A DNA stretch of 64,000 nucleotides. It comes from a virus. Below, piece after piece: positions 1-64,000 of this stretch; within the stretch, counting starts at the first letter, position 1, and each line of letters begins with the position of its first letter. The stretch lies in IMG/VR virus record IMGVR_UViG_3300022562_002256, positions 1 through 64,000 of that record; one strand, given 5' to 3'. Position numbers and translations under genes: made by a program. The notes beneath the pieces are model-generated. The model had not been told where the DNA came from and did not search any database. It saw only the letters and a program-made list of their open reading frames with translations.

Positions 1-547
1 CTGAGGGCGCGCACGCTGGGGGGGGCGGCAGGAATTGGCGCAGGTGCTCGTACTCCACCACGTGATCGTCGATGCCGTAGGAGTCTACAGCGCGACTCTT
101 GCATGCCCCAACGCGAATGGCCAAACGCGCCGCCGCCCGGGCCTCCGCCTCGTTCGCGTGGGGCACGATCGCCTTCGCGAACACCGGCGGGGATTCGGGC
201 TGTAGCATCGCCGCGACGCCGCGAACACCTCGCAGCCCACCACCAAGCGACAACTCGCCCAGAACGGTCACCCCTTCGAAATACGAGGCTGGGACGGACC
301 CCGCGTCGACGAGTGCGGCAAGGGCGACCGCGAGGTCACAGCCCGGGGGACGAAGGCCGGGGGCGGAGGCGGTGATCCCGAGATGCGTCGGCGGGGCGAG
401 GTCGGGAGGCAGACACGCCAGCGCGGCGCGGACGCGGACGCACGCCTCGCGCATTCCCGCATCCGAGATGACCGTGCGATCGGCTGTCAGCGCGGCGGTG
501 ATGGTGTGTAAGCGGGGGGTGAGCCCCGACGTCGTGATGGTCAGCAT
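1..547 (-). CDS. YifB/ComM (Mg-chelatase-like) protein, N-terminal part, runs off left edge
   Basis: Own translation from ATG 547: REACVRVRAAL...GCDLAVALAAL...LGELSLGGGLRGVRGV...IVPHANEAEA, the ComM/YifB N-domain pattern; absent from ORF track because no stop in window. Confidence 0.75.
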   Translation of the reverse strand, partial: MLTITTSGLTPRLHTITAALTADRTVISDAGMREACVRVRAALACLPPDLAPPTHLGITASAPGLRPPGCDLAVALAALVDAGSVPASYFEGVTVLGELSLGGGLRGVRGVAAMLQPESPPVFAKAIVPHANEAEARAAARLAIRVGACKSRAVDSYGIDDHVVEYEHLRQFLPPPPACAPS

Positions 548-559
548 TGCTGTTCATCC

Positions 560-575
560 TGCGAATTTTGTGCCA
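560..575 (-). promoter_or_regulatory. sigma54-type -24/-12 promoter
   Basis: TGGCACAAAATTCGCA; conserved C is 14 nt from ATG 547. Confidence 0.6.
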
Positions 576-699
576 TGACGCCCGTCACGGCCCCCTCCCA
601 GATGGACCGAGCAGTGGGCCCGCGATGACCGTAGGGTCGTGACGTCAAGGCCGCAAAAAGTATCGTGGAGCGACACGCCTCGCACGGCACCTCGCGCCA

Positions 700-1173
700 T
701 CAGCGCCGGCCTGGTGACGGCGCGAGGGTTGTGATGATGCCCCGGAACACGTGGGCCACCACCCATGGGCGGAGGGCGACGTGTGTGCCCAAGAACAACA
801 TCGGACACCTCGCCTCTAGACGAAAGATGAGCGCGCACTTGCCAGAGAACACGAACTGCACCGCATCGGGGACCGACCGCGCTGTGGCGTAGTTGATGGC
901 ATATTCCAAGGCGCGCCTGACGAGCGCCCGTTCTTCCTCGGGGAGGCGCTCCCACGCCGCCTCCCCTTCGGTCAAAAAAGTCTTGATGTGGCGCGCGACG
1001 CCTTGCTCGAAGCTGATGCGCTCGTCGCTGCGAGGGAAGTGGTCAAGTAGTTCAGCCAGCGCCAACACGTCGCCGGGGTGCTCGTCGAGGCTGTAGGCGG
1101 GGAACTCGACCCACTTGGATGCCAGAAGGCGATTGATGATGCGTTCCAGGGCGAGGTCGTCGACAACGTGCAT
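700..1173 (-). CDS. hypothetical protein
   Basis: Protein-like ORF; sigma54 motif at 1187-1202 is 15 nt from ATG 1173. Confidence 0.55.
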   Translation of the reverse strand: MHVVDDLALERIINRLLASKWVEFPAYSLDEHPGDVLALAELLDHFPRSDERISFEQGVARHIKTFLTEGEAAWERLPEEERALVRRALEYAINYATARSVPDAVQFVFSGKCALIFRLEARCPMLFLGTHVALRPWVVAHVFRGIITTLAPSPGRR

Positions 1174-1782
1174 TGTGGAGCCGTGATGCACACGTCGTGC
1201 CAGGACGTAGCCGTGCTGGGGCCGCCTGTTCGCGCCGCGCGATATCGACCAACCGGCGCAGCCATGCCCCGCACGCGGCGTGGAGCACGTCGGGGTCGGT
1301 GAGCAGGCTGGCCTGAGCGGCGCCCCACCTCAGCCACAGCCTGGCGGCGTTGAGACGTCCATCGTCGATGGCGCGGTCGACTCTTCGGATGGCCCACCGG
1401 AAGTCGTTCCACAGCGCTGCTTGCGGTCGAGCGCGTTGTTGGCGCTCGAAGTTAGGCGACCAGTTGGTGATGACGCCAACGGCCAGCGTGAATGGACGGA
1501 TACGATCGGACGATTGTCGCATACGCCAAATGTAACGCGACGGCGCCTGGTCGCAAGCATCGCTGTGGCCTTGACACGCGTCGCTGGCGGGTGTATGTTG
1601 TCGGTGTTGGTCGGTGGCCACAGCAACTCCCCCCAGGCGAGGTCGTCGACCAACATTGTAGCGCGGTGGTGTACTAGAGGCACACGAGGCTCATAACCTC
1701 GAGGACCGGGGCGGTTCCGGCGAGCGCTCCCAGTTGACAATGCACGTGAGTTGTCACCTGTGCCTGGATTGATCACCAGGCA

Positions 1783-1851
1783 GAGCCATTCGTCTAGGTA
1801 GGAGGACCAGCCAAGAATGGACTGAGCCGGGTGCGAGTCCCGGATGGCTCA
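1783..1851 (+). ncRNA. tRNA-like RNA lacking an anticodon loop
   Basis: 7-bp acceptor GAGCCAT/ATGGCTC, D-arm GTCT-AGGTAGGA-GGAC, T-arm CCGGG-TGCGAGT-CCCGG; anticodon arm CAGCCA-AGAA-TGGACTG has a 4-nt loop. Confidence 0.7.
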
Positions 1852-1963
1852 CGAGAAGCAGGTGTGGGCATCGCCTGGTGCACGGTGCCAGGAAGGGTTC
1901 AAAAGTGCCCATAGAGCAGCGCTTGCCGGTTCGGCTGCTCGCGTACATGAGGAACCGACACTA

Positions 1964-2022
1964 CGGGGCAGCAAGGACAGCACGGGTCATGCCGCGCGCG
2001 GGGTGCGATACCCCGTCCCCGA
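1964..2022 (+). ncRNA. degenerate tRNA-like RNA
   Basis: T-arm CGGGG-TGCGATA-CCCCG, 5-bp acceptor CGGGG/CCCCG, weak D and anticodon arms. Confidence 0.35.
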
Positions 2023-2163
2023 CTAGCCCAGAAGGGCTGTGGGCCGGTGGCGACAGGGCAGATGTCGACGTGAGAAGACCCTGCACCTCAAGCCAGCGAG
2101 ACATTCGCGCCCGGCGCCGCATGGTGGTGGTCAACGCGATCATCCGCCTCCCGCGGCTTAATG

Positions 2164-2228
2164 GGGTCCGTAGCTTAACGGCAGAGTCCGCGACGGCGGC
2201 GGTGCCGGTTCAATTCCGGCCGGATCCA
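2164..2228 (+). ncRNA. 65-nt tRNA-Ala-like RNA lacking an anticodon loop
   Basis: Acceptor GGGTCCG/CGGATCC with G3-U70 and A73, D-arm GCTT-AACGGCA-GAGT, T-arm GCCGG-TTCAATT-CCGGC; anticodon arm reduced to CCGC-GACG-GCGG. Confidence 0.75.
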
Positions 2229-2538
2229 CGACAGCCAGGCACAGGGACACGTGTGTGCCTGAAGGGACGGATAATCTGACGCGCCTAGGGCATGGCCGCA
2301 AGGCCGGAGAGTAGGGCACCGATGAAGGCACCGGCCGGTAGGAAAGACCTCGACGAAACCCTCCGTGGCACGTGAGCCACGCTCAAAAAACACCGCTGGC
2401 CCGGCGACCCTGGTGCACCGGGGTGAGGGCGACTGGCCTCGAGCACAAGGGTGCGGGCATGGGTGACGTTCCATGTCACGGGCGTGGCGCTATACCACGC
2501 GGGGCCACTGGCGATGGCGATTGCCGAGGAGGAACGCC

Positions 2539-3408
2539 GTGAAGTTGAGCGATGCGCAGATACGCAAGGCCACGGCGCACACGATGTGCCCGGGCTGCGG
2601 CCACCTCATCGAGAACGCCCCCGATGGCGGTGTCATGTGTACGAACACGGCTTGTCCGGCGTGGCGGCGTGTCCTTCGGGAGCCCGAGCCCCCCGGTCGA
2701 TCGCCATTCAACAACGGCATGGATGCGATCGAGCCAGTGGTCGATCGGGCTGTGGTTTCGGCCGTTCCTTCCTCTCCTACGGGGGTGATGGCATTTGAGT
2801 GCCCCGAGTGCGGTCAAGTTGCCAAGTCCGATCCGACGCGCCTTTTTCTTTTCATTGTGTGCCAAAACGCCAAATGCAGGATGACGTGGCGTTTGCCGCG
2901 AACAACCCCCACGTACAGGGTCACTGCCAATACGCGGGTGCTAGTCACATCTCCGCGTCACGAGCCGAGTGATGCCGAGCGTGCCACGGAACGACTCGCG
3001 GCCTCACCGCCGTCGTGGGCGAGCCCGCTTGGCTGGCGGTTGGCGGTGATGGCTGAGGCGGAGTGGTACGCGAAGAGGTTTGGGGGTCGCTTAGCGCGGG
3101 GCAAACGCGAGGTGAGCACTCTGCGGCGGGTTGTTGGGCTACCGGCAGGTGCCCAATACCGCGGCGAGGACAGCGACTTCTACCGCACGCTGCGCGTGTA
3201 CCACCGGTGTCGCCTAGAGGGCATGCCCCACGACGCGGCGAAAGAGGTGGCCGCCGAGGAGATGTGGCTGTTGGACAAGGGGTTCATCGACCAGTACGCG
3301 CGGGGGCTCGAAAAGCCAGCGCAGCGGCTGCAGCGTCCGCGGGCGAATGACGGGCGGCGGACGTTCACGTGCCGCCTTGTCGGTGACGGCAATGATACCT
3401 ACAGATAG
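2539..3408 (+). CDS. zinc-finger-containing hypothetical protein
   Basis: GAGGAGG SD before GTG 2539; four CxxC-like pairs. Confidence 0.65.
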   Translation: MKLSDAQIRKATAHTMCPGCGHLIENAPDGGVMCTNTACPAWRRVLREPEPPGRSPFNNGMDAIEPVVDRAVVSAVPSSPTGVMAFECPECGQVAKSDPTRLFLFIVCQNAKCRMTWRLPRTTPTYRVTANTRVLVTSPRHEPSDAERATERLAASPPSWASPLGWRLAVMAEAEWYAKRFGGRLARGKREVSTLRRVVGLPAGAQYRGEDSDFYRTLRVYHRCRLEGMPHDAAKEVAAEEMWLLDKGFIDQYARGLEKPAQRLQRPRANDGRRTFTCRLVGDGNDTYR

Positions 3409-3958
3409 GGTGGTGGCTCTACGGGTCGCCGATGTTAGGCGTCGGACGCTGCTCGCGCAGGAGGAGCGGCGGGCGGCACAACGGGCGTTCGACGGTCTCG
3501 GCGCAGCCATCCGATGGCGCGGACCGCTGGATGAGTTCTACGCGTGGCGTGACGAGATGCGACCGGTGGTCGCAAAGCGGATCGATGATCTGGATGCCCG
3601 ACTCCGCCGCATCAACCGCATTGAAGCCGCTTGGCTATCCAAGGTGGCGGCCCGGCCCGCGGCTGGACCGCCCGCCGCATGCGCCACCGCGTCGTTGCCG
3701 GAAAAGGACATCCATCCAGACGTCACAGCGGTCGTCGAGCGATTGAACCGGACCACCGCGTTGCACGCGGTCCTATCCACCGTCACGACCGAGCAGCGTC
3801 GGGCCGTGTGCGAGTATGCCGCTGAGGTGTGTGAGTCGCAGGGCGCGGACCTCCCCGACGACTTGTGCGAGCGCGACGAGTACCGGCGCGGCCAGAAGCG
3901 TGCTGCGCTCGACTGCGCCACGATGATGCGGCGGCTTGCAGAACCGAGACGGCCATGA
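3392..3958 (+). CDS. hypothetical protein
   Basis: Coupled to upstream ORF; helical composition. Confidence 0.55.
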   Translation: MIPTDRVVALRVADVRRRTLLAQEERRAAQRAFDGLGAAIRWRGPLDEFYAWRDEMRPVVAKRIDDLDARLRRINRIEAAWLSKVAARPAAGPPAACATASLPEKDIHPDVTAVVERLNRTTALHAVLSTVTTEQRRAVCEYAAEVCESQGADLPDDLCERDEYRRGQKRAALDCATMMRRLAEPRRP

Positions 3959-4195
3959 GTGGAGAGTGTCCCAATGCTTGAGGTAACCGTCCGCCTCAAC
4001 CCTCGGGGTGGTGGCCCGCGCGTGGCGGTGATCACCATCACGAACGACGAGACGGGCACCGAGGCTATCGGGAACTACGACGTCGTGGTGGACGCCGTGC
4101 CTCCGAGGCGAGCGCGGCTTGAGGGGTTCCGGCGTGCTCGTGGCCACGTGGCCCTGCTACACGCTGCGCTTGGGGCGGTGTTCGACGTCGAGTAG
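3959..4195 (+). CDS. hypothetical phage protein
   Basis: Compact ORF (ITITNDETGT...GNYDV). Confidence 0.6.
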   Translation: MESVPMLEVTVRLNPRGGGPRVAVITITNDETGTEAIGNYDVVVDAVPPRRARLEGFRRARGHVALLHAALGAVFDVE

Positions 4196-4395
4196 AGCTG
4201 CCAGGCGGTGTATCGGCGTACTCTGGCCAGGCCAGGAAGCCCGGTCGCGGCAGGCCGTCGAGCCCCATCATTGCTTGTGCCGCCCTTACGTGTGATGCGA
4301 AGGGGCCAGCCTTGCACACCTCCTCCGTCGAGGCAAACCAGACCAATTTGCGCTTCATATCTGTCTCTCGCTTTCCGGTCGTCCGCCGTTCCTGT

Positions 4396-4443
4396 TGCAT
4401 AAAGCGTGCCATTATCGTGGTGCTCCATGGCACAGCGCATGCA
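4396..4443. promoter_or_regulatory. back-to-back sigma54-type promoters
   Basis: TGGCACGCTTTATGCA (-, 4396-4411) and TGGCACAGCGCATGCA (+, 4428-4443; 15 nt to ATG 4457). Confidence 0.7.
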
Positions 4444-4456
4444 GTAGTGGAGTGCC

Positions 4457-4801
4457 ATGGTTGACTGTCAAACATGCGGGGCGTGCTGCGCTTCCCTTGT
4501 GCATGACGCGGAGGGGATCCCGTCTCTATCATCCAAGGACCTCGCGCGCATGAGCACGCGCACCGTCCGTCTTTATGTCCACCGCGACAGCGCGGTCCAC
4601 ACGACGTGGAAGCGGCAGCGTGGCGGCCCGCTTGCGGGTTTGCGCGTCTGTGTGTGCAGCGCGCTGTCGGGCTCGCTCATGCACCGTGTGCGGTGCATCA
4701 TCTACGAGGAGCGACCCGACGTGTGCCGCGAATTCGTCCCAGGCGGGCCAGCGTGTTTGGCCGCCCGCGAAGACGTGTGTGAGGTGCTTGCCGTGGTCTA
4801 G
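4457..4801 (+). CDS. YkgJ family CxxCxxCC cysteine-cluster protein
   Basis: CQTCGACC...CSAL...CIIYEERPDVCREF. Confidence 0.85.
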   Translation: MVDCQTCGACCASLVHDAEGIPSLSSKDLARMSTRTVRLYVHRDSAVHTTWKRQRGGPLAGLRVCVCSALSGSLMHRVRCIIYEERPDVCREFVPGGPACLAAREDVCEVLAVV

Positions 4802-5377
4802 GAGCCATGCCCACCGCCCCCGACAGCCTTTGTCTCACCAGCGGTGAGAGTCACCACTGCCCGTAGCGCCGCAACCCATCGCCGTGGCAGTTTGCCGAGT
4901 TTGTCGGTGCGAGCGTTGGGGTTGTCGTCGAGCATGTCGGCGCAGAATTGGGCCAGGCTGTCCTTGAGGTGGTTGATTGCGTCGGCCGCGTCCGCCCGCC
5001 CCACAGCCCCACACCTCCACCTCGGGCCACGACGCCACCACCTCGTCGTCGTGGAATTCAAGCACCACCACGAGCGGCACCCGCAGTGCGAACCGCTCGG
5101 ACCCAAGGTCCACGATGGTTGTGGCCACGACAGACGCGGGCATGCCGCGGGGGCCAAGAATGGCGTTCAGCGTCGCGCGGCCCTCGGGGGTGCTGTCGGG
5201 ATGGGTCCGCAACCACGCTATGTCTTGTCGCAACTTGTCTAGCCACTCCTTTCTGGCGCGGTCTTCCGTGGCGCTGCCAGCGGCGAAACTCCCCGAACTA
5301 AACGTGAGCGGGCCATTGAGCCAACGTTTCACGACGTCTACGACACCGTCGGTGTAACTAGTCGTTTTAGTGGTCAT
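4798..5377 (-). pseudogene. frameshifted gene with C-terminal HicB-like domain
   Basis: VVASWPEVEVWGCG in one frame continues as ADAADAINHLKDSL in another; removing a duplicated GCGG near 4995 restores one frame. Confidence 0.55.
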
Positions 5378-5574
5378 TGGCGTTCCTCGGGTGGTGTGAT
5401 GGCGGGCTGCTCAAGTCGGCGCAGGCGCTTTGCCATGGCGCTCGCTTCGTGGTCTTCCAAAGAAGCCGCGAGCATATCGCCAGCGAGCGCGTACCGCTCG
5501 GCTTCTCGGCGTTTGCTGGCGACATCCGCCCATGAATCGGTGCTGTGCTTGGGGTTGCTCGGCGGTTGCGACAC
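5374..5574 (-). CDS. hypothetical protein
   Basis: sigma54 motif 5588-5603 is 15 nt from GTG 5574. Confidence 0.5.
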   Translation of the reverse strand: MSQPPSNPKHSTDSWADVASKRREAERYALAGDMLAASLEDHEASAMAKRLRRLEQPAITPPEERQ

Positions 5575-5604
5575 AACCACTCATCTATGCACGGACCGTG
5601 CCAA

Positions 5605-5931
5605 TTACTGGGCGTGGCCCCTTGGCGGTGTGATCTTGGCGGGCGGCGCTCCAAGGCGCTCATCGGCGTCGCCAAGACCCCCGAGTCGCGTGGCTTCAGC
5701 GATGACCCACTCGAGATCCTCTTGGGTGTCGGGGATGTCGGCGATCCAGTCCAGGCTGTTGGCCCAGCGGTCGAACTCCGGCTCCCACCCAATATGGATG
5801 CTTTCCCAACTGTACCGCAGGCGCAGGTCGCCGATGGTGGCATACCCCCACTCTCCACCCCCGACGTCATGGGCGTCGTGGATGGAGCCCGTGATGGTGG
5901 CGCCCAGCGCTTCAAGCCACGTCTCAAGCAT
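5605..5931 (-). CDS. hypothetical protein
   Basis: Coupled ORF, protein-like composition. Confidence 0.55.
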   Translation of the reverse strand: MLETWLEALGATITGSIHDAHDVGGGEWGYATIGDLRLRYSWESIHIGWEPEFDRWANSLDWIADIPDTQEDLEWVIAEATRLGGLGDADERLGAPPAKITPPRGHAQ

Positions 5932-6358
5932 CGGTCGACGCTCCCTCGCCTTGCTCAATCTCGATGGTGACCTTCACCCGACGACATGCGAGTGCGGCTA
6001 TCACGCGCACGTCGTCGATGTCCATGCGAGCGGTAAGACGTGTTCGCCCATCCGTCCCTGTCATCACGGCGTCGACAACGTCGTCGTTTACGATTAGCCA
6101 GTCGAGCACGCCGTGCAGCACGATGGGGCGAGGGGTCGCAGTAAGCGCAGCGATGCCAAGAGGGGTGATGCGCGCCTCGGGGCACTTGCCCCTGTTGTAG
6201 CGAACCAGCCCCACGTCAGCGAGCATGGCGAGGGTGAGGGCGACACGGAGCTCCCGCGTGTCGAGCACCTGCGCGAGCGCATCGACGCTGCTGCCACGGT
6301 CGCCCATCCAGGCAAGGGTTTCAAGCACGGGGCGCATGTCATCATAGGGCCGCGTCAT
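5924..6358 (-). CDS. winged-HTH-like hypothetical protein
   Basis: SVDALAQVLDTRELRVALTLAMLADVGLV resembles a wHTH. Confidence 0.45.
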   Translation of the reverse strand: MTRPYDDMRPVLETLAWMGDRGSSVDALAQVLDTRELRVALTLAMLADVGLVRYNRGKCPEARITPLGIAALTATPRPIVLHGVLDWLIVNDDVVDAVMTGTDGRTRLTARMDIDDVRVIAALACRRVKVTIEIEQGEGASTDA

Positions 6359-7019
6359 GACGGACACTCCCCCATCGTTGCCAGCCACGCCTCTCGGCGC
6401 CGCAGCGCTTCGCGCCCCTCTGCCGTGACATGATCCTCGTGGTCAAGCCAGCCCCACCGGCGTACGACAACGAGGACCTTGGCGTGTCCGCCTGCCGCAA
6501 CACGCCCACGCAGTCCGGTGTCAAGCGGTTGCCCAGCGAGTGAGCAGTGAAGCACAGCCGCTTGCGCGGGGGTGGGGACACCACACGGGGGGCGCAGGAG
6601 CCGGTAGCGAAGGGGGCGGGGGTTACGCCTCACGATGTGCCCTCCCGCGAGCGCAGTTCGTCGGCGGCCGCGTCCGTACGAGCTGAGGCGGGGTCGGGGG
6701 GCGCTGTGTCGTGTGCCATCTTTATCTCCTGCAGTAACACGAAGCACGTATCGTGCCAATCATGTCTCCCCGCCCTGGTGGCGCCCTACGGGACGACATG
6801 GGGCGCCATATGGCGCCCCCAGGGCGCGCATATTGTGCGCTACGTTTCGGAAATATTTACGTGGCCCTGATTCTGGCGTGTTGGCAGCATGTTTGCATGT
6901 GTCGTCCGTGGCTTGGATGACGCGCCCCGTGACGGTTCACGTAAGTTTTGCGGGGGAAACGGGGGTACTCCCGCCGGTGGCGTCGACCGGGCCCTCGTGG
7001 TACAGTCGGTGGCACACCC

Positions 7020-8390
7020 ATGGCCCAGTTCGCACTGCTCCCGGATGGTCAAATCGACGATCGTGTGCGCCTCGTTCTCGGCAACGACGACGTGCACATT
7101 TTCGAGTCGTACGAGGTGCGGCAAGCGTACTTCACCGCCCCGTGCTCGTTCGCGTGCCGCCTGGGCAGTGGCGAGGTAACTCGCGCCATCACCACGCGCT
7201 ACGTGCCTGGGACCAAGTACATTGTGCGTGTGGGGACGGTGGCCCAGCAGTCCGGCCGCGTTGATGGGTACGCCCCCAACGACAGCGCCGGCGCGACCGA
7301 GGTCAACATCCGGGGCCGCGACTGGCTCGCGGCTCTCCACGATGACCAGATCACGGCCGACCAGTCCTTCGGCAACGCCACCTACGTCGAGTTGGTCGGC
7401 CGGGTTCTCCAACTGGTCGGCGTGTCCGAGTTCACCATCTTCGGCGACAACACGGCGAACAGGGGGGCACGCGCGGGAGTGCGGGGAGGTGGCTTCCGGC
7501 TGGTCTACACCCCCAGCGAGGCGACGAAGCAAGAGTTGGCGCGACTACTCGCCGAGCAGCGAGTAGCCATCGCGGCGAATTCGTCAGCGTTTTACGTGCC
7601 CGTCAACCCTGGGGACAAGCCCGCTGCGGTGCGGCTTGGCGTGACGGTGGTGGAAGCGGTGACTGCGGAAAATTCCAAAATCGAGATCATCAACCCACCC
7701 GCCAAGCCGCCACAGGCGAAACCGTTGCAGGCAAAGGCGGGTGGGCGGTGGTGGGACTTCCTCAAGAAAGAGCTCGACCGAGCGGGGCTGTTTTTGTTCG
7801 CGTCCGGCGAGGAGGGGGTGTTCATCCTCGGGCAGCCGCGGGTGGCGGGGCAGCGCGCTCTCTACCAGCTTATCCGACAGCGAGACGCACCTGCGAACAC
7901 GGTCAACGTCCTGTCGGCGCGGCATACCAACGACACAGTGAAACGGGCGAGTCACTACGTCGTGCACGGGCGAGGGGGCAAGGGGACCAAGAAAGGGGCG
8001 GCCAACGCGCCCGTGCGCGCGAGCTACATCGATGAGGAGATGGTCGAATGGGGCATCGAGCGGCGGCGTGTCGTCAAGGACGCCCATGCGACCAACGACC
8101 GACGCGCGGAGTACCTGTGCAAGCGGCTGGCGGCAGAAGACCGGCGGCGTGGGTGGACGCTGAGCTACATCGTCAAGGGGCATACGATGCCCTCGCTGAC
8201 GAACCCCCAGGAGCGGGTGGTTTGGGCGGTAGACACCATCGTCAACGTGCGCGACGACGAGTTGGGTGTTTTCGGGGACTTTTGGATTGAGGGGGTGGTC
8301 TTTCGCGGTGGCTCTGCCGGGACGACAACAGAACTAACGCTCATCCGGCCGGGGGACATCGTGCTCGGCGACCCGGACTTGGAGTCGTGA
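7020..8390 (+). CDS. baseplate hub protein (Mu gp44-like)
   Basis: SYEV...IRGRDWLAALHD, LFLFASGEEGVFILGQP, WAVDTIVNVRDDELG...FWIEGVVFRGGSAGTTTELTL; 456 aa. Confidence 0.75.
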   Translation: MAQFALLPDGQIDDRVRLVLGNDDVHIFESYEVRQAYFTAPCSFACRLGSGEVTRAITTRYVPGTKYIVRVGTVAQQSGRVDGYAPNDSAGATEVNIRGRDWLAALHDDQITADQSFGNATYVELVGRVLQLVGVSEFTIFGDNTANRGARAGVRGGGFRLVYTPSEATKQELARLLAEQRVAIAANSSAFYVPVNPGDKPAAVRLGVTVVEAVTAENSKIEIINPPAKPPQAKPLQAKAGGRWWDFLKKELDRAGLFLFASGEEGVFILGQPRVAGQRALYQLIRQRDAPANTVNVLSARHTNDTVKRASHYVVHGRGGKGTKKGAANAPVRASYIDEEMVEWGIERRRVVKDAHATNDRRAEYLCKRLAAEDRRRGWTLSYIVKGHTMPSLTNPQERVVWAVDTIVNVRDDELGVFGDFWIEGVVFRGGSAGTTTELTLIRPGDIVLGDPDLES

Positions 8391-8443
8391 GCGGTTGACG
8401 GGGCCCCCAGAGTGGTTATTGTCGAGCCAACGAAGGAGCGGTC

Positions 8444-8716
8444 ATGGCCACGAAAACATGTGCGACGGCGGCGGCGTTTTGGGGCAGGTCGTTTGTCGTC
8501 GGCCAAGAGGTACGGGTCATTCGCGAGGCTGTCGGGGCGCTCGCGCGAGCAAAAACGGCGGTCAGTCCAAGCGACGGGCCGACGCTGCTGACGCTGGACA
8601 CGGCATCCGAGCACCTCACGCGCGCTGTGCGCGCGTTGGATGAGTTGTACAGCGCCCTCAGTGCGGAGGGGCACGACGCACAGGGCACGGCCGACGCGGC
8701 GGCGACCGCCACGTGA
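8444..8716 (+). CDS. hypothetical protein
   Basis: AAGGAG SD; coupled to next ORF. Confidence 0.55.
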   Translation: MATKTCATAAAFWGRSFVVGQEVRVIREAVGALARAKTAVSPSDGPTLLTLDTASEHLTRAVRALDELYSALSAEGHDAQGTADAAATAT

Positions 8717-9033
8717 TGACGCCGGCGATGGTGGCATCCCATCAAAACGCCGTGGTGAACCCGCTCCACGCGCACTTTCGGCCGGACCACCTCGAACATG
8801 TGGTCGCCGAGATGCGTGTTAGGGGGGCGCCGGTGCTTCGCGCTCACTTCGACGGTGAGGTGTGGCATGCTCGAGAGGGCACCCACAGGCTACGGGCAGC
8901 GCTTCGCCTGGGGCTAGCCCCGATCCTTGTCCCCGTGCCGTGGCGCAAGACCCGGGGCGCGCTGGAGCGTGCGCGCCTTGCGGCGGCGCTCCATGGGCAC
9001 GTGTTTCCGGTCGTGGAGGTGCGGGCGGCATGA
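8713..9033 (+). CDS. ParB/Srx N-terminal-like domain protein
   Basis: AREGTHRLRAALRLG matches the ParB-N DGxHRxxA motif. Confidence 0.6.
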   Translation: MMTPAMVASHQNAVVNPLHAHFRPDHLEHVVAEMRVRGAPVLRAHFDGEVWHAREGTHRLRAALRLGLAPILVPVPWRKTRGALERARLAAALHGHVFPVVEVRAA

Positions 9034-9398
9034 CTGACTTGACTATCCACGGCGCGACGCGGCTCGCGGGACTGCCAATCGACCAGGACGCCCGGTCTCT
9101 GGTCGCCGCAATAACGCAGAGCGTCCACAGCGGTGGCGACGACGCGGACGGCGTGTTTCTGATCTACACCCACGTGGACGCTCTCTTGAGTCGCGGGGCG
9201 TTCGGCGAGGTCGACTGCGCGCTCGACCTTATCGAGGTTTACGCGCTGCCGACGGTGTACCTCCTCGCGCTGCTGTCCATAACGGAACCGGCGCGCGACA
9301 AGCTGACAAGCCGAGCCGCGTTCGCGCGCAAGGTGCGATCGTGCATCGCCAAGACCGAGCCGGGGCAAGTCGACGACTTGCTGTACGGGATCGAGTAG
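9030..9398 (+). CDS. hypothetical protein
   Basis: ATGA overlap with upstream ORF. Confidence 0.6.
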   Translation: MTDLTIHGATRLAGLPIDQDARSLVAAITQSVHSGGDDADGVFLIYTHVDALLSRGAFGEVDCALDLIEVYALPTVYLLALLSITEPARDKLTSRAAFARKVRSCIAKTEPGQVDDLLYGIE

Positions 9399-9405
9399 GT
9401 GAGCC

Positions 9406-9651
9406 ATGAGACGAAGGCGGAAATACGAGTGGAACGTTGAGGTGGTGCCCCCCGACACATCGGCCGTCCAATCCGGGGCGGTGTGGGGCGTCGTGGTGCG
9501 AATTGGTGAGGATACCATCCCGCTCGAGATGCAGTCCACAGAGGCCGACGCCAATGCTTTGCGCGTCCATGCCACGATCTCAGTCGGTGATCTGATCGAT
9601 GCGGCGGTGCGAGCGGAGCGGCGGGCCCGCGCGAAGGAGGCGTCCCGATGA
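9406..9651 (+). CDS. hypothetical protein
   Basis: ORF in co-directional run. Confidence 0.55.
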   Translation: MRRRRKYEWNVEVVPPDTSAVQSGAVWGVVVRIGEDTIPLEMQSTEADANALRVHATISVGDLIDAAVRAERRARAKEASR

Positions 9652-10037
9652 GCGGAGCGATGATCGAGCGGCACGTTTTGGAAGCAGCGGCACAGGCCGG
9701 ATTTGAGGCCACACGCGTGCTTTTTGACCTCACTGACGGTCAAGGTCGGCCACGGTGGAGCGAAGCCAGCGACGACCTGCAAAGTGGCGCGATTTTTTTG
9801 GCACAGTCCGTGCTAGAAACCGACTCGTCGAGCGGCGCTCACGACGCGGAATGCACTAAACTTCGCAACGACGGGTGGCGCTGGGGTCCTGTGTGGGATG
9901 GGGTGGCGAAGTTGTCGCCTTCGTTGGTGCCATATGCCGACTTGCTAGCGGACCGCCGCGCAGCAGGCGAGTTGTTCCGCAACGTCGTGGTGGCGTTTGT
10001 GGCGGCGTGGACCGCCGCCACCGAGGTGCCGGCATGA
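9648..10037 (+). CDS. RyR-repeat-like domain protein
   Basis: AHDAECTKLRNDGWRWGPVWDGVAKLSPSLVPYADL. Confidence 0.65.
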   Translation: MSGAMIERHVLEAAAQAGFEATRVLFDLTDGQGRPRWSEASDDLQSGAIFLAQSVLETDSSSGAHDAECTKLRNDGWRWGPVWDGVAKLSPSLVPYADLLADRRAAGELFRNVVVAFVAAWTAATEVPA

Positions 10038-10555
10038 CCACGGACTTCCTCGCCGGTCGCACCACGCTGCGCTACTACCTCGACACTGAGTTCTACGAGG
10101 ACGGCCGCACCATCGACCTCATCAGCCTAGGCATTGTCTGTGAGGACGGCCGAGAACTGTACGCCGTCAGCCTGGACGCGGACCTCGGCCGGGTCAGCGA
10201 GTGGGTGAAGCGGCATGTGCTCACACAACTCCCACCGCCGGGGGATGCTGCCTGGATGACCCGAACGGCCATGCGCGCCGCCGTGACCGCATTCACGAAC
10301 GTGGGGCGACCAGAGGTGTGGGGGTACTACGCCGACTACGATTGGGTGGTGCTGTGCCAGCTCTTTGGTACGATGATGGACCTCCCCGATCACCTTCCGC
10401 GTTACTGCATGGACCTCAAGCAACTCGCGGTGTCGCTTGGTGACCCCCAACTCCCACAGCAAGAGGCGGGTGAGCACAACGCGCTCGAGGATGCGCGGTG
10501 GAACAGGCGGACCCACGCATTCCTCGGTCGATTGGCGAAGGGAAGGGGCCGATGA
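10034..10555 (+). CDS. DEDDh 3'-5' exoribonuclease (Rv2179c/RNase AS-like)
   Basis: YYLDTEF...LISLGIVCEDGRELY...WGYYADYDWV...HNALEDARW. Confidence 0.9.
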   Translation: MTTDFLAGRTTLRYYLDTEFYEDGRTIDLISLGIVCEDGRELYAVSLDADLGRVSEWVKRHVLTQLPPPGDAAWMTRTAMRAAVTAFTNVGRPEVWGYYADYDWVVLCQLFGTMMDLPDHLPRYCMDLKQLAVSLGDPQLPQQEAGEHNALEDARWNRRTHAFLGRLAKGRGR

Positions 10556-11139
10556 GCACCAGTGCGGCGTGCGGCGCGGGCAACCCTGACGTCGTGGCAT
10601 TCACTCGCGCCGAAGCCGACATGCTCCGGGAGCTACTGCGCTACACGCCGACGTTTAGCGAGGAGGGTGTCGAGTGGGCCAAGGGGGAGATCCAGGCAAA
10701 GTTGGTGGCGTTTCTGGAAGAACAGCCCCGCACGACCGTGGTCGACGATGGGCCGCTAAGCACCGACGAGGGGCGGCGAGACATTACCACCGCCAGCCGC
10801 CGGATTCTGTCACTGGACGCCGACGGCGACGCTGCCCCCCCGACCGAGGGCACATGGCGCCGAGCCACGGACTTCCTGGTGACGCTAGCGAGCGCAGTGG
10901 GTGACCCCATCCACCGGCTAGGGAAGCCGCGGATTTGGCGCGGGCCCGATCGCTCCATCGATCTCTACTGGGAAACGGGGGAGACCCAGCTAGTATTCAA
11001 TGTCTCCGCCGCCGGCGAGGCGACCTACTACGGGTCCGGGCCGACCTGGACAATCAAGGGCATGACGCGCGTCGGTCTCGTCGATGTTGACGCCGGCCTC
11101 CTGGAGGCAGTGCGCGGTTTAGCGGAGGGTGCGCGATGA
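10552..11139 (+). CDS. hypothetical protein
   Basis: Coupled ORF; C-terminal PRIWRGPDRSIDLYW module. Confidence 0.6.
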   Translation: MSTSAACGAGNPDVVAFTRAEADMLRELLRYTPTFSEEGVEWAKGEIQAKLVAFLEEQPRTTVVDDGPLSTDEGRRDITTASRRILSLDADGDAAPPTEGTWRRATDFLVTLASAVGDPIHRLGKPRIWRGPDRSIDLYWETGETQLVFNVSAAGEATYYGSGPTWTIKGMTRVGLVDVDAGLLEAVRGLAEGAR

Positions 11140-11882
11140 CCCTCGCGTGGGAAGCGCCGGCGCTGTGTCGCACGACCGTGGTCGATGGGGACGGGCTGCT
11201 CGGCATCCGGCCGGAGTTCTTCGGCGCCCCCCCCGACGTGGTGGGTGGCGAGGGTGGCGGGCTCGACATGACGGCGATGTTCCCGACGGGCATCATCGCG
11301 CGACCCCGCGACCCCGACGTCGACACGGATGGCAACCCGTCCGCCGGCGCAGCGGTGGTGTATGGGTACTCCGGCGACGCCGGCTATGCCGCTCCGCAGT
11401 TTGACTGGCGGCTCATCGGCGCTTTCCCGATGCCCGACAAGGGCGGAACGGTGCTGGTCGGCGACGCGGGGCCCACAGGCGTCGCCTGGCTTGCTCTGCG
11501 GGGCGAGGACGGCGTGGCCGAGGTTGTGGTGCCTGACGGCGCATCGATTCGTTTACGGGCCCCCAGCGGCCGAACGCTGACCGTCAGCGCGGCGGGCATC
11601 GACATGATCGGAGCCGTGCAGGCTGGGGTGCCATCCGGCGACGACCCAGGGTCAAACCCCGCGGCGGTGGCGATTGCGGCGGGGCCGCTCACCGACTTCC
11701 TTGCCAAGGAAGAGGCGTGGGCGGTGCAGGTGGATGTCCAGGTGGCGGCGGTGAGCGCGGCGCTTGGCATACCGATCACGCCGGTATACGCGGCGGCTAT
11801 CACCCAACGCTCGACGGCGGCTGGCACGGTAGCATCGCCATACCCAGCGGGCATGGCGGCGACGCGGCTGAACGCGCGCTGA
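11136..11882 (+). CDS. baseplate spike (Mu gp45/GpV-like)
   Basis: FPTGIIARPRDP...DWR...KGGTVL; lies in order between hub and wedge genes. Confidence 0.55.
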   Translation: MTLAWEAPALCRTTVVDGDGLLGIRPEFFGAPPDVVGGEGGGLDMTAMFPTGIIARPRDPDVDTDGNPSAGAAVVYGYSGDAGYAAPQFDWRLIGAFPMPDKGGTVLVGDAGPTGVAWLALRGEDGVAEVVVPDGASIRLRAPSGRTLTVSAAGIDMIGAVQAGVPSGDDPGSNPAAVAIAAGPLTDFLAKEEAWAVQVDVQVAAVSAALGIPITPVYAAAITQRSTAAGTVASPYPAGMAATRLNAR

Positions 11883-11942
11883 GGCGGTTAGCCTGTCAGT
11901 GCTCATCCCGGCGACCTTTCCTCCAAGTGCGAGAGCGGAGTC

Positions 11943-12635
11943 TCACTGCGATTGGGTGCATTGGCGAAGGACGTGTAAGGCGGCCTCGAGGCGCGTGACC
12001 CTTGCTCTGAGACGTGAGCACTCGTCGAGGGTCCTGTCGACGCGCTCAGCCACCGATTCACCGACACGCGCGCGATACCCGTGCTGTGTCAGAGTTTGTG
12101 CGATCGATGCAAGCTGATCCGTCGAGGATGGCGCGGTCTCGTCGCCTGAGACCGTTGGCCCGCAGCGATTGACCGCCAACCGCGCCACGGCGGTCACCGC
12201 ATCGTCGGCCGCCTTTCTTGCAGTGGCCATGGCGTCGAGGGCGCCACGGACTCCAGGGTCGTGGTGCTGCTGCTCGCGCGGTGCGCTGGCCCAGGCGAGC
12301 GAGTACGCGATGCGGGAATCAATGATGCGCTCGAAGCACGCTCGCGCGGCGGCGCGAGCGGCCACGAGGCGTGGCGCAAGTGCCGCCTGGAGGTACTTCC
12401 GTAGTGCGGCTGATGCGGCAGTCAGAATCGTCTGAGGGATTGTGCCACTCGGGTCCACGACATCCTCGCCGGTCCACGCTGCCTTGGGCACCAACTCCGT
12501 CCAAGGCGCCCCCGGCGCGGCGTACTCGATGCAGTTGAACTCGTCGACGATGAGTTGCGCCCCCTCGAGGACGACAAGCAGCCGGTCGGCATTGCTGTCG
12601 TCACCAACCTCTAGCACGGATACTGTCACGGTCAT
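11943..12635 (-). CDS. hypothetical protein
   Basis: Long ORF with coiled-coil C-terminus. Confidence 0.55.
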   Translation of the reverse strand: MTVTVSVLEVGDDSNADRLLVVLEGAQLIVDEFNCIEYAAPGAPWTELVPKAAWTGEDVVDPSGTIPQTILTAASAALRKYLQAALAPRLVAARAAARACFERIIDSRIAYSLAWASAPREQQHHDPGVRGALDAMATARKAADDAVTAVARLAVNRCGPTVSGDETAPSSTDQLASIAQTLTQHGYRARVGESVAERVDRTLDECSRLRARVTRLEAALHVLRQCTQSQ

Positions 12636-12662
12636 AACACCCTCACGCGGTTGTCGGTCTCA

Positions 12663-13283
12663 TCATCGAGCAACGCCGGCATCCTCAACCAACTCCTCCC
12701 ACCGCTTCCGCGCCGCTTCGTTGATGGCGGTCGCGAAATCAGGGATATCGTCCTCTGGCACCAGGTCCGGAACGAGGGGCTGCGCCTCGATCCACGTCGA
12801 CTGCCAGGACCCGGTCGGGAACGGATGAGCGGCCACGGCCTCGCGCTCCGCCCATGCCGCGCCCAGGTCACTTGGGCCCTGCCATAGCACAGCCAGCTTG
12901 ATGGCATCCATGAACGCCGCCGATGCCGCTCGCTGGGCTGGGGTCGCGGCGAGGACGTCGAGCAGACCTTGCGGTTCCGCGGAAGGGACGTGCATATCGA
13001 TTGCGGTACCGACCGACGCCGAAATCCGCCAGAGCCACTCTGGCTGGACCATCGCGTCGAACGCATCCTCCAGTGAACCATGGATAATTTCCGCCAACTC
13101 GGGGAGCCCATCCAACAACTCAGCGATTTGCTCCTTCGTCGGAAAGTCACCCAGAATCGCGGGACCGTCGACGGTCATGTAAGCGGGGCGAAACGACGGG
13201 TCTGGCAGCAGGCGGGCGTAGACGAACACCTCGCCGTCGACGGCGAGGGAGGGGTCGGTCAGGGCTCGGACAGGTGTGGTCAT
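12663..13283 (-). CDS. hypothetical protein
   Basis: sigma54-like motif 13297-13312 is 15 nt from ATG. Confidence 0.6.
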   Translation of the reverse strand: MTTPVRALTDPSLAVDGEVFVYARLLPDPSFRPAYMTVDGPAILGDFPTKEQIAELLDGLPELAEIIHGSLEDAFDAMVQPEWLWRISASVGTAIDMHVPSAEPQGLLDVLAATPAQRAASAAFMDAIKLAVLWQGPSDLGAAWAEREAVAAHPFPTGSWQSTWIEAQPLVPDLVPEDDIPDFATAINEAARKRWEELVEDAGVAR

Positions 13284-13292
13284 GGTGGTCTC

Positions 13293-13562
13293 TTATTGCA
13301 CGATGCGTGCCCGCTCGGCATACACTGCCCGGGCTCTGGTGCGCTGCTCTTCGAGCGCCCGGATGATCGGCGCGACCGTCTTGCGGACCAAGGCGTTCTG
13401 CCACCACGCCCCCTTCCAGTGGCCGCGCCGCTGGAGAAAGAATACGCCGTCGCACCATCGGATGCGCCGCCCTTCCTCCATCTCGTAGATTTCCCACTCG
13501 AGGCGTGCGGCGTTGTGGTTGGCGCCCCAGACGAAGCCCCCGGCACGGAGCGCCGCCGACAT
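13293..13562 (-). CDS. hypothetical protein
   Basis: Protein-like ORF. Confidence 0.5.
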   Translation of the reverse strand: MSAALRAGGFVWGANHNAARLEWEIYEMEEGRRIRWCDGVFFLQRRGHWKGAWWQNALVRKTVAPIIRALEEQRTRARAVYAERARIVQ

Positions 13563-13751
13563 CTGAGCGGCGGCGTTGGAGCGCGGCGTTGGACCAAGCC
13601 CTTGTTCGCAGCGCTTGCGTGCGACCGCGAGCCGCTCGTCGCGACGCGATGTCGCCTCGCGCTTCGGCCTCGCGGGCCTGCTCTTGTATGCGGTGGGTGA
13701 CCGCCTGACGTTCCTGGAGTGCGTAGTCGTTCATCATGGTCAGTCTCAACC

Positions 13752-14030
13752 TCAGCAGGCAAACGCTTCACCATAGCCACGGACGGCGCAGCCGTCGCCC
13801 ATGACGACGGCGGTGAAGAACTCTTCGATTTCTTCGACGGAGTAGCCAGCGGCCTCGACGCAGAACTCGACGGAGTAGCCGCTGATGCCCCCGCGGTTGA
13901 CATCGAAGTCACCGACCGTCTCCAGCCCGAGGCTGTTGATGATGCTCACCACCGTGTCCCCGGCGTCAAAGCTGGTTTCGGCTTCTACGGTCACGGTCAT
14001 CGATACGGCGGTCTTGGCGGCGGCGTTCAT
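13752..14030 (-). CDS. acidic hypothetical protein
   Basis: sigma54 motif 14044-14059 is 15 nt from ATG 14030. Confidence 0.6.
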   Translation of the reverse strand: MNAAAKTAVSMTVTVEAETSFDAGDTVVSIINSLGLETVGDFDVNRGGISGYSVEFCVEAAGYSVEEIEEFFTAVVMGDGCAVRGYGEAFAC

Positions 14031-14043
14031 ATCAGACGACACT

Positions 14044-14259
14044 TGCACGCTCCGTGCCACCGGCGTGGTGCCTGGATCATGCCAGCGCGCGCCGTGTGTT
14101 CAGCCTGGTTCTTCTGGACCATCGGCCCCTCAGCGCACCGTTTGCACGTCGACTTTGGCGAGTTGGTGAAGTTGGCCACTCCGCTGCCTGCGATCTAGCA
14201 CTCAAGTGGCTGCCATCAGGTGCCGGTAAATTCTGCCGGCCAAACGCAAAACGTGCGCC
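14044..14259 (-). repeat. intergenic cassette A, copy 1 (ends in sigma54 motif)
   Basis: Reverse complement of TTTGGCCGGCAGAATTTACCGGCACCTG...CAGCCACTTGAGTGCT...TTCACCAA...GCCAAAGTCGAC. Confidence 0.85.
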
Positions 14260-14880
14260 TTAGTCCCCGCCGTGACCGTGCCCCCAGAGGTTGCCGTGTC
14301 GCGAGTCCTCGCTGCCGTAGCCGTCATCATCCAAGTCGGGTAGCGGCATAGCCATCGCGCGGGCGGCGAACTCGGCGGGGGTTATCATGGCCCGAAGAGC
14401 ATCGGCCGCTTTGCGCTCCTCGGCGGCGAAGTCCTCTCTGGTGGCCACTACGGCCAAGTGCCCGGCGCCGATGGCGTTCATGGCCACCGCCTCGAGGATG
14501 CCAAGAAACCGGTCGCAACAGTCACGCACGGGGTCACGCCGTCTACCCCACGGCTTCGGTAGCGCCTTAATGAAGGCTCGCACCACGGGGATAGCCGCCC
14601 GGGCGCTCAACTCATTGTCGATCGGGCCCGGGACAGCGCACCCAAGGCGCTCGATGTATTGGCGGCCGATCTCGGCGAGTCGTGGTGCAAACGCTGCCAT
14701 GAGGCTGCGGCTGTGGCCGTCGACCCAGTGCGCCAGCCAGCGCATGTGGGACAGGTCGGTGCACTCGCGCCACACCGTCGCGGCGTCGCGGTCTCCAACC
14801 CACGTCCACAACGTGCCGTCTGCGCCGTGCGCCCGAAGAAAGTTGGCGAAGTTCACGCTGAACTCGGGTCGAATGTTCAT
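14260..14880 (-). CDS. hypothetical phage protein
   Basis: VWRECTDLSHMRWLA motif; ATGA overlap. Confidence 0.6.
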   Translation of the reverse strand: MNIRPEFSVNFANFLRAHGADGTLWTWVGDRDAATVWRECTDLSHMRWLAHWVDGHSRSLMAAFAPRLAEIGRQYIERLGCAVPGPIDNELSARAAIPVVRAFIKALPKPWGRRRDPVRDCCDRFLGILEAVAMNAIGAGHLAVVATREDFAAEERKAADALRAMITPAEFAARAMAMPLPDLDDDGYGSEDSRHGNLWGHGHGGD

Positions 14881-15227
14881 GATGGGATGATTCTGGAGCG
14901 AGTGTCGGTTGGCGCCGTCCCGAAACGATCGAACCAGCCTCGGAACCACACCCCATTGGGGAGACGAGCGTGGTGACGCTGGATGAAGCGCTGAACCTGC
15001 AGGCGGTCAAGCTGTGGATGACACTTGAGCATGTAGTACGGGGTGCGGTGGAACCAATCCAAGATCAGCCCAAGCTTCTGGACATGCGGCTCCAACTCGC
15101 AGAGACCCCGGGTGCACTCTGCGATCCACGGCTCGAATGATGTCGTGGTTAGGCCGTAAACCTCAAACACGGCGATGCCCTTACCGGAGTTGAAGAGAAG
15201 TTCAGAGTCAGCGGCGGTGCTTGCCAT
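14877..15227 (-). CDS. hypothetical protein
   Basis: sigma54 motif 15242-15257 is 16 nt from ATG. Confidence 0.55.
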   Translation of the reverse strand: MASTAADSELLFNSGKGIAVFEVYGLTTTSFEPWIAECTRGLCELEPHVQKLGLILDWFHRTPYYMLKCHPQLDRLQVQRFIQRHHARLPNGVWFRGWFDRFGTAPTDTRSRIIPS

Positions 15228-15241
15228 GGTCGACCGGCGCA

Positions 15242-15518
15242 TGCACACGCCGTGCCACCTGTGGGGGCGTGGTGTTCAGTGTTGGCTGTGGCGTTATGCC
15301 ACGGATTTGTTCCAGGGTCGCGCGCCGACAGCCACTTGAGTGCTGGTTCTGCGACGTGTGGCGGTCTGCCACACCGTGGCAACATGCCACTCCCCGCCGG
15401 CGCGGCTAAGTGCTCGAAATCATTGACGCGACGTGGATCAGCACCGATCCACACACGTAAGGCAACACACGGCCAGCGCGCCGCGGGGCTACCACACCAC
15501 GATGGCACGGACAGTGCA
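15242..15518. repeat. intergenic cassette B, copy 1, between divergent sigma54 motifs
   Basis: Three GTGGC-N5-GCCAC palindromes, CAGCCACTTGAGTGCT core, GTGGATC-N6-GATCCAC; near-identical to 46649-46952. Confidence 0.85.
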
Positions 15519-15549
15519 AGACAAGGCCATATAAGAAGGGAGCGCTACG

Positions 15550-15792
15550 ATGATTTTACGCGTTGTCGCCGAGCTGGGGACGGAGGAGATAGGCGACGAG
15601 GGACCGACCGGACGGGTCCGGGTCGTGCTTGTTGCAGAACTCAGGGATTTTGGAGAGAACCCGCTAGGGCGAGCGACGACGGTGCGCGGTGTGGCCCGTG
15701 TGCAGCGCCGGTGGCGCATCCCGACGCGATGGCGCGTGATCCGGGAGGGACGCGCCCTCAAGCCAGGTGAAACCGTGATGGCGATGATCTGA
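15550..15792 (+). CDS. hypothetical protein
   Basis: GAAGGGAG SD; downstream of sigma54 motif 15503-15518. Confidence 0.55.
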   Translation: MILRVVAELGTEEIGDEGPTGRVRVVLVAELRDFGENPLGRATTVRGVARVQRRWRIPTRWRVIREGRALKPGETVMAMI

Positions 15793-15815
15793 CCGCTGTT
15801 CACCGCCCCCCGGAT

Positions 15816-16784
15816 TTAGCGCGTCGGTCCCAGTATGCCACTCTCGCGCCCCCACCTCACCCAATCAGCAGCGGTTTCGCGGACGTTGCCGGCATGCTCT
15901 GGCAGCACGGGGTCGGCGCCGGTAATGGCCTGCAGCGCTGGCCCCCACAGCGTCGGCTCACGCTCCATGTCATCGAGAACCCACGGGAGCGCGAGTACTC
16001 CCATCGCGATGATCGCTTGGTATGCTGGGTGCTCCACGATTTCCGAAAGCGATGATGTGGCGGCCGTGTCGCGGCGCCAGCGTGCTGCCAAGACGTCGAA
16101 CACTCTCCCCGCGACCTCGTGTGCCGAGGCATAGGCGCGGTCGGGCAGACGCCGCTCGCTCATCTCGACTGCGATCTCCAATAGACGCCGCTCGACACCG
16201 CGGAGGTCGTCGTTTCCTTCCATGCGGTACTTGCGGGCGTACCCCATCCCGTCGAGGACCTCTTCATACAACTCGCGCCGGGAGTCGAGGCCGTCACTAG
16301 GACGTAAGGGGGTGCCGTACCGTTTGAGGCCCAGCGCCGCCCGCGCGTCGATGTCCCGGGCGAGTATCGGGTGCTCCGGCCGCACCTCCGCGCTGAGGAT
16401 GGCCATGATGTCTGTGGCGGCAGACAACGCTGGTGGCGCATGGTCGCTCGGCTTGGCAGCACCGCTGACACGCACACGGACGGTGTCCCCGGTCGCATCG
16501 ACAGCGGCGTCCCATGGCGAATCATCACCGGTGGGCGGGGGACCAGGTTCCCGTTTCGGTGTACCATAGAGGTAGTGGTCCACGTTGGCGGCGAGGTCGG
16601 TTGGCACCTTGGCCCACTCTTCGTCGGGCACCTCGCGCGCGAGTGCCTCCGCGATCTCTAAGAGCGACGGCGCCGCCGGGTCGAAAGGGATATCGTCGAG
16701 CCACGAACCGGCGTGATACTTCGCGTCTATAGGGCGGTCGAGCCCAGACGTCTCGCCGGTGTAGAGGTAACCCACGCCGTCCAT
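15816..16784 (-). CDS. multi-domain mosaic protein (antitoxin-like, nucleotide-pyrophosphohydrolase-like and C-terminal modules)
   Basis: EEWAKVPTDLAANVDHYLYGTPK; RAALGLKRYG...ELYEEVLD; HPAYQAIIAMG...ALQAITGADP. Confidence 0.6.
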   Translation of the reverse strand: MDGVGYLYTGETSGLDRPIDAKYHAGSWLDDIPFDPAAPSLLEIAEALAREVPDEEWAKVPTDLAANVDHYLYGTPKREPGPPPTGDDSPWDAAVDATGDTVRVRVSGAAKPSDHAPPALSAATDIMAILSAEVRPEHPILARDIDARAALGLKRYGTPLRPSDGLDSRRELYEEVLDGMGYARKYRMEGNDDLRGVERRLLEIAVEMSERRLPDRAYASAHEVAGRVFDVLAARWRRDTAATSSLSEIVEHPAYQAIIAMGVLALPWVLDDMEREPTLWGPALQAITGADPVLPEHAGNVRETAADWVRWGRESGILGPTR

Positions 16785-16786
16785 GG

Positions 16787-17125
16787 TTACCCCACGTCTG
16801 TGACGAAGTGCCACCCGGGCTCGTGGCCGTAGATCCCCAGCGACTCGGCCGCGGCGGTAACCGCGGCCGAGTCGTCGGTCGTCGGCACTCGACGAGGCGG
16901 CTGGGCATCCTCGCCGGAGCCCCACGCCATCGCCGTGCCGATGACCTGGAGCCCATAGTAACGGTGCATCGCATCGCCGTACTGCTCGACGGTCACCGTC
17001 GGGTGCCCGGAAAGCGGCACCCCACTCCCCTCGCGCTGCCATATTAGAAAGAGGGGGTCGGCGTCCCGGTTTGACTCCGGGATGAACACCCCAAAGGTCA
17101 CTGTAGCCGTGTAGATGAGTCCCAT
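16787..17125 (-). CDS. hypothetical protein
   Basis: TGGCGCGGCGCTTGCA at 17138-17153 is 14 nt from ATG. Confidence 0.6.
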   Translation of the reverse strand: MGLIYTATVTFGVFIPESNRDADPLFLIWQREGSGVPLSGHPTVTVEQYGDAMHRYYGLQVIGTAMAWGSGEDAQPPRRVPTTDDSAAVTAAAESLGIYGHEPGWHFVTDVG

Positions 17126-17234
17126 GCCACGGCGGCATGCAAGCGCCGCGCCACCCCACGTTTAGGGCGGCAGTGGCACGGGTGTGCTATAGACCCCCCG
17201 ATGCCCGTCGACGCCAACGACCAGGAGGACTTCC

Positions 17235-17699
17235 ATGGGGGCCGGTGAGTACCCTTGCGGCTTCGGCCCGTGCGGGCTGGACCCGCTCCCCACGGGCTCG
17301 ACGCCCCGGTCGCTGTCGCCCCCGGTCGCCCTGCTGTTTGACGGCGCGACCCGAGACTTCCCGCTCAACCCGGACACCGGGCGCTACTATGGTGTGACCC
17401 CCGTAGCGCAGAAAGTCGAGCTGGCGCTGCTCATCGCGTTGAAGGCGTTGCGCGCGGCGCCGGCCGTGGGGATATCGTTCGAGGATGTTGTGCCCGTCGA
17501 GGGCGACAAATTCCAGGCCGACGTGGAAGCCGCGGTGCGTACGGCGCTCGCGCCGATGCTCAAGGCCGACGAGATCGAGCTCATCTCGATCGTGGCAGCG
17601 TCGCCGGTGCGGGGGGGCATCCGGGCTGCGGTGACGTTCAAAGACCTCACCGATCCTGTTGCTCCCGCCTACACACGTTACCTATCACCCCCGACATGA
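17235..17699 (+). CDS. baseplate wedge protein (gp25/Mu gp46-like)
   Basis: AGGAGG SD; directly upstream of baseplate J; VEAAVRTALAPML...IELISIV. Confidence 0.7.
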   Translation: MGAGEYPCGFGPCGLDPLPTGSTPRSLSPPVALLFDGATRDFPLNPDTGRYYGVTPVAQKVELALLIALKALRAAPAVGISFEDVVPVEGDKFQADVEAAVRTALAPMLKADEIELISIVAASPVRGGIRAAVTFKDLTDPVAPAYTRYLSPPT

Positions 17700-17714
17700 G
17701 CGAAGGGGACGTCC

Positions 17715-19217
17715 ATGGCTGACTCGTTTCCCACCGAGATCGTCACCTACACGCGGGAACAGGTGCTCGAGAAGTACGCACGGGACTACCAGTTCCGCCA
17801 GCCGCTCGCGGACGTGGGGCCCGGGACACAGCCGGCTATCGACGCGGCTGTGTGCGCCGACGCACTCGCGGTCCTGCACGCCGACGCTGTAGTGATAGGC
17901 AACAACACCAAGGACGAGACGAGCACCGACCAGGCCGTTGACGATGCCCTCCGTGTTGCAGGGGTGCCCCCCCGCCTGCCGGCCACTGGCGCGGTGGGGT
18001 ACGTGACCATTACTGCGTCGGTGGGCGGAGTGAACATCATCGCCGGGAGCGAAATCAAGACAAAGGCCACTCCGAAGCGCTACCAGTCGTTCGTGACGGG
18101 GCTGTACCAGAACGGCGATCAGGTGTTGATCGGCGGCATCGACACGGGGCCGTCGACCAACCAGGACGCCGGCACGGTGATGGTGTGGACCTCCCCGCCA
18201 CCCGGGCTCGCCACGGAGGCCGTGGTGTGGGAGGCGAGCGACGGCACGGGGCTCACAGGGGGGCGACTCGAGGAAAGCGACGCTGAGGCCATCGCGCGAC
18301 TGATCGCGACCCGGGCCAACCCGCCGGCGAGCGGCAACGAGGCGGCGTACATCAAGGAGACCGAGGCTACGCCGGGGCTGGCAATTCAGAAGGCGCTTGC
18401 CTACCCCGCCTCGCCGGCGGGGCCGGGGAACATGAGCGTCGCCTTCCTGTTGCGGCCGGCGACGCCCGGGGCGAATCGGCTCCCGAGTGGGGCGCAGCGT
18501 GCCCTGGTGGCGGCCAACCTCGCCGCGGTGTTTCCCGGGGATGACGGGATCTTTGTCCTGGATGTCGTCGGTGAGCCGTTGGACATCCACTTCGGCGTGG
18601 CATGGAGAGAGTCCGCCGTGGGTTGGGCGGACAAGACCCCGTGGCCCCCGTACATCTCCGGCGACCCGGTGGTGGTGAAGACGGGGACGTCGCCGACGGC
18701 GTTGGTGGTGCGAGTCATCACCGGGACCGCAACGACGTCGCCGCAGACGGGGCAGACGGTAGCGTTTTGGAACGGGTCGACGGGGGTGTTTGTACCAAAG
18801 CGGATCGCCTCGTTTGTGACGCACGTCGCGGACCAGGAGTGGACTCTCACATTCGACACGTCCAATGCGGCGAGCGACACAACGTACGTGCCGTTCTTGG
18901 GGCAGACGGTGATGCCCTACTCCGAGAGCCTCGATGACGTCGTGAGCGCGGTGATTGCGCACATCGACGGCATGGGGCCGGGGGAGGTCGTGGCGGTGTT
19001 TCCGGACCCAGGATTGAGGCAACGCCGTACGCCTCGAAGCCCGGCGGAGTGGCCCCACGACTTGACCAACCGGGTGCTGACTGGGGTACTCGCGGTCGGG
19101 TCGATCGCCGACGCCGAGTTGCTGTACCCGTCGGTGCCTTACCCCGTGCCTGTGGGCACCCCAGGCGTGCTCGTGTACCTGTTTGAGCTGCGCGACTTGG
19201 CCCTGTTCGAGCAGTAA
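17715..19217 (+). CDS. baseplate J-like protein
   Basis: GPSTN...GGRLEESDAEAIARL...PPASGNEAAY...AYP...GPGNMSV. Confidence 0.9.
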   Translation: MADSFPTEIVTYTREQVLEKYARDYQFRQPLADVGPGTQPAIDAAVCADALAVLHADAVVIGNNTKDETSTDQAVDDALRVAGVPPRLPATGAVGYVTITASVGGVNIIAGSEIKTKATPKRYQSFVTGLYQNGDQVLIGGIDTGPSTNQDAGTVMVWTSPPPGLATEAVVWEASDGTGLTGGRLEESDAEAIARLIATRANPPASGNEAAYIKETEATPGLAIQKALAYPASPAGPGNMSVAFLLRPATPGANRLPSGAQRALVAANLAAVFPGDDGIFVLDVVGEPLDIHFGVAWRESAVGWADKTPWPPYISGDPVVVKTGTSPTALVVRVITGTATTSPQTGQTVAFWNGSTGVFVPKRIASFVTHVADQEWTLTFDTSNAASDTTYVPFLGQTVMPYSESLDDVVSAVIAHIDGMGPGEVVAVFPDPGLRQRRTPRSPAEWPHDLTNRVLTGVLAVGSIADAELLYPSVPYPVPVGTPGVLVYLFELRDLALFEQ

Positions 19218-19235
19218 TCGGAGACGACGAACGAC

Positions 19236-19721
19236 ATGACAACACCGACCGAGAACACGCTGGCCCTTGTCCCCCCGCGCCGGCCGACGGAGGACGACTT
19301 CGGGGGCGCCGCCAAAGAGAACGACGCGCAGTTTCCCCCCAACGCGCTCACCATGCCCACCGCAGAAGAGTGGAACGAGAAGGTTCGCATGCTCGCCGCG
19401 GCGTGGCGTGTGACTCCCGTGGCTGTGGTGCCGGTGACGTTCATCGCGGGTGCGCCGACGGTGGGCACACCCCAGTGCGGCAACCCGGCGCTGACATCGG
19501 CCACGTTCACGCCCACGGATGTTGGACCGGGGGAGACGACGATCGCGTGGCCGGCGGGGACATTCCCCTCGGCGACCGTGCCGCCCAAGGCGTTCATCGA
19601 CGCTGTGGCGGGGATCTGGTTTGCGCCGATCGTGGTGCCGGGCGTTGACTCGGTGACGATCAAGACATACGATTCGACATCGACTCCGGGCGACGCTGAC
19701 TTCACCCTGTTCATCTTCTGA
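19236..19721 (+). CDS. putative virion/baseplate-associated protein
   Basis: Follows baseplate J; beta-rich Thr/Pro composition. Confidence 0.55.
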   Translation: MTTPTENTLALVPPRRPTEDDFGGAAKENDAQFPPNALTMPTAEEWNEKVRMLAAAWRVTPVAVVPVTFIAGAPTVGTPQCGNPALTSATFTPTDVGPGETTIAWPAGTFPSATVPPKAFIDAVAGIWFAPIVVPGVDSVTIKTYDSTSTPGDADFTLFIF

Positions 19722-19742
19722 CCGTGGCGCTGGCGCCACGGC

Positions 19743-20009
19743 GTGGTTATGGTGACCGGCATGGTGAGGCTCTTTTCGACGGCAGTCTTCTATGATGGAG
19801 TATTTCGTGTGATCGACGTCAGCTTCAGCCCCGAAGAGCGTCAAAGTTATGCGGCCGGGTTGTGTGACGCGGCGGCACATCTGGGGCACCGGGCGACGAC
19901 ATATTCCCTGCCGGACGAGGTGGAAGAGATGCGGCGAGTCGAGGGTGACGGGGCGGCCACGGCGCTTGAGGCGTGGGCGAATTGTTACAGGCCCGGTGCG
20001 TCGCCATGA
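19743..20009 (+). CDS. hypothetical protein
   Basis: Similar in pattern to next ORF (YAAG..DA....G). Confidence 0.5.
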   Translation: MVMVTGMVRLFSTAVFYDGVFRVIDVSFSPEERQSYAAGLCDAAAHLGHRATTYSLPDEVEEMRRVEGDGAATALEAWANCYRPGASP

Positions 20010-20266
20010 CGCCGCTGGGTACTCGACACCACGTTAGGGCTGACACTGTGGTCGCCACGTTCTACGAAGGCGTGTTTCTTGGACTCCACGTGGCCGACAG
20101 CGAGGAAGATGCGGTGGGGTACGCTGACGGCGTGAATGCCACTGTCATGGCGCTCGGCGTCGATGGTGGCGGTTATGTGATGCCGAGCGACGGTGACGCC
20201 ATGAAGCGAGTCGAACCGCAAGCATGGGTCGCGCTCGAGGCGTATCAGCGCAGGTACGGTACATGA
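20006..20266 (+). CDS. hypothetical protein
   Basis: ATGA overlap; VGYADGVNA resembles preceding ORF. Confidence 0.5.
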   Translation: MTPLGTRHHVRADTVVATFYEGVFLGLHVADSEEDAVGYADGVNATVMALGVDGGGYVMPSDGDAMKRVEPQAWVALEAYQRRYGT

Positions 20267-20691
20267 AAGCGTCGGTTGACGCCCTGCACGCACATGTCGT
20301 GGCGCCGGTGTGCCCCGAAGGGGTGTTCCACCGGTTCAGCGCGTCATTGTCGTCTGGCATGATGATGGCATCATGCCTCGCCGCCAGCGGTGCGTCGTGG
20401 CCGTACCTGCGCTACCTGGTGGACATGGCACGGCGGCGGGCTGAGGAACGCGCTGAGCAACTCGTGGTTGAGCGAGCCATGGCGACCGGACCTGCCACTG
20501 CCGTGTTCGGTGCGGAGGTTGACGCAGGTGCGCCTTCCGATCAGCGCAGCGATGGGTCGAGCACGCCGGAAGCCGATCTCCGTGCCATTTGCCGGCTGGC
20601 GACCGGGCGACGTCCGGCTGGCAACCGAGCGAAGAGGCGGCGGATGGCATCACCACGCTACCGGCGGCGGATGGGATGGGCGCGGTGGTGA
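20263..20691 (+). CDS. hypothetical protein
   Basis: Coupled ORF. Confidence 0.45.
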   Translation: MKASVDALHAHVVAPVCPEGVFHRFSASLSSGMMMASCLAASGASWPYLRYLVDMARRRAEERAEQLVVERAMATGPATAVFGAEVDAGAPSDQRSDGSSTPEADLRAICRLATGRRPAGNRAKRRRMASPRYRRRMGWARW

Positions 20692-20918
20692 AGGAGAAGC
20701 GCGATTTCGCGCCATTCCCATGCGCTGAATGCGGTCACGACGTCGTGTTGGCTCCCGGGCGATATCGAACGCGTGAATGCACGCCGGGGCAGCCTTTGCC
20801 AATTCCTGATGACTTCTTGTTGCCCACTTGCACAGCCTGTGGCGAGGTACACATGACCCTGGATATTTCGGAAGCGCTTGATCAACATCTTGGTGTGGTG
20901 GGAGCGCCGCCGTCGTGA
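20688..20918 (+). CDS. YgiT/MqsA-type zinc-finger protein
   Basis: FPCAECG...IPDDFLLPTCTACGEVHMT...SEALD. Confidence 0.55.
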   Translation: MKEKRDFAPFPCAECGHDVVLAPGRYRTRECTPGQPLPIPDDFLLPTCTACGEVHMTLDISEALDQHLGVVGAPPS

Positions 20919-21634
20919 CCACCACCGACCGAACCTGCCTATCGTACTGGTTCCCCTTGCTGCAGGCCACAGGTGCGCGGGTGCCTCGCACCACCATCGT
21001 GACCACCACGTTGCCGCTCTACATGATCCCCTACGGCGAGGGGGTGCCGGGGTACGTGCGGTTCCGCGACGAGGTGCGCGCGGCGTGCGACGCGATGGGA
21101 TATCCGTGCTTCTTGCGCACCGGGTACGGGTCGGGAAAGCACGCGTGGCGAGACACGTGCTACATCGAGGGCCCCGACAAGCTCGACCGGCACATCTACG
21201 AGCTGCTCGAGTGGAGCGGTACGGTCGACTTGGTGGGACTGCCCGTCAACGTTTGGGCGGTGCGCGAGTTCCTCCGACTGCGCGCCGGGTTCACCGCCTT
21301 CCGGAGCATGCCCGTGGCGACAGAGTACCGTTTCTTTTGCGACGGGGGGCGGGTGGTGTGCTCTCACCCCTACTGGCCTCCCGAGTCGATTCGTGGGCCA
21401 TCCTGCGCCGACTGGCGGGCCGTCCTCGCGGCGCAGAGCGTGATGCCGCCCCCCGGCGATTTGGGGCGCGAGGTCGCGAGGGTGGCGGATGCATTCGCCG
21501 CGCCCGGGTATTGGTCGATGGACTGGGCGCTGACCGTGGGCGGGGAGTGGTACGCGATCGACATGGCGGACGGTGCGCGGTCGTTTCACTGGCCTGGGTG
21601 CGGTGTGCCCCGGCGAGTCGCGCGGGCGGAGTAA
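20915..21634 (+). CDS. ATP-grasp domain protein (R2K/Cdc123-like)
   Basis: YPCFLRTGYGSGKH, EYRFF, WSMDW...WYAIDM. Confidence 0.75.
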   Translation: MTTTDRTCLSYWFPLLQATGARVPRTTIVTTTLPLYMIPYGEGVPGYVRFRDEVRAACDAMGYPCFLRTGYGSGKHAWRDTCYIEGPDKLDRHIYELLEWSGTVDLVGLPVNVWAVREFLRLRAGFTAFRSMPVATEYRFFCDGGRVVCSHPYWPPESIRGPSCADWRAVLAAQSVMPPPGDLGREVARVADAFAAPGYWSMDWALTVGGEWYAIDMADGARSFHWPGCGVPRRVARAE

Positions 21635-21638
21635 GCGA

Positions 21639-21932
21639 ATGAGTGAGAAATTCAACAGCGGGCGGGGCGCGGTCATCTGCGATGGGTGCCGCACCATGTT
21701 GTTGGCGGACCGGCTGCCTGGTGGCGGGTTCGCCCGGGTCATCAAGCCCGTGCTCATCGCGGCGCGCAATCCCGATGAGCCAGACATGTGGCTGTCGCAG
21801 GTCGACTTTTGCTCAGCCGCGTGTGCCCACGCCTATTGTCAAAGCGAGGACTGTGAGCCGGCGGAGAGACCTGCCATCTGCCTCGCTCTTGCCGGCTACT
21901 ACGAGGGCATCAAGGAAGCGGCGCGTGACTGA
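21639..21932 (+). CDS. Cys-rich hypothetical protein
   Basis: CDGC...FCSAAC. Confidence 0.55.
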   Translation: MSEKFNSGRGAVICDGCRTMLLADRLPGGGFARVIKPVLIAARNPDEPDMWLSQVDFCSAACAHAYCQSEDCEPAERPAICLALAGYYEGIKEAARD

Positions 21933-22167
21933 CAAGAGCCACGCCGAGCGGATCGCTGCCGTGCTCGACGGTCGAGCACGGCACGCCGTGCTTTGCGCTC
22001 GCGTGGAAGCCATCGAGCCACTGCTCCCCGATGGGTGCGCCTCGCTCATGCCCACCGACGATTGATGTGAGGGCGACCGCGCGCCGTCGCGCCTCGGCCG
22101 AGGCGCGACGGTCGGCAGCTACGCCTGCTGTAGCGGGCGCGGCCCGTCTCTTGCTTTTCTCGCGCGC

Positions 22168-22644
22168 ATGGGAGACGGCCGCCGGTTCACCGAATACGCA
22201 GCGTACATCCACCGCAACTTCCCCCGCGCTCGGCTCGTGGCCGACGTCGCGGGCGGTGCTGGCCGCCTCAACGTGGCGCTTTCTCGACTCGGCCACGATG
22301 TGACCACGCACGACCCCGCCGCGCCAGCCACGGCCCGAATCCGGGTTGTGCGGGCGCTGTTCACGGTCGATACACCGGGCGACTTCGATCTGATCGTCGG
22401 TCTGCATCCGGACGCGGCGACCGATGTGATCGTTGTGGTGGCGTGTGCCCGTCGTGTCCCGTTTGTGGTGGTGCCCTGCTGCGTCTTGCCGACGGCGACG
22501 CGATTCGACGGGCCCCGCAACGCTCGCGCATGGATGGCGCACCTCGAGCGCACGGCTGTGCGAGGTGGCATGCGTGTCGAGCGGGGGCGCCTACGCATCA
22601 CGGGGCAGGCCGACGTGCTCACCGGACGACCCGCTAGGGTCTAG
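22168..22644 (+). CDS. SAM-dependent methyltransferase-like protein
   Basis: VADVAGGAGRL motif I; DLIVGLHPDAATD...PFVVVPCC. Confidence 0.7.
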   Translation: MGDGRRFTEYAAYIHRNFPRARLVADVAGGAGRLNVALSRLGHDVTTHDPAAPATARIRVVRALFTVDTPGDFDLIVGLHPDAATDVIVVVACARRVPFVVVPCCVLPTATRFDGPRNARAWMAHLERTAVRGGMRVERGRLRITGQADVLTGRPARV

Positions 22645-23429
22645 CGGGTCACGTGTGGCCGAAGGATGCCTCGTAGTTTTGCCTTCGCGCTTACCTCGAT
22701 CTGGCGAATGCGCTCCCGTGACAGCCCCATGATGTTGCCGACCTCGGCGAGGGTCCGCACCTCTTTGCCCCCGGCCTTGTTCGGGTCAAACGGGGTGGGC
22801 GCACGGTCGAGGAATCGTAGCACGATGACCTTGCGCTCGGCGGGGCTCAGGCCGTTCAGTGCCGCTCGCACGGCCGCCGCGCGCTCGCTGGCGCTGGCCT
22901 GTTCTTCGGGTGTGTCTTGGGCGGTGCCGAGGATGTCGTGCTTGGTCTTGCCTCCTCCGTCATCAAAGGTCGCGACGTCGAGCGAGTCGGCATCACGGTC
23001 GCGAAGGTTCCAAGCGTCACGGACGAACCGATAGCTCGGCCTGGTCAACTCGGCTGCATCTTCGGCGGTGGCGGCGCCGCGCCGCTTTGCCGACCGGAGC
23101 GCATCCTGCAGGTAGACCGGCACGCGGACTTGTCGCTCGTGATTCTGGATCTCGCGTTGGATCCGATGCCGAACCCAATGAGCAGCGTACGTGCTCAGTT
23201 CGATCCCGCGAGAAGGGTCGTACTTGGCGGTCAACGCGTAAGCGAACCCCTGAAGCCCCGCTGCCATGAGGTCGTCGCGGAGGTGGCGCCGCCCGACCAG
23301 GAAGCGCTTAACGACCGACGCGACGAAGCCCTTGTGGGCCTTGATGATCGCATCTATCAGGCGGCGGTCCCCTGTCGCCTGAGCTTGTGCGATCAGCGCC
23401 CGGCCGGTTTCGCCGCGATAAGGGTTCAA
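22641..23429 (-). CDS. sigma70-family RNA polymerase sigma factor
   Basis: Region 2 DDLMAAG...YDPSRGIELSTYAAHWVRHRI and region 4 TLAEVGNIMGLSRERIRQIE; start TTG 23429 inferred. Confidence 0.92.
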   Translation of the reverse strand: MNPYRGETGRALIAQAQATGDRRLIDAIIKAHKGFVASVVKRFLVGRRHLRDDLMAAGLQGFAYALTAKYDPSRGIELSTYAAHWVRHRIQREIQNHERQVRVPVYLQDALRSAKRRGAATAEDAAELTRPSYRFVRDAWNLRDRDADSLDVATFDDGGGKTKHDILGTAQDTPEEQASASERAAAVRAALNGLSPAERKVIVLRFLDRAPTPFDPNKAGGKEVRTLAEVGNIMGLSRERIRQIEVSAKAKLRGILRPHVTR

Positions 23430-23500
23430 CTTATGTACCCCGACGGTAGCGCCCCATGCGTGAGGTGTGCGACTTCGTGGTCGATGACGCTGGGGTTCAT
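23426..23500 (-). CDS. putative 24-aa leader ORF coupled to the sigma gene
   Basis: ATG 15 nt from sigma54 motif 23514-23529; its TGA overlaps TTG 23429. Confidence 0.4.
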   Translation of the reverse strand: MNPSVIDHEVAHLTHGALPSGYIS

Positions 23501-23611
23501 GTCGTTTCATCGATGCACACCGCGTGCCACTGTAGCGTGCATCGACTTCGGGCCAGTCCTTCGTTCGACAAGCGGCCGCTCCCGCGCCGGGCAATCGTCA
23601 CGTCCCCGCCC

Positions 23612-23855
23612 GCGCACTTCTTGCGTTTAGCCGGCAGAATTTACCGGCACCTGCTGACAGCCGGTTGAGCGCTAGATCGTGCGCGTCGGAGTGGCCAACT
23701 TCACCAAGTGGCCAAAATCGGCGCGCAAACGGTGCGTGTTGGGGTGATAGTCCAGGATTGGTGTACCAACAGCGCCGGCCGGACCCCGCGAGATCGCGCG
23801 GCAACGCCGTGGTGGCACGCATGCAAGAGGACGCGCCGTTGGCACAGCGCGTGCA
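23612..23855 (+). repeat. intergenic cassette A, copy 2 (ends in sigma54 motif 23840-23855)
   Basis: GCGCACTTCTTGCGTTTAGCCGGCAGAATTTACCGGCACCTG shared with 49847 and 57257. Confidence 0.85.
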
Positions 23856-23868
23856 AGTGTGTACCCCC

Positions 23869-24333
23869 ATGAAGACGCCCCTCACCAGCACCGACTTCGC
23901 CCTCGCCGCCGCGCAACCCCTCACCCTGGCAGACGCGCTGGTCGATGTCGCGGACATCGCGGCGCGACTGGCGCGCTACGACGGGCGACTCGGAGACTGG
24001 GCGGGTTCGATTGATGCCGTCGACCACTGGGTGGTCGACGGTTTCCGGACCGCCGTCAAGCTCCTCGCAGCTCGGGTGGCACGGTTCCTGGCGCCGAGCG
24101 AGGCGACGGTGGTCGGGTGGGCGCTCGACCACGTGTGCGCGGGCGACGCGTACGCTACGCGCGAGCTCGCCGGGCGGTTCGCATCGGCGGTGGCTCGCAA
24201 CCGCATGGTGCGCGCGATTGAGGCAAGGCTGGACGCGCCGCGGTGGGGCAAACTGTGCGAGGCGCTAAGGCGCGGGAGCGCCTCGTCGAAGCAGATGGAT
24301 CTGGCGCGTGATCTCGTCGCGGAGGCGGCGTGA
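23869..24333 (+). CDS. hypothetical protein
   Basis: ATG 15 nt from sigma54 motif. Confidence 0.6.
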   Translation: MKTPLTSTDFALAAAQPLTLADALVDVADIAARLARYDGRLGDWAGSIDAVDHWVVDGFRTAVKLLAARVARFLAPSEATVVGWALDHVCAGDAYATRELAGRFASAVARNRMVRAIEARLDAPRWGKLCEALRRGSASSKQMDLARDLVAEAA

Positions 24334-24470
24334 CAGCGAAACGCACACACGGTGGCGGCTCTCACCTACCCATCGGGATGCGACGGGTGTGCCCATGACC
24401 AGCAGCGCATAACGGCGCCGGGTCGGATGCGCGCCTGCTTGGTGGCACGGTTCGTGCTTAGCTGTGAGCC

Positions 24471-25463
24471 ATGAACATGACCCAAGGAGAGCGGGAATTT
24501 TTGGTTGCTGTCGGTATCCACGGCGCTGTGCGCGAGGGGCGGCAGTGGCGCGCCGGCGGCATCGTCATCAGCCGCACAGCCATCGGGCGGCTGATCCGCG
24601 GGGGATATCTGACGGGCCACAGGGGAGTGGTGCGCCGCGATCTGACGCAGCTCGGCCGCCGCGCCATCGCCCAGGGGAAGGCACCATCCGTGGGGGTGGA
24701 GGTGATCGCACGTGGGCACAACACGACGCTGCGTGGCCGCGTGGCATGCGCCACGACGCATGAAGCACTCCTCGTCCCGAGCGACTCACCGCGACCGTCA
24801 CCGGACGGTGTCCCGGTGGTGTACGTGGTGCATCGCCCGCACGCGGGTGCCCCGTGGAAGGGCTACATGTCTCCGGTGGGACTCCACATCCGCGGGCCCG
24901 GTGCGCGCGTGCTGGATGCCCTTCTCCCGCCTGCGTGGCGTGCTCCACTGACGTCCCGCCCCCACACTGCAGCACGACTCGTCGAGGTGTCCGACCGCCT
25001 CGCGTTGATCGGCGCGAGGCCGACCACTGTGGAGGAAAAGGCTGCCGAGGCTGCGCTGCCGTTGTCGTCTGTGCGGTGGTGGCTTCGGGTGTGGGAGGAG
25101 CAGCGGCGACGCCGTGCTCGCGCGTACAAGCTGGCTGCGGAAGTGCCGGCGCATGAGCGCTACCTGTCGGAGACTATTCGGCGCGACCCTGCGCCCTTCC
25201 TGGCGGCCGAGTTAGATGCCGCCATCGGAAAAATGAAACGGGACATTCTGCCCACCTTCGATGGTGCGGCGCGGAGTGACATGGCCGCTGTGCGGCCACT
25301 GGAGTGGTTCATAGCGAGACACCGAGAGATGTGGATTTTGGAGGACACGGTGTCCCGTGCTTACCCCGAGGTTGAAGCCTGGGCTCGCGACGTGGTGACG
25401 GCACGCCGCGAGCGTCAGCGCCAGTGGGACGCGCGGCTCGCTCAGCAGCGCGGAACGCCCTAG
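24471..25463 (+). CDS. hypothetical protein
   Basis: 330-aa ORF; TGGCACGGTTCGTGCT (24443-24458) is 14 nt from ATG. Confidence 0.6.
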   Translation: MNMTQGEREFLVAVGIHGAVREGRQWRAGGIVISRTAIGRLIRGGYLTGHRGVVRRDLTQLGRRAIAQGKAPSVGVEVIARGHNTTLRGRVACATTHEALLVPSDSPRPSPDGVPVVYVVHRPHAGAPWKGYMSPVGLHIRGPGARVLDALLPPAWRAPLTSRPHTAARLVEVSDRLALIGARPTTVEEKAAEAALPLSSVRWWLRVWEEQRRRRARAYKLAAEVPAHERYLSETIRRDPAPFLAAELDAAIGKMKRDILPTFDGAARSDMAAVRPLEWFIARHREMWILEDTVSRAYPEVEAWARDVVTARRERQRQWDARLAQQRGTP

Positions 25464-25517
25464 CCAACGCGATCACCCGAGGCGACAAGTGGCACGGCGC
25501 GTGCATATATGGTGGGC

Positions 25518-25964
25518 ATGATGAAGTGGAACGGCAAACCGAAACCGCCCCGCGTCGACGCGGGGCAGTGGTGGGGCACTTTGGTTGACTACAGCTTTGA
25601 CGGGACCGACATCATGGTCGGACACGTGAGACGCCTTCACCCCGATTGTGTGTCGATCGGCGATTCCACCGACACCGTGCCACATGGCCAAGTTTACCTG
25701 GGTTGCGGCGAGCGACCTTCCCCGTCCCCCGGCATGGTCGAACGACTCGCACGCGTGGGGAGCCGCGTGCTCCCCGGTCCCACGCGAGGGGCTGCGCTCG
25801 ATGACCGCGATCCAAAGGGGCGATGGCTCCTGCGGGAGATCGCCAAGGACGTGGCGATCGGAGAGGCCGAGCGGCGAGCCAAAGGGGAGGCGAGCAAGCT
25901 GACCCCAACTGAGTTGGTGATGCTCGAGACGTGGCGCTCGCTGCGCACGCTGGGGTACGCGTAA
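25518..25964 (+). CDS. hypothetical protein
   Basis: sigma54 motif 25490-25505 is 14 nt from ATG. Confidence 0.6.
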   Translation: MMKWNGKPKPPRVDAGQWWGTLVDYSFDGTDIMVGHVRRLHPDCVSIGDSTDTVPHGQVYLGCGERPSPSPGMVERLARVGSRVLPGPTRGAALDDRDPKGRWLLREIAKDVAIGEAERRAKGEASKLTPTELVMLETWRSLRTLGYA

Positions 25965-25994
25965 CGTGGCCCGATTCGTGCAAGGAGGTCGGTC

Positions 25995-26399
25995 GTGAAC
26001 ACCGACACAACTGTGATTGATGACACGGCCGTCCGAGCGTTTGGCACGCGCTGGAGCCTCGATGGAGGCGACGTCCTCGTCCTCATGGAGGTGGTGGGGC
26101 GTTGCTCTGTCGCTCTCGCTGCGGGGGTCGGTGGGAAGTGGCCGGGATGGGGCTACGCTGCGGTTTGCGAAGACGCCGACGACGGGCAGATGCCGCCCCT
26201 CGTGGACGTGCGCGTTCCGCTCTCGCGATGGGGCGAATTCGTAGCCGCCGTGGTGGATCTCCTCGTCGATGGTGAGGACGTCAGGATCTACCCGAACCGC
26301 CACTTCGCGGCCAAGTGTATGTTGGCCGGGGAGTGGGAAGACCACCCGATCGGCCAGGCGCTGCTCGGAACAGCAGACGCCGTCCGCCGAGTGGCATAG
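25995..26399 (+). CDS. hypothetical protein
   Basis: Motif 25967-25982 and AGGAGG upstream of GTG. Confidence 0.6.
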   Translation: MNTDTTVIDDTAVRAFGTRWSLDGGDVLVLMEVVGRCSVALAAGVGGKWPGWGYAAVCEDADDGQMPPLVDVRVPLSRWGEFVAAVVDLLVDGEDVRIYPNRHFAAKCMLAGEWEDHPIGQALLGTADAVRRVA

Positions 26400-26418
26400 T
26401 ACTTGCAGGGCAACCGTT

Positions 26419-26736
26419 ATGTTCATCGCCTTGCTCTCAGGCCGGATTCAGCACTGTTCCTGTGACGCCGGTTGCTCTACCGGCTGGGTCAGGCTGAATG
26501 CAACCGATCCCGTGGCAGCGGTTAAGGAGGCGACCGCCCTGTACCCGACATATTGGCCTGGGTGCGGGCGTGCGCTGCTCGCGGTGAGAGCTATCAAGGT
26601 CGTGGAAGTGGCGATGGAAGTCGACCTCGCAGATGATATCCAGGCGGTTGAGGAGGCGCGACGTGGTGAGTGCGCCAGGCGGTCTGAGTGTGAGCACCAG
26701 CCCAAGCGGCGGGTGTCGCCCACAATTTCGCGGTGA
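26419..26736 (+). CDS. hypothetical protein
   Basis: TGGCATAGTACTTGCA (26392-26407) upstream. Confidence 0.5.
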   Translation: MFIALLSGRIQHCSCDAGCSTGWVRLNATDPVAAVKEATALYPTYWPGCGRALLAVRAIKVVEVAMEVDLADDIQAVEEARRGECARRSECEHQPKRRVSPTISR

Positions 26737-26999
26737 GTGTTCATGATTGAGAGGCGTTGGTGGGGCGGGGTTGTTGAGCGGATTGAGCGTGTCCCGGGGG
26801 GCCCGCCACATGTTCCACGTGCATCGCGGCCGTACAGTGGCGTGCCTCAGCCGACGACGGTTGGTTGGCTAACTGCTGGAGACGGCAAACGGTGCTGCCG
26901 TTCAAATGCCGAACGCGTGGCTCGGCGGCGTCGGCGCCGCCAGCGCGGGAAGAGGTAGAACTTGGGGGGGGGCGGAAACACGAAGAGAAGGAGGACAGC

Positions 27000-27668
27000 A
27001 TGCCTTTGCGTGCGAGGACAGATACGGCTCCGGAACCGGAGCAAACGTGGGACGGCCGCGGCCAGGAACCCGGTGAGAAGAACTACGGGCGGTCGCTTAC
27101 CATCGTGGAGGCGCTCGCCGGGGATCGCGTGCGCGTGCGGCACGACGGTCTCCACGGCCGGGTGAATGGCACCATGTCGTACGACAGCCTATGGTCGGGG
27201 TGGGCGCTTCGGCCCAAGGTTGCGACGGCGCCGCCCCCCGCCGAAGCCCCGCCCCCGGTGGCCGAGCCGCCGGAAACGAAACTCGCGGAGACGGCCGTCA
27301 TGGCGAAAGCACCGGGCGGGGCAGTGTTCGATGGGCTGTACACCACGCCGGTTGATGTGACCGGCGTGCAGGATGGAATCGCCCTGCCGTCCCAGGTGTC
27401 GCTGCCGCTGGCCGAGCAGGCGCAAGGTCCCAACCCCGCGCCGAACGCTCATGCCGCCCCGACGCCGTCGGCGAGAACCGTCTCCGCGCTGGAGCGTATC
27501 GCCATCGCGTTGGAGAACGCTGTGGCTTTATTCAAGCGCTATGCGTCGGCGACCGACCCCATCGCCCAGGCGGCGCTCGGGGACGCACGGGATGCAGGTA
27601 GGCTGGCGAGGGGGTTGGCCAACGGCCATGACGCTTGCGAGGAACGCCCCATCCCGCGCGAGGAGTGA
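27000..27668 (+). CDS. Pro/Ala-rich hypothetical protein
   Basis: GGAGGA SD. Confidence 0.55.
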   Translation: MPLRARTDTAPEPEQTWDGRGQEPGEKNYGRSLTIVEALAGDRVRVRHDGLHGRVNGTMSYDSLWSGWALRPKVATAPPPAEAPPPVAEPPETKLAETAVMAKAPGGAVFDGLYTTPVDVTGVQDGIALPSQVSLPLAEQAQGPNPAPNAHAAPTPSARTVSALERIAIALENAVALFKRYASATDPIAQAALGDARDAGRLARGLANGHDACEERPIPREE

Positions 27669-27680
27669 CCGCCAACCACC

Positions 27681-28103
27681 ATGAGCGCCCCCACCGCCCC
27701 GCCGTGTCTCCGCCAGTCGGCCAGGTTCTACGCCATGGCTCGGGCGGTGGCTCGAGCCGTGCGGTGGGGGCTCGAGCGGGGCATGGTGGACACCGCCATC
27801 CATCAGGCAGCCATGATCGAAATCCGCCGGTTGATGGCGGACGGTATGGCGCTTCGTGTGCAGGAGCGGCTCGTCGAGGCACGTCGCTCCATCGGGACCA
27901 CCGTCCGCTCGCATTACCGGGCGCGGTGGTATGGGGTGGTCGTAGGGTGCTCTACCACCCCAGGCTTGGAGCAGTGTGTCGTGGTGCGGATCACGCACGA
28001 TCGGAACGGTAAGCCGGTCGCCAAACCCAACTCGCCGGGGCGGTTGATCGAGATCGATCCGGTATGGCTCACGCTTACCCCGCCTCCTAAAGCCGAGACA
28101 TGA
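27681..28103 (+). CDS. hypothetical protein
   Basis: ORF in co-directional run. Confidence 0.55.
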   Translation: MSAPTAPPCLRQSARFYAMARAVARAVRWGLERGMVDTAIHQAAMIEIRRLMADGMALRVQERLVEARRSIGTTVRSHYRARWYGVVVGCSTTPGLEQCVVVRITHDRNGKPVAKPNSPGRLIEIDPVWLTLTPPPKAET

Positions 28104-28363
28104 CACCGAACCGTCGCCACGCCCCTGAGCCAACGATGCCCCGGCGTACCGATCGCCCCGCTGCCCCGCCGCCATCGAGCCCCCTGTCGCTGATGGACCT
28201 GGTGGCGCTCGACCTGCTCGACTCGCGCTACACCGCGGCTCTGGCGAGCGCATCAGCCGGCGACACGACAGCGCTCGCGAAGGCGCACCGTGCGCTCGAC
28301 GAGATGGAAGCCATCCTCTCAAAGAAGCTGCAGTGTAGACCTAGCGGCGGCCCGATGATATAA
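28100..28363 (+). CDS. hypothetical protein
   Basis: ATGA overlap. Confidence 0.45.
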   Translation: MTPNRRHAPEPTMPRRTDRPAAPPPSSPLSLMDLVALDLLDSRYTAALASASAGDTTALAKAHRALDEMEAILSKKLQCRPSGGPMI

Positions 28364-28540
28364 CTGGCCCACCGCTCGCGGGCGAGGTCTTGGACGCCAC
28401 ATGATGTCTACAGCGCTTGACGACATGGTTCGCCGTGGCGCGACCGACATCCACCTCACGACGGGCGAGCGTGTCGGTCGACGGCATGCCGCCTTCTTTC
28501 GGGCATATGGGTTCGCCCCTGTCGATTGGCATCTTGGTCG

Positions 28541-29176
28541 CTATCGACGTGGCACATCGGAGGTCGTGTGGGTGAGACCGCCGGGAGGCATCATCCACTC
28601 CAGCAGCGAGGCCACGACATCGCCGTGCCACAGGTTGAAAACGGGGACGCCGTGAGCGGCGGCGATGCGGATGGCCTGGCCTGTTCCCCCGGTACTTCGC
28701 GACGTCTGCACGCGCACTCCGTCGGCGCCATCCGGCGTCCAGCACAACACGAACGCCGATGCCCGATCGAGTCCGGGCCCAAGGATTTGGTGGACGTTGC
28801 GGGCATGTAGTGCCCGTGCTCCCGGCGACAACCGCGCCCAACCCGGGTGATACCGTGCTGCGATGGCGTGAGCTTGCGGGGATGCTTCGGGTTGAAGCAG
28901 GCTTGGTATGGGGCGGCCCCACCGGTTGACCGCGTCGAACCCAGCCCACGGCAGGTATACCTCCGCCCATCCGCTAGCCCCCAGCAAGAAATAGGTGTCG
29001 GCCCCCTCAGCGCCACCCGTGCGCAGCCTCCATCCTCCTCGCCACACCAGTTCCTCGGCAGCACGTCGCATGAGCGCCAACACGTCAGGCGGCGTTCGAC
29101 GCGACCCGATACCAGTGTACGCGGCCGGGGTCGGTGTCGAGTCGACCAGCGACCGAAACGACTTGTGGTCAGCCAT
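28541..29176 (-). CDS. SLOG / DprA-Smf-like Rossmann-fold protein
   Basis: YTGIGSRRTP...LRTGGAEGAD...YLPWAGF...HARNVHQILG...GGTGQAIRIA. Confidence 0.85.
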   Translation of the reverse strand: MADHKSFRSLVDSTPTPAAYTGIGSRRTPPDVLALMRRAAEELVWRGGWRLRTGGAEGADTYFLLGASGWAEVYLPWAGFDAVNRWGRPIPSLLQPEASPQAHAIAARYHPGWARLSPGARALHARNVHQILGPGLDRASAFVLCWTPDGADGVRVQTSRSTGGTGQAIRIAAAHGVPVFNLWHGDVVASLLEWMMPPGGLTHTTSDVPRR

Positions 29177-29477
29177 GGCCCTGCCCTGCACGCCATGCCA
29201 GAAACTCGCGCCCCACGCCCGCGTGGGGAAGGGGTCGCTCATCAGCCTGCCGTTGCTTGAGCACCTCCGCGCGAGCGAACGCCACAACGTCGGGCCACCC
29301 CGCGAACTCGCGACTGTACGCAGTGTAGCCGTGACGAGTGACGCTCGTCACGGCCATGCCCTCGGTGGCCACGACGGCATCCCTTGCGGCGTAGGGTGGG
29401 CGCTGGAGCACGACATTGCCGCCGTCGCGCGCGAGGAGCCAGCCGTCGTTCTTGTCCAAGGCGAGAAGCGAGATCAC
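29169..29477 (-). CDS. hypothetical protein
   Basis: Coupled ORF. Confidence 0.5.
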   Translation of the reverse strand: MISLLALDKNDGWLLARDGGNVVLQRPPYAARDAVVATEGMAVTSVTRHGYTAYSREFAGWPDVVAFARAEVLKQRQADERPLPHAGVGREFLAWRAGQGHG

Positions 29478-29722
29478 AGCGGTGGCTCCATGCGCCGCAG
29501 GGCCCGCCCCTGCGCCCGTCCGCGCTCGATGGCGCGCACCAACGGCGACCTCGGGCCTGCCCGCTCGGCCATCTCCCGCAGCGTGCGAGGCGGTTTCTTG
29601 CCCCCGAGCGCCCAGCGCCACGCGATCTGCTCGATCTCTATTAGAGCGGCGGCCATCGCCATGCCGTCTGGGCCCTCCGCGCGCCGACACAGGCTTTTCG
29701 TTGTTGATTTAAGCAACCTCAT
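29474..29722 (-). CDS. hypothetical protein
   Basis: Coupled ORF. Confidence 0.45.
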   Translation of the reverse strand: MRLLKSTTKSLCRRAEGPDGMAMAAALIEIEQIAWRWALGGKKPPRTLREMAERAGPRSPLVRAIERGRAQGRALRRMEPPL

Positions 29723-29958
29723 CGCCGAGCCCCGCTGAGAGCGGCGAGGAGAGTCCTCTTCTCGCTCAGGTGAGACAGCGAGATGCCATCAACAATCTCC
29801 CGGGCCCGCTCGAGCCCATCGTTGAAGCCCGCGTCACGCTCTGGTGTTGTCGGTGGCTGCGCGCGACGCATGGTAGCCATGGCGAGGCGGTGGTCGAGAA
29901 ACAGCGCCACGGTTGCGATGACGACGACTCCGGCGATGATGAAAAACGGCGTGCTCAT
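29719..29958 (-). CDS. small membrane protein
   Basis: N-terminal hydrophobic helix FFIIAGVVVIATVALFL. Confidence 0.55.
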   Translation of the reverse strand: MSTPFFIIAGVVVIATVALFLDHRLAMATMRRAQPPTTPERDAGFNDGLERAREIVDGISLSHLSEKRTLLAALSGARR

Positions 29959-29961
29959 GTT

Positions 29962-30195
29962 CTAGTCGGCCCTCGCAAAGGGTGGATTCTCACTCGTGTC
30001 CCAGTAAACCCGACGGTTGCCACAGTCACATCGTCGGCTCACGCCGTCCCACCCGCGGCAGGCCGCGTCGCAGGCGTCGGAGCCAGCAAACGAGTGCCAT
30101 TCGCCGCCGCTCGGGCGCGGCAGGCCACAGTCGTCATACCACGCGTCAACGTCGGCCCGCGTGGCATGTGGTGGTGGGAATGCAACGGCGCTCAT
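29962..30195 (-). CDS. Cys-rich protein, paralogue of C-terminus of 50108-50539
   Basis: CRGWDGVSRRCDCGNRRVYW. Confidence 0.65.
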   Translation of the reverse strand: MSAVAFPPPHATRADVDAWYDDCGLPRPSGGEWHSFAGSDACDAACRGWDGVSRRCDCGNRRVYWDTSENPPFARAD

Positions 30196-30386
30196 TCCTC
30201 GAAGTCCTCGGCACCGCCGGACTCGAACTGGATGGTGTCCTCACCATCATAGAGGACCGGCTCCATATTGCCCACCTCGAGTTCCCACGCCGTGCGGAGT
30301 TCCGCAAGCGCACGCCGGCGCGAACATCCGAGCCGCCGCATGACGGCGCGAATGCACCGCTCGCCAGCCATGACGGTGACACGCAT
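30192..30386 (-). CDS. hypothetical protein
   Basis: Coupled ORF. Confidence 0.45.
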   Translation of the reverse strand: MRVTVMAGERCIRAVMRRLGCSRRRALAELRTAWELEVGNMEPVLYDGEDTIQFESGGAEDFEE

Positions 30387-30406
30387 TTCGGTCGGGCTGA
30401 TTGTGC

Positions 30407-31015
30407 TCACGTGCCGCACACACGTCGAATGGTAACCATCGGTTGCGCTCCCGCCACAGGCGCCTCCAGCTTGCACTTGCGGCACGTCATCGCCGCCCCT
30501 TCGGTCTCGCGGGGGCCTGGCATCCCACACCCCGCGCACGCGCCGATCCAAAACGCACCCCGCCCGCCCACGCATGGGATCGGCTCGACCTCCAACACAG
30601 CGCCGAGCCGGAGGCCATGCTCGCCGGGGACCGCCCACGGGTCACGTGGCGCGGGCCCGTTCGCGACCACGCCCACGAGCTCGGCCAGCGCGACCACATG
30701 GCCGGCGCGAGCGATGGCATCGCGTAGGGTCCACCTTTCGGGACCAGTCCACCGCGCGCCAGTCACGATGAAAGCGTCGCGGTGCGCGGCGATGGCATCC
30801 GAAAGGTCGGCGACCTTGCTTGCCGTCAACGTGAGCCACCCCCGCCAGCCCCGAAGCCGCCCGGCGACGCTCGGGGCTCGGTTCTCGATCCGCTTGCCGG
30901 CCCACAGGATGAGCCACCACCACGGTGGTAGCAGCGTGAGAGCTCGCTGGGGTAGCGGCACCGCCGGCGACTCGCCGCGGGCCAATGCGGCGGTGATGGT
31001 GGCCATGTCGATCAT
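30407..31015 (-). CDS. ASCH domain protein
   Basis: RALTLLPPWWWLILWAGKRIENR...RGWLTLTAS...PIPCVGGRGAFW. Confidence 0.8.
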   Translation of the reverse strand: MIDMATITAALARGESPAVPLPQRALTLLPPWWWLILWAGKRIENRAPSVAGRLRGWRGWLTLTASKVADLSDAIAAHRDAFIVTGARWTGPERWTLRDAIARAGHVVALAELVGVVANGPAPRDPWAVPGEHGLRLGAVLEVEPIPCVGGRGAFWIGACAGCGMPGPRETEGAAMTCRKCKLEAPVAGAQPMVTIRRVCGT

Positions 31016-32055
31016 CGGGGCCTCCCTGGCATTTCGTCCCACGTGCGGCCGTCTAGCAGCCGCCCGGCAGCCTTCTTGCCGACGTCATAGAGAACGACCT
31101 CATCATCACTTTCCCGCGGAAGCACCCCTAGCCGCCATACCCCGCTGCGGCTGAGGCTTCCCCATCGCCCCGGGGGACAGGGTAGCGCCGTCTGGTCCCG
31201 GGGCACGTAGCGACCCCATTGTTTGAACAGAAAGGGCACCCCCGCGGCCTGACACTGATCCCTGACACCACGAACCCAATCGGGGTGCATCGGCCGCCCG
31301 TGTCGCCCGCTCTCGCCGCCCACGATAACCCAGTCGAGAGGCGCCGCCGCCTGCCCGGTGTGCAGGTGCTCCGAAATGTCGCCTGGGTCCTCGAGCAGCG
31401 GCTCCATGCTCAGATATCGCACCCAGGCCGGGATCGACCGGAGCGCCGCGATTCGGGGGATGCCATGTCGCCTGTCCTCCACAGTGGTTCCTACCCACAC
31501 GTTTGGTAGCGGCCACGGCGTCGCGAGAAGCTCGGGGGTGATCTGGCGGAGCAGCGGGTGTTGGCACCGGCGCTGCGCTTCGACCAGGCACCGCGCCGCC
31601 GGCGACATGCCCCGCCCGGCGTTGGCGTCGGCCGCGCTCTGGGTCAGCCAGTCGAACCACTGCACGAGCCGGTCCGCGCGCTTGGTGAGCACTTGGAAGG
31701 TATGCCACCAGGCCGTAAGCATGATCCCCCACACGGCAGCGATGTACTCGTCGCTCACGCCCTCACCGTAAATGTCGCTCATGGAGCAGACGAAGATCGT
31801 GCGCGCACGAGTCCACCGGAGCGGCTGGTCGAGCACCGCCGGCACCTCGCGGAAGTCGCCAGTCCACACTCGCAACTTGCGACCACCCGCGAACCCGGGG
31901 CGGGTCAATCCGGCGTAGCTCGCCTGCCCCATCGCCTCGAGCCGCGCGGTCATCTCCTCGGCGTAGCAGTTGGCACACCCCGGTGACACCGGTTGGCAGC
32001 CGTGGACGGGGTTCCACGTGGCCTCTGTCCACTCGATCGTGCTGTTGTCACCCAT
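31012..32055 (-). CDS. phage Gp37Gp68 / DUF5131 family protein
   Basis: STIEWTEATWNPVHGCQPVSPGCANCYAE...IFVCSMSD...QVLTKR...LDWVIVGGESG...PFLFKQWG. Confidence 0.95.
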   Translation of the reverse strand: MGDNSTIEWTEATWNPVHGCQPVSPGCANCYAEEMTARLEAMGQASYAGLTRPGFAGGRKLRVWTGDFREVPAVLDQPLRWTRARTIFVCSMSDIYGEGVSDEYIAAVWGIMLTAWWHTFQVLTKRADRLVQWFDWLTQSAADANAGRGMSPAARCLVEAQRRCQHPLLRQITPELLATPWPLPNVWVGTTVEDRRHGIPRIAALRSIPAWVRYLSMEPLLEDPGDISEHLHTGQAAAPLDWVIVGGESGRHGRPMHPDWVRGVRDQCQAAGVPFLFKQWGRYVPRDQTALPCPPGRWGSLSRSGVWRLGVLPRESDDEVVLYDVGKKAAGRLLDGRTWDEMPGRPR

Positions 32056-32509
32056 CGCTGCAGCCGCCCCCTCGCCTTGCTTCATCCACAATCTTGCGCG
32101 CCGCCTCCAGGATTGTGGTAACTCGCATTCCCGGCCAAGCTGTACGAAGAGGACACTCTGGCGGGTTCAGCGACGGGATGTCCCCGAGCTGGATCGACCG
32201 TTCCTTTCCCGTTGTGGTGTCGGTGTACTTGTATGACGCAAAACGGATGAGCGCGAAGTCAACGTGGAGAAAAAACAGGGGCGTGCCAGCGCTGAGGATG
32301 GCGGACGCGTCGCGCTCACGTGCCGCCGACGCCAGGAAGTGCGCAGACACCAGCGCCACGGCGACATCGGCCCGTCGTTCTACGTCGGTGATGATATCTA
32401 CCGGGATGTCGCTGCCTTGCACTACATCAGCGACCGCGCGGCTCACGACCGCCGCCACGTCGCTGTCCTGTTCCGCCCAACACATGAGGACCCTACGCCT
32501 GGTGGTCAA
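32048..32509 (-). CDS. TIR-like domain protein (degenerate)
   Basis: VLMCWAEQD...ADVAVALVSAHFLAS...IPSLNPPECPL; GGAAGGAG SD before TTG. Confidence 0.6.
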   Translation of the reverse strand: MTTRRRVLMCWAEQDSDVAAVVSRAVADVVQGSDIPVDIITDVERRADVAVALVSAHFLASAARERDASAILSAGTPLFFLHVDFALIRFASYKYTDTTTGKERSIQLGDIPSLNPPECPLRTAWPGMRVTTILEAARKIVDEARRGGGCSDG

Positions 32510-32529
32510 GATTTGTGCTCCTTCCGTAG

Positions 32530-32651
32530 TGGACGCGGCGGGATTCGAACCCGCAATAGCCTCTGTTCAGTTACGCGATGGTGAGTCGCGCAGCCGGAGG
32601 CACCGCGGTTTCTAGCCGCAGCGGCTTTGCCCTTCTAGCCATCTCACGCCC
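32530..32651 (-). tRNA. atypical tRNA: anticodon AGA (Ser), Ala-type acceptor (G3-U70, A73), 49-nt variable arm, no encoded CCA
   Basis: GGGCGTG/CGCGTCC acceptor, GGCT/AGCC D-stem, TGCGG-CTAGAAA-CCGCG, GCGGG-TTCGAAT-CCCGC. Confidence 0.8.
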
Positions 32652-32664
32652 GTTTCGCACCTCA

Positions 32665-32680
32665 TGCATCATTCGTGCCA
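32665..32680 (-). promoter_or_regulatory. sigma54-type promoter of the atypical tRNA
   Basis: TGGCACGAATGATGCA; conserved C is 15 nt from tRNA G1. Confidence 0.75.
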
Positions 32681-32874
32681 ACGGACTCAGTGGCATCATC
32701 GGGTGGAGCGCAGTCCAACACAAGGCTCGTTCCTGTCTCGCTCAGGTGCTCGACCACCGCGGTCATTGCCTCGCTGGCAACCACCGCCCACCGATCGTCG
32801 GCGGTGCGGCACGCGAGCTCGATGCACGGCGCCCAGGATGGCGTCACCGATGGGGCCGTAGTAGTTCGTGGCAG

Positions 32875-33462
32875 TCATGGCGCACCAGCCTTGAAGAATT
32901 GGGGGAGCGCGGCTCGGTCAGCGCCGGTCAGCGTGGGTGGTCCCCCGATCGCCTCAGCGATTCGCCGTTCGATCTCGACTCGCTCGGGTGCGTCATGTGG
33001 AACGCCTGCGCTGATTAGCCCACGCTGCAGGTCGAGCAGGACTTGCGCCTCCTCGCCGTAAAGGGGCCTTGCAGATTCCCATGCGTCCGGGCAAACCCCG
33101 GCGTCACGCAGGATGCGCCTGGCACGCACGCGCAGTGCGTCGCACACACACCGCGTCTTTTCTGCGCGTGTCAGCGCGAAGTCGGAGGTGTGGTTGTGGT
33201 CCTCGGCGAGGTCGGGCTGATGGACGAACTCGAGCAGCCGCTTGTCCTCAAGAAGCGACTCAGCGGCGTGGCACATCCCGATGTGCGTCCACGATCGTTC
33301 GCCCAACACCCCCGTCAGGTCGCCCCGGTCGAGTGCTCGTAGTGCCGTCGCTGGCACCGACGCCCCGCTGTCGGCGTCCTGCCACCACAGCGCCCCATCG
33401 ATGCGACGTAGCACCCACCCCGTCGCCCGAAGGTACTGCTCAACGATTGCTCGATGGATCAT
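32875..33462 (-). CDS. hypothetical protein
   Basis: AGGA SD; sigma54 motif 33486-33501. Confidence 0.55.
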   Translation of the reverse strand: MIHRAIVEQYLRATGWVLRRIDGALWWQDADSGASVPATALRALDRGDLTGVLGERSWTHIGMCHAAESLLEDKRLLEFVHQPDLAEDHNHTSDFALTRAEKTRCVCDALRVRARRILRDAGVCPDAWESARPLYGEEAQVLLDLQRGLISAGVPHDAPERVEIERRIAEAIGGPPTLTGADRAALPQFFKAGAP

Positions 33463-34216
33463 GACTTCCTAGCCCGGTTCGCTGCTGCACGTCCTGTGCC
33501 ATACGGTCGCCACGTCGGTCTGCCTCAGCGCGCAGTTCGACCAACAGCGCATCGAGCGCTTCGAAGGCGTCGAACCCGTGGTAGTCGGCGATCGATTCAC
33601 GATCGATTCGCAAGTCATCGGCGTGCGACGAGATCATCGCCCTTACCGCCCGCACTTGCGGGCCGGTTAGGTCAGACCACTTGAAAGGTCGATGGTCTGC
33701 GCGCACCACCACGTACTCGTCGGGGTAGGCGGCGGCAAGCTCACGGTGCTTGCGCTCCTGCCCCTCTGCTGTTTCCGACTGGCTCATCGCCGTCATCCGT
33801 TGGTGTTGTTGGTTCGGGCGGTTTGGGGTCTCAGCCCGGGATTTGGCCATCCCATCGGCGTGGTCCGTAAGGATCGAAATGTAACGCAACGGGACATCTG
33901 CCTGGGTCAGCGATGGCGGGGAGTCCACGGCGTCGCTGTAGCGCGCGCAGGCGTCGATCAGGGAGGCGTAGGCGTCGTGGGCGGTGGGCTCGCGGTCGGT
34001 GGCGCACCACGCGAGCGCGGCGTCGACGACCGGCCGCATTCTCGCGATTTGCTGGTTCAAATACAGCTTGTCGCCCTCAAGCCCAGCGCGCTCCTCGGCT
34101 TGCGCTTCCTTGAGGCGCACGATCTCGGCATGGAGGTTGTCGGCCCGCCCGGTCTCGGCAGCGAGCTGCCCACGGAGCCGCTCGAGTTCTGCGCGCTGAT
34201 CGGCGTCCTGGGTCAT
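33440..34216 (-). CDS. coiled-coil hypothetical protein
   Basis: Long ORF with heptad N-terminus. Confidence 0.55.
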   Translation of the reverse strand: MTQDADQRAELERLRGQLAAETGRADNLHAEIVRLKEAQAEERAGLEGDKLYLNQQIARMRPVVDAALAWCATDREPTAHDAYASLIDACARYSDAVDSPPSLTQADVPLRYISILTDHADGMAKSRAETPNRPNQQHQRMTAMSQSETAEGQERKHRELAAAYPDEYVVVRADHRPFKWSDLTGPQVRAVRAMISSHADDLRIDRESIADYHGFDAFEALDALLVELRAEADRRGDRMAQDVQQRTGLGSHDPSSNR

Positions 34217-34599
34217 GATTCGCCTCCACCCGCCGAGTCGGTGCGCCTCGTCTTGCCGTGTCGCGCAGCATACTTCACAATCGCGGACACCGCTTGACGG
34301 GACACCCCCAGCGCTCGAGCTGCGGCGGAAAACGAGCCATGCTCATCCACGGCGGCGAGGACCTCACCCTGACGCGTCGTCAACCCAGCGGGCGGTCGAC
34401 CACCACGGCGTCGTGGGAGTGCCGGGTCGCGCCGCAACGCTGCCGTGCGGCCACGGCAGCGGCCACAACGAGCGAGGGGCTCGCGCGGGTCGACATCGCC
34501 CCCGCACGTGCCGCACTTACCGGCGGCTCGACGCCGGGCATAGGAGGAGGCTGGCTCACTTGCCATCGGGAGCCTCCTCTTCGCCATCCCCCGTGTCAT
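34213..34599 (-). CDS. zinc finger plus LysR-type HTH protein
   Basis: CGTC..CGRC, then LAAVDEHGSFSAAARALGVSRQAVS. Confidence 0.75.
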   Translation of the reverse strand: MTRGMAKRRLPMASEPASSYARRRAAGKCGTCGGDVDPREPLARCGRCRGRTAALRRDPALPRRRGGRPPAGLTTRQGEVLAAVDEHGSFSAAARALGVSRQAVSAIVKYAARHGKTRRTDSAGGGES

Positions 34600-34966
34600 C
34601 GGCGGTGTCTGTCGCGGGAGTCACCGGCAGGCCAACAACCAGGCTATCGAGTCCACCCAGGGCGTCGGCGAGCACGCTACATGCGAGCGCTGCAGCAGCT
34701 CGGCGCCCGACCAAGCTCGCTTGGTCGGCTTGCACCGAGGCCAGGCGGAGGCGCCGTGCATCGACAATCGCGACGGCCTTGCGAATCGCACCGTTGATCT
34801 TGTCGGCGGTGTTGCCCACCAGCCTCGTCTCGATGCGGCGGAACAGCCCCGCCGTGCCGGGAAGGCCCAAGTCGAGAGCCTCCTCCATGGCGTCGGTTAC
34901 AATCATCTTGGCCAGGGCCAACCGGCCCTGGGCCTCCTTCTGCGCCTGTGTTAATTTCGTCTTCAT
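34556..34966 (-). CDS. hypothetical protein
   Basis: Helical ORF from ATG 34966. Confidence 0.5.
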   Translation of the reverse strand: MKTKLTQAQKEAQGRLALAKMIVTDAMEEALDLGLPGTAGLFRRIETRLVGNTADKINGAIRKAVAIVDARRLRLASVQADQASLVGRRAAAALACSVLADALGGLDSLVVGLPVTPATDTADDTGDGEEEAPDGK

Positions 34967-35117
34967 TCGTTGTCTCGCCTTCATCTTGGCAATATGGGCA
35001 CACGCCAGACCCACCGCAGGTCCCACACTCGTCGTCTCCGTCATCCCCAGACCCACCACAATCGGGGCATGCCCCCGAGTCGTCGCAGTCGGGGCAGTAG
35101 TCGGATGTGCTATCCAT
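34677..35117 (-). CDS. DnaJ-type CxxCxGxG zinc-finger protein (3' end uncertain)
   Basis: CPDCDDSGACPDCGGSG..CGTCGGSGVCPYC. Confidence 0.45.
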   Translation of the reverse strand: MDSTSDYCPDCDDSGACPDCGGSGDDGDDECGTCGGSGVCPYCQDEGETTNEDEINTGAEGGPGPVGPGQDDCNRRHGGGSRLGPSRHGGAVPPHRDEAGGQHRRQDQRCDSQGRRDCRCTAPPPGLGASRPSELGRAPSCCSARM

Positions 35118-35547
35118 CGGCGGTCACTCCCCGCCCGTTCTTGAGAAGCACCAGGCGCGTACCTCCGCCGCGGTCGCCGACATGGATGCCACCGCCCCAG
35201 CCCCCCCAGCGGCGTGGCAGCAAGCGACCGGGTACGCGGCGCAGCACGCCGGGACGGTTCCGGTACGCGCCAGCGAACGGCTCGCGATGCCCTTCCGCTG
35301 GCCAGAGCCTGGCGCGCCACAGCCACCAAGGGTCGACCCTGAAGGGCACCCGCAGCCGGCCCGACGAGTCGATGCGCACCACTCCGAGGCGCGCCGCTGC
35401 GTTTACGACGGCTTCAACGATGCGTCCCACCTGTCGGAGATCGTTCCAAGGGGCCATTGCGTCCTCCGCGTCCCCTGTCAACATAATCACGCACTGGGCG
35501 TTGTCGAGCAGGCGCCCGCTCCCGGTGCGCAAGGTTGCGCCACGCCC

Positions 35548-35766
35548 TCACTCGGATGGGGGGGGCTGCGCTCCGAGAAACTGCGCGACGCCCGTGCCGA
35601 ACCGGATGAACTGTTGAGGGTCGCAGTGGTGTAGAAATGTCGGCGGGGCATCGCCAGAAAACGGAAAGTCGCCGTCGTGCCACACGTAGGCGTCGAAGCA
35701 GTCACCTATCGGGACCACGATGCACTTGCCGCAGTACCCGCCCATCTGTGGGTACCACGTCGCCAT
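35548..35766 (-). CDS. hypothetical protein
   Basis: WYPQMGGYCGKCIV...WHDGDFPF. Confidence 0.6.
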   Translation of the reverse strand: MATWYPQMGGYCGKCIVVPIGDCFDAYVWHDGDFPFSGDAPPTFLHHCDPQQFIRFGTGVAQFLGAQPPPSE

Positions 35767-36163
35767 GCCGATGTCCCCACAGACGGCAGGGTGATTCGCG
35801 CGCCCGATGAACCCTCCTCAGCGGAAGGAGGGCCGATGTTGCGGTTGTCCATGAACCGCCCGCGCAGCAACAATCATGCCAGCGCGTCAGGAGTAGGGCG
35901 ACTTGCCGCTCCCGTTCCCAGACCCCCTCGCCGATTCCAAGTCCCAACCCGTGGCCTGAAGCCTGCCCGTCCCCCACCCCTGTCCCCAAACGGCTCCCAT
36001 GACCAGATGCGTGCCCCACTCCCCACCCGCCCCCGTACCCATCGCCTCGCCCATCACCGATGCCGCGGCCGTCGCTGTGGCCGTCGAATCGCTCTGACAC
36101 CGAGAGAGCGGGGATGCCAGAGCCCGCTCCGGAGCCCGCCCCTTGGCAGATCAAGGGGCCCAT
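35702..36163 (-). CDS. glycine-rich GDGxG repeat protein
   Basis: GIGDGRGDGYGGGWGVGHASGHG. Confidence 0.45.
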   Translation of the reverse strand: MGPLICQGAGSGAGSGIPALSVSERFDGHSDGRGIGDGRGDGYGGGWGVGHASGHGSRLGTGVGDGQASGHGLGLGIGEGVWERERQVALLLTRWHDCCCAGGSWTTATSALLPLRRVHRARESPCRLWGHRHGDVVPTDGRVLRQVHRGPDR

Positions 36164-36289
36164 GACGACGCGGCGCGGAGGTTGGATTCGGCGGCTCGAG
36201 TGCACCGGATGGTCGCGCACGGGTCGTACAGGTCAATCCACGGTACCGGAGCGGTTACCTCGCTGCCTTCGCCGCACGCCGCGTGCGGC

Positions 36290-36577
36290 CTACGCTCGCA
36301 CGTAGCGGTCTCGGATCGCGGCGGGCGGCTCGGTTCGGTTGCGTACACGGTCATGGTCGACGGGGCGGTCGATGTCCTCGGCGAAGATGCGGAGTTCCTC
36401 GGCCTGTTCTCGAGTGGCCAGTGCGTCCCGGCGGGTAAGCCTTGCATACGCCTCCGCGAACCGCCGCACGTCGGCGCGTGGGACACCGCGCGAGCGTGAC
36501 ACTTGTTCGATGTCGTCGTGGCTCATGGGCCCATCCTGCTCAATCCGGTCGGTGATGATTTTTGATGTCGGGATCAT
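36290..36577 (-). CDS. hypothetical protein
   Basis: GGAG SD. Confidence 0.5.
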   Translation of the reverse strand: MIPTSKIITDRIEQDGPMSHDDIEQVSRSRGVPRADVRRFAEAYARLTRRDALATREQAEELRIFAEDIDRPVDHDRVRNRTEPPAAIRDRYVRA

Positions 36578-36601
36578 GGGTGGCTCCGGTGGTGGCCTTG
36601 G

Positions 36602-36937
36602 TCAAGGGGCGATGAAGCACTTGGGCGTGTTGGTGAGGGCGTGGTGGAGGCTCGCAGAGGCGCCCTCGTCGCACACGACGACGTGACCCAGCAGAGCCCC
36701 GTCGACGTCGCGCAGCCACGCCTGTTTGGTGTTGCCGCCGTCACGCCATTCGTCACGGCTGACACCGAGCATCGCGAGGCACTTGAGCAGGTCACCCACG
36801 CCACCAACCGTGACGCTCGATGAGTAGAAGTCGATATGTCCGATCAGTCCGCTTATGTGGCGGGGAAAAATCACACCGACCCCGCACTTTCTCGCTGCGT
36901 CGTCGGCCAGATCCATGACATGCTTGTGTGTCGTCAT
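36602..36937 (-). CDS. hypothetical protein
   Basis: GAGG SD. Confidence 0.5.
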   Translation of the reverse strand: MTTHKHVMDLADDAARKCGVGVIFPRHISGLIGHIDFYSSSVTVGGVGDLLKCLAMLGVSRDEWRDGGNTKQAWLRDVDGALLGHVVVCDEGASASLHHALTNTPKCFIAP

Positions 36938-36943
36938 CGCAAC

Positions 36944-37141
36944 CTACCTCACGGACTCGACGAATGACAGCGCCACACCACCACGCGTCGGCTTGGTGAT
37001 CGTGATCGTTCCGCCCGTCGTGGCACTCGCAAAGTCGGCTGCTTCCCGCCGCGCCTCGTCAATTGAGTGGCCGCCGTCGTACTCGCCGTCCACGTTGCGC
37101 CCGCCAGCCTTGCATCCTGAAAGTTTGATGATGTACGTCAT
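36944..37141 (-). CDS. hypothetical protein
   Basis: sigma54 motif 37155-37170 is 15 nt from ATG. Confidence 0.55.
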   Translation of the reverse strand: MTYIIKLSGCKAGGRNVDGEYDGGHSIDEARREAADFASATTGGTITITKPTRGGVALSFVESVR

Positions 37142-37154
37142 GCCCAAGCCTATC

Positions 37155-37440
37155 TGCACGCACCGTGCCATCGCGGGCGACGTGTGTGCGCGGGGGTCGA
37201 CATGGCGAGTTTCGGCCCAGTTGCCGCTCGACGCGTGGTGCGCTCGACCCCGGCTGGTCAGCCCATCACCACCAAGCGCGTAAGGCCGTGCGCGCTTGGT
37301 GCGTAGCGTCTTGCCAAAACCGCGCACAACTTTACGCGCCTACGTGGATCGACATAGATCCACGTCGGTGCGTTTTCCGGCCGCCGCATGCCATCGGGCG
37401 GCGCCGCCTTGTGTTCGGTCGCCGTGGCACGGTGCGTGCA
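37155..37440. repeat. hybrid A/B intergenic cassette between divergent sigma54 motifs
   Basis: Identical TGGCACGGTGCGTGCA motifs facing outward; ACGTGGATC-N6-GATCCACGT palindrome; GCCAAAACCGCGCAC. Confidence 0.7.
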
Positions 37441-37453
37441 AGTGGCATCTGGC

Positions 37454-37786
37454 ATGCGAACCAAGTCATCTACCCCCAAATCCGTCGCTCCCGCCTTTCC
37501 GTCCGTCGACGCGCTGTGCGCCGTGCTAAAGCGCATGTTTCTCGGAGCAGCCCTCGAACGTGTGGCGGCCCGGCGTGAGCTCGACTCGATCATCGACGCG
37601 GCCACCGTGGGCGAGCGCGCCCTGGTGGAGGCAATCCAAACGGCCTATGCACAGGGCATCATCGATGGCTCGACTGCGCGGGCACCGGAGGAACCTCGCC
37701 CGGGCAGCAAGGTGATTGGGGCCACTGCGCCGACGCCCCCGACTCCGCCCCGCCGTGTCAGCGGTACGACCCGCGTGTTGGCATAG
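37454..37786 (+). CDS. hypothetical protein
   Basis: ATG 15 nt from sigma54 motif. Confidence 0.55.
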   Translation: MRTKSSTPKSVAPAFPSVDALCAVLKRMFLGAALERVAARRELDSIIDAATVGERALVEAIQTAYAQGIIDGSTARAPEEPRPGSKVIGATAPTPPTPPRRVSGTTRVLA

Positions 37787-37933
37787 TACGTGCATGCACA
37801 TGGGGGGTCGTGTCAACTAGTCACCCACGGCAGGAGGATACCATGTAGCGAATAGCACCGACTCGTTACGCACGCCGGGGCGCGCCAGCGTCCGGCTCGT
37901 GCCTTCATCGCCGGGGCGTGCTATCGTCGCCCC

Positions 37934-39001
37934 ATGGCCAACTTTGTACGTCTGCGCCCTCCTCTCGGGTGGGTATTCGCGAGCACAGTCTCGCCGGCCG
38001 AGTTTGAGGAGTTCGACGACATCCGTCCGAAGCTCATCAACGCCGCCGACGGGAGCACGCACGCGTGCTCATCACAAATCATCCTTGGCGGCGCTGGGCT
38101 GTGGGTGTCGGGCCCCTCGCGGCTGGACGACATCACAGAGGCTGCACTCGACCCCGCGGGGGGCACATTCACCGTGTCACCCGGGGCGACGCTGACAGTC
38201 GCCGGCGGGGCCGCTGACAGCGGCGAGATCCTGGTTACGGACGGCGTTTTCCCCGGCCTGATTACCTTGGAGCAGAACACCGTGCTCACCGCCAAAGGGG
38301 GAGCCACAATCCATGTGGATGTGTCGGCGATCGAGGTGGTAGATGGCGTGCTTCAGGTCGCGAACGGTGGGATCCTCTCGGTATCGCTTGGCGGCACGGT
38401 CATCATCAACAACGGCGCGACCCTGAATTCGGTCGGCACCACCGTGTTCTCCAGCAGCACATGGCCACAGCTCTCTCCGGCGCGCCCGTGGAATCGCCGG
38501 AGCCTAACGATCGCGGCATGCACCGGAACCGACCAGACCATGACGGCCCCCAACGGGAGCACCACGCCGGATGCATGGAAGATCATCCGTTTGGGCAACA
38601 TCGACCAGATTTTCGCGACCAGCACCGACAACCCGGGTGCCAACATGATCATCGAGTTCGCCGACCTGCCACATGGTGCGACGATGGCGCAGGTGGACAT
38701 CACGTGCATTGGCTCATCTCCCGGAACGGGCGGAATGACGTTCCCGTCCTACCAGATCATCCGGTGGACCGGCACTGTGGTGCAAACGATGTCGGCCATA
38801 ATACCGGACAGCCACGTGTTGGCGGACTGGAACGTGTCGGAGCTCACCACGGCCGTGCCGGTCACCTCGCTCGGAACGATCGATCGCACCTATCGATACG
38901 GGTTGCGCGTGTATCTCGCCCATCACTCGCCCCCGGCGGGGCAGGCATACTACACAGATTGCAAGGCCAGCGGTACAGCCGGGTCTATCCAGGTTGGATA
39001 G
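37934..39001 (+). CDS. putative tail fibre / virion structural protein
   Basis: MANFVRLRPPLGW N-terminus; Gly/Thr/Val-rich beta-stranded body. Confidence 0.6.
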   Translation: MANFVRLRPPLGWVFASTVSPAEFEEFDDIRPKLINAADGSTHACSSQIILGGAGLWVSGPSRLDDITEAALDPAGGTFTVSPGATLTVAGGAADSGEILVTDGVFPGLITLEQNTVLTAKGGATIHVDVSAIEVVDGVLQVANGGILSVSLGGTVIINNGATLNSVGTTVFSSSTWPQLSPARPWNRRSLTIAACTGTDQTMTAPNGSTTPDAWKIIRLGNIDQIFATSTDNPGANMIIEFADLPHGATMAQVDITCIGSSPGTGGMTFPSYQIIRWTGTVVQTMSAIIPDSHVLADWNVSELTTAVPVTSLGTIDRTYRYGLRVYLAHHSPPAGQAYYTDCKASGTAGSIQVG

Positions 39002-39002
39002 A

Positions 39003-39323
39003 CTACGGCGCGCACGGGGGAGGCCCCCCGTCGTAGTACACAACGCCCCCGTCGGCGAAGTGGCACGCCGCGGCATGGATGTAGTACACGCCACATATTG
39101 GGTCGCACAGGTCACGCGTGCAGTCGTCGCCATCATCGGGATCGATGAGGACGTGTGCTGTCTCGCCGGTGAGCGGGTCACATGAGTCTTCGGTGCAGGC
39201 GTCACCATCGTCGACGATGGCCGGGTCGCACAGCTCAGGCCCGCCGTCGTTTCCGCCAACGACGATCACACCATCACCGCATGCGGCAACGAGCACCAAA
39301 AAAAGAAAAAGTCTGGCCCTCAT
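39003..39323 (-). CDS. lipoprotein with DDGxxCTxDxC repeats
   Basis: Lipobox LVAAC; DDGDACTEDSCD and DDGDDCTRDLCD. Confidence 0.75.
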   Translation of the reverse strand: MRARLFLFLVLVAACGDGVIVVGGNDGGPELCDPAIVDDGDACTEDSCDPLTGETAHVLIDPDDGDDCTRDLCDPICGVYYIHAAACHFADGGVVYYDGGPPPCAP

Positions 39324-39334
39324 ATGTCCTCTCC

Positions 39335-39580
39335 TCAGTTCGGCAACCCGCAGTCGGGGAGCGGTGGGGCGGGGGTGAGCCCGCAGTCAAGGTCGGGGCC
39401 ACCGTCCACAGCGCCGCCGCCGGATCCTCCGGCGCCCCCAGTCCCGCCGTCACCGCCCTCCGCGCTCGGTGCGGCGCCACTGCCGCCAGCCCCTCCGTCG
39501 GGCGCCACCCCGCCGCCGCACCCGGCCATGACCATCAGTATGCCGGCGCTGGCCATAATCAAGAGTCGATTGCTACTCAT
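39335..39580 (-). CDS. Gly-linker lipoprotein (Polyangiaceae style)
   Basis: Lipobox MAGC followed by GGAGGSG/GGTGGAGGSGGG linker. Confidence 0.65.
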   Translation of the reverse strand: MSSNRLLIMASAGILMVMAGCGGGVAPDGGAGGSGAAPSAEGGDGGTGGAGGSGGGAVDGGPDLDCGLTPAPPLPDCGLPN

Positions 39581-39731
39581 GCCGCCAATTTGCGCACGGC
39601 ACCGGCGAAGTGCAACCATGACACACCGCGACATGGCGCGACAAGTGCCCTGGAACATGTTGCGCCTGGGTGGCACGCCCACATTTCTCCATGTCGCGAA
39701 ATCGACACTGATGGCGCGCGAGGCCGCGCCG

Positions 39732-39875
39732 TCAGTCGGCGAGAGCGCGCCAGAAAAGGTAGGCGCCGCCGCCCACCGTGCCGAGAAACACCGCAAGCAC
39801 AACCAGTATGCGCATGACGGCGACGACGGTGGAGAAAGTAGGGTGCGAGTTCGGGGAACGGGCGGGGTCAAGCAT
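39732..39875 (-). CDS. 47-aa membrane protein
   Basis: AAGGAG SD; ILVVLAVFLGTVGGGAYLFW. Confidence 0.45.
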   Translation of the reverse strand: MLDPARSPNSHPTFSTVVAVMRILVVLAVFLGTVGGGAYLFWRALAD

Positions 39876-39951
39876 GGGGGCTCCTTGGTGCGCGTTGATG
39901 ATAACACCGCCTCAGCTTGACACCACTCCCCGCGGTGCTACATGGCGCACC

Positions 39952-40599
39952 ATGCGAGCTTCCACGTGCCTCACCTCCCTTGTCGGCGCTGTCATGGTGA
40001 CTGGCGCTCTTTGCGTCGCTCTTTGCAGCCCGAGCAGACGATACAGCCCTCCGTCGGACGTCGAACCCGTCCGCATGAAGCCGGTGGCAGCGTCCAACGT
40101 GCCAAGAGAAGCCAGCGAGCTGCTCGACATCACGCGGGCGTACTGGCGGTTGGTGCGGGACGCGCAAGGGCACGCCGCCATTCTGGGGGCGTGCAAGCCC
40201 GGCAAGCCTTGTGCGCACGCGCTGACGTATGCTGCCCCAACCCTACCAGCCCCGCGGGCGGTGACACCATGCGGCAAGAAGGCTGAGGACGACTACCGCG
40301 CCTACATTCAGTATGTGTCTGGGGTTGCCGCGAGCTACATGGGCATCGTTCCCCCACGGATCGAACCCGTGCACACCGGGGGCGTCACCCACCTGGAGAC
40401 CGACGCATGCTACAGGAGGCTGTTCGTGTGCCGCTTTCGCCGGAACGTGTGTTGGGCAAACAAAGTGGCTGACGCGTTGGGGTTGGGGGATGAGAACGAG
40501 ACGGGCAACTACGCGCGGCCTCTCCTCGATGCGTCGACATGCGAGGTCTTCGTCGACTCCGACGAGAGGCTAGGCGATCGGCTGTGTCATTCGCCATGA
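39952..40599 (+). CDS. secreted or membrane-anchored Cys-rich protein
   Basis: Signal-like N-terminus; TTGACA-16-TACATG promoter places +1 at about the ATG. Confidence 0.55.
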   Translation: MRASTCLTSLVGAVMVTGALCVALCSPSRRYSPPSDVEPVRMKPVAASNVPREASELLDITRAYWRLVRDAQGHAAILGACKPGKPCAHALTYAAPTLPAPRAVTPCGKKAEDDYRAYIQYVSGVAASYMGIVPPRIEPVHTGGVTHLETDACYRRLFVCRFRRNVCWANKVADALGLGDENETGNYARPLLDASTCEVFVDSDERLGDRLCHSP

Positions 40600-40670
40600 C
40601 CCAACGGTCACCGCGGGGGCGTCACAATTGCTGATGTCAGAGGCATCATGAAGCACAGCGCCGAGAGTTT

Positions 40671-41279
40671 TCACGCCGGCCGACCAAACGCCCCCGCCCC
40701 GACGGCGTAGAGGCAGCCCCCCAAGTCCGCGAGGACATCGAGCTCGGATCGCCCCTCGACTTTGGCCAGCTTGGCGCACCTCCATCGTGTCGGTGCGCGC
40801 CGTGGGCATCGAGGGCTCGTCGCGGGGTGTAGAATGCGCAGCAGCCCAGCATGGGTCGCAACGCGTGGGCATGTCGTCGGAGCCTCCGAGCGACCCGGGC
40901 CGCACGATCGGTCGCCCACATCCGATACAGGCGCCGCGGTCGTGCACCTCCCTCGCACGCCGCGGGCGCTCGAATGTCCACGTCGAGCCACAGCCGGTGC
41001 ACCGCTCCCCTTCCCACGCCGACCCGTCCTCGCTGACCACCTGGGCCAGCTTGCCGGCTCGACACCGGGGGCACGCATGGCGCTCCGGAGCCACCGAGCC
41101 ATCGACCAGCCCGGCGTGACCGGCTGGCAGTGTCGCCTCGTCGAGCGCGGCGAGAAGCACACGCCTCGAGCCGGGGCGGTGAAGCGCCGGTTGGCCGCGG
41201 TGTAGTCCAGGCCCTCCTCGCGCACGTGGTCAAGAAATGCGGTCGCCTCTTGGCCGGGGTCCTGCCGGCGGTCAGTCAT
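40671..41279 (-). pseudogene. zinc-finger protein interrupted by two apparent compensating frameshifts
   Basis: CPRC/CTGC/CIGC/CDPC motifs lie in the 40570-41160 frame while start and end lie in the 40671-41279 frame. Confidence 0.4.
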
Positions 41280-42840
41280 CGAACAATCTCCCTTGCCGCT
41301 TCTCGGTCTCGACGGCCTTGGGCATCTCGTCGCCCGCCATGAACGCGGCCACGGCTTGCGGCGTGCATGCTTGCCACGCGGTGAGTCGAGCGCGGGTGAT
41401 CACGCACGCCTCGACACAGAACCCCGCCCCGACCCACTCCACCCCGCGCATCCACGCGGCAATCGCGAACGCGCCCGACCCAGCGCACAGATCACCAACG
41501 CGCCGCGCCCCCGTGAGCTTGAGCAGGTGCAGGCACAGCCCGAGCGGCTTGACCGTGGGGTGCACGTTGCCCTGTGCTCGCGTCTGGGCTTGCTTTCTAG
41601 TCGCTGACACAATGACGTCCGGGTTCGTGGCATCAGGTGTTACCTCCCATTGCTCCCTGGTCACCTGGTCGAATCCGAACGGATTGTCACGGTTCGCTCT
41701 CCAGTATAGCTCCTCGCAGCCGAAGTGCCGCTCAGATGGGCCGCACTTGCCGACGAATCGGAACGGCGGCGTTTGGCTGAAAAAGCGCGAGGGCCCGCCT
41801 TCGTCGGCGTGGCCGTACCCAACGCTATCGCTCGAGCTTCCACCGTACCCCTGGCTACCGGCGCTGTTGTTCCTCGGTCTATCCGTTGACACGCTGTGCC
41901 CTCCCTGCGCGTCGACCTCCGCCATCGGACAGCACCACCCCCCAGGCTCGCCACATTCGCACCGAGGAGCGGGGCCGCCTGATTCTGCGAGCCACGTCGA
42001 GCCGCACGTCTCGCAGCCTGCGACGCAGCGATAGGCGGGGATGGTCTCGGTTCCGTCGACAGCAAAACCATCCCATTTGTCCGCGCGCACGGTCGAGCCC
42101 ATGGCGATCTTGAATGCGCCCGCCTGTTCTCCGGTATGGTCTCTCGGCTGCGAGCCCCTAACCTTCCGCGCCCCCGTCCGCTCACAACGCTCATCGTGCG
42201 AGAATATCACGTTGCCAGGCCGGCCGCCGTCGGTGTGTCGCGTCGGTTCCTTGTACAGAGCCCCACCCGACGCGAACAGCACGCCCGGGCCGCCTGTGTG
42301 CGACCGCAACTCGCCCCTCGGAACCCGTACGGCGTCCACGTCGAGACGCACCGCGCCCGGACTCTTTGTAGCCACGAGCCAGTGCTCGGCCAGCGGTCGG
42401 AGCGTATGGCGCCCTTTCGGCCAGCCTTGCGCCTGGATGTGCGTGATGACATCTCGGACGAAGAACCCAGCGAGCCGCAGCGCCTCAGCCGTCCAGTCCG
42501 ACGTGCGCGGTATGGCCCACACGATCGCGATGCCCTCGGGCGTCAGGCAGTCGTACGCCGCCGCAAACCGCTCAGCCCAGTACATCACGAACGCGTGGCG
42601 CTCTTGGATGTCACGGAGGTGCGCCTTCGACCGCGCGGGGAAGGGGGGCTCGTAGTGGGTGGCAGGGTTCGACCTGTCCCAACGCCTACTCATGAATGCG
42701 ATCCCGGCCGGGGGGTCGGTCACCACCGCGTCAAGCGGAAGTTCCTCGCCGGCTGCGATCCGCGCGGCCAGAGCGCGATACACATCGAGGCAGTCCCCGT
42801 GATAGAGGCGTACGTTTTGTGCTCCAAACCAGGGGATCAT
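41272..42840 (-). CDS. DNA methyltransferase, N6/N4 beta class
   Basis: LYHGDCL...VVTDPPAGI...HPTVKP...DLCAGSG. Confidence 0.9.
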   Translation of the reverse strand: MIPWFGAQNVRLYHGDCLDVYRALAARIAAGEELPLDAVVTDPPAGIAFMSRRWDRSNPATHYEPPFPARSKAHLRDIQERHAFVMYWAERFAAAYDCLTPEGIAIVWAIPRTSDWTAEALRLAGFFVRDVITHIQAQGWPKGRHTLRPLAEHWLVATKSPGAVRLDVDAVRVPRGELRSHTGGPGVLFASGGALYKEPTRHTDGGRPGNVIFSHDERCERTGARKVRGSQPRDHTGEQAGAFKIAMGSTVRADKWDGFAVDGTETIPAYRCVAGCETCGSTWLAESGGPAPRCECGEPGGWCCPMAEVDAQGGHSVSTDRPRNNSAGSQGYGGSSSDSVGYGHADEGGPSRFFSQTPPFRFVGKCGPSERHFGCEELYWRANRDNPFGFDQVTREQWEVTPDATNPDVIVSATRKQAQTRAQGNVHPTVKPLGLCLHLLKLTGARRVGDLCAGSGAFAIAAWMRGVEWVGAGFCVEACVITRARLTAWQACTPQAVAAFMAGDEMPKAVETEKRQGRLFDD

Positions 42841-43073
42841 TCTCGCACCAACTCCCGCGCTTGCCGGGCGGCCTCGCGAGCGGCGCGGCGGTGGATCTTG
42901 GCGACGTCCGCGACTGGCTGCCACGGCTCGCCGGCCTTGAAGGCCAGCTCGGCCCGAACCTCGGCGCACCCGCGGAGGTATGCCTGCGTCACGGCCTCGC
43001 GCAGCAATCGTCGGAGCCTCCGTTCGATCGCGGTCATCCGCCACACCCGGGACACATCCCCGACCCGTCGCAC
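42837..43073 (-). CDS. hypothetical protein
   Basis: Coupled ORF. Confidence 0.5.
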   Translation of the reverse strand: MRRVGDVSRVWRMTAIERRLRRLLREAVTQAYLRGCAEVRAELAFKAGEPWQPVADVAKIHRRAAREAARQARELVRE

Positions 43074-43234
43074 TGCTCGCAGTCAGGGTTGTCCCCGCCG
43101 CAGGGGCAGCCCCCCTCGTCGTGGCAGACCAGGCAGTCGATCGGCAGCGGGCTGGGTGGGGCGTCCACCGATGGCTTCCCGAGGAAGGCGTCCACTGCCG
43201 CCCGCGTGGCGTTGGGGTCAGGCCATGTGCTCAT
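43034..43234 (-). CDS. small zinc-finger protein
   Basis: CLVC..CPC..CEQCDGSGMCPGC. Confidence 0.5.
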   Translation of the reverse strand: MSTWPDPNATRAAVDAFLGKPSVDAPPSPLPIDCLVCHDEGGCPCGGDNPDCEQCDGSGMCPGCGG

Positions 43235-43536
43235 GTCGGTCATCCTATACGGAGGTGGGGCTCGCGCGCAACGTGCGCACGAACACCCCACCGCGCAACT
43301 GTGCCCCATCCCGTCGCTACGGCGCCGCCAAGCGTGGCTGAGGCACCGGACGGGCTGCCACAGCCAAGCGGGCACCAAACCCGCGCCACAGGCCCACCAC
43401 GGGGCGGTGACGGTCACCGTGTGGCGCCGACGGGCCCGCCGACTCCCCGTCGGCGAATCGTCTTGGTTGCCGACTCCACAAAACTGTGCTAAGCGCGGGG
43501 GCGACACCCGCCGTCACCCAGCCAACCGAGGACCCC

Positions 43537-44991
43537 ATGCCCAGTCCACCCGACCTCGCGCTCGACCCCAACGACGCCAAGCTCGCCGCTGGCACCAAGC
43601 CGGACGGTACGCCGAGTTCGATCGCGCTCGATGCAGACGGCCAACTCCTCGTCGGCGGCAGTGCGCTGCCGGCTGGCGCCGCAACCAGCGCGTTGCAGGG
43701 CGCTGGGCTGCCCTCTGCGTTCACCGATGGCGGTGGCGTCAAGGTCGGCATCGTCGACGCTTTGCCATCAGGAACAAACACCATCGGCGCAGTCACCGGT
43801 GCCGCTGGCACAGCGCTCGCGACCGAGGATGGGGTCCAGTCGCTTCGGAACCCGTATGGCGAGCTGCGACTGGAGACTGACGCTCTCCAGTATGCCAACT
43901 TCGCGGCCGGTCTCGCCGCTGCGAAGGTGACCCCGAATGTGACCGGCTCGGGCGCCGTGGTGTGGGACACCACCTATCGCTGCGCTCGCCTGTCGGTCGG
44001 AACCGCCGTGGGCACGGCTGTAATTTTGGCTAATACGCCGGGAACCTATCGAACGGACGACGTCAGCGGGCTGGAGGTCACCTTTTTCGTAGGTCCCGAG
44101 CAGGACGCCGCTCTTTTCATCGAAATCGGTGTCATCGCCGACCACGGCCTCGCGAGCTTGTTCCGGTTGACAGACGGCCGCGTGTACATCGTGATTGTCC
44201 ATGCGAGTCTCCCTGGAGGCGAGGAGGCATTTGAGATCACCGACGCCGTGGCGGCTGTCGATTTTGCGGTGGGATGGCATACGATCTCGCTGCGGACCGC
44301 TGGGGAAGGCGGCTGGTGGAGCGAGCTCCGGATTGATGGTATTGTGATTTTTGGTGGGTTTGCACCCCCCGGCCCGATTGTGAGTGCGGCGTGGCATGAA
44401 ACTCGTATCGGTGTGCGTGTGCGATCGACGGCGACCACGCCAGCCGGCGGTTCTGTCTACGTGCGAGGATTTTCGTTCACCACGAACAAGGTGCCGCCGA
44501 TTTCGATCGCGACGGTCACGCGCCCATCGGTGTCTGTTGGAACAACCCAGATCGGCTTGTTCGGCGTCGCCCCGGCCACGACCGTGAATGGGGTGTTCTG
44601 TTATCAGCCGGCCTGGCCAATCGAGTTGGCGCTGGTGACCGAAGCGACGTCGGGGATGGCTTTGTATGCCTATGAAGTAGCCCCATCGGCGCCCGATCCG
44701 TTCAACGGGACCGGAGCGTGGACCGCGGTGCCAGGAACCACGCTCGTGGCGAACACGACGCCCAGTGTCCTGCCTGCCGATCTTGTCTTGCCCGGCGCGA
44801 TATTGCGAGGGATAGCTACACTGTCGAACGACTTGGATCTTTCCGCCATCTACGGGCCCGGGCGTCTGGCGCTCTACGTCCCCCCGCTCGTGACGGCCAG
44901 TTCGCGCCTTGTTGTGGTAGCAGCTCGGGCCAGTGGCGCCGCCGCGCAGACGACCGGCGTTATGTCAATCGGAGTGCAGTACACCACGTAG
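43537..44991 (+). CDS. putative virion structural protein (fibre or lectin-like)
   Basis: Low-complexity G/A/T N-terminus, then beta-sandwich-like WHTISLR..LRIDG. Confidence 0.55.
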   Translation: MPSPPDLALDPNDAKLAAGTKPDGTPSSIALDADGQLLVGGSALPAGAATSALQGAGLPSAFTDGGGVKVGIVDALPSGTNTIGAVTGAAGTALATEDGVQSLRNPYGELRLETDALQYANFAAGLAAAKVTPNVTGSGAVVWDTTYRCARLSVGTAVGTAVILANTPGTYRTDDVSGLEVTFFVGPEQDAALFIEIGVIADHGLASLFRLTDGRVYIVIVHASLPGGEEAFEITDAVAAVDFAVGWHTISLRTAGEGGWWSELRIDGIVIFGGFAPPGPIVSAAWHETRIGVRVRSTATTPAGGSVYVRGFSFTTNKVPPISIATVTRPSVSVGTTQIGLFGVAPATTVNGVFCYQPAWPIELALVTEATSGMALYAYEVAPSAPDPFNGTGAWTAVPGTTLVANTTPSVLPADLVLPGAILRGIATLSNDLDLSAIYGPGRLALYVPPLVTASSRLVVVAARASGAAAQTTGVMSIGVQYTT

Positions 44992-45529
44992 ACCAATGGC
45001 ACGCCGCGGGGCATCGCATGGCGCGTGCCACTCCCACCCCCGCGATGCGCCCACGGTGCCCAGCAGCGCGGAGCGTGGCTGACACCGCTTGAAGGGTTGT
45101 CCCCTCCGTCACCACGTCGTCGATGAGGAGCACGTCCTCATGCGCGCCCAACCCATCCGGCTGATACGCCAGTGAGCGCAGGTGCTCGGCGATGGGTAGC
45201 CCGCCCCGCCCCTCTCGGCGACGCAGCCTCGATGACTCGACGTCGTACGCGCGCACCACTGGCTCCGCCACCCGCGAACCGCCACCCAGCCCGACCAGGG
45301 CTTCCGCGAGGGGCCGAAGGGAGGGGCGCGTCCACGAGGAGCGGGGCACCGGCACAACCACGCCACCGAACGAGGGAATGCACGCCGCAAGCGCCCGCGC
45401 CGAGCGGAGGGTGGCGTCGCGCTCCCCCGCTTTCAACGCCTCAATGATGTCCCGTGCGGCGGCGGTGCGCTGGCTCAACCCGCGGTAGCGCCGCGACAGG
45501 TAGGGGAGAGGAGCGACGATGTTGAGCAT
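44960..45529 (-). CDS. type I phosphoribosyltransferase (ComF-like)
   Basis: VVPVPRS...VLLIDDVVTEGTTL. Confidence 0.85.
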   Translation of the reverse strand: MLNIVAPLPYLSRRYRGLSQRTAAARDIIEALKAGERDATLRSARALAACIPSFGGVVVPVPRSSWTRPSLRPLAEALVGLGGGSRVAEPVVRAYDVESSRLRRREGRGGLPIAEHLRSLAYQPDGLGAHEDVLLIDDVVTEGTTLQAVSATLRAAGHRGRIAGVGVARAMRCPAACHWSTWCTALRLT

Positions 45530-45698
45530 ACGCCAGCAACTTGCACGATCCGCGCCACAACGGCTCAAGTGGTCAAGCCGCAGCGAACCGCTTCCGTCGC
45601 TCGGCGACCATCGCGTCTGCATACTTCGCGGCACTCTCTGCCATCGTCTCAAATGCGAGCGGAACGGGAAACCGCGCGTCGCGGCCACCATCAACCGG

Positions 45699-46361
45699 CT
45701 ACGTCGCGGCAAGCGCATTGAACACCTCTGCCTCGGTCAGAGGCCGCCCTGCGGTGTTGATGCGTCGGAAGACCTCACGCGCAAGCGCCTCGTCGCCGTG
45801 GACGACGAGCACGCCGACCCGTGTCTCGTGGAGTCTCGCCGCCGCTGCGTAAAGACGAGTCCCGCGGTCTCTAGCCAGGCGCCACGCTGTGTCGTCGGCC
45901 GACGACACAGACTCGTACAAGCCAGTTAAGAATTCTTGACATGCAGCGGTTTCAAGGACCGCGCGCACGGGGGCGTACCGCGCGGGGGGGCGTACCGCGC
46001 TCGCCGGCGCATCGTGTTCTGCCACCACGTATCGATCCTCGTCCATGTCGAATCGAACCGGTGACGTGCCATCCCATGCACGTGCGAGAGACGTGACCCG
46101 CTGCTGACCATCGATCAGCCACGCCGTGGGACCGGTCTGCCAGACTACGATCGTGCCCACGGGCACGCCACGGTCCAGCGAGTCCCATAACGCGGCCTCG
46201 TCCGCCGGTTCCCAGCAGAAGGGGCGCTGAAATGCGGGCACGCGCCACCCGCCTGCTGCGGCGTGCTCGGCGACGTGCGCGACCCACAACGCTGCCGGCT
46301 CAACGCCACCCCACAACGAGTGCCGGCGTGTGGGAGGCGGGGTATGTTTGGGCCGACTCAT
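45699..46361 (-). CDS. DUF262 (GmrSD N-terminal, ParB-like) protein
   Basis: VPAFQRPFCW...PVGTIVVW...LIDGQQRVTS...FRRINTAGRPL. Confidence 0.9.
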   Translation of the reverse strand: MSRPKHTPPPTRRHSLWGGVEPAALWVAHVAEHAAAGGWRVPAFQRPFCWEPADEAALWDSLDRGVPVGTIVVWQTGPTAWLIDGQQRVTSLARAWDGTSPVRFDMDEDRYVVAEHDAPASAVRPPARYAPVRAVLETAACQEFLTGLYESVSSADDTAWRLARDRGTRLYAAAARLHETRVGVLVVHGDEALAREVFRRINTAGRPLTEAEVFNALAAT

Positions 46362-46636
46362 TGCCCGACCTTGCGCCCCGCCACGTCCACGGCGTCGTCG
46401 ACGTAAACCCCACGTTCCTGGCGCCACGTGCGTCCCCATGTGGGCGGGGGGCCGTGCGCGTTCTCGCGCTCGAGTCGGGCGGGCACACCCTCAAGGCTGC
46501 CGGCCTTGAGGGACACCTGCGTTTGCGCTGGGCAGCGCCGCCCAAAAAGCTCTACCGCGTCGTCCGGTGACGCGGCGAGCAGCGCCCCGATGACCCGACC
46601 GGGGGGGAACACCTTGATAACGAACCACTCGCTCAT
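46358..46636 (-). CDS. hypothetical protein
   Basis: sigma54 motif 46649-46664 is 14 nt from ATG. Confidence 0.55.
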   Translation of the reverse strand: MSEWFVIKVFPPGRVIGALLAASPDDAVELFGRRCPAQTQVSLKAGSLEGVPARLERENAHGPPPTWGRTWRQERGVYVDDAVDVAGRKVGQ

Positions 46637-46648
46637 GGCCGGCCATGT

Positions 46649-46952
46649 TGCACAGGCCGTGCCAACCGAGATGCCCCTGCCGGCGAGGTGTTCAGTGGTT
46701 TGGTGGTGTTCAGTATTGGCTGTGGCGTTATGCCACGGAGTTGTTCCGGGATCGCGTGCTGACAGCCACTTGAGTGCTGGCTCTGCGATGTGTGGCACTC
46801 CGCCACACCGTGGCAACATGCCACGCCCCGCCGACGCGGCCAAGTGCTCGAAATCATTGACGCGGCGTGGATCGACCCCGATCCGCCACCGTAAGGCAAC
46901 ATACGGCACGCCCCCAACAACGCCACAACCACCAGGTGGCACGGCGCGTGCA
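46649..46952. repeat. intergenic cassette B, copy 2, between divergent sigma54 motifs
   Basis: Near-identical to 15242-15518. Confidence 0.85.
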
Positions 46953-47027
46953 TTCACCGTCTGGCGTAACGACGGTCGGCACCCGCAGCCCGCGTGTGCT
47001 ACAACCGCCGAGAACGGAGGAGACGGT

Positions 47028-47182
47028 CGCGGGGTTACGAGGTGGATCGGTCGAACTGGTCTTGTCGAGGTGATACCTCAATTAAGCGCGAAAGCGGCGC
47101 TGACCCCACCGAATCGAGGCACGTACGCACGAAAAATGTGGAGCACGGCGTGACCACACGTGATTGTCGACGTAACCCTGCG
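47028..47182 (+). ncRNA. candidate structured RNA
   Basis: 12-bp closing stem CGCGGGGTTACG/CGTAACCCTGCG with internal hairpins; downstream of sigma54 motif 46937-46952. Confidence 0.4.
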
Positions 47183-47206
47183 GCCAGTCCCCACGTCACG
47201 AATGGA

Positions 47207-47398
47207 GTTCGGTCAAGCATACCAGGGATAGAGTTCAGCCTGGGACGGTACGCGCCGCACCGTGAGAGTGCCAAGCGCCTCTTAGCCGTCAGTTAAAGCC
47301 CCGTAAAACCCCCCGCAGGGGGGCGGGGTCGGATGACCGGGCAAGTCATCCGACGTAAGCCGGGCACCCGACTCTATCCCTGATATGCTCGACCGAAC
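47207..47398. ncRNA. candidate ~190-nt structured RNA closed by a 28-bp stem
   Basis: 47207-47234 pairs with 47371-47398 (26/28); inner 10-bp hairpin GTCGGATGAC/GTCATCCGAC. Confidence 0.55.
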
Positions 47399-47664
47399 CC
47401 CCACCTGTCTGCGGCACGCATTATGCATGAGTTCTCGACGTCGGCGTCGGCGACAGCCGACCGACCCGGTAGGCGGTGACCAATCCGCACCGGTCATCCC
47501 ACCCCGGCCTCTCCGGAGGCACCCACGTCCCGCCACCAGGCGGCCCTAACTGAGCCTCCCGCAAGGTCACCTCTCCCCGCCGTGGTGCGGCGAGTGGGCG
47601 ACCACCGGGAGCGACGACGAAGGAGCATGATGTCAGCGCGAAGCGATGTCGCCGCGCTGACCTT

Positions 47665-47747
47665 GGAGGGTTGCCCGAGTGGTCAAAGGGAGCAGATTGT
47701 AAATCTGCCGGCGAAAGCCTTCGGTGGTTCGAGTCCACCACCCCCCA
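47665..47747 (+). tRNA. tRNA-Tyr (GTA), no encoded CCA
   Basis: GCAGA-TTGTAAA-TCTGC anticodon arm, class II variable arm, GGTGG-TTCGAGT-CCACC; A3-C70 mismatch. Confidence 0.92.
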
Positions 47748-47775
47748 CCCAATTTCAATACCAACGGAGCACCAC

Positions 47776-48000
47776 ATGGCTACATCGATCCGATCCCCCC
47801 TTGCACGCGCGCGTCCCCATGCCGCGCGCCTCGCGGTCGTCGACGAGATGCCCGAGGCTGCCGACCTGCCATACCCTAACGACGGCGACTCGCTGGCCGT
47901 TTGGCGAGGCTTTGTCATCAATGCGGCCAACGCCCCGTCGGCGCCGCCGTCGTGGCACCTGACCGCCCTTGCGGCGCTCGTCGGCGAGGTGTCCGCGTGA
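47776..48000 (+). CDS. hypothetical protein
   Basis: GGAG SD. Confidence 0.5.
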   Translation: MATSIRSPLARARPHAARLAVVDEMPEAADLPYPNDGDSLAVWRGFVINAANAPSAPPSWHLTALAALVGEVSA

Positions 48001-48185
48001 AGCGCGTCGAGCAATTGTTGGACGTCATCGGCGATGACCAGCTACCAGCGACGCTGCGGTGGTTAGCCGCGTAGCATGCCCGGCAAGCCATCGCGGCCGA
48101 CGTGGGCCTGGGCGCGCTCGCGGGCCTTATCGCGGATGTCTGCTGACGCTCGCCGCCCTCCAGGCGCCTTGCGGAGTGTCCGCTC

Positions 48186-49349
48186 ATGGCTATGTTGGCG
48201 GCCATGGATTTTAGTCTTGCAGCGAAGGATTTCAGCGCAGCCGTACACCGCTGTACGGCTGCGACCAACAAAACCAGCGCGATGCCGGTGCTCGCAACCG
48301 TGTTGCTCCGGGCGGGCCCCGGTGAAGTCACGGTCACTGGCACCGACCTCTACAACACCGTCGCCGTTCGGGTGGCGGCTGATGTGGCGCGACCGGGGGC
48401 GTACTGCCTCGATGGGGTCGACCTGGCCAAGCGCATCCAAGCGATGCCGGGGGGAGTCGTCCAGATCGTTCAGGCTCCGCCAGCGACCCCGGATACCCCG
48501 CTCGGTCCCGTAAAAATCCAGGCAGTGGGGACACGACGGGCCTTCGTCATGAGTGGGATCCCCGCTCATGACTACCCAAACGTGGAGGCGTCGCTCGACG
48601 CCACCCCACTCGCCTTGCCCGCCGGGGTGCTCACGCGACTGCTACGCCAGGTCATGGCGTCGATTTCGACGGACGAAACCCGAGCACACGTCAACTGCGC
48701 TCGGGTGGAGTTGAAGGGTTCGTCGGCGCGCATGGTGTCAACCGACGGGCATCGTTTGACCCTTGCCACCGCCACCTTGCCCGACAAGGCGCTCCCCTGC
48801 GTCGAGGCGCTGCTCTCGCGCGCGGCGGCTGGCATCCTGCGCAAGCTCTTGGAAGAGGTGAACCCAGCCACGGATGTCAGCCTGCGTTTTGCATCGCCTT
48901 CGCTTGTTGTAAGCGTGGGGAACGTCACATTTACGACAAAGCTCGTAGACGCGGCGTTCCCGCCATATCAGCAGGTCGTTCCCGCCCCGCGCGACGTGTC
49001 GTACCGGGTTGCGCGCCTTCCCCTCCTGGACATGGTGAAGGCTGTCGCGATTGCGAGCGACACCCACGGGATTCGACTGACGTTTGGTCAGGACAATATC
49101 CTCGCGGAGGGGAACAATGCCGAGCTTGGAAGCGGATCCGACGAGATCGGATGTGTGGCCGGTCCTGGCGCGGTTCCACCGGCATTTGTAGCTGCCTTCA
49201 ACTCGAGTTACCTCCGGGACGCGCTGAGCGTCACCGACGTGGACGAGGTGGCTCTGACGATCGACGGGGAGCTCTCCCCGCTGGTCATCAAACCAGTCGG
49301 AGCCGACGAGCCGTCTTACCTGGCAGTCGTGATGCCCATGCGGGTCTGA
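48186..49349 (+). CDS. dnaN: DNA polymerase III sliding clamp (beta subunit)
   Basis: MPVLATVLL..VTGTDL, STDETRAHVNC, VSTDGHRL, FPPYQQVVP, AFNSSYLRDAL, YLAVVMPMR. Confidence 0.95.
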   Translation: MAMLAAMDFSLAAKDFSAAVHRCTAATNKTSAMPVLATVLLRAGPGEVTVTGTDLYNTVAVRVAADVARPGAYCLDGVDLAKRIQAMPGGVVQIVQAPPATPDTPLGPVKIQAVGTRRAFVMSGIPAHDYPNVEASLDATPLALPAGVLTRLLRQVMASISTDETRAHVNCARVELKGSSARMVSTDGHRLTLATATLPDKALPCVEALLSRAAAGILRKLLEEVNPATDVSLRFASPSLVVSVGNVTFTTKLVDAAFPPYQQVVPAPRDVSYRVARLPLLDMVKAVAIASDTHGIRLTFGQDNILAEGNNAELGSGSDEIGCVAGPGAVPPAFVAAFNSSYLRDALSVTDVDEVALTIDGELSPLVIKPVGADEPSYLAVVMPMRV

Positions 49350-49350
49350 C

Positions 49351-49548
49351 CTACTGCGCGGCACACTTGTGGGGATTGCCGTGATTGGCGGGGAGGCACT
49401 CGCCACACTCCTGGCAGAAAGCGTCGTCTCCGTAGCAAGCGGGGCAGACGAGCTTGGCGTCCTCGATCCGGTGGATTGGCCACCCCTTGCGGATCTCGCA
49501 AGGGGTGAGCACCGCGTGGCATACCTGGCAGTCGATGGTGGTGGTCAT
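49351..49548 (-). CDS. small zinc-finger protein
   Basis: CQVC, CPAC, CQECGEC. Confidence 0.55.
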   Translation of the reverse strand: MTTTIDCQVCHAVLTPCEIRKGWPIHRIEDAKLVCPACYGDDAFCQECGECLPANHGNPHKCAAQ

Positions 49549-49732
49549 GGGTGGTTTCATTCGTCGGTGGTTTCGTCCGCCAGATCCATGGCCAATTCGT
49601 AGTAGTGCAGGAGTTCCAGGTCGCGGTGCATTTCGTCGGTGGTGGTGTAGGTTCCGTAATCGCAGGTGGTGGTATCCATATGGGTGCCTCGTCGGTGGAT
49701 TGGTGGTTGCCGTCGTTACGCCCATAGACACT

Positions 49733-50079
49733 TGCACGCACCGTGCCAACAGGCAACGCGGGGTCGCCATGCCCACAAACCAGCGGCGATCTGGCGGAGT
49801 TGGCACTCCGCCCCGAACTTCGCGCGCTTGGATGACGACACATGGCGCGCACTTCTTGCGTTTAGCCGGCAGAATTTACCGGCACCTGATGGCAGCCACT
49901 TGAGTGCTACATCGTGAGCGCCACCGTAAGCGGATTCACCAACCTGCCAAAATCGACGCGCAAACGGTGCGTGTTGGGATCATAGTCCAGAATCGGCGGA
50001 GCGCCCGGCTGGACTCAGCCCCCGAAACCACGACGGTTTCGATATGGCGACGTAGAGCACCGTTGGCACGGTGCGTGCA
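49733..50079. repeat. intergenic cassette A, copy 3 (49847-50079), between divergent sigma54 motifs
   Basis: TGGCACGGTGCGTGCA at 49733-49748 (-) and 50064-50079 (+). Confidence 0.85.
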
Positions 50080-50107
50080 AGTGCCGTCTGGCATTAGGAG
50101 GCTGAAC

Positions 50108-50539
50108 ATGCACGAGTGTGTAAAGGACGGCGAGTACATCCTGGGCGTGGAGGAGACGATGCCGCCTGGGCCTTACGACCTTGAGCCTCGGTGGGTGGAG
50201 TCGGAGACCACGCTCGGCCTCAGCGTGGGCACGGTCTGGGCCCCGAACGCCATCACGCCAACAAATGTCAAGGAGCATGTCATCGTGGCGTGGTCGGACG
50301 ACTCACTCGTCCTTCTCCGGCGCAAACAAGACGACGGTCGTCCGCCGTGGCTCCTCTCTCGACGGTTGTTCCTGGAGAAATACGTGGCTGTCGATGTCAC
50401 GTGGCTGCCGTTTGACGGCGATGGCTCCTGCCGTGACTGGTGCCTCGGCTGGGACGGAGCAAGCAGCCGCTGTGACTGCGGCAATCGCCGACTGCACTGG
50501 GAGACAAACGACGGCGTGCCAACCCCCACGGTGTGGTGA
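50108..50539 (+). CDS. hypothetical protein with C-terminal Cys domain
   Basis: AGGAGG SD; CLGWDGASSRCDCGNRRLHW. Confidence 0.6.
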   Translation: MHECVKDGEYILGVEETMPPGPYDLEPRWVESETTLGLSVGTVWAPNAITPTNVKEHVIVAWSDDSLVLLRRKQDDGRPPWLLSRRLFLEKYVAVDVTWLPFDGDGSCRDWCLGWDGASSRCDCGNRRLHWETNDGVPTPTVW

Positions 50540-50634
50540 CTCCGGCGGTGCCGAGGACTTCGATGAATGGATGATAGTCCAGGATCGGCGTACCGACCGC
50601 GCCGCTGGCACAGCACGTGCATCAACTTCTAGAC

Positions 50635-50811
50635 ATGAAGAAGTCGCCAAGCACTAAGAAACCATTGCCCGACTACGGTCCTGTCAACCCGCCGATGCGC
50701 GTTTGGTTGCGCATCGTCAATGGGCATGTTGTCGAAACGTTTTTTTCCTCGCAGGCCGCAAACGCCTCTGAGGACCAAGATCACATCCACGCCTACGTAC
50801 TCGAGGAGTGA
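50635..50811 (+). CDS. hypothetical protein
   Basis: sigma54 motif 50606-50621 is 15 nt from ATG; partial cassette A upstream. Confidence 0.5.
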   Translation: MKKSPSTKKPLPDYGPVNPPMRVWLRIVNGHVVETFFSSQAANASEDQDHIHAYVLEE

Positions 50812-51064
50812 TCGGCGTCGGCTGGCATCGAGTTGGTCTCAAGTGGACGTTGATGCATCGGCACCCAAGAACCCCACGGTGGGGGGTGAGGGATGGTGTG
50901 TGGTCATCCCTCATACCGGGTCGTCTCCCAGCCAGGTTGTCGCGGCACCGCTGGGGGTTCCTCCCCTTGCTCCCATCGACGGAAGACCTCGTCCATCTCG
51001 TCATCGGTTGGGTTATCACCGAGCCAAGCGAGCCATCGGTTCAGACGGGCAGCGGCATCGTTGC

Positions 51065-54000
51065 TCATGCCGGCACCATAACCACGGCGTCGACCATGGC
51101 TAGGGTCGGCGGGCTGTCCGGCGGCACAAGGAGCACCGTGCCGAGCCCCAACTCCCTAACCGCGGCGCGCAGCATGCTGAACCACGCCTCAACGCATGGC
51201 CCCCGCAGCGGGCCTGATGTCTCGTCAAAGGCGAGGGTCGCCCCCGGCACCGCGCCCCACCGTTCGATCACTACTCCCGCTGTCGCCAGCGCGAGCGCGG
51301 TGCTCAGTAGCGCTCGCTCGCCTTTGGAGCACGCTCGCACCTCTCGTTCGCGTTGGTCCGGATGGCTGATCGCGATCCACCGCGCCTGCTCAATCGAGCG
51401 CTTACCCCGTGCGGCCGTCCGTGTTCCACGGTACTCGATCGACCACCCCGCACCATCGGCTGCGCGTAACAAGTCGGTTGCGATCTCGGCGATCTCCTCC
51501 CCGGCCAACTCCATCTCGAGCGCCTGGACCCCGTCACGGCCGAGTGCTTGCGCCAGCTCGCCCGCGTCCTCGGCCCGCCGCTCCAGTTCTTCGGTGGCCT
51601 CACGGACTCGGGCAGCCCTCGCTGCGGCATCCCGCTCCCGGGCGAGGCGGTCTACCGCAAGCGCAAGCCGTGTCGCGGCGACGGAGGCGCCCCGCGCCGC
51701 GTGTTCTACGTCAGCTTGGCCCACCGGGGCCGGCTCGTCACCAAAAGCCTGTAGCACGGCCGAAGCGTCGGTGTGTCGGGCTGTCGCGTCGGCGAGTTGG
51801 TCGTCGAGGAGGGCCACGCGCTCAGCCGCTCGGATGGCCTGGGTCGAGCGGGTCTGGGCGGCGACCAGCGCGCGATGACGTGCTTCCAGCGAATGCCGTT
51901 CCGTCGCCACCTCGTCGATGCTCCTCAATGCCGCTGCGCGCGCGGCCCTGAGCGGGGCGAGTTCGTTCGCGATGGTGACAAGACGCGCGGCGATCCCGCC
52001 GCGCGTTCTCTCAGCGGTGGCGATGGCAGCGTCGATGTCGGCCACCAGGCGAGTCGGTGCACGTGCGAGTCGTTCCCGTGCTGCGGCAAGTCGCGCAGCG
52101 GCGCTGGCAGCGCGTGATGTCAGGTCCACGATGTTCGGATGGGTGTAGGCATCATCGGCGGCGATGGCACGGCGAGAGCGTCGCCTCACCTCGGCCACGC
52201 TGCTCGATGCCACGTCGGGAGATGCCGCGACAATCGCTGAGGCGGCGATCCGGCCGATGTCGGTGAGCGCGGTGCGCAAGGGGGTCACGCGCCCGGTCTG
52301 AGCGACGTGCGTGGCTGCTTCCAGCGCGGCGGCGGCGGCTCTCTCGGATGCCTCCAACTCCGGGAGGCTCTCCCGCAGCCTCTCGGCACCCTCGGCCTGG
52401 GTTCGCTCCGCACGCAAAGCGTCGAGGCGGTGGTCGATGTCTGCAAGCGCGCGGGCTGCCTCGTGTTCGGCGTCGCGACTGGAGCGAATCGCCTCGTCGG
52501 CTGTGCTGACGTCAGCTCGCAAAACGCTCTCCCGCTGGCGCAGCACATCGAGCGCTTCAACCACCTCCTCGATGTGTTCGGGGGGGGGCGCTGCGCAATC
52601 GGCCGCTTGTCTTGCCGCCGCGAGCTCGGTGGTCAGCCGTTCGACTCGCACTGCCGCCGCGTCGGCGGTGGTGCAAAGCGCGCGCCACTGAGTCCACCGC
52701 GCCGCGTCGACGCGGGCTTGAGCGGCGGCGCAGTCGGCGGTGTGGCTTGCGGCCGTCGCATCGACAACCGCTCGTTCGGCACCCGTAACGTCGACGGGAC
52801 CGATCGCTGTGCTCTCTGTGCGCTTAGCGGCGACATCCTTGTCGATCGCGGCCCGCGCCGCCCGTGCCGCCGCTGCCCATGCTTCATAGTTCCCGGCGCC
52901 CAGGATGCCCAATAACGCGGCTTTCAGCCCCGAGTCGTACAGCGTGCCGATCCCATCGCTCCCGTCCCATAGAAAGGCGAACGCGAGCAACAGCACCGGG
53001 TCGGGCAGGTGCTGGCGCGCCCACTCACGGAACGCCTGGCGCCCGCCGACGAACGTGGCGGCGTCCTCGCCCAACGGGCAAACACGCACGGTGCCACCGC
53101 CATCGGTCATTTCGTGATGGATTGTCCATGCCCCTGTGGCGGTGACAACCTCCACCTCGAGATACGGGTTGGGGCCGGTGACCATCCTGTCGAACGCGCC
53201 GTGTGTGGGGCTTTCCTCTCGCAGCGCCGCGAGCATGAGACCGAGCAGCGTGCTCTTCCCCGCCCCGTTCCCGCCCGCGAGTGCCACGATCGGCGGCATA
53301 TCGCGCACCAGATACTCGGCCTCGCCGACGAAAGGGCCGAGCCCCCGACACGCTACACGCTCGAATCGCACCAGTCCCCCAGCGTCTTCCGGGGATGTCG
53401 CCACCATCTCATCGAGCATGGCGAGCACCCGCTCCCGACGTGCCGGCCGTCGACCAATGGCTGTCCAATAGGCGTCGAGCCTATCGTGGACGGACGGAAC
53501 CTTGTCGATGCCCGCCGCACGCGCACGGGTGACCCGTTGGGGCACAGGTTCAAGTTTGACCGCGACCGCCCCCGCGGCGAGGATGTCGTCTCGCGCCGAC
53601 TCGGCGGCGGCCACGATGCACGCGCGGTTGGCGTCGGTGGTGGTGTAACGAAGCCGCACGTCCGCACCTCGACACGACGCCAGCGTCGGTGTCGCGTCGC
53701 CTGCAGCGTGCTCTCGCCCGTAGGACAACACCAGACCCGCCCCGGCTACCCAGTTGCCAACAAGCAGAACCAGCGGCGTGGCGGGGGCGATGCGCCGCTC
53801 GAACGATACACGACGCCCGTCGACGTGAACAAGTACATAGCCCTTTGGCCCCAGCTCGCCGTATGTCGTGGCATACGGCGCCCCCGGGTAGCAGGCTGGC
53901 CGCCCCCCGATGAGCCAATCCTGCGCCGCGTGGACGTGGCCGAGTAGGTAAGCGTCGGCCGCCGCGCGAGCCAGGTCGTCGTTTGTCACGTCGAGGTCGC

Positions 54001-54559
54001 CCCGCCCTTGCGCCGGCTGGTCGTTCGACAGCCGTGCCCCGGCGACCATGGCATGCCCCACCAAGATGCGCGCGGCGTCAGTGCCAACGATGGCTGCCCC
54101 CAAGTCGTCCAGGATCGCGCGCATCTCTTCGCGAAGCGCAGCCGTTGTCGGTGTGCCCCCCCGCGCCTGGACGCGTCGGAGCAAGTCTGCACGCCGGAGA
54201 TGAGGCAGACAGGCAAGGCGCACGCCGGCCACGTCTATCACTCCGGGCTGCTCTACCACCGTAACGGGGTGCGCCGTGCCGAAGGAGTCGAGGATCGCCA
54301 GGTCTCGTTCGACGTCGTGATTGCCCGCGACCACGACGAGCGGGGCTGTGCGGGTGGCTTCTCTGCAAAACCACCGCGCCACGAGCCGCTCGTCGGGGCG
54401 CGAACCGGAGTGATACACGTCCCCCGCGACTACGGTGGCGGCGACGTTCGCTCGCGCGGCGTCATCAAGGATCCACTCCAAGATGCGTTGGCACTCGGAC
54501 AGCCGACCACCAGGCCGCGCCGAGATGTGAATGTCCGCGAGCGCGGCGATGGTCGTCAT
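51065..54559 (-). CDS. fused SbcD (Mre11) nuclease - SbcC (Rad50) ATPase
   Basis: DIH, GD, GNHD, GHVH phosphoesterase motifs; GGNGAGKST Walker A; coiled coil; CSKGE signature; FDE Walker B. Confidence 0.92.
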   Translation of the reverse strand: MTTIAALADIHISARPGGRLSECQRILEWILDDAARANVAATVVAGDVYHSGSRPDERLVARWFCREATRTAPLVVVAGNHDVERDLAILDSFGTAHPVTVVEQPGVIDVAGVRLACLPHLRRADLLRRVQARGGTPTTAALREEMRAILDDLGAAIVGTDAARILVGHAMVAGARLSNDQPAQGRGDLDVTNDDLARAAADAYLLGHVHAAQDWLIGGRPACYPGAPYATTYGELGPKGYVLVHVDGRRVSFERRIAPATPLVLLVGNWVAGAGLVLSYGREHAAGDATPTLASCRGADVRLRYTTTDANRACIVAAAESARDDILAAGAVAVKLEPVPQRVTRARAAGIDKVPSVHDRLDAYWTAIGRRPARRERVLAMLDEMVATSPEDAGGLVRFERVACRGLGPFVGEAEYLVRDMPPIVALAGGNGAGKSTLLGLMLAALREESPTHGAFDRMVTGPNPYLEVEVVTATGAWTIHHEMTDGGGTVRVCPLGEDAATFVGGRQAFREWARQHLPDPVLLLAFAFLWDGSDGIGTLYDSGLKAALLGILGAGNYEAWAAAARAARAAIDKDVAAKRTESTAIGPVDVTGAERAVVDATAASHTADCAAAQARVDAARWTQWRALCTTADAAAVRVERLTTELAAARQAADCAAPPPEHIEEVVEALDVLRQRESVLRADVSTADEAIRSSRDAEHEAARALADIDHRLDALRAERTQAEGAERLRESLPELEASERAAAAALEAATHVAQTGRVTPLRTALTDIGRIAASAIVAASPDVASSSVAEVRRRSRRAIAADDAYTHPNIVDLTSRAASAAARLAAARERLARAPTRLVADIDAAIATAERTRGGIAARLVTIANELAPLRAARAAALRSIDEVATERHSLEARHRALVAAQTRSTQAIRAAERVALLDDQLADATARHTDASAVLQAFGDEPAPVGQADVEHAARGASVAATRLALAVDRLARERDAAARAARVREATEELERRAEDAGELAQALGRDGVQALEMELAGEEIAEIATDLLRAADGAGWSIEYRGTRTAARGKRSIEQARWIAISHPDQREREVRACSKGERALLSTALALATAGVVIERWGAVPGATLAFDETSGPLRGPCVEAWFSMLRAAVRELGLGTVLLVPPDSPPTLAMVDAVVMVPA

Positions 54560-54617
54560 GAGCGCGTCACGGCCGCAATGTATGACCGAGTTTGGCTGAG
54601 GTCAACGCGACCGTCCG

Positions 54618-55742
54618 CTACGCCGCAGGCGGCGGGGGCCGATCGGAGCCCGGCACCTGCGGCGGCGCCCCGTCCGTCAACCGCGGATCAACGGGGGCTG
54701 TGACGCCTGCCTTTTCGCACTCCTCGGCGAACCGGGCGTTGAATGTGGCGCCGAGAGACACCATGCGCTCAGGGCTCACGCCAAATTTCTTGAATGCCGC
54801 GAAGAGCCCCTTCTTGGCTGACGCGAGGGCGGCGAACCGTTTCTCGTTCGAGTCTGACATAACTTGTGGCTCCGACGCCTTCTGGATGGCCGCAGCCAGC
54901 GCCTCGCCCACCGTCCGAGGCTCGGCCGGCGTTGGCGCGTCACTAAGCCAGTCAGCGATGATTTGAGCGAAATCATCTCCTGGATTCATAAACACGTCCC
55001 CGGGGGGGAGCAAGTCACACCGCGTCTTGGCAACAATGAGCCGCACCTCGGTTCGCGGCTTCCGCCCGGCCGTTTTCGCGGCAGTGACGTCCGAGACGAT
55101 TGGGACCTGCACCAATTCGCAGAAGAGGTCGGGCTCGTACTCGATGCCCTTCCGTGCGACCGGTCCCAGTCCAACCTTGGTGGGCTCGAGCTTACCCTTA
55201 TCGGTTTGGCTAATTACGTAGTCCATCTCCGATCGAAGGGTGCCTATGATATGGCACGGGCTCTCCAGAATACGCTGGACAAAGCGTGTGTGCGCCGGGG
55301 ACATCTTCCGCCAACCGGTCGAAAAGGCGTTCTTTGACGTGGACCCCTCGGTGATCCTGTCCACCGACTCGAGAACCCCGCCGATGCCAGCCCACACAGG
55401 GCTGAACGAGTCAACAACGATGACGCCGGCCCGCTGCGCTTCGCAGAAGTCGAGGGCCGCTGTATATGCCTCGATTGACTGGTCGTCTGCTGGCATGGGG
55501 ACGTGTTTGAATTGGAACCCGGTGCCCCGGCGAGGAGAGTACGCGTACTTCAGCAGCGACTTGTTCTCCACGTCGACTGCGTACACCGGCCCGAGATTCA
55601 GCGTCCGTACGAGGAACGTCGCGACCGAGAGGGCGGTGTAGCTCTTGCCACTTCCCGCAGGGCCAGCCAGAAATAGGCGCAGGAGAATGCCCTCCCGCGT
55701 TGCATCACGTGCTTGAAACTGGTACTTTTGACTGGTTTGCAT
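54618..55742 (-). CDS. AAA_24 / Sak4-like phage recombination ATPase
   Basis: GPAGSGKS...VVDSFS.VW.G.GGVLE...GW...HIIGTLR...VG..P..RKGIEYE. Confidence 0.85.
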   Translation of the reverse strand: MQTSQKYQFQARDATREGILLRLFLAGPAGSGKSYTALSVATFLVRTLNLGPVYAVDVENKSLLKYAYSPRRGTGFQFKHVPMPADDQSIEAYTAALDFCEAQRAGVIVVDSFSPVWAGIGGVLESVDRITEGSTSKNAFSTGWRKMSPAHTRFVQRILESPCHIIGTLRSEMDYVISQTDKGKLEPTKVGLGPVARKGIEYEPDLFCELVQVPIVSDVTAAKTAGRKPRTEVRLIVAKTRCDLLPPGDVFMNPGDDFAQIIADWLSDAPTPAEPRTVGEALAAAIQKASEPQVMSDSNEKRFAALASAKKGLFAAFKKFGVSPERMVSLGATFNARFAEECEKAGVTAPVDPRLTDGAPPQVPGSDRPPPPAA

Positions 55743-55783
55743 GCCAGAAGCATAACCACTGCATTCATGCATGCAACAGACCG

Positions 55784-56251
55784 TCACCGGCTCACACGGT
55801 CGCCGCGGCACCGCTTCCGCGAGCGCGGACCGCTGCTGCCGGGCCCGTCACCGGCGAGATGCACGCGGATGGAGTCGCCCCCGGTCGTAAACGTGCCATC
55901 CGCGGCCGGTCGCAGCCGAGCGGGCATGAGCACCACCACGCCCCCAGAAACGTCGAGGCGGCGCTCCCCCGCGTCCGGAAGCACATCAAGAAGCGCTGCC
56001 CGCAGCGCTGCCGACCGCTGACTATCCGTGGCGATGCGTCGCTCTACCTCAACCAGCTCGGCGGCGAGTGCAGTGGCCCGCGCGCGTAGCTCACCCGGCG
56101 TAGCCGGCCACCCGTCGTCGATGATGGCAGTGTCGGGCCCACCCGTCGCCCCGAGCGAGAAGGGCCCCGACCGCATGGTGTCCGGAGCGTCCGCGGCGCC
56201 CTCCGGCGTTGTGTCTGGGCACAGATCGTCGACCAAAAGTGAGGTGCTCAT
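55784..56251 (-). CDS. hypothetical protein (Gp157/Gam-like coiled coil possible)
   Basis: Upstream of Sak4; sigma54-like motif 14 nt from ATG. Confidence 0.45.
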   Translation of the reverse strand: MSTSLLVDDLCPDTTPEGAADAPDTMRSGPFSLGATGGPDTAIIDDGWPATPGELRARATALAAELVEVERRIATDSQRSAALRAALLDVLPDAGERRLDVSGGVVVLMPARLRPAADGTFTTGGDSIRVHLAGDGPGSSGPRSRKRCRGDRVSR

Positions 56252-56263
56252 GCCGCGCGACCA

Positions 56264-56364
56264 TGCACCATCCGTGCCGCTCTGGTGGTGACGCCACCGC
56301 CGCTAGCACGCGACCGCGAAAAATCAACTGGATCGACGGTGCACCATGTGGCACACTGCGTGCA
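56264..56364. promoter_or_regulatory. divergent sigma54-type promoters
   Basis: CGGCACGGATGGTGCA (-) and TGGCACACTGCGTGCA (+), each 14 nt from an ATG. Confidence 0.7.
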
Positions 56365-56376
56365 TGAGGTTGAGCC

Positions 56377-56772
56377 ATGGAACCGAACGTCGCCACCACG
56401 GCCCCCGCACGAAGGGGCCGCCCCCGTAAGCCCGCCCCGCCCCCTCCGGACCCCGCTCGGCTCGAAGCCGCTCTCGAGATCGCCAGAAGCCTCGAGCCCG
56501 GGTCACTGGTGTTTGTCGAGTATGTCGCTGCGTCAGCGGCGCACCCCAGCCCCGCCGCGCTGCGGTCGGTTGCGGCTGGATTCCCCCAGAGTTACTACGT
56601 CGGGACATACCTCGGGTACCACCTAACGGCCGCCGGGCACGTTGTCCTGCGGCTGGAGGTCATCAACCGAGGGGGCGAGCGCCGCGCCATCAACCCGCTC
56701 AAGGGCGACTTGCGCGCGGTCCGGGTCATACACCCCGCCCCGCCCCCCGACGCTATGCCCATTGCGTCGTGA
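56377..56772 (+). CDS. hypothetical protein with AT-hook-like motif
   Basis: RRGRPRKP. Confidence 0.55.
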   Translation: MEPNVATTAPARRGRPRKPAPPPPDPARLEAALEIARSLEPGSLVFVEYVAASAAHPSPAALRSVAAGFPQSYYVGTYLGYHLTAAGHVVLRLEVINRGGERRAINPLKGDLRAVRVIHPAPPPDAMPIAS

Positions 56773-57021
56773 TGCCCGCCCGCTGGTACATCCCTGGGTC
56801 TGCGATTGCTGCGGCAGTCCGACGAGTGGCACCGGGTAAGCGGCCTCCGCTCGCCCTCCTTGCCCCGCTGGAGCGGCTTTGTCTGCGTGCCGCGGGGAGA
56901 CTGCCTCACGTTCCCATGGAATCTGCCAGGACCCCCGGCCGTGCGAGCGCGGGGTACAAGAAGGCGCTCGTGAAAGCCATCAGGCGTGCGTGCTGTGCCC
57001 CCGACTTACGGAGGTGGTAAG

Positions 57022-57249
57022 ATGGACAGGTTGCCTCGCGGCGAGTTCGTGCAAACGTGGTTTGACGGAGGTCGAGACGGATCCGGGTTCACATTCGGCG
57101 TCATCGAGGCCAGCGGGCCCACGGCGTTCGTGGTCAGATGGGAAAGCGGTAACCGACACCGCCGCAAACACGGGCATCCCGACATCCACCGCATCACCGA
57201 TCCAGAGTTGCGCCTCGAGGCGGCGCGCACACTGAAACGAACGACCTAG
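57022..57249 (+). CDS. hypothetical protein
   Basis: GGAGGT SD. Confidence 0.55.
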   Translation: MDRLPRGEFVQTWFDGGRDGSGFTFGVIEASGPTAFVVRWESGNRHRRKHGHPDIHRITDPELRLEAARTLKRTT

Positions 57250-57256
57250 ACCCAAA

Positions 57257-57501
57257 CGCACATCCTGCGTTTAGGCGGCAGAATTTACCGGCACCTGGCG
57301 GCAGCCACTTGAGTGCTACGTCGTGAGTGTCACCGTAAGCGGATTCACCAACTAGGCAAAATCGACGCGCAAGGCGTGCGCGCTGGGCCAACTTTCCAGA
57401 CTTGGCGGGCCGCGCGCGTCGGCCGGGCGCCGTCAAAACATCGCGCAAATTGAGGGATCGCCCCAAGAGCACAAGCGCCGATGGTTGGCACGCCACGTGC
57501 A
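57257..57501 (+). repeat. intergenic cassette A, copy 4 (ends in sigma54 motif 57486-57501)
   Basis: TTTAGGCGGCAGAATTTACCGGCACCTG...CAGCCACTTGAGTGCT...CCGTAAGCGGATTCACCAA. Confidence 0.85.
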
Positions 57502-57514
57502 AGTAGGTTCGGAC

Positions 57515-57724
57515 ATGATGAACACGAGGACCGCGACCCAGCAAGCCTATGCCGACGCAGTAGCGAAATACGGTGCCGCGCGCGACGCCGGTGCGAGCAG
57601 CGAGGAGATCAACGCGCTCTACGCCGAGGTCGCCGAAACCTGGAACGCGGTGCTCGCGGCCGACGAAGCCCCCAAAGACCCGCGCCCCCAACCCCGCCGC
57701 GGACGCCTCAGCAGGAAGTGGTAA
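57515..57724 (+). CDS. hypothetical protein
   Basis: ATG 15 nt from sigma54 motif. Confidence 0.55.
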   Translation: MMNTRTATQQAYADAVAKYGAARDAGASSEEINALYAEVAETWNAVLAADEAPKDPRPQPRRGRLSRKW

Positions 57725-57884
57725 CAATGCTCACGCAAGACGCACCTATCGGGTTTCTCCGAGCCGCCTACCGTGTGTTGGTGGGTGGCGACCCATGCGG
57801 GCTGACCCGCATGGAAGTCCTTCAAGCGCTCGACCGAGTGGTGTGGACGCCATGGTCCAGTGGGCACGATACAGGCATGCCCCG

Positions 57885-58634
57885 TCACCCCTCGGGAGCC
57901 GCGCTAGTCGCCAGCATGAACCTGGTGTAGGTGGCATCGCGGGCCGCAACCCACTTCGCTCCTGACGAGCAAGCTCGCCCCGAACCATAACCGACGATTG
58001 CGGGGCGGAACCATCGATCGGCCGGCACCCATCGTGAGCACCTCGCCCGTGCGGCCGAGAGAATGCGCGCTGCCACCACGAAGCACCGGCGCGTGGACGC
58101 CGCGTCCAGTCCGACGAGCTCGCGGCCGGTAACGCCCCACTTCTTACTTCGGCCGTCCAACCCTCCAATGTTGATTTGGGCGAGGCACACCGAGCGGCAC
58201 CACCGTCGCTTTTGCCCCCCGGCGTCTCGCCATACTGAGCAGTCCCCGACGGCCGCCGGACCCACCCCGCTGTGCACATCTCGTCGAAACCCGCTTTCGT
58301 GGTACGCGATGGTCGCAAGCCCCATGGCGAGGTCCTGTGCGGGCCATGGCCACAACGGCTCGGCGCCGTCATGGCCGACCCGTACCGCCTGCTTTGCAAC
58401 GTCGACGATGGCGCGCGCGATGGTGCCGTACCGCGCCGTCGCCTCCGCAGCGGTCTCGAGTCTTACCCACGCGCGATGCGAGAAAGACCACCGTGGTGGA
58501 TATGCTGCCACATCGAGCGAGCACGTCGGCGCCGCGCGGCTGGTTCCGCATTCGGCGGCGGGCACAACCGAGTAGTGACTGGCACCGGGCGGTGCCAGTG
58601 CCAGCATGATCTGGAGGATCACCGATTCGAGCAT
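57885..58634 (-). CDS. lysozyme-like / lytic transglycosylase-fold protein with hydrophobic N-terminus
   Basis: IAYHESGF (catalytic Glu), SVCLAQI, AIVGYGSG. Confidence 0.65.
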   Translation of the reverse strand: MLESVILQIMLALAPPGASHYSVVPAAECGTSRAAPTCSLDVAAYPPRWSFSHRAWVRLETAAEATARYGTIARAIVDVAKQAVRVGHDGAEPLWPWPAQDLAMGLATIAYHESGFRRDVHSGVGPAAVGDCSVWRDAGGQKRRWCRSVCLAQINIGGLDGRSKKWGVTGRELVGLDAASTRRCFVVAARILSAARARCSRWVPADRWFRPAIVGYGSGRACSSGAKWVAARDATYTRFMLATSAAPEG

Positions 58635-58729
58635 TTTGGTCTTTCCTGGTTAGTCTCTGTCCATTCGCCGAGTGCGAGGCCGACGTCATTTTTCACCCCG
58701 TCCACGACACGACGAGCGCGCGGATGGTT

Positions 58730-59284
58730 TCATCCGTGGTTCTCGACACGTCCAACCCCCGCGGCGCTGGCATGGCGCGTGACACGGTCCATGAACGCAA
58801 GTAGCGCGGCGACATCGGGATCTGACGCAAGGAGCATGCCGTTGTCGTGCATGAGACGGATACGCCCGGCCGAGCACCATTCCACAGGGTCCAACTCCTC
58901 GGTGGCGTGCGGCGCGGCAGACTGACCAGCGACGAGGCCGAAGCACGTCAAGCGCACAGGCACCGTTACGGCGGGCGGATCACGGTCAACCACATACAGG
59001 CACGGCGGCAGTCCCCCTTCGGCCCATACGGGGGCGCGATACCACCGACCCCCGCGCGAGTAGCCGGTTTCCTCGGCGAGCTCGCGGTACATCGCGTCGA
59101 GCAGCCCCTCGCCCGGCTCTACCTTACCCCCCGGCTGACACCACATCCCAGGTTCCGAGTTGCCGGGTGTGCGCTGCCCGAGCAGCAGATAGGGCCGTCC
59201 GTCCTCGGGGCCGACGCGCACCACGGCGGCGCAAACCACCTCGAGACGCCCGTCGGCGATGAGACGGGGCTCCGGGGCGGTCAC
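58730..59284 (-). CDS. NUDIX hydrolase
   Basis: GGKVEPGEGLLDAMYRELAEETG Nudix box; GTGA overlap with HAD gene. Confidence 0.92.
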   Translation of the reverse strand: MTAPEPRLIADGRLEVVCAAVVRVGPEDGRPYLLLGQRTPGNSEPGMWCQPGGKVEPGEGLLDAMYRELAEETGYSRGGRWYRAPVWAEGGLPPCLYVVDRDPPAVTVPVRLTCFGLVAGQSAAPHATEELDPVEWCSAGRIRLMHDNGMLLASDPDVAALLAFMDRVTRHASAAGVGRVENHG

Positions 59285-59820
59285 GGTGTTACCGCCCGGC
59301 AGATCATGGCGCCCTGCCGGCGGCGCGCACGGCGAGTTTGCTTCTTGTGCCACAGCCGCGAGACACGGCTCTTGTGCCACTCGGCGAGGTCCACGTCGAA
59401 CCCCGTCTTGACCCGTACGCCCACTCGATGGACTTGACCCTTCATGATGGTCCTTTCTAGCACGGGACAGCCGAGGGGCAAACGTTCGGCACGCTTCGCG
59501 CCTCGCCTGATGGTGCGTCGCGGATCTTGCGGCCCAACATACTCTGGACGATCGTCGATCCAAACGACGTGTGCGCCACCCTCGGGCATGTTTTGGTCCA
59601 TCCACCGCTCGAGCGCCTCGCGTTTCCAGCCACCGGCGGCAAAGACAACCGGCATGACGTCGCCCACCGCCCGCCGCACCTCGGCTCCCCGCCGTCCCTC
59701 ATCGGAGCGCCCTGTCAGCATGACGCACGTGTGCCCGCGCGCGAGCATGACACGGGCGAGGTCGCGAAAGACGCCGGGCTCGCGCGTCCACGTGCCATCG
59801 TAGTCGAACACCACGATCAT
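59281..59820 (-). CDS. HAD-superfamily phosphatase with basic C-terminal extension
   Basis: FDYDGTW, LTGR, K, IDDRP. Confidence 0.85.
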   Translation of the reverse strand: MIVVFDYDGTWTREPGVFRDLARVMLARGHTCVMLTGRSDEGRRGAEVRRAVGDVMPVVFAAGGWKREALERWMDQNMPEGGAHVVWIDDRPEYVGPQDPRRTIRRGAKRAERLPLGCPVLERTIMKGQVHRVGVRVKTGFDVDLAEWHKSRVSRLWHKKQTRRARRRQGAMICRAVTP

Positions 59821-60235
59821 GTTTCGCGCGCCACGGTCCACGGCCCCGCGTGATATCGCGCGGACCCGTCCCGCATCAGGCCGGACTCGTTCGCTCTTGC
59901 CACCAGCCAGTCGAGGCGTGCGGCCTTGCTTACGAGCACCAATAGACCCATCGCTACATCATCCGCCGTCGAGCGACCTGTGATGCCGCGCGCTACCGCG
60001 GCGATCCGCCTGTCATCTGTGCTGCAATGCTCGGTGTAGGCCAGTCGCACAAGTTGGACTTCGACCGTCACGGTGGCGGTCATCACGCCCATAGCGCCCC
60101 GCACGGGATCGTGGTTGATCGCGCACTGGATCACGGTGGCCCAGGGGTGTCACAAGGAACATGGCTTGCGACTGAAGGGCGGTGACGTCCGGGGGCACGA
60201 GAACCCCGAGACCCTCGGCTGTTACGTAGGTGGGC

Positions 60236-60685
60236 TCACTCATAAACGCTGTCCTCGTCGGCCACGGCGCCTGGCCCTGGGGTGATCGCCACAATGCCCG
60301 CGTCGTGGGCTGCGAGCAACTCCGCCACCCGCGAGGCGGTCGCCTTGGTGAACACCACAGTGTTTGGCTCGGCATCTTGCTCGGCACACGCCTGAAGGAG
60401 TGCCGCCCTTACCACGTCTCCTGTCAGCCGATACCGTGAAGGCGGCAGCGGTTTCCCCCGCGGCACAGCGATGGCCAGCCAGTCGTACCGCCACCGCCCT
60501 CCGCGGACAGCGAGAATGCGCCCGATCGAGCGCCTGTCTGCCTTCTGCCGCTCGGCCACCACGAGGGCTCGTTCTTCCTGCGTGAATGTCACACTGTCGG
60601 AGTGGTCACCCGTAACCACCAGTGCGCCACGTGGCGCATCGCATGCCACCACCACGCGCGGCGACGGGCGCCAATCATCTCTCAT
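60236..60685 (-). CDS. hypothetical protein
   Basis: Protein-like ORF. Confidence 0.5.
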   Translation of the reverse strand: MRDDWRPSPRVVVACDAPRGALVVTGDHSDSVTFTQEERALVVAERQKADRRSIGRILAVRGGRWRYDWLAIAVPRGKPLPPSRYRLTGDVVRAALLQACAEQDAEPNTVVFTKATASRVAELLAAHDAGIVAITPGPGAVADEDSVYE

Positions 60686-60896
60686 AGCCATCCCCCCGAC
60701 GATAATCACGATCGCGAGCCATGTCGACCCCTCGTGGTGGGGCTCGGCGAACATGGGCCCCGGTGCCCTGGCTCGCGGAGGCACTCAACCTTGCCGTCGG
60801 TGCCAGCGTGAATGACCTTCAGGCAGAACCTCGCGGGCCAGGAGTTGCTGATACGCCTCATCTGCGCTGCACGTCGCGCTTTGCGCTGCCTTCGGT

Positions 60897-61454
60897 TCAT
60901 CGGTGCACCCTGCCGCGGTTGCTGTCACGCATCCACCTAACACCCCGGCGGCGTCCGAACCGACGTCGGCCGTTTGGCGGCCTCGGTCCCTCCGATGGCA
61001 GCCAGGCGTCGATCGAACGGCTTAGCCGGCGGAGCCAACACACTTCCCAGGGGCGCACGTCCTCCAGCCACGAGGGGTCAGAGGCGATCTCCGGAGCGTC
61101 GTCGATCGCTTCGTAGGGGTCGTCGTCGCCGCTCCAAAAGCGCCCGTCGCGATCAGGCAGCCACCGCCACGTGGTCGGCCAACCGAGAGCGTGAATCGCC
61201 GCTGTGAGCACGACCGGGTGGACGATGGGGTGGCGCCAAAAACCGAGAAACCCGTCCTCGGTCATACGTGGAGCGTCGTGGTCGATGAAATCGACCACTC
61301 GGTTGATGCGGTTCAGGGCACGCCTCGCCGGCACAGCGTCGGTCCACTCTATGGCCAAAAATGGTCGTGGGCCACTGGGCTGGACCACCGCCAGAAGGCG
61401 CGATGCCGGCGGTGACCGGCGAAAACAAAACCACTCGGCGTAGGGCGGCGTCAC
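60897..61454 (-). CDS. hypothetical protein
   Basis: Trp-rich ORF. Confidence 0.5.
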   Translation of the reverse strand: MTPPYAEWFCFRRSPPASRLLAVVQPSGPRPFLAIEWTDAVPARRALNRINRVVDFIDHDAPRMTEDGFLGFWRHPIVHPVVLTAAIHALGWPTTWRWLPDRDGRFWSGDDDPYEAIDDAPEIASDPSWLEDVRPWEVCWLRRLSRSIDAWLPSEGPRPPNGRRRFGRRRGVRWMRDSNRGRVHR

Positions 61455-61460
61455 GTGCGC

Positions 61461-62993
61461 CTACGTGAGCGGGCGGCTCACGTGGTGAGCCGCTAGGTTC
61501 TCTGCCTGCTGTATGCAGCACCGCACGACCAGCTTGAGCGCGATCCTGACTTCAGCGCGCTCGGCCTTTCGCGGCGCACGGTACTCGGCCAACCATTGTG
61601 CTCGCTGCCCTTCCTCCTGAGCGATATGCAACAACCGCGCCAAGAACTCGCGGTGTGCCTTCCAGTCGCCGCACTGAGGGACGGTCCATCCGACGGGTCG
61701 CCACTCATACCGTACGTTGGCGAGCACGTACGACACCAAGACCGTCTGCGCGAGCACGTCCAGGAAGTTGTCCACATCGGCGGCATCCCGTTGTCCCCCA
61801 GCGAACAGCAGCCACGACACGTTCATCCCGAACCCATCGACGCTTGGGTTTTGGGAAATGAACGACCCGATGGTGCCGTGACGGCACGCCCACTCACGCC
61901 ACTGGGCGCTTTGACCCAGTGTGCGTTCATAGAACGACGCGTCAAGGCCGACGCTATCGACAATCGTGTGGCAAAGCGCCTGCCACACGTCCTCTCGCAC
62001 CATCGCTTGTGCCAATGGCACGCCGGAGCGACCCCGGGATTCGAGTGATGGCGGGGCAAACCTGAACGTGTGCTCGCCATCCCGTGTCCCGGGCTTGGGG
62101 TGAACGAGAAGCTGAGGGTGGCCGTCTCCTGGCGACAGCATCACCGAGTACCTGCGCGCAAGTCGTTTCGCAAGCGCCGTGAGCCGGATGCTCGCCTCGA
62201 TGTCGCTCGAATGCCCGCCAACCCGAACGCGCACCTCGCCGCGGCGCAGCCGGGCTACGATGAATTTGTGGTCCTCGTTTCCCAATTGTGATATGTCTAT
62301 AAGCCACGTGGCGCGGTATGGCCAACCGATCGTGCCGTCGCCGTTCAGGCTCCACCATTCGCCCCCATGCCACACGAACTCGCCGGGCACGTCGACATCA
62401 TCGCCGTAGCCACACCGTTCCCGCCATCGACTCATCGTTTCCCCCAGATCCGGTGTATAGGGGCATGGCCCCCCCACGCCGTCGTCAAGGTCGGTCACGA
62501 TGGCCCGCCCGCCGCCGAATCCCATGTGTGGGTCGGCAGAAGGATCGTAGCGGTTGGTGGCGGCGGAGGTTGGGATTCCCCGCGAAACCTTGCGGGGTGC
62601 AAACAACGCCGGCACGTTCTCGGCGTGGCGCTTATGGTCCTGGCCCGTCTCAAGTGTCGCGCTGACACGCACCTGCCTTTCCCACAGGGCTTCGAGCAAC
62701 TCGTCGAACTGGCACGTGTTGTCGCCCCACCCCTGTTCGATCATGTCGACGCCCAACCCATCGAGCCAGTTCTGCGCGATGGCGGCGTCACGCTTGTCCA
62801 CGTCGGTGATCGAGCCGCAGTCGTTGTATTGCCCGCGCACGGGGAGCGCGCGGAGGTACCACGATCGCTCTCCGTCGCCCACGTCGTCGCCCGCCGGGCC
62901 GAATGGGCTGGACTGGAGGAGCAACAGCCGCACCGGCGTTCCACCCGCGATGGGCAAGCCAGATACCGCACACGTGAAGTCGAATGACCCCAT
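61461..62993 (-). CDS. large hypothetical phage protein
   Basis: MGSFDFTCAVSGLPI N-terminus; GQYNDCG; 510 aa. Confidence 0.65.
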   Translation of the reverse strand: MGSFDFTCAVSGLPIAGGTPVRLLLLQSSPFGPAGDDVGDGERSWYLRALPVRGQYNDCGSITDVDKRDAAIAQNWLDGLGVDMIEQGWGDNTCQFDELLEALWERQVRVSATLETGQDHKRHAENVPALFAPRKVSRGIPTSAATNRYDPSADPHMGFGGGRAIVTDLDDGVGGPCPYTPDLGETMSRWRERCGYGDDVDVPGEFVWHGGEWWSLNGDGTIGWPYRATWLIDISQLGNEDHKFIVARLRRGEVRVRVGGHSSDIEASIRLTALAKRLARRYSVMLSPGDGHPQLLVHPKPGTRDGEHTFRFAPPSLESRGRSGVPLAQAMVREDVWQALCHTIVDSVGLDASFYERTLGQSAQWREWACRHGTIGSFISQNPSVDGFGMNVSWLLFAGGQRDAADVDNFLDVLAQTVLVSYVLANVRYEWRPVGWTVPQCGDWKAHREFLARLLHIAQEEGQRAQWLAEYRAPRKAERAEVRIALKLVVRCCIQQAENLAAHHVSRPLT

Positions 62994-63037
62994 AATCGCC
63001 TCTTAGTATCAGGGCCACACGCTGCGGGCCCGTCGCA

Positions 63038-63655
63038 TCACCACAGCCCCAACACACGTGGGACTGCTCGCGTGTCCCCCCGAACGACGGTGGCCAGCGC
63101 TGCCACCGTGGCAGCGACGTCCTCGACGTTGATGAACGCGTCACGTCCGACGGAGTCGACTCCAATGTACCATTGCGCGTGAATGCCACCACTGTTGAGC
63201 GGGGACAGGTGCCACATCTCCTGGGCACCTGTGTGCTCTTGGGCCTCCTCCCATGTCCGCCCGACGACGGCGAGCACGCCGATACGGCGGATAGCAGCCG
63301 CCACGCGCTCGCACCGGCTGAGCGCGGCCTTGACCTGTGCTTCCGTCGGCGATGGGAGCGTCTCCCCCGACAACCGAGCCTCGGCAACCACGTGAGCCAA
63401 ACGCCGCTGCGCCGCCTCCGACAGCCCGCGGACGTCGACCGGCTGACCGGCATACACCAGCAGCCGGTCGACCACGACCATCGCCCCGCCGTACGCCTGG
63501 CATATACGCTGCCATGTCGCCCGATCTCGAGGCCACCTCTTCCCGGTCTCGATGTCGGATAAGTAGGGTGGGCTGACGCTCAACTCGGTGGCGGCGCGAC
63601 GCAGGGTCACACCGCGCAGTTTGCGCGTCTCTCGAAGGTAGGAGCCGGGTGTCAC
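63038..63655 (-). CDS. XRE-family HTH transcriptional regulator
   Basis: GSYLRETRKLRGVTLRRAATELSVSPPYLSDIETGKR. Confidence 0.9.
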   Translation of the reverse strand: MTPGSYLRETRKLRGVTLRRAATELSVSPPYLSDIETGKRWPRDRATWQRICQAYGGAMVVVDRLLVYAGQPVDVRGLSEAAQRRLAHVVAEARLSGETLPSPTEAQVKAALSRCERVAAAIRRIGVLAVVGRTWEEAQEHTGAQEMWHLSPLNSGGIHAQWYIGVDSVGRDAFINVEDVAATVAALATVVRGDTRAVPRVLGLW

Positions 63656-63661
63656 CCGGCA

Positions 63662-63690
63662 ACGATAACGCTTGTTCGCTGCAATGTCAA
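63662..63690 (-). promoter_or_regulatory. sigma70-type promoter giving a leaderless XRE mRNA
   Basis: TTGACA-17 nt-TATCGT; predicted +1 falls on GTG 63655. Confidence 0.75.
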
Positions 63691-64000
63691 CTTGACTCCG
63701 GCGTTCCCGGGGCTTATTCGGCGGGTTTCGCGGCGGAGTCTCCCTTGGTGTGCGACGCGAGGCGCCGCAGGAGCAGGATCGACTCCACCACCTTGGCGAC
63801 AGGTTCGTCTTGAAGGCGCGCTGCCACCTCAGCGAGGTAGGCATGCGACAAATCTGACCCATCACTGAACAGGGCTGCCAGGGTAAGCGGCGGGGCGGGG
63901 GCCGTCGCTTCGACAACGGCTGGCGGCGGTGCCTGTTCGCCCAACAGTTCGGCGCGCTCGCACGCATCAGGCATACCAAAAAGGAGTGGGACCTCCACGC

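Follow-up and report, generated by a model that had tools for sequence, protein, structure and literature searches.

The DNA considered here is a 64,000-nucleotide stretch (the window) of the 198-kb genome of an uncultured phage, and it raises the question of which RNA polymerase reads a short motif that recurs ahead of its genes. A first-pass annotation had listed 33 sites in the window and proposed that host sigma-54 (RpoN) transcribes accessory genes from them as mRNAs with almost no leader. We found its degenerate pattern at all 33 coordinates, two of which (6882+ and 25967+) are weak. That the motif exceeds shuffled background held clearly for a tighter core only. TGGCAC-N6-TGCA with at most one mismatch occurred 40 times in the window against 6.65 +/- 2.8 expected, and no shuffle out of 100 was as high, whereas the degenerate pattern was weakly enriched (75 against 57.6 +/- 9 expected, with 75 reached by 2 of 100 shuffles). 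Across the 198-kb genome, the exact TGGCACN6TGCA core was present 47 times, compared with 3 for a reversed control. A PWM yielded 77 oriented sites genome-wide, 34 of them within the window, and these were strictly co-oriented with the downstream gene.

The consensus of the 77 sites is TGGCACG-g-NN-cGTGCA-a/t. Its -24 side is conserved at frequencies of T.90, G.99, G.97, C 1.0, A.92, C.88 and G.83, and its -12 side at T.99, G 1.0, C 1.0 and A.86. The published sigma-54 consensus is yTGGCACGrnnnTTGCw (PMC12754779). Both elements of the phage motif match it except at -15, where the phage has G (.75) and the consensus T; this is the sole departure. The GG-N10-GC spacing is rigid, with 47 sites for the N6 spacer and only 0-2 for each of N2-N5 and N7-N10. 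No -35/-10 signal was seen in the 77-site alignment (flanking positions carry about 0-0.3 bits), leaving the motif as the only conserved upstream signal. The -24/-12 architecture proposed earlier was thus upheld, and the sigma-54 interpretation is supported in that the sequence tests of consensus, spacing, co-orientation, absent -35/-10 signal, purine at the start distance, SD on long leaders only, and recurrence of the layout in other genomes all came out in its favour. Sigma-54 as the reader nevertheless remains an inference. The consensus also embeds a perfect 5-N3-5 palindrome, GCACG-N3-CGTGC.

The distance from the motif to the gene is equally constrained. With d as the distance in nt between the C of the -12 GC and the first base of the start codon, 42 of the 77 sites (~55%) have an ATG at about d=14-15 (range counted, d=12-16), compared with 6.8% under the null. 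The start reads CATG in 36 of these 42, in the context R(-3)-N-C(-1)-ATG. Whether the ATG stands at d=14 or at d=15, the purine at -3 keeps step with it and is therefore found 11-12 nt past the C. SD-like sequence was seen in only 3 of 44 close-start sites, while long-leader sites do have AGGAGG; the motif also precedes leaders without an ATG and a tRNA-like RNA. For the 33 sites listed earlier, 22 start codons at 13-16 nt, mostly without an SD, had been claimed. We recovered 23 (20 ATG, one plausible GTG and two dubious TTG with negative coding score), of which only three have an SD-like sequence. The close-start genes meet the no-SD, AUG-start criterion of leaderless or near-leaderless mRNA. 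If the usual sigma-54 geometry applies, with a start about 12 nt past the C of the GC, the conserved purine would be the first transcribed base and the leader 3 nt long (5'-RNC-AUG), translated without an SD; alternatively, initiation may occur at the A of the ATG itself. The resulting leader of 0-3 nt is a prediction from promoter geometry with no transcript data behind it, and both the start-site position and leaderless-type translation are inferred.

Table 1. Putative sigma-54-type promoters, cassettes and associated features of the window (d as defined in the text; strand as + or -).
Feature	Coordinates	Strand	Remarks
Sigma-54-type promoter	560..575	-	ATG d=14, ORF 2-547
Promoter	1187..1202	-	ATG d=15, ORF 700-1173 (157 aa, ORFan)
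Promoter	4396..4411	-	back-to-back with 4428+; longer leader, no nearby ATG
Promoter	4428..4443	+	ATG d=15, ORF 4457-4801
Promoter	5588..5603	-	PWM 24.6
Promoter	6743..6758	-	perfect GCGCA-N5-TGCGC dyad at 6826, 68 bp upstream
Doubtful site (TGGCAG)	6882..6897	+	under PWM threshold; upstream of baseplate operon
Promoter-like site	9799..9814	+	within baseplate operon; not in first-pass list
Promoter, GGGCAC variant	13297..13312	-	ATG d=15, ORF 12663-13283
Promoter	14044..14059	-	ATG d=15, ORF 13752-14030; served by family-B cassette
Cassette, family B	14133..14258		
Promoter	15242..15257	-	ATG d=16, ORF 14877-15227; diverges from 15503+
Cassette, family A	15288..15430		three perfect GTGGC-N5-GCCAC palindromes (15288, 15358, 15376)
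Promoter	15503..15518	+	33-nt leader, SD AAGGGAG, ORF 15550-15792
Promoter, TGGCGC variant	17138..17153	-	ATG d=14, ORF 16787-17125
Sigma-70-family factor	22641..23429	-	regions 2 and 4, RpoD/RpoS-like
24-codon mini-ORF	23426..23500	-	TGA stop overlaps TTG start of sigma gene (TTGA)
Promoter	23514..23529	-	ATG d=15 starts mini-ORF coupled to phage sigma gene
Cassette, family B	23612..23737		GCGCA-N5-TGCGT dyads, one each: 83 bp from 23514-, 117 bp from 23840+
Promoter	23840..23855	+	ATG d=15, ORF 23869-24333
Promoter	24443..24458	+	ATG d=14, ORF 24471-25463 (330 aa ORFan)
Promoter	25490..25505	+	ATG d=14, ORF 25518-25964
Weak site (TGGCCC)	25967..25982	+	GTG d=14 after AGGAGG, so probably SD-dependent
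Promoter (TGGCAT, TTGCA)	26392..26407	+	ATG d=13, ORF 26419-26736
tRNA-like RNA	32527..32651	-	cloverleaf, long variable arm, canonical T-arm; weak tRNA-clan match
Promoter	32665..32680	-	ahead of tRNA-like RNA, whose G1 is at d=15
Promoter	33486..33501	-	ATG d=25 after GGAAG, ORF 32875-33462
Promoter	37155..37170	-	ATG d=15, ORF 36944-37141; diverges from 37425+
Promoter	37425..37440	+	ATG d=15, ORF 37454-37786
Promoter (TGGCAT)	37779..37794	+	target probably 37934-39001, long leader
Promoter (TGGCGC)	45542..45557	-	ATG d=14, ORF 44960-45529 (weak phosphoribosyltransferase-like)
Promoter	46649..46664	-	ATG d=14, ORF 46358-46636
Cassette, family A	46722..46864		palindromes at 46722, 46792, 46810
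Promoter without ATG	46937..46952	+	predicted transcript starts near GGCGTAACGACGG, heads to tRNA-Tyr and DnaN
Promoter (CGGCAC)	47412..47427	+	tRNA-Tyr (47664-47751) ~240 nt downstream
Promoter with leader	49733..49748	-	GGCGTAACGACGG in common with 46937+; small ORF 49557-49679
Cassette, family B	49847..49972		dyads, one each: 99 bp from 49733-, 106 bp from 50064+
Promoter	50064..50079	+	30-nt leader, AGGAGG SD, ORF 50108-50539
Promoter	50606..50621	+	ATG d=15, ORF 50635-50811
Promoter (CGGCAC)	56264..56279	-	ATG d=14, ORF 55784-56251; then, same direction, AAA_24 (54618-55742) and SbcCD-like fusion (51065-54559)
Promoter	56349..56364	+	ATG d=14, ORF 56377-56772
Cassette, family B	57257..57381		perfect dyad at 57367, 119 bp from 57486+
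Promoter	57486..57501	+	ATG d=15, ORF 57515-57724
Marginal PWM site	58769	-	not in first-pass list
Weaker site (TGGCGC, TTGCA)	61627..61642	-	AGGAGGAAG leader; not in first-pass list

The sites cluster in the two blocks of small ORFan genes. The description of the targets as accessory genes is too narrow for a regulon that also heads the gene of a phage sigma-70-type factor, the AAA_24 and SbcCD recombination operon, the tRNA-Tyr/DnaN region and a tRNA-like RNA. Nearly no sites fall in the replication and head-tail modules, which presumably rely on sigma-70-type promoters and the three sigma-70-family factors that the phage encodes; one of these factors lies directly under a sigma-54-type promoter (23514-).

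The absence of an rpoN gene or GAFTGA activator, reported earlier for the window, was confirmed and extends to the whole genome: no rpoN and no sigma-54 CBD or DBD was found there at E<=1, and neither the PF00158 domain of bacterial enhancer-binding proteins (bEBPs) nor the GAFTGA loop was found. The host is probably a Polyangiaceae myxobacterium, judging by two replication genes, DnaN and DnaB, whose named top matches (36-56% identity) are all from this family. Polyangiaceae-like genomes carry one rpoN each, and at least 38 bEBP domains are present in one Polyangiaceae genome. On Polyangiaceae chromosomes, the core followed by N12-13 and CATG gave 22 matches, compared with 3 at an N17-18 control offset. 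The CATG opens a long ORF in all six chromosomal matches examined, with GC3 of 0.81-0.90 in five and 0.64 in the sixth. Furthermore, the same motif and spacing recur at 17 sites of an unrelated viral contig, G419, with an ATG at d=13-15 in 11 of them, although G419 has no proteins in common with the phage, which points to a host reader. The motif, its spacing and orientation, the ATG distance, the lack of an SD and the recurrence in G419 and Polyangiaceae are thus all established in silico.

Sigma-54 requires an AAA+ activator. Between divergent promoter pairs we identified repeated enhancer-like cassettes of two families, A and B, that had gone unmentioned in the first-pass annotation. Cassettes with NtrC-type dyads, which lie 70-120 bp upstream, are flanked by 21 of the 77 promoters (about a quarter), and since the phage encodes no activator, we infer that host bEBPs would act at these cassettes and would reach the other promoters from a distance or from solution. 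The genome has 23 dyads of the GCGCA-N5-TGCGC type with a perfect GCA-N5-TGC core, and 15 are located no more than 400 bp upstream of a promoter against ~3 expected; the cassette copies are not mutually independent. Activation at the cassettes is the weakest step of the explanation. In a sample of 101 Polyangia genomes, paired GTGGC-N5-GCCAC gave only one match, which was intragenic, and in a sample of 41 Polyangiaceae-like genomes the dyad-N75-105-promoter arrangement gave 0 matches compared with 2 for controls, so that a host activator is unproven. Points that count against the explanation as a whole are the G at -15, the embedded palindrome, the lack of a phage bEBP, the 31 of 77 promoters whose nearest cassette is over 3 kb away, and a host assignment that rests on two replication genes.

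Taken together, we consider it likely that the host sigma-54 holoenzyme reads the motif as a promoter, with near-leaderless genes and activation by host bEBPs, a reading drawn from sequence with no transcription or binding data. Both the enhancer-less promoters and the lack of an encoded bEBP would also be accounted for if the phage needed no conventional host bEBP and one of its ORFan products itself unlocked the holoenzyme, whether as a non-AAA+ activator or as a bypass factor acting from solution. In that case a phage regulator would use the cassettes as its operators and control the timing of two sub-regulons. We regard this as possible but unlikely; if true, it would be a new way of activating sigma-54 transcription, comparable in kind to the appropriation of sigma-70 by T4 AsiA/MotA. 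Even with no activator present, sigma-54 holoenzyme forms stable closed complexes, and one could imagine that the sites bind it and stay mostly silent. They might be decoys that, as phage DNA replicates, draw sigma-54 off the programmes of the host, or else roadblocks or insulators that separate gene cassettes. The missing phage activator, the many sites without a recognisable enhancer and a site density of ~390 per Mb, ~1000x that of host chromosomes, would suit this idea. Titration, however, needs no co-orientation, no fixed 14-15 nt to the ATG, no start purine and no restriction of SDs to long leaders, features which argue for a role in expression, and we find it improbable.

Slightly less credible still is a promoter for a phage-encoded or phage-modified polymerase carrying a phage sigma-70-family factor or an unrecognised sigma-54-like protein. 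The three phage sigma factors, the many ORFan proteins and a -12 element reading GTGCA rather than TTGCA leave room for it. The two elements are nevertheless separated by a single helical turn and a gap of 5-6 bp, which rules out the -35/-10 geometry of sigma-70-family factors. In the phage, no sigma-54 CBD/DBD was found at the threshold given above. The motif and its spacing recur in G419, without a common protein, and Polyangiaceae chromosomes have the same layout. The palindrome, perfect in the consensus, could instead be the operator of a dimeric regulator that recognises GCACG-N3-CGTGC. We give this very little credence: conservation of the asymmetric flanks (T1 and G2 to the left, A16 to the right) equals that of the palindrome, positions 6/12 and 7/11 of the half-sites change independently of each other, orientation follows the downstream gene, no other promoter signal lies nearby and no protein is common to G419. 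Equally hard to credit is a motif that acts in RNA, as a hairpin, processing site or translational-regulator site 13 nt before the AUG that replaces the SD. The fixed AUG distance, the orientation dependence and a potential 5-bp stem would be consistent with it, but hairpin covariation is absent. Compensated changes at palindromic pairs number 0/24 and 1/41, and at pair 7/11 about 15 of 41 deviations are G-U wobbles, the remainder being mismatches. Moreover, the same motif stands at variable distance before long SD-bearing leaders and non-coding RNAs, and chance is unlikely to produce a near-complete sigma-54 consensus with rigid spacing.

Under the preferred reading, that of promoters for host sigma-54, the phage sites can be compared with bacterial sigma-54 promoters, myxobacterial examples of which include katB/ahpC-PexR (PMC12754779) and the NmpR regulon (PMC11841059). 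The strongly conserved positions are identical, GG-N10-GC is rigid, and both share divergent intergenic regions of <350 bp and interrupted palindromes ~70-120 bp upstream. The three tandem dyads of cassette A resemble PexR's three CACCG-n6-CGGTG repeats (PMC12754779). In contrast to the bacterial promoters, those described here are phage-borne, have G for T at -15 and mostly abut the start codon; most lack a private enhancer, and no activator has been identified. The enhancer of M. xanthus NmpR, an NtrC-like protein, is GCGCA-N5-TGCGC, with two sites 14-15 bp apart and 5-50 bp allowed (PMC11841059). Cassette B dyads agree with it at 9-10/10 positions, have the perfect GCA-N5-TGC core and lie 68-155 bp upstream of promoters. 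Unlike NmpR pairs, however, they are single, ~111 bp apart and one per divergent promoter, and the spacing criterion is not met.

To our knowledge, known leaderless mRNAs arise from sigma-70-family promoters, and our literature search turned up no set of sigma-54 promoters described as yielding them. In their lack of an SD, strong ATG preference and A-rich second codon, the phage genes are similar to leaderless mRNAs, and the predicted leader of 0-3 nt is within the limit of a 5' UTR of <=5 nt attributed to Beck & Moll 2018 (cited in PMC12754779).

The strategy had been called unusual for a phage. It is rare but not unprecedented, since Pseudomonas phage YuA, for which the precedent is experimental, also relies on host sigma-54 for part of its transcription. 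YuA reportedly has about three sigma-54 promoters, in the particle and lysis region. Its sigma-54-dependent promoters, credited to Ceyssens et al. (2008, J Bacteriol 190:1429), are described again in PMC10914365, where one site was re-mapped by cappable-seq. Unlike YuA, the present phage has ~77 promoters, which avoid the structural module, show near-leaderless starts and in many cases lie beside enhancer-like cassettes. The regulon is a rare, much enlarged version of a strategy known from only a few phage promoters, and what is new here is the repeated cassettes, the second virus with the same motif, and the link to Polyangiaceae with the same promoter-to-ATG layout.

The recurrent motif of this phage (core TGGCAC-N6-TGCA) is probably a σ54-type −24/−12 promoter, although experimental evidence is lacking for the start-site position, for σ54 dependence and, most of all, for how the promoters are activated. 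All 33 sites listed in the first-pass annotation were present. The degenerate pattern by which they had been described was only weakly enriched (75 matches versus 57.6 ± 9, with 2 of 100 shuffles reaching 75), whereas enrichment of the tight core was strong: with no more than one mismatch, TGGCACN6TGCA occurred 40 times in the window versus 6.65 expected, and no shuffle attained 40. Genome-wide, the exact core was found 47 times, compared with 3 for a reversed control. An iterated PWM gave 102 matches, which left 77 oriented sites after removal of reverse-strand shadows (34 within the window) and the consensus TGGCACG-g-NN-cGTGCA-a/t. Sites share the orientation of the downstream gene. Forty-seven sites had an N6 spacer and each other length from N2 to N10 gave 0-2; rigid element spacing is a defining property of σ54 promoters. 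At all strongly conserved positions but −15, where the phage has G, the motif also fits the consensus yTGGCACGrnnnTTGCw (quoted in PMC12754779). The −24/−12 architecture proposed earlier is supported in silico by this match and by the rigid spacing.

The source IMG/VR record, of which the window is the first 64 kb, is complete (198,045 bp, 144-bp direct terminal repeats, 66% GC) and has essentially no close cultured phage, by DNA or by baseplate J; searches seeded with DnaN or portal peptides found no relatives. Pfam matches to baseplate genes fall at 7-19 kb (window coordinates), those to a Mu-like portal and protease at genome positions 178-183 kb, and those to RecD2-like, DEAD, DnaB and SNF2 helicases in a replication block at 64-105 kb. 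The window also encodes a σ70-family factor, a methylase, DUF5131, a DNA polymerase III beta clamp, an AAA_24 protein and a 1164-aa SbcCD-like fusion. Across 0-60 kb there were 5-6 sites per 10 kb, and across 100-180 kb there were 3-7; few fall in the replication region (60-100 kb) and none in the head region (180-198 kb). In the modules without the motif, k-mer enrichment pointed to no convincing alternative promoter motif, and no recurrent promoter motif was found for the two σ70-family genes of the replication block.

Since the consensus embeds a perfect palindrome, GCACG-N3-CGTGC, a hairpin or symmetric-operator reading was tested. Compensated deviations at the two variable "stem" pairs were seen in 0 of 24 and 1 of 41 cases, and a hairpin or cruciform was rejected on this absence of covariation; the asymmetric flanks (T1 and G2 at one end, A16 at the other) match the core in degree of conservation. 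Recognition by the phage's own σ factors, three in total, was also considered. These are RpoD/RpoS-like (regions 2 and 4), while the motif's elements lie one helical turn apart and would thus be unreadable by them; outside the motif, the positions expected for −35 or −10 elements show no conservation. The phage σ factors were rejected as readers on this geometry, and also because of a second virus. Scanning IMG/VR for the core followed by N12-13 and CATG revealed a 62-kb viral contig of 66% GC (IMGVR_UViG_3300046780_000362) with 12 exact cores versus 0 controls and 17 PWM sites, clustered at 9-24 kb (L126:9000-L127:4000 by locus handle), 11 of which have an ATG at d=13-15, where d is the distance in nt from the C of the −12 GC to the A of the ATG. 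It shares no protein with the phage (blastp, E<1e-3, ORFs of at least 45 aa). Another contig, IMGVR_UViG_3300037424_000909, has three such sites and a σ70-family gene 33% identical to the phage's. The same signal and spacing in two unrelated viruses argue for a reader that would be host-encoded, and recurrence of the design in an unrelated viral contig hints that the strategy may be general and may have gone unnoticed. In the phage itself, PF00158, PF04552 and PF04963 had no matches exceeding noise, and none of the frames contained a GAFTGA-like loop; the reported lack of rpoN or a GAFTGA activator in the window therefore holds, and the whole-genome search for bEBP or rpoN was negative as well.

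The σ54-type promoters are closely coupled to start codons. The first-pass annotation had counted 22 near-leaderless cases, and we found a start codon 13-16 nt past the conserved C in 23 of its 33 sites (20 ATG, one plausible GTG and two doubtful TTG), with an SD-like sequence between site and start in just three. Genome-wide, 42 of 77 sites have an ATG at d=12-16 (6.8% under the null). The commonest distances are d=15 (20 sites) and d=14 (16 sites), and CATG is read in 36 of the 42. Alignment on the ATG gives the context G/A(-3)-N-C(-1)-ATG-A. The purine at -3 tracks the ATG in the d=14 and d=15 groups alike and so lies 11-12 nt past the C of the GC, which is the canonical σ54 start distance. 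The simplest reading would be a 3-nt leader, 5'-RNC-AUG, although the start site has not been mapped experimentally; initiation at the A following the conserved C is possible. SD-like sequence was present at only 3 of 44 such starts. Longer-leader sites (15503+, 50064+, 142293-, 154758- and others) bear AGGAGG-type SDs, indicating that the host uses SD and that the motif acts as a promoter rather than a translation signal.

The set of predicted targets is less uniform than the "many accessory genes" first suggested. Nearly all directly served genes are indeed ORFans with no Pfam or PHROG match, but the regulon is not purely accessory, as it includes AAA_24/SbcCD, tRNA-Tyr/DnaN and a phage σ gene (see the table). 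The TGA of the mini-ORF behind 23514- overlaps the TTG start of that σ gene (TTGA). This overlap likely provides translational coupling and, by inference, suggests a cascade from host σ54 to a phage σ factor. Some sites precede no ORF. The ATG-less promoters 46937+ and 49733- have GGCGTAACGACGG in common at both predicted transcript 5' ends, and about 700 nt without a convincing ORF separate 46937+ from tRNA-Tyr; this could represent a non-coding RNA, or else a regulatory leader common to the two. At 32665-, the d=15 position is G1 of a tRNA-like RNA, and here too a C precedes it. This RNA was missed by ARAGORN and by Rfam at gathering threshold; it has a weak tRNA-clan match (tmRNA model, E 1.9e-5) and a fold z-score of -2.2. 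The tRNA called by Rfam elsewhere in the window has no adjoining σ54-type promoter.

Selected features of the phage (promoters and sites are named by motif start and strand; L105, L106 and L108 are locus handles)
Feature	Coordinates	Strand	Description
Promoter 56264-	window 56264	-	heads ORF155, then AAA_24, then SbcCD
Promoters 46937+, 47412+	window 46937, 47412	+	upstream of tRNA-Tyr and DnaN
Promoter 23514-	window 23514	-	drives the mini-ORF
Mini-ORF	window 23426-23500	-	24 codons; at leaderless distance
σ70-family gene	window 22641-23429	-	follows the mini-ORF
σ70-family gene, RpoD/RpoS-like	genome 77556-78608 (L105:13556-14608)	+	replication block
σ70-family gene, RpoD/RpoS-like	genome 95272-96246 (L106:11272-12246)	+	replication block
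Region after 46937+	window 46953-47660	+	GGCGTAACGACGG at predicted transcript 5' end
Counterpart at 49733-	window 49680-49732	-	GGCGTAACGACGG at predicted transcript 5' end
tRNA-like RNA	window 32527-32651	-	cloverleaf: 7-bp acceptor stem, canonical GGUUCGAAUCC T-arm, long variable arm
tRNA	window 2164-2228	+	Rfam call, 41 bits; absent from ARAGORN output
SbcCD-like fusion	window 51065-54559	-	1164 aa, one ORF; SbcD-like metallophosphoesterase (residues 3-247) and SbcC-like ABC ATPase with coiled coil
PAPS-reductase/DUF3440 (CysH-like) gene	genome 124649-125791 (L108:649-1791)	-	
Cassette family A	window 15288-15430, 46722-46864		four genome copies; three perfect GTGGC-N5-GCCAC palindromes each
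Cassette family B	window 14133-14258, 23612-23737, 49847-49972, 57257-57381		about nine genome copies; two dyads GCGCA-N5-TGCGY
Palindrome with dyad	window 6800-6827		20-bp perfect palindrome GGGGCGCCATATGGCGCCCC and perfect GCGCA-N5-TGCGC dyad

The host was inferred from replication proteins. Among the top 120 relatives of the phage DnaN (of 5.8 billion proteins), the named members were only Polyangiaceae (Polyangium, Sorangium; 36-40% identity), and DnaB gave the same outcome (Sorangium, Polyangium, Minicystis, Chondromyces; 51-56%). DUF5131 was uninformative as a host indicator, with ~40% identity across many phyla. Polyangiaceae-like genomes reached via DnaN have one rpoN each, and one of 7.5 Mb has 38 bEBP AAA+ domains at E<=1e-40. 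In 41 genomes of the family, the core with N12-13 and CATG occurred 22 times versus 3 with a reversed control, and only 3 times when CATG was shifted to N17-18. In all six chromosomal matches examined, CATG opens an ORF of 179 to >500 codons (GC3 0.81-0.90 in five, 0.64 in the sixth). Judged from these 22 matches against 3 controls and the long ORFs opened by CATG, the predicted near-leaderless σ54 layout is a genuine, sparse feature of Polyangiaceae, at ~0.08 per Mb on their chromosomes versus ~180 per Mb in the phage. The composite signature is weak at phylum level (Myxococcota 48 versus ~21, Pseudomonadota 7 versus 3) and clear only at family level with the offset control.

Many sites are paired divergently at a distance of 260-330 bp, and the DNA between them is a repeated, enhancer-like cassette, absent from the first-pass annotation, with 85-95% identity across distant loci and two families. 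Of the 77 promoters, 21 border a cassette and 37 have one within 1.5 kb (18.6 expected; maximum 31 in 2000 randomisations); for 31 the nearest is >3 kb away. In family B, the two promoters of a divergent pair each have one dyad 83-119 bp upstream. Perfect dyads also occur 68-155 bp upstream of three promoters outside full-length B copies (6743-, 152508- and 140114+, the last adjoining a partial copy). Ahead of the baseplate operon, the GGGGCGCCATATGGCGCCCC palindrome and its dyad occupy the 123-bp gap that separates 6743- from 6882+. The three palindromes of cassette A recall the binding sites of the M. xanthus activator PexR, three CACCG-n6-CGGTG repeats (PMC12754779), and the family B dyads agree at 9-10 of 10 positions with the NmpR site, GCGCA-N5-TGCGC (PMC11841059). 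In M. xanthus, however, the dyads come in pairs 14-15 bp apart, an arrangement that the phage dyads lack. Paired family A palindromes had one match in 101 Polyangia genomes, which was intragenic, and a dyad-N75-105-promoter arrangement had 0 in 41 Polyangiaceae-like genomes versus 2 for controls. The absent pairing and both negative chromosome searches count against simple borrowing of a host enhancer, so no binder can be assigned to the cassettes. As DNA probes in IMG/VR, the cassette cores gave zero matches or chance matches in unrelated low-GC contigs.

If these predictions are true, much of the phage's gene expression would hinge on host signalling, because Polyangiaceae have dozens of activators. 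There would also be a class of σ54 transcripts translated without SD, sparse on Polyangiaceae chromosomes too, and a compact, highly repeated natural set of promoters and enhancers for studies of activator specificity in myxobacteria. Literature searches on σ54 in phages with leaderless mRNAs, or in myxophages, turned up no account of this combination; an earlier proposal of leaderless mRNAs (<=5 nt) in myxobacteria concerns a σA promoter. σ54 is the sole bacterial sigma factor unable to start transcription without an ATP-driven activator, and phages would therefore be expected to avoid it. The known exception, phage YuA, reportedly uses σ54 for a handful of promoters. Its use of host σ54 is already established, and ONT-cappable-seq has re-identified one σ54-like promoter (PMC10914365). 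Phage reliance on host σ54 promoters is in itself known. What is new is the scale (~77 predicted transcription units here, one of the phage's own σ genes included, in contrast to the handful of YuA promoters), the near-leaderless coupling, the repeated enhancer-like cassettes and the placing of a phage σ gene under such a promoter.

Follow-up and report, generated by a model that had tools for sequence, protein, structure and literature searches.

A tRNA-shaped RNA with a stub in place of the anticodon arm in a gene-free stretch of a large tailed phage, and similar elements in other viruses

A stretch of about 900 bp without coding signal in a tailed phage from sediment harbors a 65-nt element, hereafter E3, that has a real tRNA fold with a shortened arm, that is, a virus-borne body recognized by the Rfam tRNA model in which the anticodon arm is reduced to a capped stem. 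Where the initial annotation had described a cluster of like copies, we find a mixed assemblage consisting of one clear stub (E3), one diverged tRNA shape (E1) and two fragments (E2 and E0, the latter missed in the initial annotation). In our assessment, there is about an even chance that the cluster specifies expressed, host-matured, non-decoding mimics of the upper half of tRNA (E3 and E1) accompanied by relics.

The window analyzed here covers the first 64 kb of an IMG/VR virus record that is 198,045 bp long, ends in terminal repeats of 144 bp and has a G+C content of 66%. The large terminase, the portal, the head protease and the tail sheath are all encoded in the record, which therefore represents a large tailed phage; the same DNA is present in marine and other sediment metagenomes. 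Between approximately 1560 and 2470, the GC content is flat across the three codon positions, and a clear coding signal is detectable in both flanks, on the minus strand to the left and on the plus strand from about 2470. All four elements are located on the plus strand within this stretch. Two open reading frames (ORFs) inside it, 1961-2143 (minus strand, called by gene callers) and 1878-2279 (plus strand), were considered and dropped as coding; no ORF inside the region has a Pfam match, and the translations resemble those of non-coding GC-rich DNA. In the left flank, the minus-strand ORFs 700-1191 and 1052-1621 overlap, and the coding GC3 signal passes from one to the other with a frame switch at about 1190-1200, so that either a single frameshifted gene or a pair of overlapping genes may be present; within 700-1621, gene callers call only 700-1173.

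The match of E3 to the Rfam tRNA model RF00005 scores 41.4 bits (the gathering score being 29) and spans the full model (1-71), with 8 nt in place of the 13 modelled inside the anticodon arm. The acceptor stem (GGGUCCG/CGGAUCC), the D stem (GCUU/GAGU) and the T arm (GCCGG-UUCAAUU-CCGGC) are all fully paired. The arm consists of C26, CGC-GACG-GCG and G44, followed by a variable loop of normal length; thus, the 17 nt of a normal anticodon arm give way to a stub of 10-12 nt, in which a stem of 3-4 bp is capped by a GACG tetraloop. The nucleotides involved in tertiary contacts are present, namely U8, A14, A15-U48, G18, G19, U54, U55, C56 and A58. The cloverleaf has a predicted energy of -27.1 kcal/mol compared to -29.3 kcal/mol for the minimum free energy (MFE) structure, and a difference of about 2 kcal/mol is usual for tRNAs. 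CCA is not encoded. The acceptor carries G3-U70 together with A73, the identity marks of alanine tRNA, as read from the sequence only. The initial description of this element, with its 7-bp acceptor, D arm, paired 5-bp T arm, GACG loop and alanine marks, is accordingly borne out.

Several identities of E3 can be ruled out. The 7-nt anticodon loop, U33 and the anticodon itself are all missing, and so it is not a decoding tRNA. Nor is it a tmRNA, being a contiguous 65-nt sequence without a tag frame or pseudoknots and matching neither RF00023 nor ARAGORN in the -m mode. A YrlA-type Y RNA is rejected as well, given the normal tRNA arm order of E3 and a phage gene set with no TROVE gene. When the region, E3 and one look-alike from another virus (locus L025, see below) were compared with cultured phages by BLAST, no match was obtained, and a search of metagenome contigs for the E3 T-arm-plus-trailer pattern matched only a sigma54-activator gene, which is a false positive.

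Two other RNA features were noted in the phage (Table 1). Its sole canonical tRNA, tRNA-Tyr, shows, by eye, an A3-C70 acceptor mismatch and a 3' end that reads ACCC rather than ACCA. In addition, the ends of a 125-nt RNA-like element on the minus strand are aligned by the Rfam tmRNA model with 17.4 bits, far under the cut-off of 47, with 71 nt between them. This is the second alanine-type look-alike in the window.

Table 1. Coordinates of the tRNA-like elements and of the associated features
Feature	Position	Strand	Description
Sigma70-like promoter	1571..1599	+	TTGACA-17-TATGTT; directed into cluster; 10/12 matches
14-bp hairpin	1606..1654	+	at expected transcript start; fold of 1606-1750
E0, tRNA-Met-like relic	1659..1738	+	ARAGORN -ps calls tRNA-Met(CAU); one of 3 genome matches
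Hairpin	1758..1785	+	3' arm overlaps first 3 nt of E1; -15.4 kcal/mol, z-score -2.7
E1, tRNA-shaped RNA	1783..1851	+	7-bp acceptor, 4-bp D stem, closed 17-nt arm, T arm, discriminator A
E2, fragment	1964..2022	+	T-arm hairpin 1999-2015 (CGGGG-UGCGAUA-CCCCG) inside 5-bp closing helix
E3, 65-nt stub-arm tRNA look-alike	2164..2228	+	RF00005 match; alignment with L034, L089, L097
8-bp hairpin	2236..2261	+	just 3' of E3; -15.2 kcal/mol, z-score -2.4
125-nt RNA-like element	32527..32651	-	acceptor GGGCGUG/CGCGUCC (G3-U70, A73) and perfect T arm
tRNA-Tyr	47664..47751	+	50.9 bits
L025 look-alike copies (IMGVR_UViG_2529292852_000001)	350-410, 2052-2113, 3556-3610, 10701-10761	-	single-stranded linker replaces anticodon arm

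The acceptor (GAGCCAU/AUGGCUC) and the T arm (CCGGG-UGCGAGU-CCCGG) of E1 are perfect Watson-Crick helices of 7 and 5 bp, and the best D stem, GUCU/GGAC (1792-95 with 1804-07), encloses a loop that contains A14 and GG; the energy of the cloverleaf is -28.0 compared to an MFE of -29.4. The arm (1808-1824) has the canonical 17 nt. It folds into 6 bp with a bulged A and the loop AGAA or, alternatively, into 5 bp with one mismatch and the 7-nt loop AAGAAUG, from which U33 is missing. Only 2 nt make up the variable region, and position 55, within the T-loop UGCGAGU, is G. There is no match of E1 to RF00005 at E<=10, including in a 79-nt search, and ARAGORN with default settings calls neither E1 nor E3. 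E1 is tRNA-shaped, yet it is not a tRNA by profile; we regard it, with good confidence, as tRNA-derived. E1 and E3 with their flanks did not arise by recent tandem duplication, and a search of viral contigs with a 22-mer comprising the T arm and acceptor of E1 found nothing.

E2 contains a T-arm hairpin and a closing helix, and nothing else in it is tRNA-like; its fold is no better than those of shuffled sequences (z-score -0.8). E1 and E2 have the T-loop UGCGA in common, as had been pointed out originally, along with the unusual G55, and their T stems differ by one compensatory swap (50:64, C:G to G:C). In E0, only the hairpin 1685-1701 is convincing (CGAGG-CUCAUAA-CCUCG, with CAU at 1692-94 in a Met-type loop), whereas the acceptor and the T arm are degenerate and the fold (z-score +1.0) is again no better than shuffles. 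Neither E0 nor E2 matches RF00005 at E<=10; both are probable relics of further tRNA genes. The original proposal that these RNAs had lost the decoding loop alone consequently fits E3, with its otherwise pristine body, and not E1, which has the helices ascribed to it but retains a full-length arm and shows the reported AGAA loop in only one of the two folds, nor E2, the purported third copy, which amounts to a T-arm hairpin.

The position of the cluster relative to a promoter is suggestive of transcription. A promoter match of the quality of that at 1571-1599 is expected 0.1 times in shuffles of the region, and six sites of this quality are present in the whole genome compared to 1.75 in random genomes, so a chance origin at that spot is unlikely; the promoter may serve downstream genes only. 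No plus-strand intrinsic terminator is listed between the cluster and the rightward operon, and the hairpin just 3' of E3 is not such a terminator because it has no U-run. This hairpin and the one that overlaps the start of E1 (inverted repeats I3 and I8) share the motif CCTGTGCCTGG/CCAGGCACAGG, an 11-nt perfect inverted repeat (CCTGTGCCTGG at 1757-1767 and CCAGGCACAGG at 2235-2245) that flanks the E1-E3 segment and may form a long-range helix or serve as an operator. Compared to shuffled sequences, the spacers 2023-2163 and 2360-2475 are better folded, with z-scores of -2.4 and -2.7, respectively. Similar trailers follow E1 (1851-1862; A-CGAGAAGCAGG) and E3 (2228-2239; A-CGACAGCCAGG), and a stub element from another locus (L062) is followed by A-CGACGGCAACGG; this similarity may reflect a common processing context.

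Natural variants of the region were found in metagenomes. An independent sediment run (X2) carries positions 1631-2389 with zero differences, and the contigs of this run differ at 3 of the 163 positions on the left and at 18 of the 341 positions on the right; the block without differences may reflect constraint or a recombination mosaic. The same run contains a 156-nt record of a relative that is about 81% identical over 1744-1894. The differences listed fall upstream of E1, just after the discriminator (as two insertions of 2 nt), within the D arm and within the arm, where three indels remove the bulge of E1 and leave a perfect helix of 5-6 bp with a 6-nt loop; the E1 acceptor and T arm are without change among the differences listed (up to 8 others are unlisted). 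In another relative (run X5, a 222-nt record ending at 2229), of which only the 3' half at the position of E3 was read, the last 30 nt reveal another T arm; the T-loop is different and the 3' acceptor strand before 2229 is wholly different, implying that another tRNA or look-alike occupies this position. A 96-nt segment, 2360-2455, recurs in runs X2 and X5, and the contigs diverge after 2455 (loose ends AGTACAGCAGG...); it may represent a leader or promoter module, repeated or mobile, that phage genes or phages have in common. Among the runs listed as carrying the stretch, there are no RNA runs.

The search for more complete relatives of the phage yielded little. No useful homologues were found for the 311-aa protein encoded at 2473-3408, the 193-aa ChlI-domain protein or the 163-aa protein encoded at 700-1191, and the Mre11/Rad50-like protein led to no relatives. 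Of the contigs that carry cluster mates of these proteins, one (L124) is identical, two (L205 and L206) stop short of the tRNA-like cluster, and others have no DNA sequence attached. The best large terminase relatives are 59-65% identical, on contigs of at most 23 kb, and the nearest IMG/VR contigs (42%) are too distant. High-GC viral loci with stub elements are not related to the phage and gave only spurious tblastx matches. For the 193-aa protein with the ChlI/Lon-like domain (P0078; 2-547, minus strand), the only non-self relative, 45% identical, comes from a Polyangiales metagenome-assembled genome, a weak hint at a myxobacterial host.

Short-arm tRNA look-alikes are widespread in viruses. 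Using a pattern with E3-type D and T loops and a D-to-T distance 3-12 nt below that of normal tRNA, we detected at least 115 viral loci or contigs, compared to 67 loci in bacterial and archaeal genomes totaling 596 Gb; this looks like an approximately tenfold viral enrichment per base, an estimate made with the base count of the viral collection not given. Among the 76 distinct viral elements, 30 have all seven acceptor pairs and 24 have six of the seven; many reach 41-56 bits on RF00005 at a length of 55-65 nt. Some of these elements reside within large tRNA arrays and others are found alone. The most informative case is the syntenic pair of loci L054 and L065 in two related phages, in which a stub element is located between tRNA-Trp and tRNA-Met: both copies are 100% paired, and they differ by five double-sided compensatory changes, four of these in the acceptor stem, whereas the D arm, the stub and the T-loop are conserved. 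Comparison of the two copies shows directly that stub-arm elements, or at least some of them, are maintained as folds. These compensatory changes make selection for the acceptor and elbow half, as proposed in the initial annotation, a fair reading for this kind of RNA, but the pattern within the cluster itself also fits patchy decay, and selection on E3 would be assumed by analogy with the L054/L065 pair.

The CGACGG stub of E3 recurs in three other viral elements; across all four, pairing amounts to 97%, and in eight pairs both partners have changed. The same pattern was not found in cellular genomes, and its recurrence is only modestly significant (p of about 0.03 in composition-preserving shuffles). 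Only 6 of the 76 distinct elements have G3-U70, and hence alanine identity is not a trait of the short-arm kind; the apparent alanine mimicry of E3 may be a matter of simple descent from tRNA-Ala. A search of the full-text literature found no description of phage tRNA look-alikes with a truncated anticodon arm, and E3 fits a kind of phage RNA that has been little studied and, apparently, never described.

Three further observations were made on the viral look-alikes. First, in 4 of the 7 phage tRNA arrays inspected (L052, L054, L065 and L089), the stub element adjoins tRNA-Met(CAU); the cluster in the window is itself headed by the Met-like relic E0. Second, a look-alike of about 60 nt, with a linker of about 10 nt (AAGCGCGCGAU) at the place of the anticodon arm, is conserved in some 29 viral contigs (L009, L011, L018-L024 and about 20 more), 18 of which come from one large metagenome dataset (3300045988); its variants include U-G to U-A and A-U to G-U changes in stems. 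Third, the L025 virus record (180 kb) carries at least four copies of a 55-62 nt look-alike (Table 1), each of which ends immediately 5' of the Shine-Dalgarno-like sequence TTGGAGGA (GGAGG); ARAGORN calls no tRNA at this locus, and a HEARO RNA is located nearby. These copies look like tRNA-shaped punctuation before genes.

Among the known RNAs, the nearest precedent for E3 is the pair of T4 RNAs rnaC and rnaD (species 1 and 2), which are stable, cotranscribed with tRNAs and processed from a tRNA precursor. Like E3, these are small phage RNAs of unknown function from a tRNA region; in the T4 record, they are annotated beside tRNA-Arg. The rnaC molecule combines an acceptor-like helix with a perfect T arm, has no decoding arm and shows a weak, 17.5-bit match to a tRNA-clan model. 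The differences are substantial as well: the T4 RNAs are 139 and 119 nt long, contain extra body domains and show no sequence similarity to E3, which is a near-complete tRNA of 65 nt. Compared to canonical phage tRNAs and their pseudogenes, E3 passes the RF00005 threshold with the acceptor, D and T arms and the tertiary nucleotides, and the one-strand arrangement behind a single promoter resembles phage tRNA arrays, but the decoding features are missing from E3, and E1, E2 and E0 fail the model.

Other non-decoding tRNA-like RNAs are less close. The Y RNAs of the YrlA type from bacteria and phages, described by Chen et al. (2014, PMC4201824), are non-decoding, have a tRNA-like D/T elbow with tRNA modifications, are substrates of RNase P and CCA addition, and are encoded next to Ro60; the order of their parts is permuted (T arm, closed acceptor-like stem, D arm), and the ends exit via the Ro-binding stem. 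E3 differs in having the normal tRNA order and open acceptor ends, and a TROVE/Ro60 gene is absent from the phage. The t-elements of plant mitochondria are non-decoding tRNA-like folds in longer transcripts that are thought to direct RNase P and RNase Z cuts (Forner et al. 2007, PMC1920247) and thus set a precedent for elements that serve solely in cis, as cutting signals; they differ from E3 in being organellar and located at mRNA ends, whereas E3 is away from a gene border. The tRNA-like domain of tmRNA, which is charged by AlaRS (PMC3985003), combines G3-U70 and A73 with a canonical T arm and is devoid of an anticodon; in E3, the mRNA-like part, the tag frame and the pseudoknots are all missing, and a full D stem is present.

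The folds, the location of the cluster, the promoter match, the missing coding signal and the occurrence of selected stub-arm look-alikes in other phages are shown; transcription, processing, charging and any action in trans belong to the preferred reading, which would operate as follows. The region 1560-2470 would be a small, early-transcribed RNA operon read by the host RNA polymerase from the sigma70-like promoter, and E3, probably also E1, would be produced as discrete RNAs of about 65-70 nt. Both retain the stack of the acceptor and T arm, and E3 the full D/T elbow; because this is the half recognized by host RNase P, RNase Z and the CCA-adding enzyme, these enzymes would be predicted to excise the RNAs and add CCA. 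Neither would decode, E3 ending in a GACG-capped stub and E1 in a closed hairpin without U33, and we infer that they would act in trans, through proteins that read the upper half of tRNA. Host AlaRS could charge E3 via G3-U70/A73, and E2 and E0 would be relics of additional tRNA genes.

The main rival explanation, a real if minority possibility, is that the cluster is a decaying tRNA array, with four former genes behind an old tRNA-operon promoter and RNAs that have no job; E3 would be the youngest casualty, produced by one anticodon-arm deletion in a tRNA-Ala-like gene, E1 an older one, and E2 and E0 nearly gone. The Rfam threshold is reached by E3 alone, and the other three elements are each defective in a different part, with only the anticodon hairpin left in E0, only the T arm in E2, and G55, the minimal variable region and the missing U33 in E1; this looks like decay. 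By our own reasoning, a deletion confined to arm positions 30-40 leaves a paired stub, and since a single deletion of 5-7 nt in the anticodon arm often has this effect, the tidiness of the stub carries little weight. A single canonical tRNA implies that the phage is not investing in a tRNA set, and the frequency of G3-U70 among the short-arm elements is about that expected from tRNA-Ala ancestry. E0 and E2 fit the ordinary pseudo-tRNA pattern; E3, in which all helices are perfect and every nucleotide involved in tertiary contacts is retained, does not. Decay also fails to account readily for the apparently unchanged acceptor and T arm of E1 in the 81% identical relative, the flanks of which vary, and for the combination of the common G55 with a compensatory swap in the T stems of E1 and E2, which points to maintenance after duplication. 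Furthermore, a phage that keeps some 900 bp of dead DNA downstream of a good promoter would be unusual, and comparable stub elements elsewhere demonstrably stay paired.

A second alternative, which we consider quite unlikely, is that the elements are cis-acting cutting signals at which RNase P and RNase Z would shorten the long leader of the rightward operon, which starts at about 2473-2539, or free the structured spacers between the elements, the excised tRNA-like pieces being by-products, as in the case of the plant mitochondrial t-elements. The elements indeed lie between the promoter and the first plus-strand gene of the operon with no terminator intervening, the two spacers are better folded than expected, the copies in L025 directly precede Shine-Dalgarno-like sites, and t-elements are documented as end-forming signals (PMC1920247). 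However, E3 ends 310 nt upstream of the start codon at 2539, which is not a gene boundary, and although an acceptor and a T arm would suffice for cutting, E3 keeps the complete D arm and elbow.

The bare tRNA shape proves nothing by itself: a scan of the 198-kb genome for a 7-bp acceptor next to a 5-bp T stem that carries a TxCRA loop finds E1 and E3 only, and random genomes of the same composition give 1.1 matches each. Accordingly, the significance of E1 derives from its location 313 nt from E3, on the same strand and in the same gene-free stretch; for a random match to fall on the strand of E3 and no more than about 900 nt away from it, the probability is near 0.003. Of the 21 T-arm-like hairpins in the genome, 3 lie on the plus strand within 1827-2220, that is, in less than 400 nt, and one of the only two extra calls made by ARAGORN -ps in the genome, E0, falls in the cluster. 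Thus, 450 nt of one strand contain three T-arm hairpins together with the only two perfect acceptor-plus-T-arm shapes in the genome. Given this co-location, it is highly improbable that E1, E2 and E0 are hairpins formed by chance in non-coding DNA that is rich in GC, with E3 alone being tRNA-derived, notwithstanding the chance level of the shape, the 356 'tRNAs' that ARAGORN calls in the genome at a low threshold, and the folds of E2 and E0 that do not differ from shuffles.

Under the preferred reading of E3 and E1 as non-decoding mimics, the question is which role they could have. The gene content of the phage gives no support to the roles suggested in the initial annotation, namely nuclease decoys, titrators of EF-Tu or a synthetase, and aminoacyl donors: a CCA-adding enzyme, RtcB, a FemAB-type transferase, AlaRS and Ro/TROVE proteins were sought among the phage genes and none was found. 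An RNA without an anticodon loop would, in addition, be poor bait for nucleases that read that loop. A more specific and rather improbable proposal is that stub-arm RNAs are a dedicated phage device for counter-defense or takeover that would be matured by RNase P, RNase Z and CCA addition, charged, in the case of E3 with alanine via G3-U70/A73, and, being unable to decode, occupy or mislead a host reader of the acceptor and T arm; candidate targets are EF-Tu, a tRNA-sensing regulator, and a toxin or immune sensor that acts on aminoacyl-tRNA or the CCA end.

The tRNA genes of phages are usually explained by codon supply and, more recently, by escape from tRNA-cutting defenses. A whole tRNA body minus the decoding arm fits neither explanation. 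If the cluster reflects decay only, it is an ordinary dying tRNA array of little importance. If, however, these RNAs are functional, phages would use the tRNA shape for a purpose other than translation, the same question that has been posed by the stable T4 RNAs C and D since their discovery and is still unanswered. E3, with 65 nt, one feature removed and an alanine mark, is a clean, minimal example with which this question is directly testable.

Follow-up and report, generated by a model that had tools for sequence, protein, structure and literature searches.

A 122-nt phage RNA combining an alanine-type tRNA acceptor, a serine-type loop and a long variable arm

A phage genome assembled complete from marine sediment (198 kb, 66% G+C, with terminal repeats) encodes a 122-nt tRNA-like RNA, in which the acceptor marks of an alanine tRNA are joined to a loop of the serine type and a variable arm about twice as long as normal. 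Tentatively, we regard this RNA as an alanine-chargeable tRNA mimic, decoding poorly or not at all, that serves as a decoy for host tRNA-binding proteins. No description of its combination of features was found in the literature searched, and the architecture appears new; mismatched-identity tRNAs and tRNA mimics are kinds already known.

The gene lies in the window analysed here, the first 64 kb of the genome, and Table 1 gives its parts and the neighbouring features. The phage encodes a portal, head protease, major head protein, tail sheath and terminase. Its capsid relatives (32-62% identity) are mostly short contigs, and the proteins flanking the RNA gene were singletons in the first search, so that this is a phage with few sampled relatives.

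Table 1. Features of the 122-nt RNA gene, its transcript and the other tRNA-shaped RNAs of the phage (window positions).
Feature	Position	Strand	Remarks
Sigma54-type (-24/-12) promoter motif	32665..32680	-	G1 13 nt beyond motif
tRNA-like RNA gene, G1 to A73, 122 nt	32530..32651	-	G1 = 32651, A73 = 32530; read from sequence and fold
Acceptor stem, 5' strand	32645..32651	-	G3 = 32649
Connector, 4 nt, non-canonical, starts with A8	32641..32644	-	Layout as in the 5' end of tmRNA-type RNA
D arm, 4-5-bp stem, 10-nt loop, G18 G19 G20	32623..32640	-	Pair probability 0.8-0.85
Anticodon-like arm, 6-7-bp stem, serine-type loop	32602..32622	-	Pair probability about 0.49
Variable region, interrupted hairpin (32601-32559), then 4 unpaired bases	32555..32601	-	Pair probability 0.91-1.0
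Canonical T arm	32538..32554	-	5 G-C pairs, canonical loop; pair probability about 0.49
Acceptor 3' strand and discriminator A73	32530..32537	-	U70 = 32533
Shine-Dalgarno (32525-32518) and TIR-fold gene, 153 aa, TTG start 32509	32048..32525	-	Relatives, ESM Atlas
DUF5131 gene	31012..32055	-	Overlaps TIR stop
Third tRNA-shaped RNA	1783..1851	+	Variant T loop; no anticodon loop, no G3-U70
Second tRNA mimic, G3-U70/A73	2164..2228	+	Anticodon arm cut to 4 bp and tetraloop; 41 bits as tRNA
tRNA-Tyr (GUA)	47665..47747	+	Only ordinary tRNA of the phage; A3-C70 mismatch; no encoded CCA

Architecture and class tests

Read on the minus strand, the sequence gives the 122-nt 7/5 cloverleaf with a perfect T arm and a CT-AGA-AA loop that the original prediction had described, and the minimum free energy fold is this cloverleaf (-54.7 kcal/mol, z = -2.13, with 7 of 200 shuffles equally good). 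The G3-U70 pair and A73 can be read directly in the acceptor, whose seven pairs also include U6-G67 and, at 4-69, a C-G rather than a G-C. A73 is followed by CUA (32529-32527), not CCA. The loop CU-AGA-AA occupies 32615-32609, with AGA at 32613-32611 (C32 U33, A34, A36 A37 A38). The predicted variable-arm hairpin of about 15 bp is likewise present as three helices (5+3+7 bp), bulged after 5 bp; the length first given for the arm, 49 nt, stands if the anticodon stem is counted as 5 bp and becomes 48 nt if it is counted as 6 bp.

Ensemble folding gives the acceptor and variable-arm pairs a probability near 1, and the anticodon and T stems only about 0.49. A rival fold, in which positions 44-48 pair with 97-101, accounts for about 50% of the ensemble and disrupts the anticodon and T arms, although the folding program ignores modifications and tertiary contacts, both of which would favour the cloverleaf. 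All 38 predicted pairs are Watson-Crick or G-U, six being G-U. A T arm with a 7-bp acceptor was found at two sites in the genome, this one and 2164-2228, versus 0.02 in shuffles. The 8-mer at RNA positions 12-19 recurs in the loop region (P = 0.115), a weak hint that the anticodon loop region may stem from an internal duplication.

Many canonical tRNA features are present: the 7-bp acceptor, a 5-bp T stem with canonical loop, G18G19, and a 7-nt loop with U33 and R37. U8, the 2-nt connector and the 5-bp anticodon stem are not. U8 was found in 465 of 524 tRNAs of the comparison loci, where this RNA has A8, and the longest serine, leucine or tyrosine tRNA among 590 measures 93 nt; no sampled tRNA combines an A8 and a connector of 4 nt with an anticodon stem of 6-7 bp and an arm of 48 nt. 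The Rfam tRNA model (RF00005) scores the RNA at 16.2 bits versus a gathering score of 29, and the best Rfam match is tmRNA (RF00023), at 26 bits versus 47. ARAGORN, which had been suggested as a check, makes no call on it even at relaxed score; its sole call in the phage is the tRNA-Tyr. With the arm shortened, ARAGORN calls a tRNA only on a shifted acceptor, and the native acceptor is used only if the connector is also cut to 2 nt. The arm is therefore not an intron hiding an ordinary tRNA, a possibility that the original prediction had raised against itself and that we reject; the predicted fold has no bulge-helix-bulge, and no RtcB gene was found in the complete phage genome.

The RNA fails the defining tests of canonical tRNAs, allo-tRNAs, tmRNAs and RNA-repair mimics alike, and resembles each in part. 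With bacterial class II tRNA-Ser it shares the CU-nGA-AA loop and a long arm, and it differs in A73 for G73, in G3-U70, in its bulged arm followed by four unpaired bases, and in length (122 nt versus at most 93 nt in our sample). The allo-tRNAs and irregular tRNAs of Mukai et al. 2017 (PMC5389517) also have a long variable arm, an extended anticodon stem and an anticodon that mismatches their identity; some members with G3-U70 accept alanine, and there are inactive members associated with mobile or toxin-antitoxin loci. Allo-tRNAs are defined by an 8/4 or 9/3 acceptor branch (PMC5389517), whereas the branch here is 7/5, as the original prediction had distinguished it, with a 4-5-bp D stem and 10-nt loop, an arm about twice as long and the A8 connector; the tRNA-Sec-like long D stem with tetraloop of the allo-tRNAs is absent.

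The tRNA-ProX of Streptomyces and Kitasatospora (PMC10404621) similarly carries an A34 anticodon on a body of another identity, and A34 is found in the anticodon of each of the three tRNA-ProX mistranslators known (PMC10404621). In tRNA-ProX the identity is that of proline, the gene adjoins ProRSx and mistranslation has been demonstrated, whereas the phage RNA has alanine marks, is much larger, has no synthetase nearby and is known as sequence only. YrlA and b7a-tRNA (bioRxiv 10.1101/312249) are also tRNA-shaped non-coding RNAs inside operons, those of RNA repair; the phage RNA is not permuted as YrlA is, and a search of the complete genome for Ro60/TROVE and Band-7 genes found none, as was the case for RtcB. 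G3-U70, A73, A8, the early GG and the T arm are shared with the tRNA-like domain of tmRNA (RF00023). A D stem and an anticodon-like arm set it apart from tmRNA, and none of the tmRNA traits sought (a long P2 helix, a pseudoknot series, a GGAC link before the T arm, a tag frame) was found in it.

Serine identity resides in the variable arm and G73. Charging by SerRS is unlikely given A73 and the bulged arm; a V-stem bulge, at a position different from the one here, blocked SerRS in an engineered allo-tRNA chassis (PMC7590224). Alanine identity was the original proposal and finds support in the bacterial identity set, which includes G2-C71, G3-U70, G4-C69, G20 and A73 (PMC9976931): A73, G2-C71, G3-U70 and G20 are present, the last depending on the D-loop numbering chosen, and G4-C69 is missing, C4-G69 standing in its place. 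LeuRS recognizes A73 together with the tertiary core and is indifferent to the anticodon (PMC9976931), and with A73 and the long arm present it is a possible second charging enzyme. CU-nGA-AA is the common loop form among the sampled serine tRNAs, and the phage RNA has it with A34. Since ordinary-looking phage tRNA-Ser(AGA) genes occur in two comparison loci (L008, L074), the AGA anticodon alone is rare and not unique. In a further locus (L001, 3552-3627) a gene of virus Rctr197k is annotated as tRNA-Ser yet has a CAG (Leu) anticodon.

Promoter, downstream genes and conservation

The sigma54-type motif, exact in its spacing, does precede the RNA. The placement first given for it, 15 nt upstream of G1, holds when counted from the -12 C; the end of the motif lies 13 nt before G1, which is the commonest distance from motif to start codon in this genome. 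The promoter is the RNA's own only in the sense that one of more than 50 phage promoters genome-wide precedes it; it is not gene-specific. The genome has 51 exact copies of the motif, 23 of them followed by an ATG 12-13 nt on, and 21 sites fall in the window (1187 to 57501) versus 0.16 expected. The genes behind it are usually near-leaderless, and judging from sigma54 geometry the transcript of the RNA would carry a leader of about three bases before G1. A search of the phage turned up neither a sigma54 gene nor one for an activator. The two best long relatives (contigs of 172 kb and 118 kb) were examined across 10 kb around the capsid gene, and the motif is absent from the capsid region of the nearest (L283).

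The RNA is the first element of a promoter-RNA-TIR-DUF5131 run, in which the Shine-Dalgarno sequence begins 4 nt and the TIR start codon 20 nt after A73. No terminator was found in the run, so DUF5131 is probably on the same transcript as TIR. The 153-aa protein was assigned a TIR fold from the ESM Atlas (TM 0.84) and from relatives with TIR_2; a single-sequence AlphaFold model was poor (pLDDT 45) and was left out of this call. The phage TIR stands alone, has a shortened N-terminal half and carries Asp at a position where its relatives carry Glu, and it may possibly be an inactive TIR decoy. Its relatives are neighbours of PNP_UDP_1 domains or fusions with them, or have PhdYeFM antitoxin genes on both sides. 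The protein had no match in 301 myxobacterial genomes.

The sole relative that covers the locus comes from one sequencing run, X3, as two short contigs at a depth of 3.6 that omit the D and anticodon arms of the RNA. They match 32644-32827 with one difference and 32529-32597 with three; the only one listed, A90G at 32562, leaves a U-G pair provided that the partner base, which lies just beyond the covered piece, is the same. The X3 sequence diverges right after C74, which marks the 3' boundary of the RNA. The RNA parts are kept at 96-99% and the neighbouring TIR piece at 90% identity, which suggests that retention of the RNA does not depend on the next gene. Together, the 38 valid pairs and the retention in X3 of the promoter and the covered RNA parts suggest a maintained, free-standing gene.

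The search for homologues that the original prediction had called for returned none with the same interior, in scans that were limited by pattern or seed, so that no match found does not equal absence. These comprised IMG/VR scans aimed at the RNA or at its TIR neighbour (for one of these, among the matches listed), a JGI metagenome scan, a GTDB pattern scan, and BLASTN against phages and plasmids. An RNA-based model run on 151 genomes, the 5'-end pattern in 401 genomes, a sample of the myxobacterial phylum, and the tmRNA model, applied to 34 viral records (mostly fragments) whose capsid genes are related, also gave nothing with the same interior, and none was listed as a holder of the 122-nt RNA among the sequencing runs. 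As for an antisense partner, the longest complement to the arm in the genome is no longer than for shuffled arms.

Sister mimics and look-alike RNAs

Besides the 122-nt RNA the phage has two tRNA mimics without anticodon loops (Table 1), of which the one at 2164-2228 has no encoded CCA. A weak tRNA-shaped RNA without an anticodon loop lies clustered with them at 1964-2022 (+).

The best match to the RNA-based model, at 36 bits, is a 107-nt G3-U70/A73 RNA of an unrelated low-G+C phage (L128, IMGVR_UViG_3300005239_000048, 9147-9253, -), whose interior forms a single long helix and which lacks an anticodon arm. It is identical to the 122-nt RNA at 17 of 19 bases of the 5' end, about half of which are forced by the search pattern, and at 24 of 28 bases of the 3' end; 5' identity elsewhere is at most 11 of 19 in the 590 tRNAs and 6-12 in tmRNAs. 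This RNA has a tmRNA-like 5' end, a possible pseudoknot and no room for a tag frame, and is missed by the Rfam gathering score. In another phage (L124, IMGVR_UViG_3300025683_000618, 866-945, +) an 80-nt minimal tmRNA domain scores 62 bits to RF00023; it has no mRNA domain and lies upstream of terminase genes.

Plasmids hold comparable RNAs. Eleftheria terrae plasmid NZ_CP106953.1 (L266, 2299-2529, +) encodes, some 20 nt ahead of rtcB, a 228-nt G3-U70/A73/CCA RNA that has a loop of 18 nt at the anticodon position, a giant variable domain and a D arm similar to that of the phage RNA; this D-arm likeness could not be extended, and we treat it as resemblance only, not kinship. Nonomuraea plasmid NZ_CP107854.1 (L265, 2413-2529, +) encodes a G3-U70/A73 RNA with a large D-loop insert and no anticodon arm. 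A 12-kb locus (L109) has two long G3-U70/A73 RNAs, of 96 and 117 nt, and these, like the Nonomuraea RNA, lie inside tRNA arrays. Long G3-U70/A73 RNAs without an anticodon are found in four phage or plasmid loci (L124, L132, L265, L266). What the look-alikes share is an acceptor and T arm of the alanine type around a free interior; this suggests that function lies more in the charged end or the elbow than in the anticodon.

In Escherichia coli phages vB_EcoS_CEB_EC3a and BEK6 (Drexlerviridae; L287 and L288, 1132-1233, +) an unannotated tRNA of class II shape, about 100 nt long, directly follows tRNA-Arg(UCU); it has C1-G72, A73 and CCA, its anticodon is UAU and its variable arm is long.

Possible functions of the 122-nt RNA

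A decoy could arise as follows. Transcription would start a few bases before G1, from the promoter type used throughout the genome, with the RNA as the first element of its transcript. Host nucleases would free the RNA, and the host CCA enzyme would swap its CUA end for CCA, as would also be needed for the tRNA-Tyr and the 2164 mimic. By established rules host AlaRS, recognizing G3-U70, A73 and G20, should then charge it, and EF-Tu would be bound by its G-C-rich T stem. The A8 connector, the longer anticodon stem, the 48-nt arm and the rival fold would make it a poor A-site substrate, and the serine-type loop and long rigid arm might act as bait or scaffold, for instance for anticodon nucleases or tRNA-sensing defence proteins. 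The arm is a candidate protein-binding or anti-defence module.

The original prediction offered two functions, a non-decoding mimic and a missense tRNA. Of these two candidates the former is the better supported: we prefer it because the core departs from tRNA geometry, in length, at position 8 and in the two edits that ARAGORN needs, and because the phage keeps other mimics without anticodons, one with G3-U70/A73. The L128 RNA, the best model match, has the same acceptor marks and no anticodon arm, as do other RNAs in phage and plasmid loci, and large RNA inserts in tRNA variable loops usually reduce translational activity (PMC7590224). The intact pairing and the X3 relative suggest that the gene is maintained and free-standing. 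Against this, the loop is a textbook serine loop, dispensable for an acceptor-only mimic; long-arm allo-tRNAs with G3-U70 insert alanine in E. coli (PMC5389517); small aptamers at the tip of the variable arm are tolerated (PMC7590224); and the conservation evidence consists of two short contigs lacking the D and anticodon arms, with no homologue sharing the interior among the scans.

A missense tRNA is possible but doubtful. Charged with alanine, it would read UCU, with which an unmodified A34 pairs mainly, and alanine at serine codons would tune the host or phage proteome, at low cost since UCU is rare (2.4 per 1000 phage codons). The perfect serine-type loop, the A34 mistranslators and the alanine-inserting allo-tRNAs count in favour of this reading, and the fully G-C T stem and the tRNA-Ser(AGA) genes of other phages are consistent with it. 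Its weak points are a combination of core features unseen in sampled tRNAs, an anticodon arm formed in only about half of the ensemble, the lack of a dedicated synthetase nearby, unlike tRNA-ProX, and the repeated 8-mer, which weakly suggests a duplicated loop. Codon usage does not decide the question: in a rough ORF set UCU makes up 7.4% of UCN, against 5.8-14% in other four-codon boxes, and is neither specially avoided nor favoured. In a more specific form, which we consider unlikely, the RNA with its tmRNA-like 5' end and 48-nt arm would receive alanine from host AlaRS, enter the ribosome and deliberately recode UCU from serine to alanine during infection, with the arm as a protein-binding control switch. 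It is improbable that the RNA is a cis-acting, tRNA-shaped leader of the TIR-DUF5131 operon, at which cuts by host RNase P and 3' nucleases would determine where the mRNA begins, how stable it is or how it is translated. Its position between promoter and Shine-Dalgarno sequence would suit a leader, as would the lack of a detected terminator and the prediction that longer transcripts lose the cloverleaf and bury the Shine-Dalgarno sequence (equilibrium folds of long transcripts being unreliable), but a cut signal requires only an acceptor and T arm, and the RNA and TIR are not a fixed pair, because X3 carries a different sequence after C74 and two TIR relatives with DNA (L285, L286) give no match to the RNA model. 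A reduced tmRNA, keeping the tRNA-like domain without the mRNA domain, binding SmpB and competing with ribosome rescue, strikes us as very improbable. The best Rfam match is to tmRNA, and the 5' end (A8, GG at 12-13, then the CUAGA motif) has the tmRNA layout, shared with L128, together with G3-U70 and A73; the score is nevertheless far under gathering, where the true minimal domain of L124 scores 62 bits, and the interior has the foreign arms and lacks the tmRNA elements noted above. We give least credence to a decaying or chance-chimeric tRNA pseudogene without current function. The absence of an interior homologue from the IMG/VR, JGI metagenome, GTDB, phage and plasmid sets at the sensitivity used would fit decay, as would the six G-U pairs, the bistable fold and the A3-C70 mismatch in the phage's tRNA-Tyr; however, the 38 pairs contain no mismatch, the promoter is intact at its usual distance, the relative keeps the RNA better than the TIR piece, and a phage with singleton flanking proteins has few sampled relatives in which a homologue could be seen.

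The weight of the finding is limited in that the RNA is a singleton without covariation support; the phage itself offers three different tRNA mimics for comparison. If the RNA decodes, it would be a virus-encoded sense-codon mistranslator, and it would show that the ribosome accepts a variable arm of natural origin about twice as long as usual. This would be of direct use for tRNA engineering, where the aptamer tags put on tRNAs have had to be small up to now. Should the RNA not decode, it would be a new architecture in a recurring, unexplained class of alanine-marked phage and plasmid tRNA mimics.

Follow-up and report, generated by a model that had tools for sequence, protein, structure and literature searches.

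We find that a 198-nt stretch of this phage genome (47204–47401, hereafter domain 2) is a real orphan RNA-structure element and the only statistically exceptional part of its locus, which is the leader of a tRNA-Tyr operon of the phage, non-coding and flanked by promoters. The most likely role of this element is in processing or insulation between two sigma54-type transcription units, and not as a 6S RNA. All positions given here refer to the window, that is, the whole 64,000-nucleotide stretch analyzed, which corresponds to the first 64 kb of a phage genome of 198,045 bp that is complete and carries direct terminal repeats (IMG/VR record). The locus comprises a gene-free stretch of ~700 bases with two sigma54-type promoters, followed by the tRNA-Tyr gene, and its features are as follows.

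46649–46664, minus strand: sigma54-type promoter of the divergent operon (PWM 25.0 bits)
46767–46861, no strand assigned: upstream activator-type cassette, with CACTTGAGTG at 46767 and AATCATTGAC at 46852, in common with other promoters of the phage
46937–46952, plus strand: predicted promoter P1 (TGGCACGGCGCGTGCA; PWM 25.1 bits)
46964–46975, plus strand: predicted P1 transcript start (GCGTAACGACGG), without a start codon at the leaderless position
47025–47185, plus strand: domain 1, with a 15-bp closing helix (47025–47039/47171–47185) and an interior of 131 nt
47204–47401, plus strand: domain 2, with a 31-bp helix (arms 47204–47234/47371–47401) and a branched interior of 136 nt
47412–47427, plus strand: predicted promoter P2 (CGGCACGCATTATGCA, then TGAG; PWM 11.1 bits)
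47438–47663, plus strand: non-coding leader between P2 and the tRNA; hairpins lie at 47447–47462, 47507–47520 and 47632–47661
47664–47751, plus strand: tRNA-Tyr, anticodon GTA (ARAGORN; Rfam 47665–47747 at 50.9 bits)
47776–48000, plus strand: orf74, first coding gene of the P2 unit, with GGAG 8 nt before the ATG

The genome has a G+C content of 66%, and its PHROGs matches to portal, maturation protease, major head protein and tail sheath identify the phage as a myovirus. Its sliding clamp (dnaN, 48186–49349) is nearest to the clamps of Polyangiaceae (Sorangium and Polyangium, ~40% identity), and on this basis the host is probably a myxobacterium. A search of the phage genome for sigma54, an enhancer-binding AAA+ domain and RNase III found none of the three; the genomes of Sorangium, Polyangium and Minicystis, which we take as candidate hosts, carry one sigma54 and one RNase III apiece (3/3). 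For a good part of its gene expression, this large phage seems to rely on the sigma54 of its host.

On its left, the gap is bounded by a leaderless 92-aa ORF on the minus strand (46358–46636), which opens the divergent operon and is followed there by DUF262 and then a ShosT-like PRTase (Pfam, PADLOC). In the divergent promoter at 46649, an ATG lies 12 nt past the TGCA and is in frame with the ORF 46358–46957. On its right, orf74 has a coding score of +0.20 with a GC3 signal present, and is followed by dnaN on the plus strand, which has Pfam matches and a coding score of +0.28. From ~46640 to 47775, GC3 periodicity is flat or absent. We trained a codon log-likelihood model on 29 long genes of the phage; with it, all ORFs overlapping the stretch score between −0.13 and −0.42 per codon, within the range of the wrong-frame reference (mean −0.40, 95th percentile +0.04), and Pfam gives no match in the three largest of these ORFs, which are the ones that were scanned. 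The region therefore holds no convincing ORF, as a first reading of the sequence (the earlier note) had proposed. A scan for intrinsic terminators listed none between 46576 and 47889. The same reading had placed a tRNA-Tyr at the end of the locus, on which ARAGORN and Rfam (50.9 bits) agree; the predicted tRNA folds into a cloverleaf with a GUA anticodon and a long variable arm, has an A3·C70 mismatch, and has no encoded CCA.

Two sigma54 motifs pointing into the region (46937 and 47412) had also been noticed. Both are directed at the tRNA, and by their sequence both belong to a phage-wide family of predicted sigma54-type promoters. The family motif, TGGCACGG-N3-GTGCA, recurs genome-wide: a weight matrix finds 70 sites above 11 bits, compared to 1–10 per Markov-simulated genome (~5 expected by chance), and 43 sites above 20 bits in the phage genome, compared to none in the simulated genomes. 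Most strict-core sites have an ATG 12–13 nt after the TGCA, from which leaderless mRNAs are predicted; neither P1 nor P2 has a start codon at this leaderless position. In the cassette upstream of P1, AATCATTGAC lies exactly 85 nt before the promoter, and is found at an equal distance at the promoters 15503(+), 106258(−) and 157144(−), while 13 of the 17 genome sites of CACTTGAGTG (≤1 mismatch) lie less than 200 nt from a promoter. Furthermore, the 12-mer GCGTAACGACGG at the predicted P1 transcript start is also found at equal spacing past the promoter 49748(−). P2 is a weak match, in a score range (around 11.1 bits) in which about one-third of the sites are expected by chance; its −12 variant, GGCACGnATnATGCATGAG, also occurs at the promoter 32680(−) of a tRNA-like gene.

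The structural case centers on domain 2. The 28-bp stem described in the earlier note (47207–47234/47371–47398, 26/28 paired) can be extended to 31 bp, of which 28 positions are paired and all three mismatches are transitions. The interior contains a 6-bp helix (47238–47243/47360–47365), a hairpin arm (47244–47290), a G/C hairpin (47300–47327), and the perfect 10-bp hairpin that had been reported inside the long stem, which we find at 47328–47337/47345–47354. Relative to shuffled sequences, domain 2 has z-scores of −7.5 on the plus strand and −9.1 on the minus strand. We also ranked predicted folds across the genome, using 200-nt tiles with a step of 50 on both strands and with the energy regressed on G+C, and in this ranking the tile at 47201 is placed first out of 3957 on each strand (z −4.25 plus, −5.13 minus), with the remaining plus-strand tiles from 46800 to 47650 being ordinary (z −0.9 to +1.6). 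In the predicted fold of the 788-nt transcript, the closing helices of both domains 1 and 2 have a pair probability of ~1. A gap of 10 nt separates the 3′ arm of domain 2 from P2, which follows it.

The remaining stems are likewise present, with less exceptional folds. The 12-bp stem noted at 47028–47039/47171–47182 is real and forms part of the 15-bp helix that closes domain 1, which has two G·U pairs on the plus strand, and the further hairpins described as preceding the tRNA correspond to those listed above in the leader. The shuffle z-scores are −2.1 (plus) and −1.1 (minus) for domain 1, and −2.55 (plus) and −2.05 (minus) for the tRNA leader, and both are unexceptional in the genome-wide ranking. 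The earlier description of a ~800-bp structured locus is thus borne out, far beyond chance, at 47204–47401, and overstates the case for domain 1 and the tRNA leader, which are ordinary to marginal. We found no paralogy between domains 1 and 2, nor with the surroundings of the other two RNA genes of the phage.

It had further been suggested that the long-stem element may be antisense, as its mismatches would become G·U pairs on the minus strand. The pairing itself is as described, and holds for all three mismatches once the stem is extended to 31 bp (A·C on the plus strand, G·U on the minus strand); however, these three positions are the whole basis of the antisense reading and give a two-tailed p of ~0.25. 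This reading is opposed by the orientation of the promoters, by the structure of the interior on the plus strand, by the plus-strand G·U pairs of domain 1, and by the lack of promoter sites scoring above 10 bits on the minus strand between 46664 and 49748. Specifically, the interior of domain 2 has a z-score of −3.17 on the plus strand, compared to −1.87 on the minus strand, and closes into a coaxial junction on the plus strand. The orientation of the genes at the locus likewise favors the plus strand, and we put function on this strand ahead by roughly three to one.

A search of Rfam, which the earlier note had proposed, matched only the tRNA and places domain 2 in no known family: both at gathering scores over the whole window and at E ≤ 10 over the locus, the hits are the tRNA and chance-level matches to AS1726, VA and TYMV_upPK. 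This bears directly on the analogy with 6S RNA that had been drawn from the size of the element. The fold of 6S RNA is that of an irregular rod, in which a large central bubble is combined with a long internal stem; the RNA binds the sigma70 holoenzyme and templates pRNA. Domain 2 resembles it in its length (~200 nt), its closing helix and its non-coding nature, as well as in belonging to a phage that is apparently reliant on an alternative sigma factor. The interior of domain 2, however, is multi-branched where 6S RNA has its central bubble and long internal stem, and the overall shape differs, being a 31-bp near-perfect helix with a junction of three short hairpin arms. At E ≤ 10 with permissive filters, RF00013 has no match at the locus, yet in the genomes of Sorangium, Polyangium and Minicystis it recovers the 6S RNA with 43.8–47.2 bits. 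The 6S analogy is thus not supported, given the lack of a covariance-model match, the irregular rods of the host 6S RNAs, and the lack of any alignment of these to domain 2. Y RNA/YrlA was rejected, with no Rfam match and no TROVE domain (that of the Ro60 partner) in the phage.

Taking these observations into account, the reading that we tentatively place first is that P1 makes a ~440-nt non-coding RNA, the 3′ long helix of which insulates the P2-tRNA-Tyr-dnaN unit. We infer from the sequence that transcription of 46964–47663 proceeds on the plus strand and yields non-coding RNA. In the proposed mechanism, the strong P1 promoter, with its own upstream activator cassette, would give rise to the ~440-nt RNA, which would fold into domains 1 and 2. 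The 31-bp helix of domain 2 would form solely in P1-initiated RNA, closing 10 nt short of P2, and either host RNase III would cut this long duplex or the hairpin would terminate transcription without a U-tract. Either event would uncouple read-through from P1, such that expression of the leader, tRNA-Tyr, orf74 and dnaN would depend on P2 alone. Cleavage would in addition free a branched RNA of ~140–190 nt, which could be stable and have a function of its own, and which could, for instance, pair with the leader segment 47490–47511.

RNase III cleaves duplexes of ~20 bp or longer, and it both separates cistrons in the early transcripts of T7 and releases rRNA by cutting the long stems that flank it. 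Set against the duplex of at least ~20 bp that defines such a site, domain 2 has 28 of 31 bp paired, with a pair probability of ~1 in the model of a transcript that is itself predicted. The combination that defines an intrinsic terminator, a G+C-rich hairpin with a U-tract, is not found at domain 2. As in the processing helices of T7 early RNA and of the 16S and 23S rRNA stems, flanking sequences pair over more than two helical turns, the resulting duplex lies between two expression units, and a tRNA would be processed from the shared transcript. The T7 RNase III sites, however, are short irregular stems, whereas domain 2 is a nearly perfect 31 bp, encloses a 136-nt branched RNA, and abuts a sigma54-type promoter, and cleavage at this position is a prediction. 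To our knowledge, a helix insulator just ahead of a sigma54-type promoter is a layout that has not been described for phages, and if the element does act as an insulator, it would show how a large, apparently sigma54-reliant phage keeps neighboring units independent. Domain 2 is single-copy in the phage, and the element lends itself to testing, as it involves one promoter, one helix and one tRNA.

The position of the helix relative to P2 has parallels elsewhere in the genome. In a ranking of inverted repeats over the whole genome (loops ≤500 nt), some of the longest are divergent promoter pairs, and the three longest that are not (at 173583, 47204 and 117852) each have an arm that ends just ahead of a plus-strand promoter, 4–10 nt from its −24 element. 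The chance of such adjacency is, roughly, <0.01 per repeat, or ~0.08 if repeats are confined to intergenic positions. A convergent ORF is driven by the promoter 118449(−), and the repeat at 117852 follows its stop codon at a distance of ~180 nt, directly before the upstream cassette of the next unit; this would be a fitting place for a terminator or insulator. In the repeat at 173583, the promoter is found within the loop, an arrangement that the terminator model leaves unexplained. A strong hairpin directly upstream is found at 2 of the 70 promoters, compared to none of 300 random sites, and is not general among the promoters of this phage. Strong hairpins elsewhere in the phage, one of which begins at a stop codon, are also without a U-tract, and hairpins at gene ends in this phage may terminate transcription without one, as domain 2 may.

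Further features count against the insulator: the three A·C mismatches on the plus strand; the 136-nt branched interior, which a plain processing site or terminator would not need; and the weak match of P2 (11.1 bits). As the interior goes beyond what an insulator requires, a freed, stable RNA with a role of its own is a live rival. In this alternative, which we consider unlikely but nevertheless the most probable of those weighed here and a serious rival to the insulator, domain 2 or the whole P1 RNA would be a trans-acting non-coding RNA with its own target, possibly serving as decoy or sponge towards a host protein, either RNAP, in the manner of 6S RNA, or a dsRNA-binding factor, or else as a regulator pairing with the tRNA-Tyr leader, with the long helix acting merely as a stabilizing or processing frame. 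Such a role is consistent with domain 2 being the top fold of the genome, with the significant structure of its interior on the plus strand, and with a dedicated strong promoter that drives no ORF. Furthermore, the leader segment 47490–47511 is complementary to the domain 2 segment 47319–47340 at 19 of 22 positions, with a predicted intermolecular energy of −47.6 kcal/mol, although the pairing of these segments in cis has a probability of 0 in the equilibrium fold. Also against a trans-acting RNA are the lack of an Rfam family, the dissimilarity in both sequence and shape of the 6S RNA of the host lineage, and the absence from the phage of a gene for a partner protein such as TROVE/Ro60. There is precedent in T4, where the stable RNAs C and D are produced together with the T4 tRNAs. 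Like these, domain 2 would be a structured phage RNA that is co-located, and probably co-transcribed, with a tRNA; in contrast to them, it precedes one lone tRNA and is served by a sigma54-type promoter of its own, and there is no sequence relationship between them. If the excised RNA is functional, phages would have a new non-coding RNA that is produced jointly with tRNA-Tyr, the tRNA that recent work has connected with escape from Retron-Eco7 and Septu defense.

The other serious rival to the insulator, which comes next in our ranking and which we also regard as unlikely, is that the inverted repeat acts as DNA or is a relic, with no RNA function under selection. The repeat would then be either a quasi-palindrome produced by template switching or cassette shuffling near a promoter, or an element that modulates P2 as a cruciform or by binding a protein. 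A near-perfect repeat (28/31) in which the mismatches are all transitions is what would be expected of a young duplication, and the top inverted repeats of the genome are all either promoter pairs or abutting promoters. The three promoter-adjacent repeats have no sequence in common, and the one at 117852 lies between an upstream cassette and its promoter, with no plus-strand promoter upstream of the repeat, all of which is in line with a role, or an origin, at the DNA level. Against this, the interior of domain 2 forms a coaxial junction with a z-score of −3.17 on the transcribed strand, and P1 lies directly upstream of the element, such that domain 2 should be transcribed; the phage also has no recombinase to act on the repeat.

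We consider it very unlikely that the element is mobile and MITE-like, that it inverts as a promoter switch, or that it is an origin of replication. Terminal repeats of 31 bp around 136 bp are of MITE size, but the flanks show no target-site duplication, and a second copy was found neither in the phage nor in 304 Polyangiales genomes or IMG/VR. A switch would be expected to come with a serine or tyrosine recombinase, neither of which is found in the phage (PF00239, PF00589). Transcription diverges at the locus, beside dnaN, as it might at an origin; however, the GC-skew extremes are at 71.7 and 116.5 kb, with none at the locus, and inspection by eye revealed no AT-rich unwinding region or cluster of DnaA boxes.

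Lower again in our estimation, and highly improbable, is an RNA-only anti-defense island, in which a branched RNA with a long helix, strongly expressed beside a rescue tRNA-Tyr, would imitate a structured RNA of the host, of retron type or otherwise, or would serve as a decoy for dsRNA. We know of no phage RNA decoy of this kind. Retron-Eco7 and Septu PtuAB both cut tRNA-Tyr, and infection is rescued by a phage tRNA-Tyr (PMC11555353, PMC13096335); it is this link, together with the lone tRNA-Tyr of the phage, that motivates, rather than demonstrates, the anti-defense reading. The rescue tRNA-Tyr would here replace host tRNA-Tyr cut by PtuAB-type nucleases.

The least probable reading, which we give hardly any weight, is an orphan retron-like msr-msd RNA that works with a host reverse transcriptase or as an anti-retron decoy beside a rescue tRNA-Tyr, with the terminal inverted repeat as a1/a2 and the internal hairpins as msr and msd. 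The ends of an msr-msd RNA hybridize and enclose 1–3 hairpins followed by a stem-loop (PMC7736814), and the topology of domain 2 fits this generic description, with the 31-bp repeat providing the hybridizing ends and hairpins lying inside; in addition, the likely host lineage is myxobacterial, reverse transcriptases are present in the candidate-host genomes, and tRNA-Tyr is the target of Retron-Eco7 and Septu PtuAB (PMC11555353, PMC13096335). Against it, the phage has no reverse transcriptase (PF00078, six frames, complete 198-kb genome), Rfam gives no retron msr match, the longest internal stem is 10 bp, with no long msd stem apparent, the first unpaired bases past the 5′ arm in the predicted fold are UC where a branching G would be expected, no similar sequence is found in three Polyangiaceae genomes or in 301 genomes of that order, none of nine host reverse transcriptase loci has a comparable terminal repeat (0/9), and the nearby PRTase matches ShosT and no retron-effector model.

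Searches for relatives that share the locus gave little. In IMG/VR, nothing was found with the clamp, sheath or SbcCD-fusion proteins or with a 24-nt piece of the stem, and the clamp gave just two unrelated matches in JGI metagenomes, at 19% identity. INPHARED, searched by blastn and tblastn, returned the tRNA alone or no match, and BLAST against the 304 Polyangiales genomes returned chance matches only, as did a search with a 17-nt piece of the upstream cassette. Of the relatives identified through the major capsid protein, the one complete genome that carries a clamp (G305) has, in the 20 kb around it, neither a non-coding gap nor a tRNA nor TGGCAC promoters. A clamp identical to that of the phage is encoded on a contig of 26 kb. 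A search by promoter pattern recovered other phages with sigma54-type promoters (L187, L186/L191 and L190), none of which has a matching locus. Alignment of the major capsid protein identified IMG/VR relatives at ≤49% identity, which are non-syntenic where examined, as well as closer relatives, with major capsid proteins that are 58–62% identical, on contigs of 2–13 kb.

Sigma54-type promoters of the form TGGCACGG-N3-GTGCA number about 60–70 across the whole phage genome, and in most cases an ATG lies 12–13 nt downstream, which points to leaderless mRNAs. Examples from the window are listed here, together with the operon that diverges from the non-coding locus under study.

37425, plus strand: sigma54-type promoter
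46664, minus strand: sigma54-type promoter
49748, minus strand: sigma54-type promoter
50064, plus strand: sigma54-type promoter
57486, plus strand: sigma54-type promoter
44960–46636, minus strand: divergent operon (leaderless 92-aa ORF, stand-alone DUF262 and PRTase)

Conserved cassettes (CACTTGAGTG, GGTAAATTCTGCC and, at −85, AATCATTGAC) are found upstream of these promoters. Sites scoring above 15 bits against the phage-wide motif are absent from 65.4–106.2 kb and past 175 kb of the phage genome, in which neither a sigma54 gene nor an enhancer-binding AAA+ gene was found. Two strong promoters are followed, at equal spacing, by the same 12 initially transcribed nucleotides, GCGTAACGACGG, at 46964–46975 and at 49710–49721 (minus strand); one copy is at the start of the non-coding RNA, the other at that of a leadered mRNA for small ORFs.

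We note that the same promoter type is used in other IMG/VR contigs retrieved by a promoter-pattern search, none of which (L187, L186/L191 and L190) contains a match to the 46964–47663 locus.

L187 (IMGVR_UViG_3300014613_000025): 11 promoter sites in 13 kb, on a single strand, most followed by an ATG
L186/L191 (IMGVR_UViG_3300037522_000055): same promoter type
L190: four tandem promoter sites

Inverted repeats also adjoin promoters elsewhere in the phage genome. The longest in the genome, at 173583–173890 (1584–1891 of the extracted locus L008; 30/35 paired, with a perfect 24-bp core), has a left arm that takes in the upstream gene's stop codon and stops 5 nt short of the promoter at 173623 (plus strand), and a right arm within a small zinc-ribbon ORF under the control of that promoter. 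A read-through RNA would fold over the zinc-ribbon ORF, while an RNA begun at 173623 would not. Another repeat, at 117852–117961 (25-bp arms, 22 of 25 positions paired, loop of 60), sits between an upstream cassette and the promoter at 117966 (plus strand), ending 4 nt short of the latter and lying ~180 nt beyond the stop codon of a convergent ORF under the promoter at 118449 (minus strand).

In the divergent operon, the DUF262 protein matches GmrSD_N (9.5e-24) and the PRTase matches the PADLOC ShosT model (1.3e-11). The coding scores of the operon's genes are low (about 0.05–0.06), which may reflect recent acquisition.

The tRNA-Tyr (47664–47751) has an acceptor-stem mismatch (A3.C70) and a 3-bp D stem, and its CCA is not encoded, the sequence instead being A-CCC-A. 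The other tRNA, at 2164–2228, was detected by Rfam only and missed by ARAGORN; it lies inside a second non-coding gap (1622–2472, ~850 bp) that is flanked by divergent genes and shows no sequence similarity to the 46964–47663 locus.

Finally, a 34-bp near-perfect hairpin (33/34 paired, loop of 26) is present at 2917–3010 of L170, a candidate-host locus from the Sorangium sp. So ce513 chromosome. L170 also has a reverse-transcriptase match on its minus strand, and the hairpin lies ~0.7 kb upstream of that match; this hairpin may be the msd stem of a retron of the candidate-host genome.
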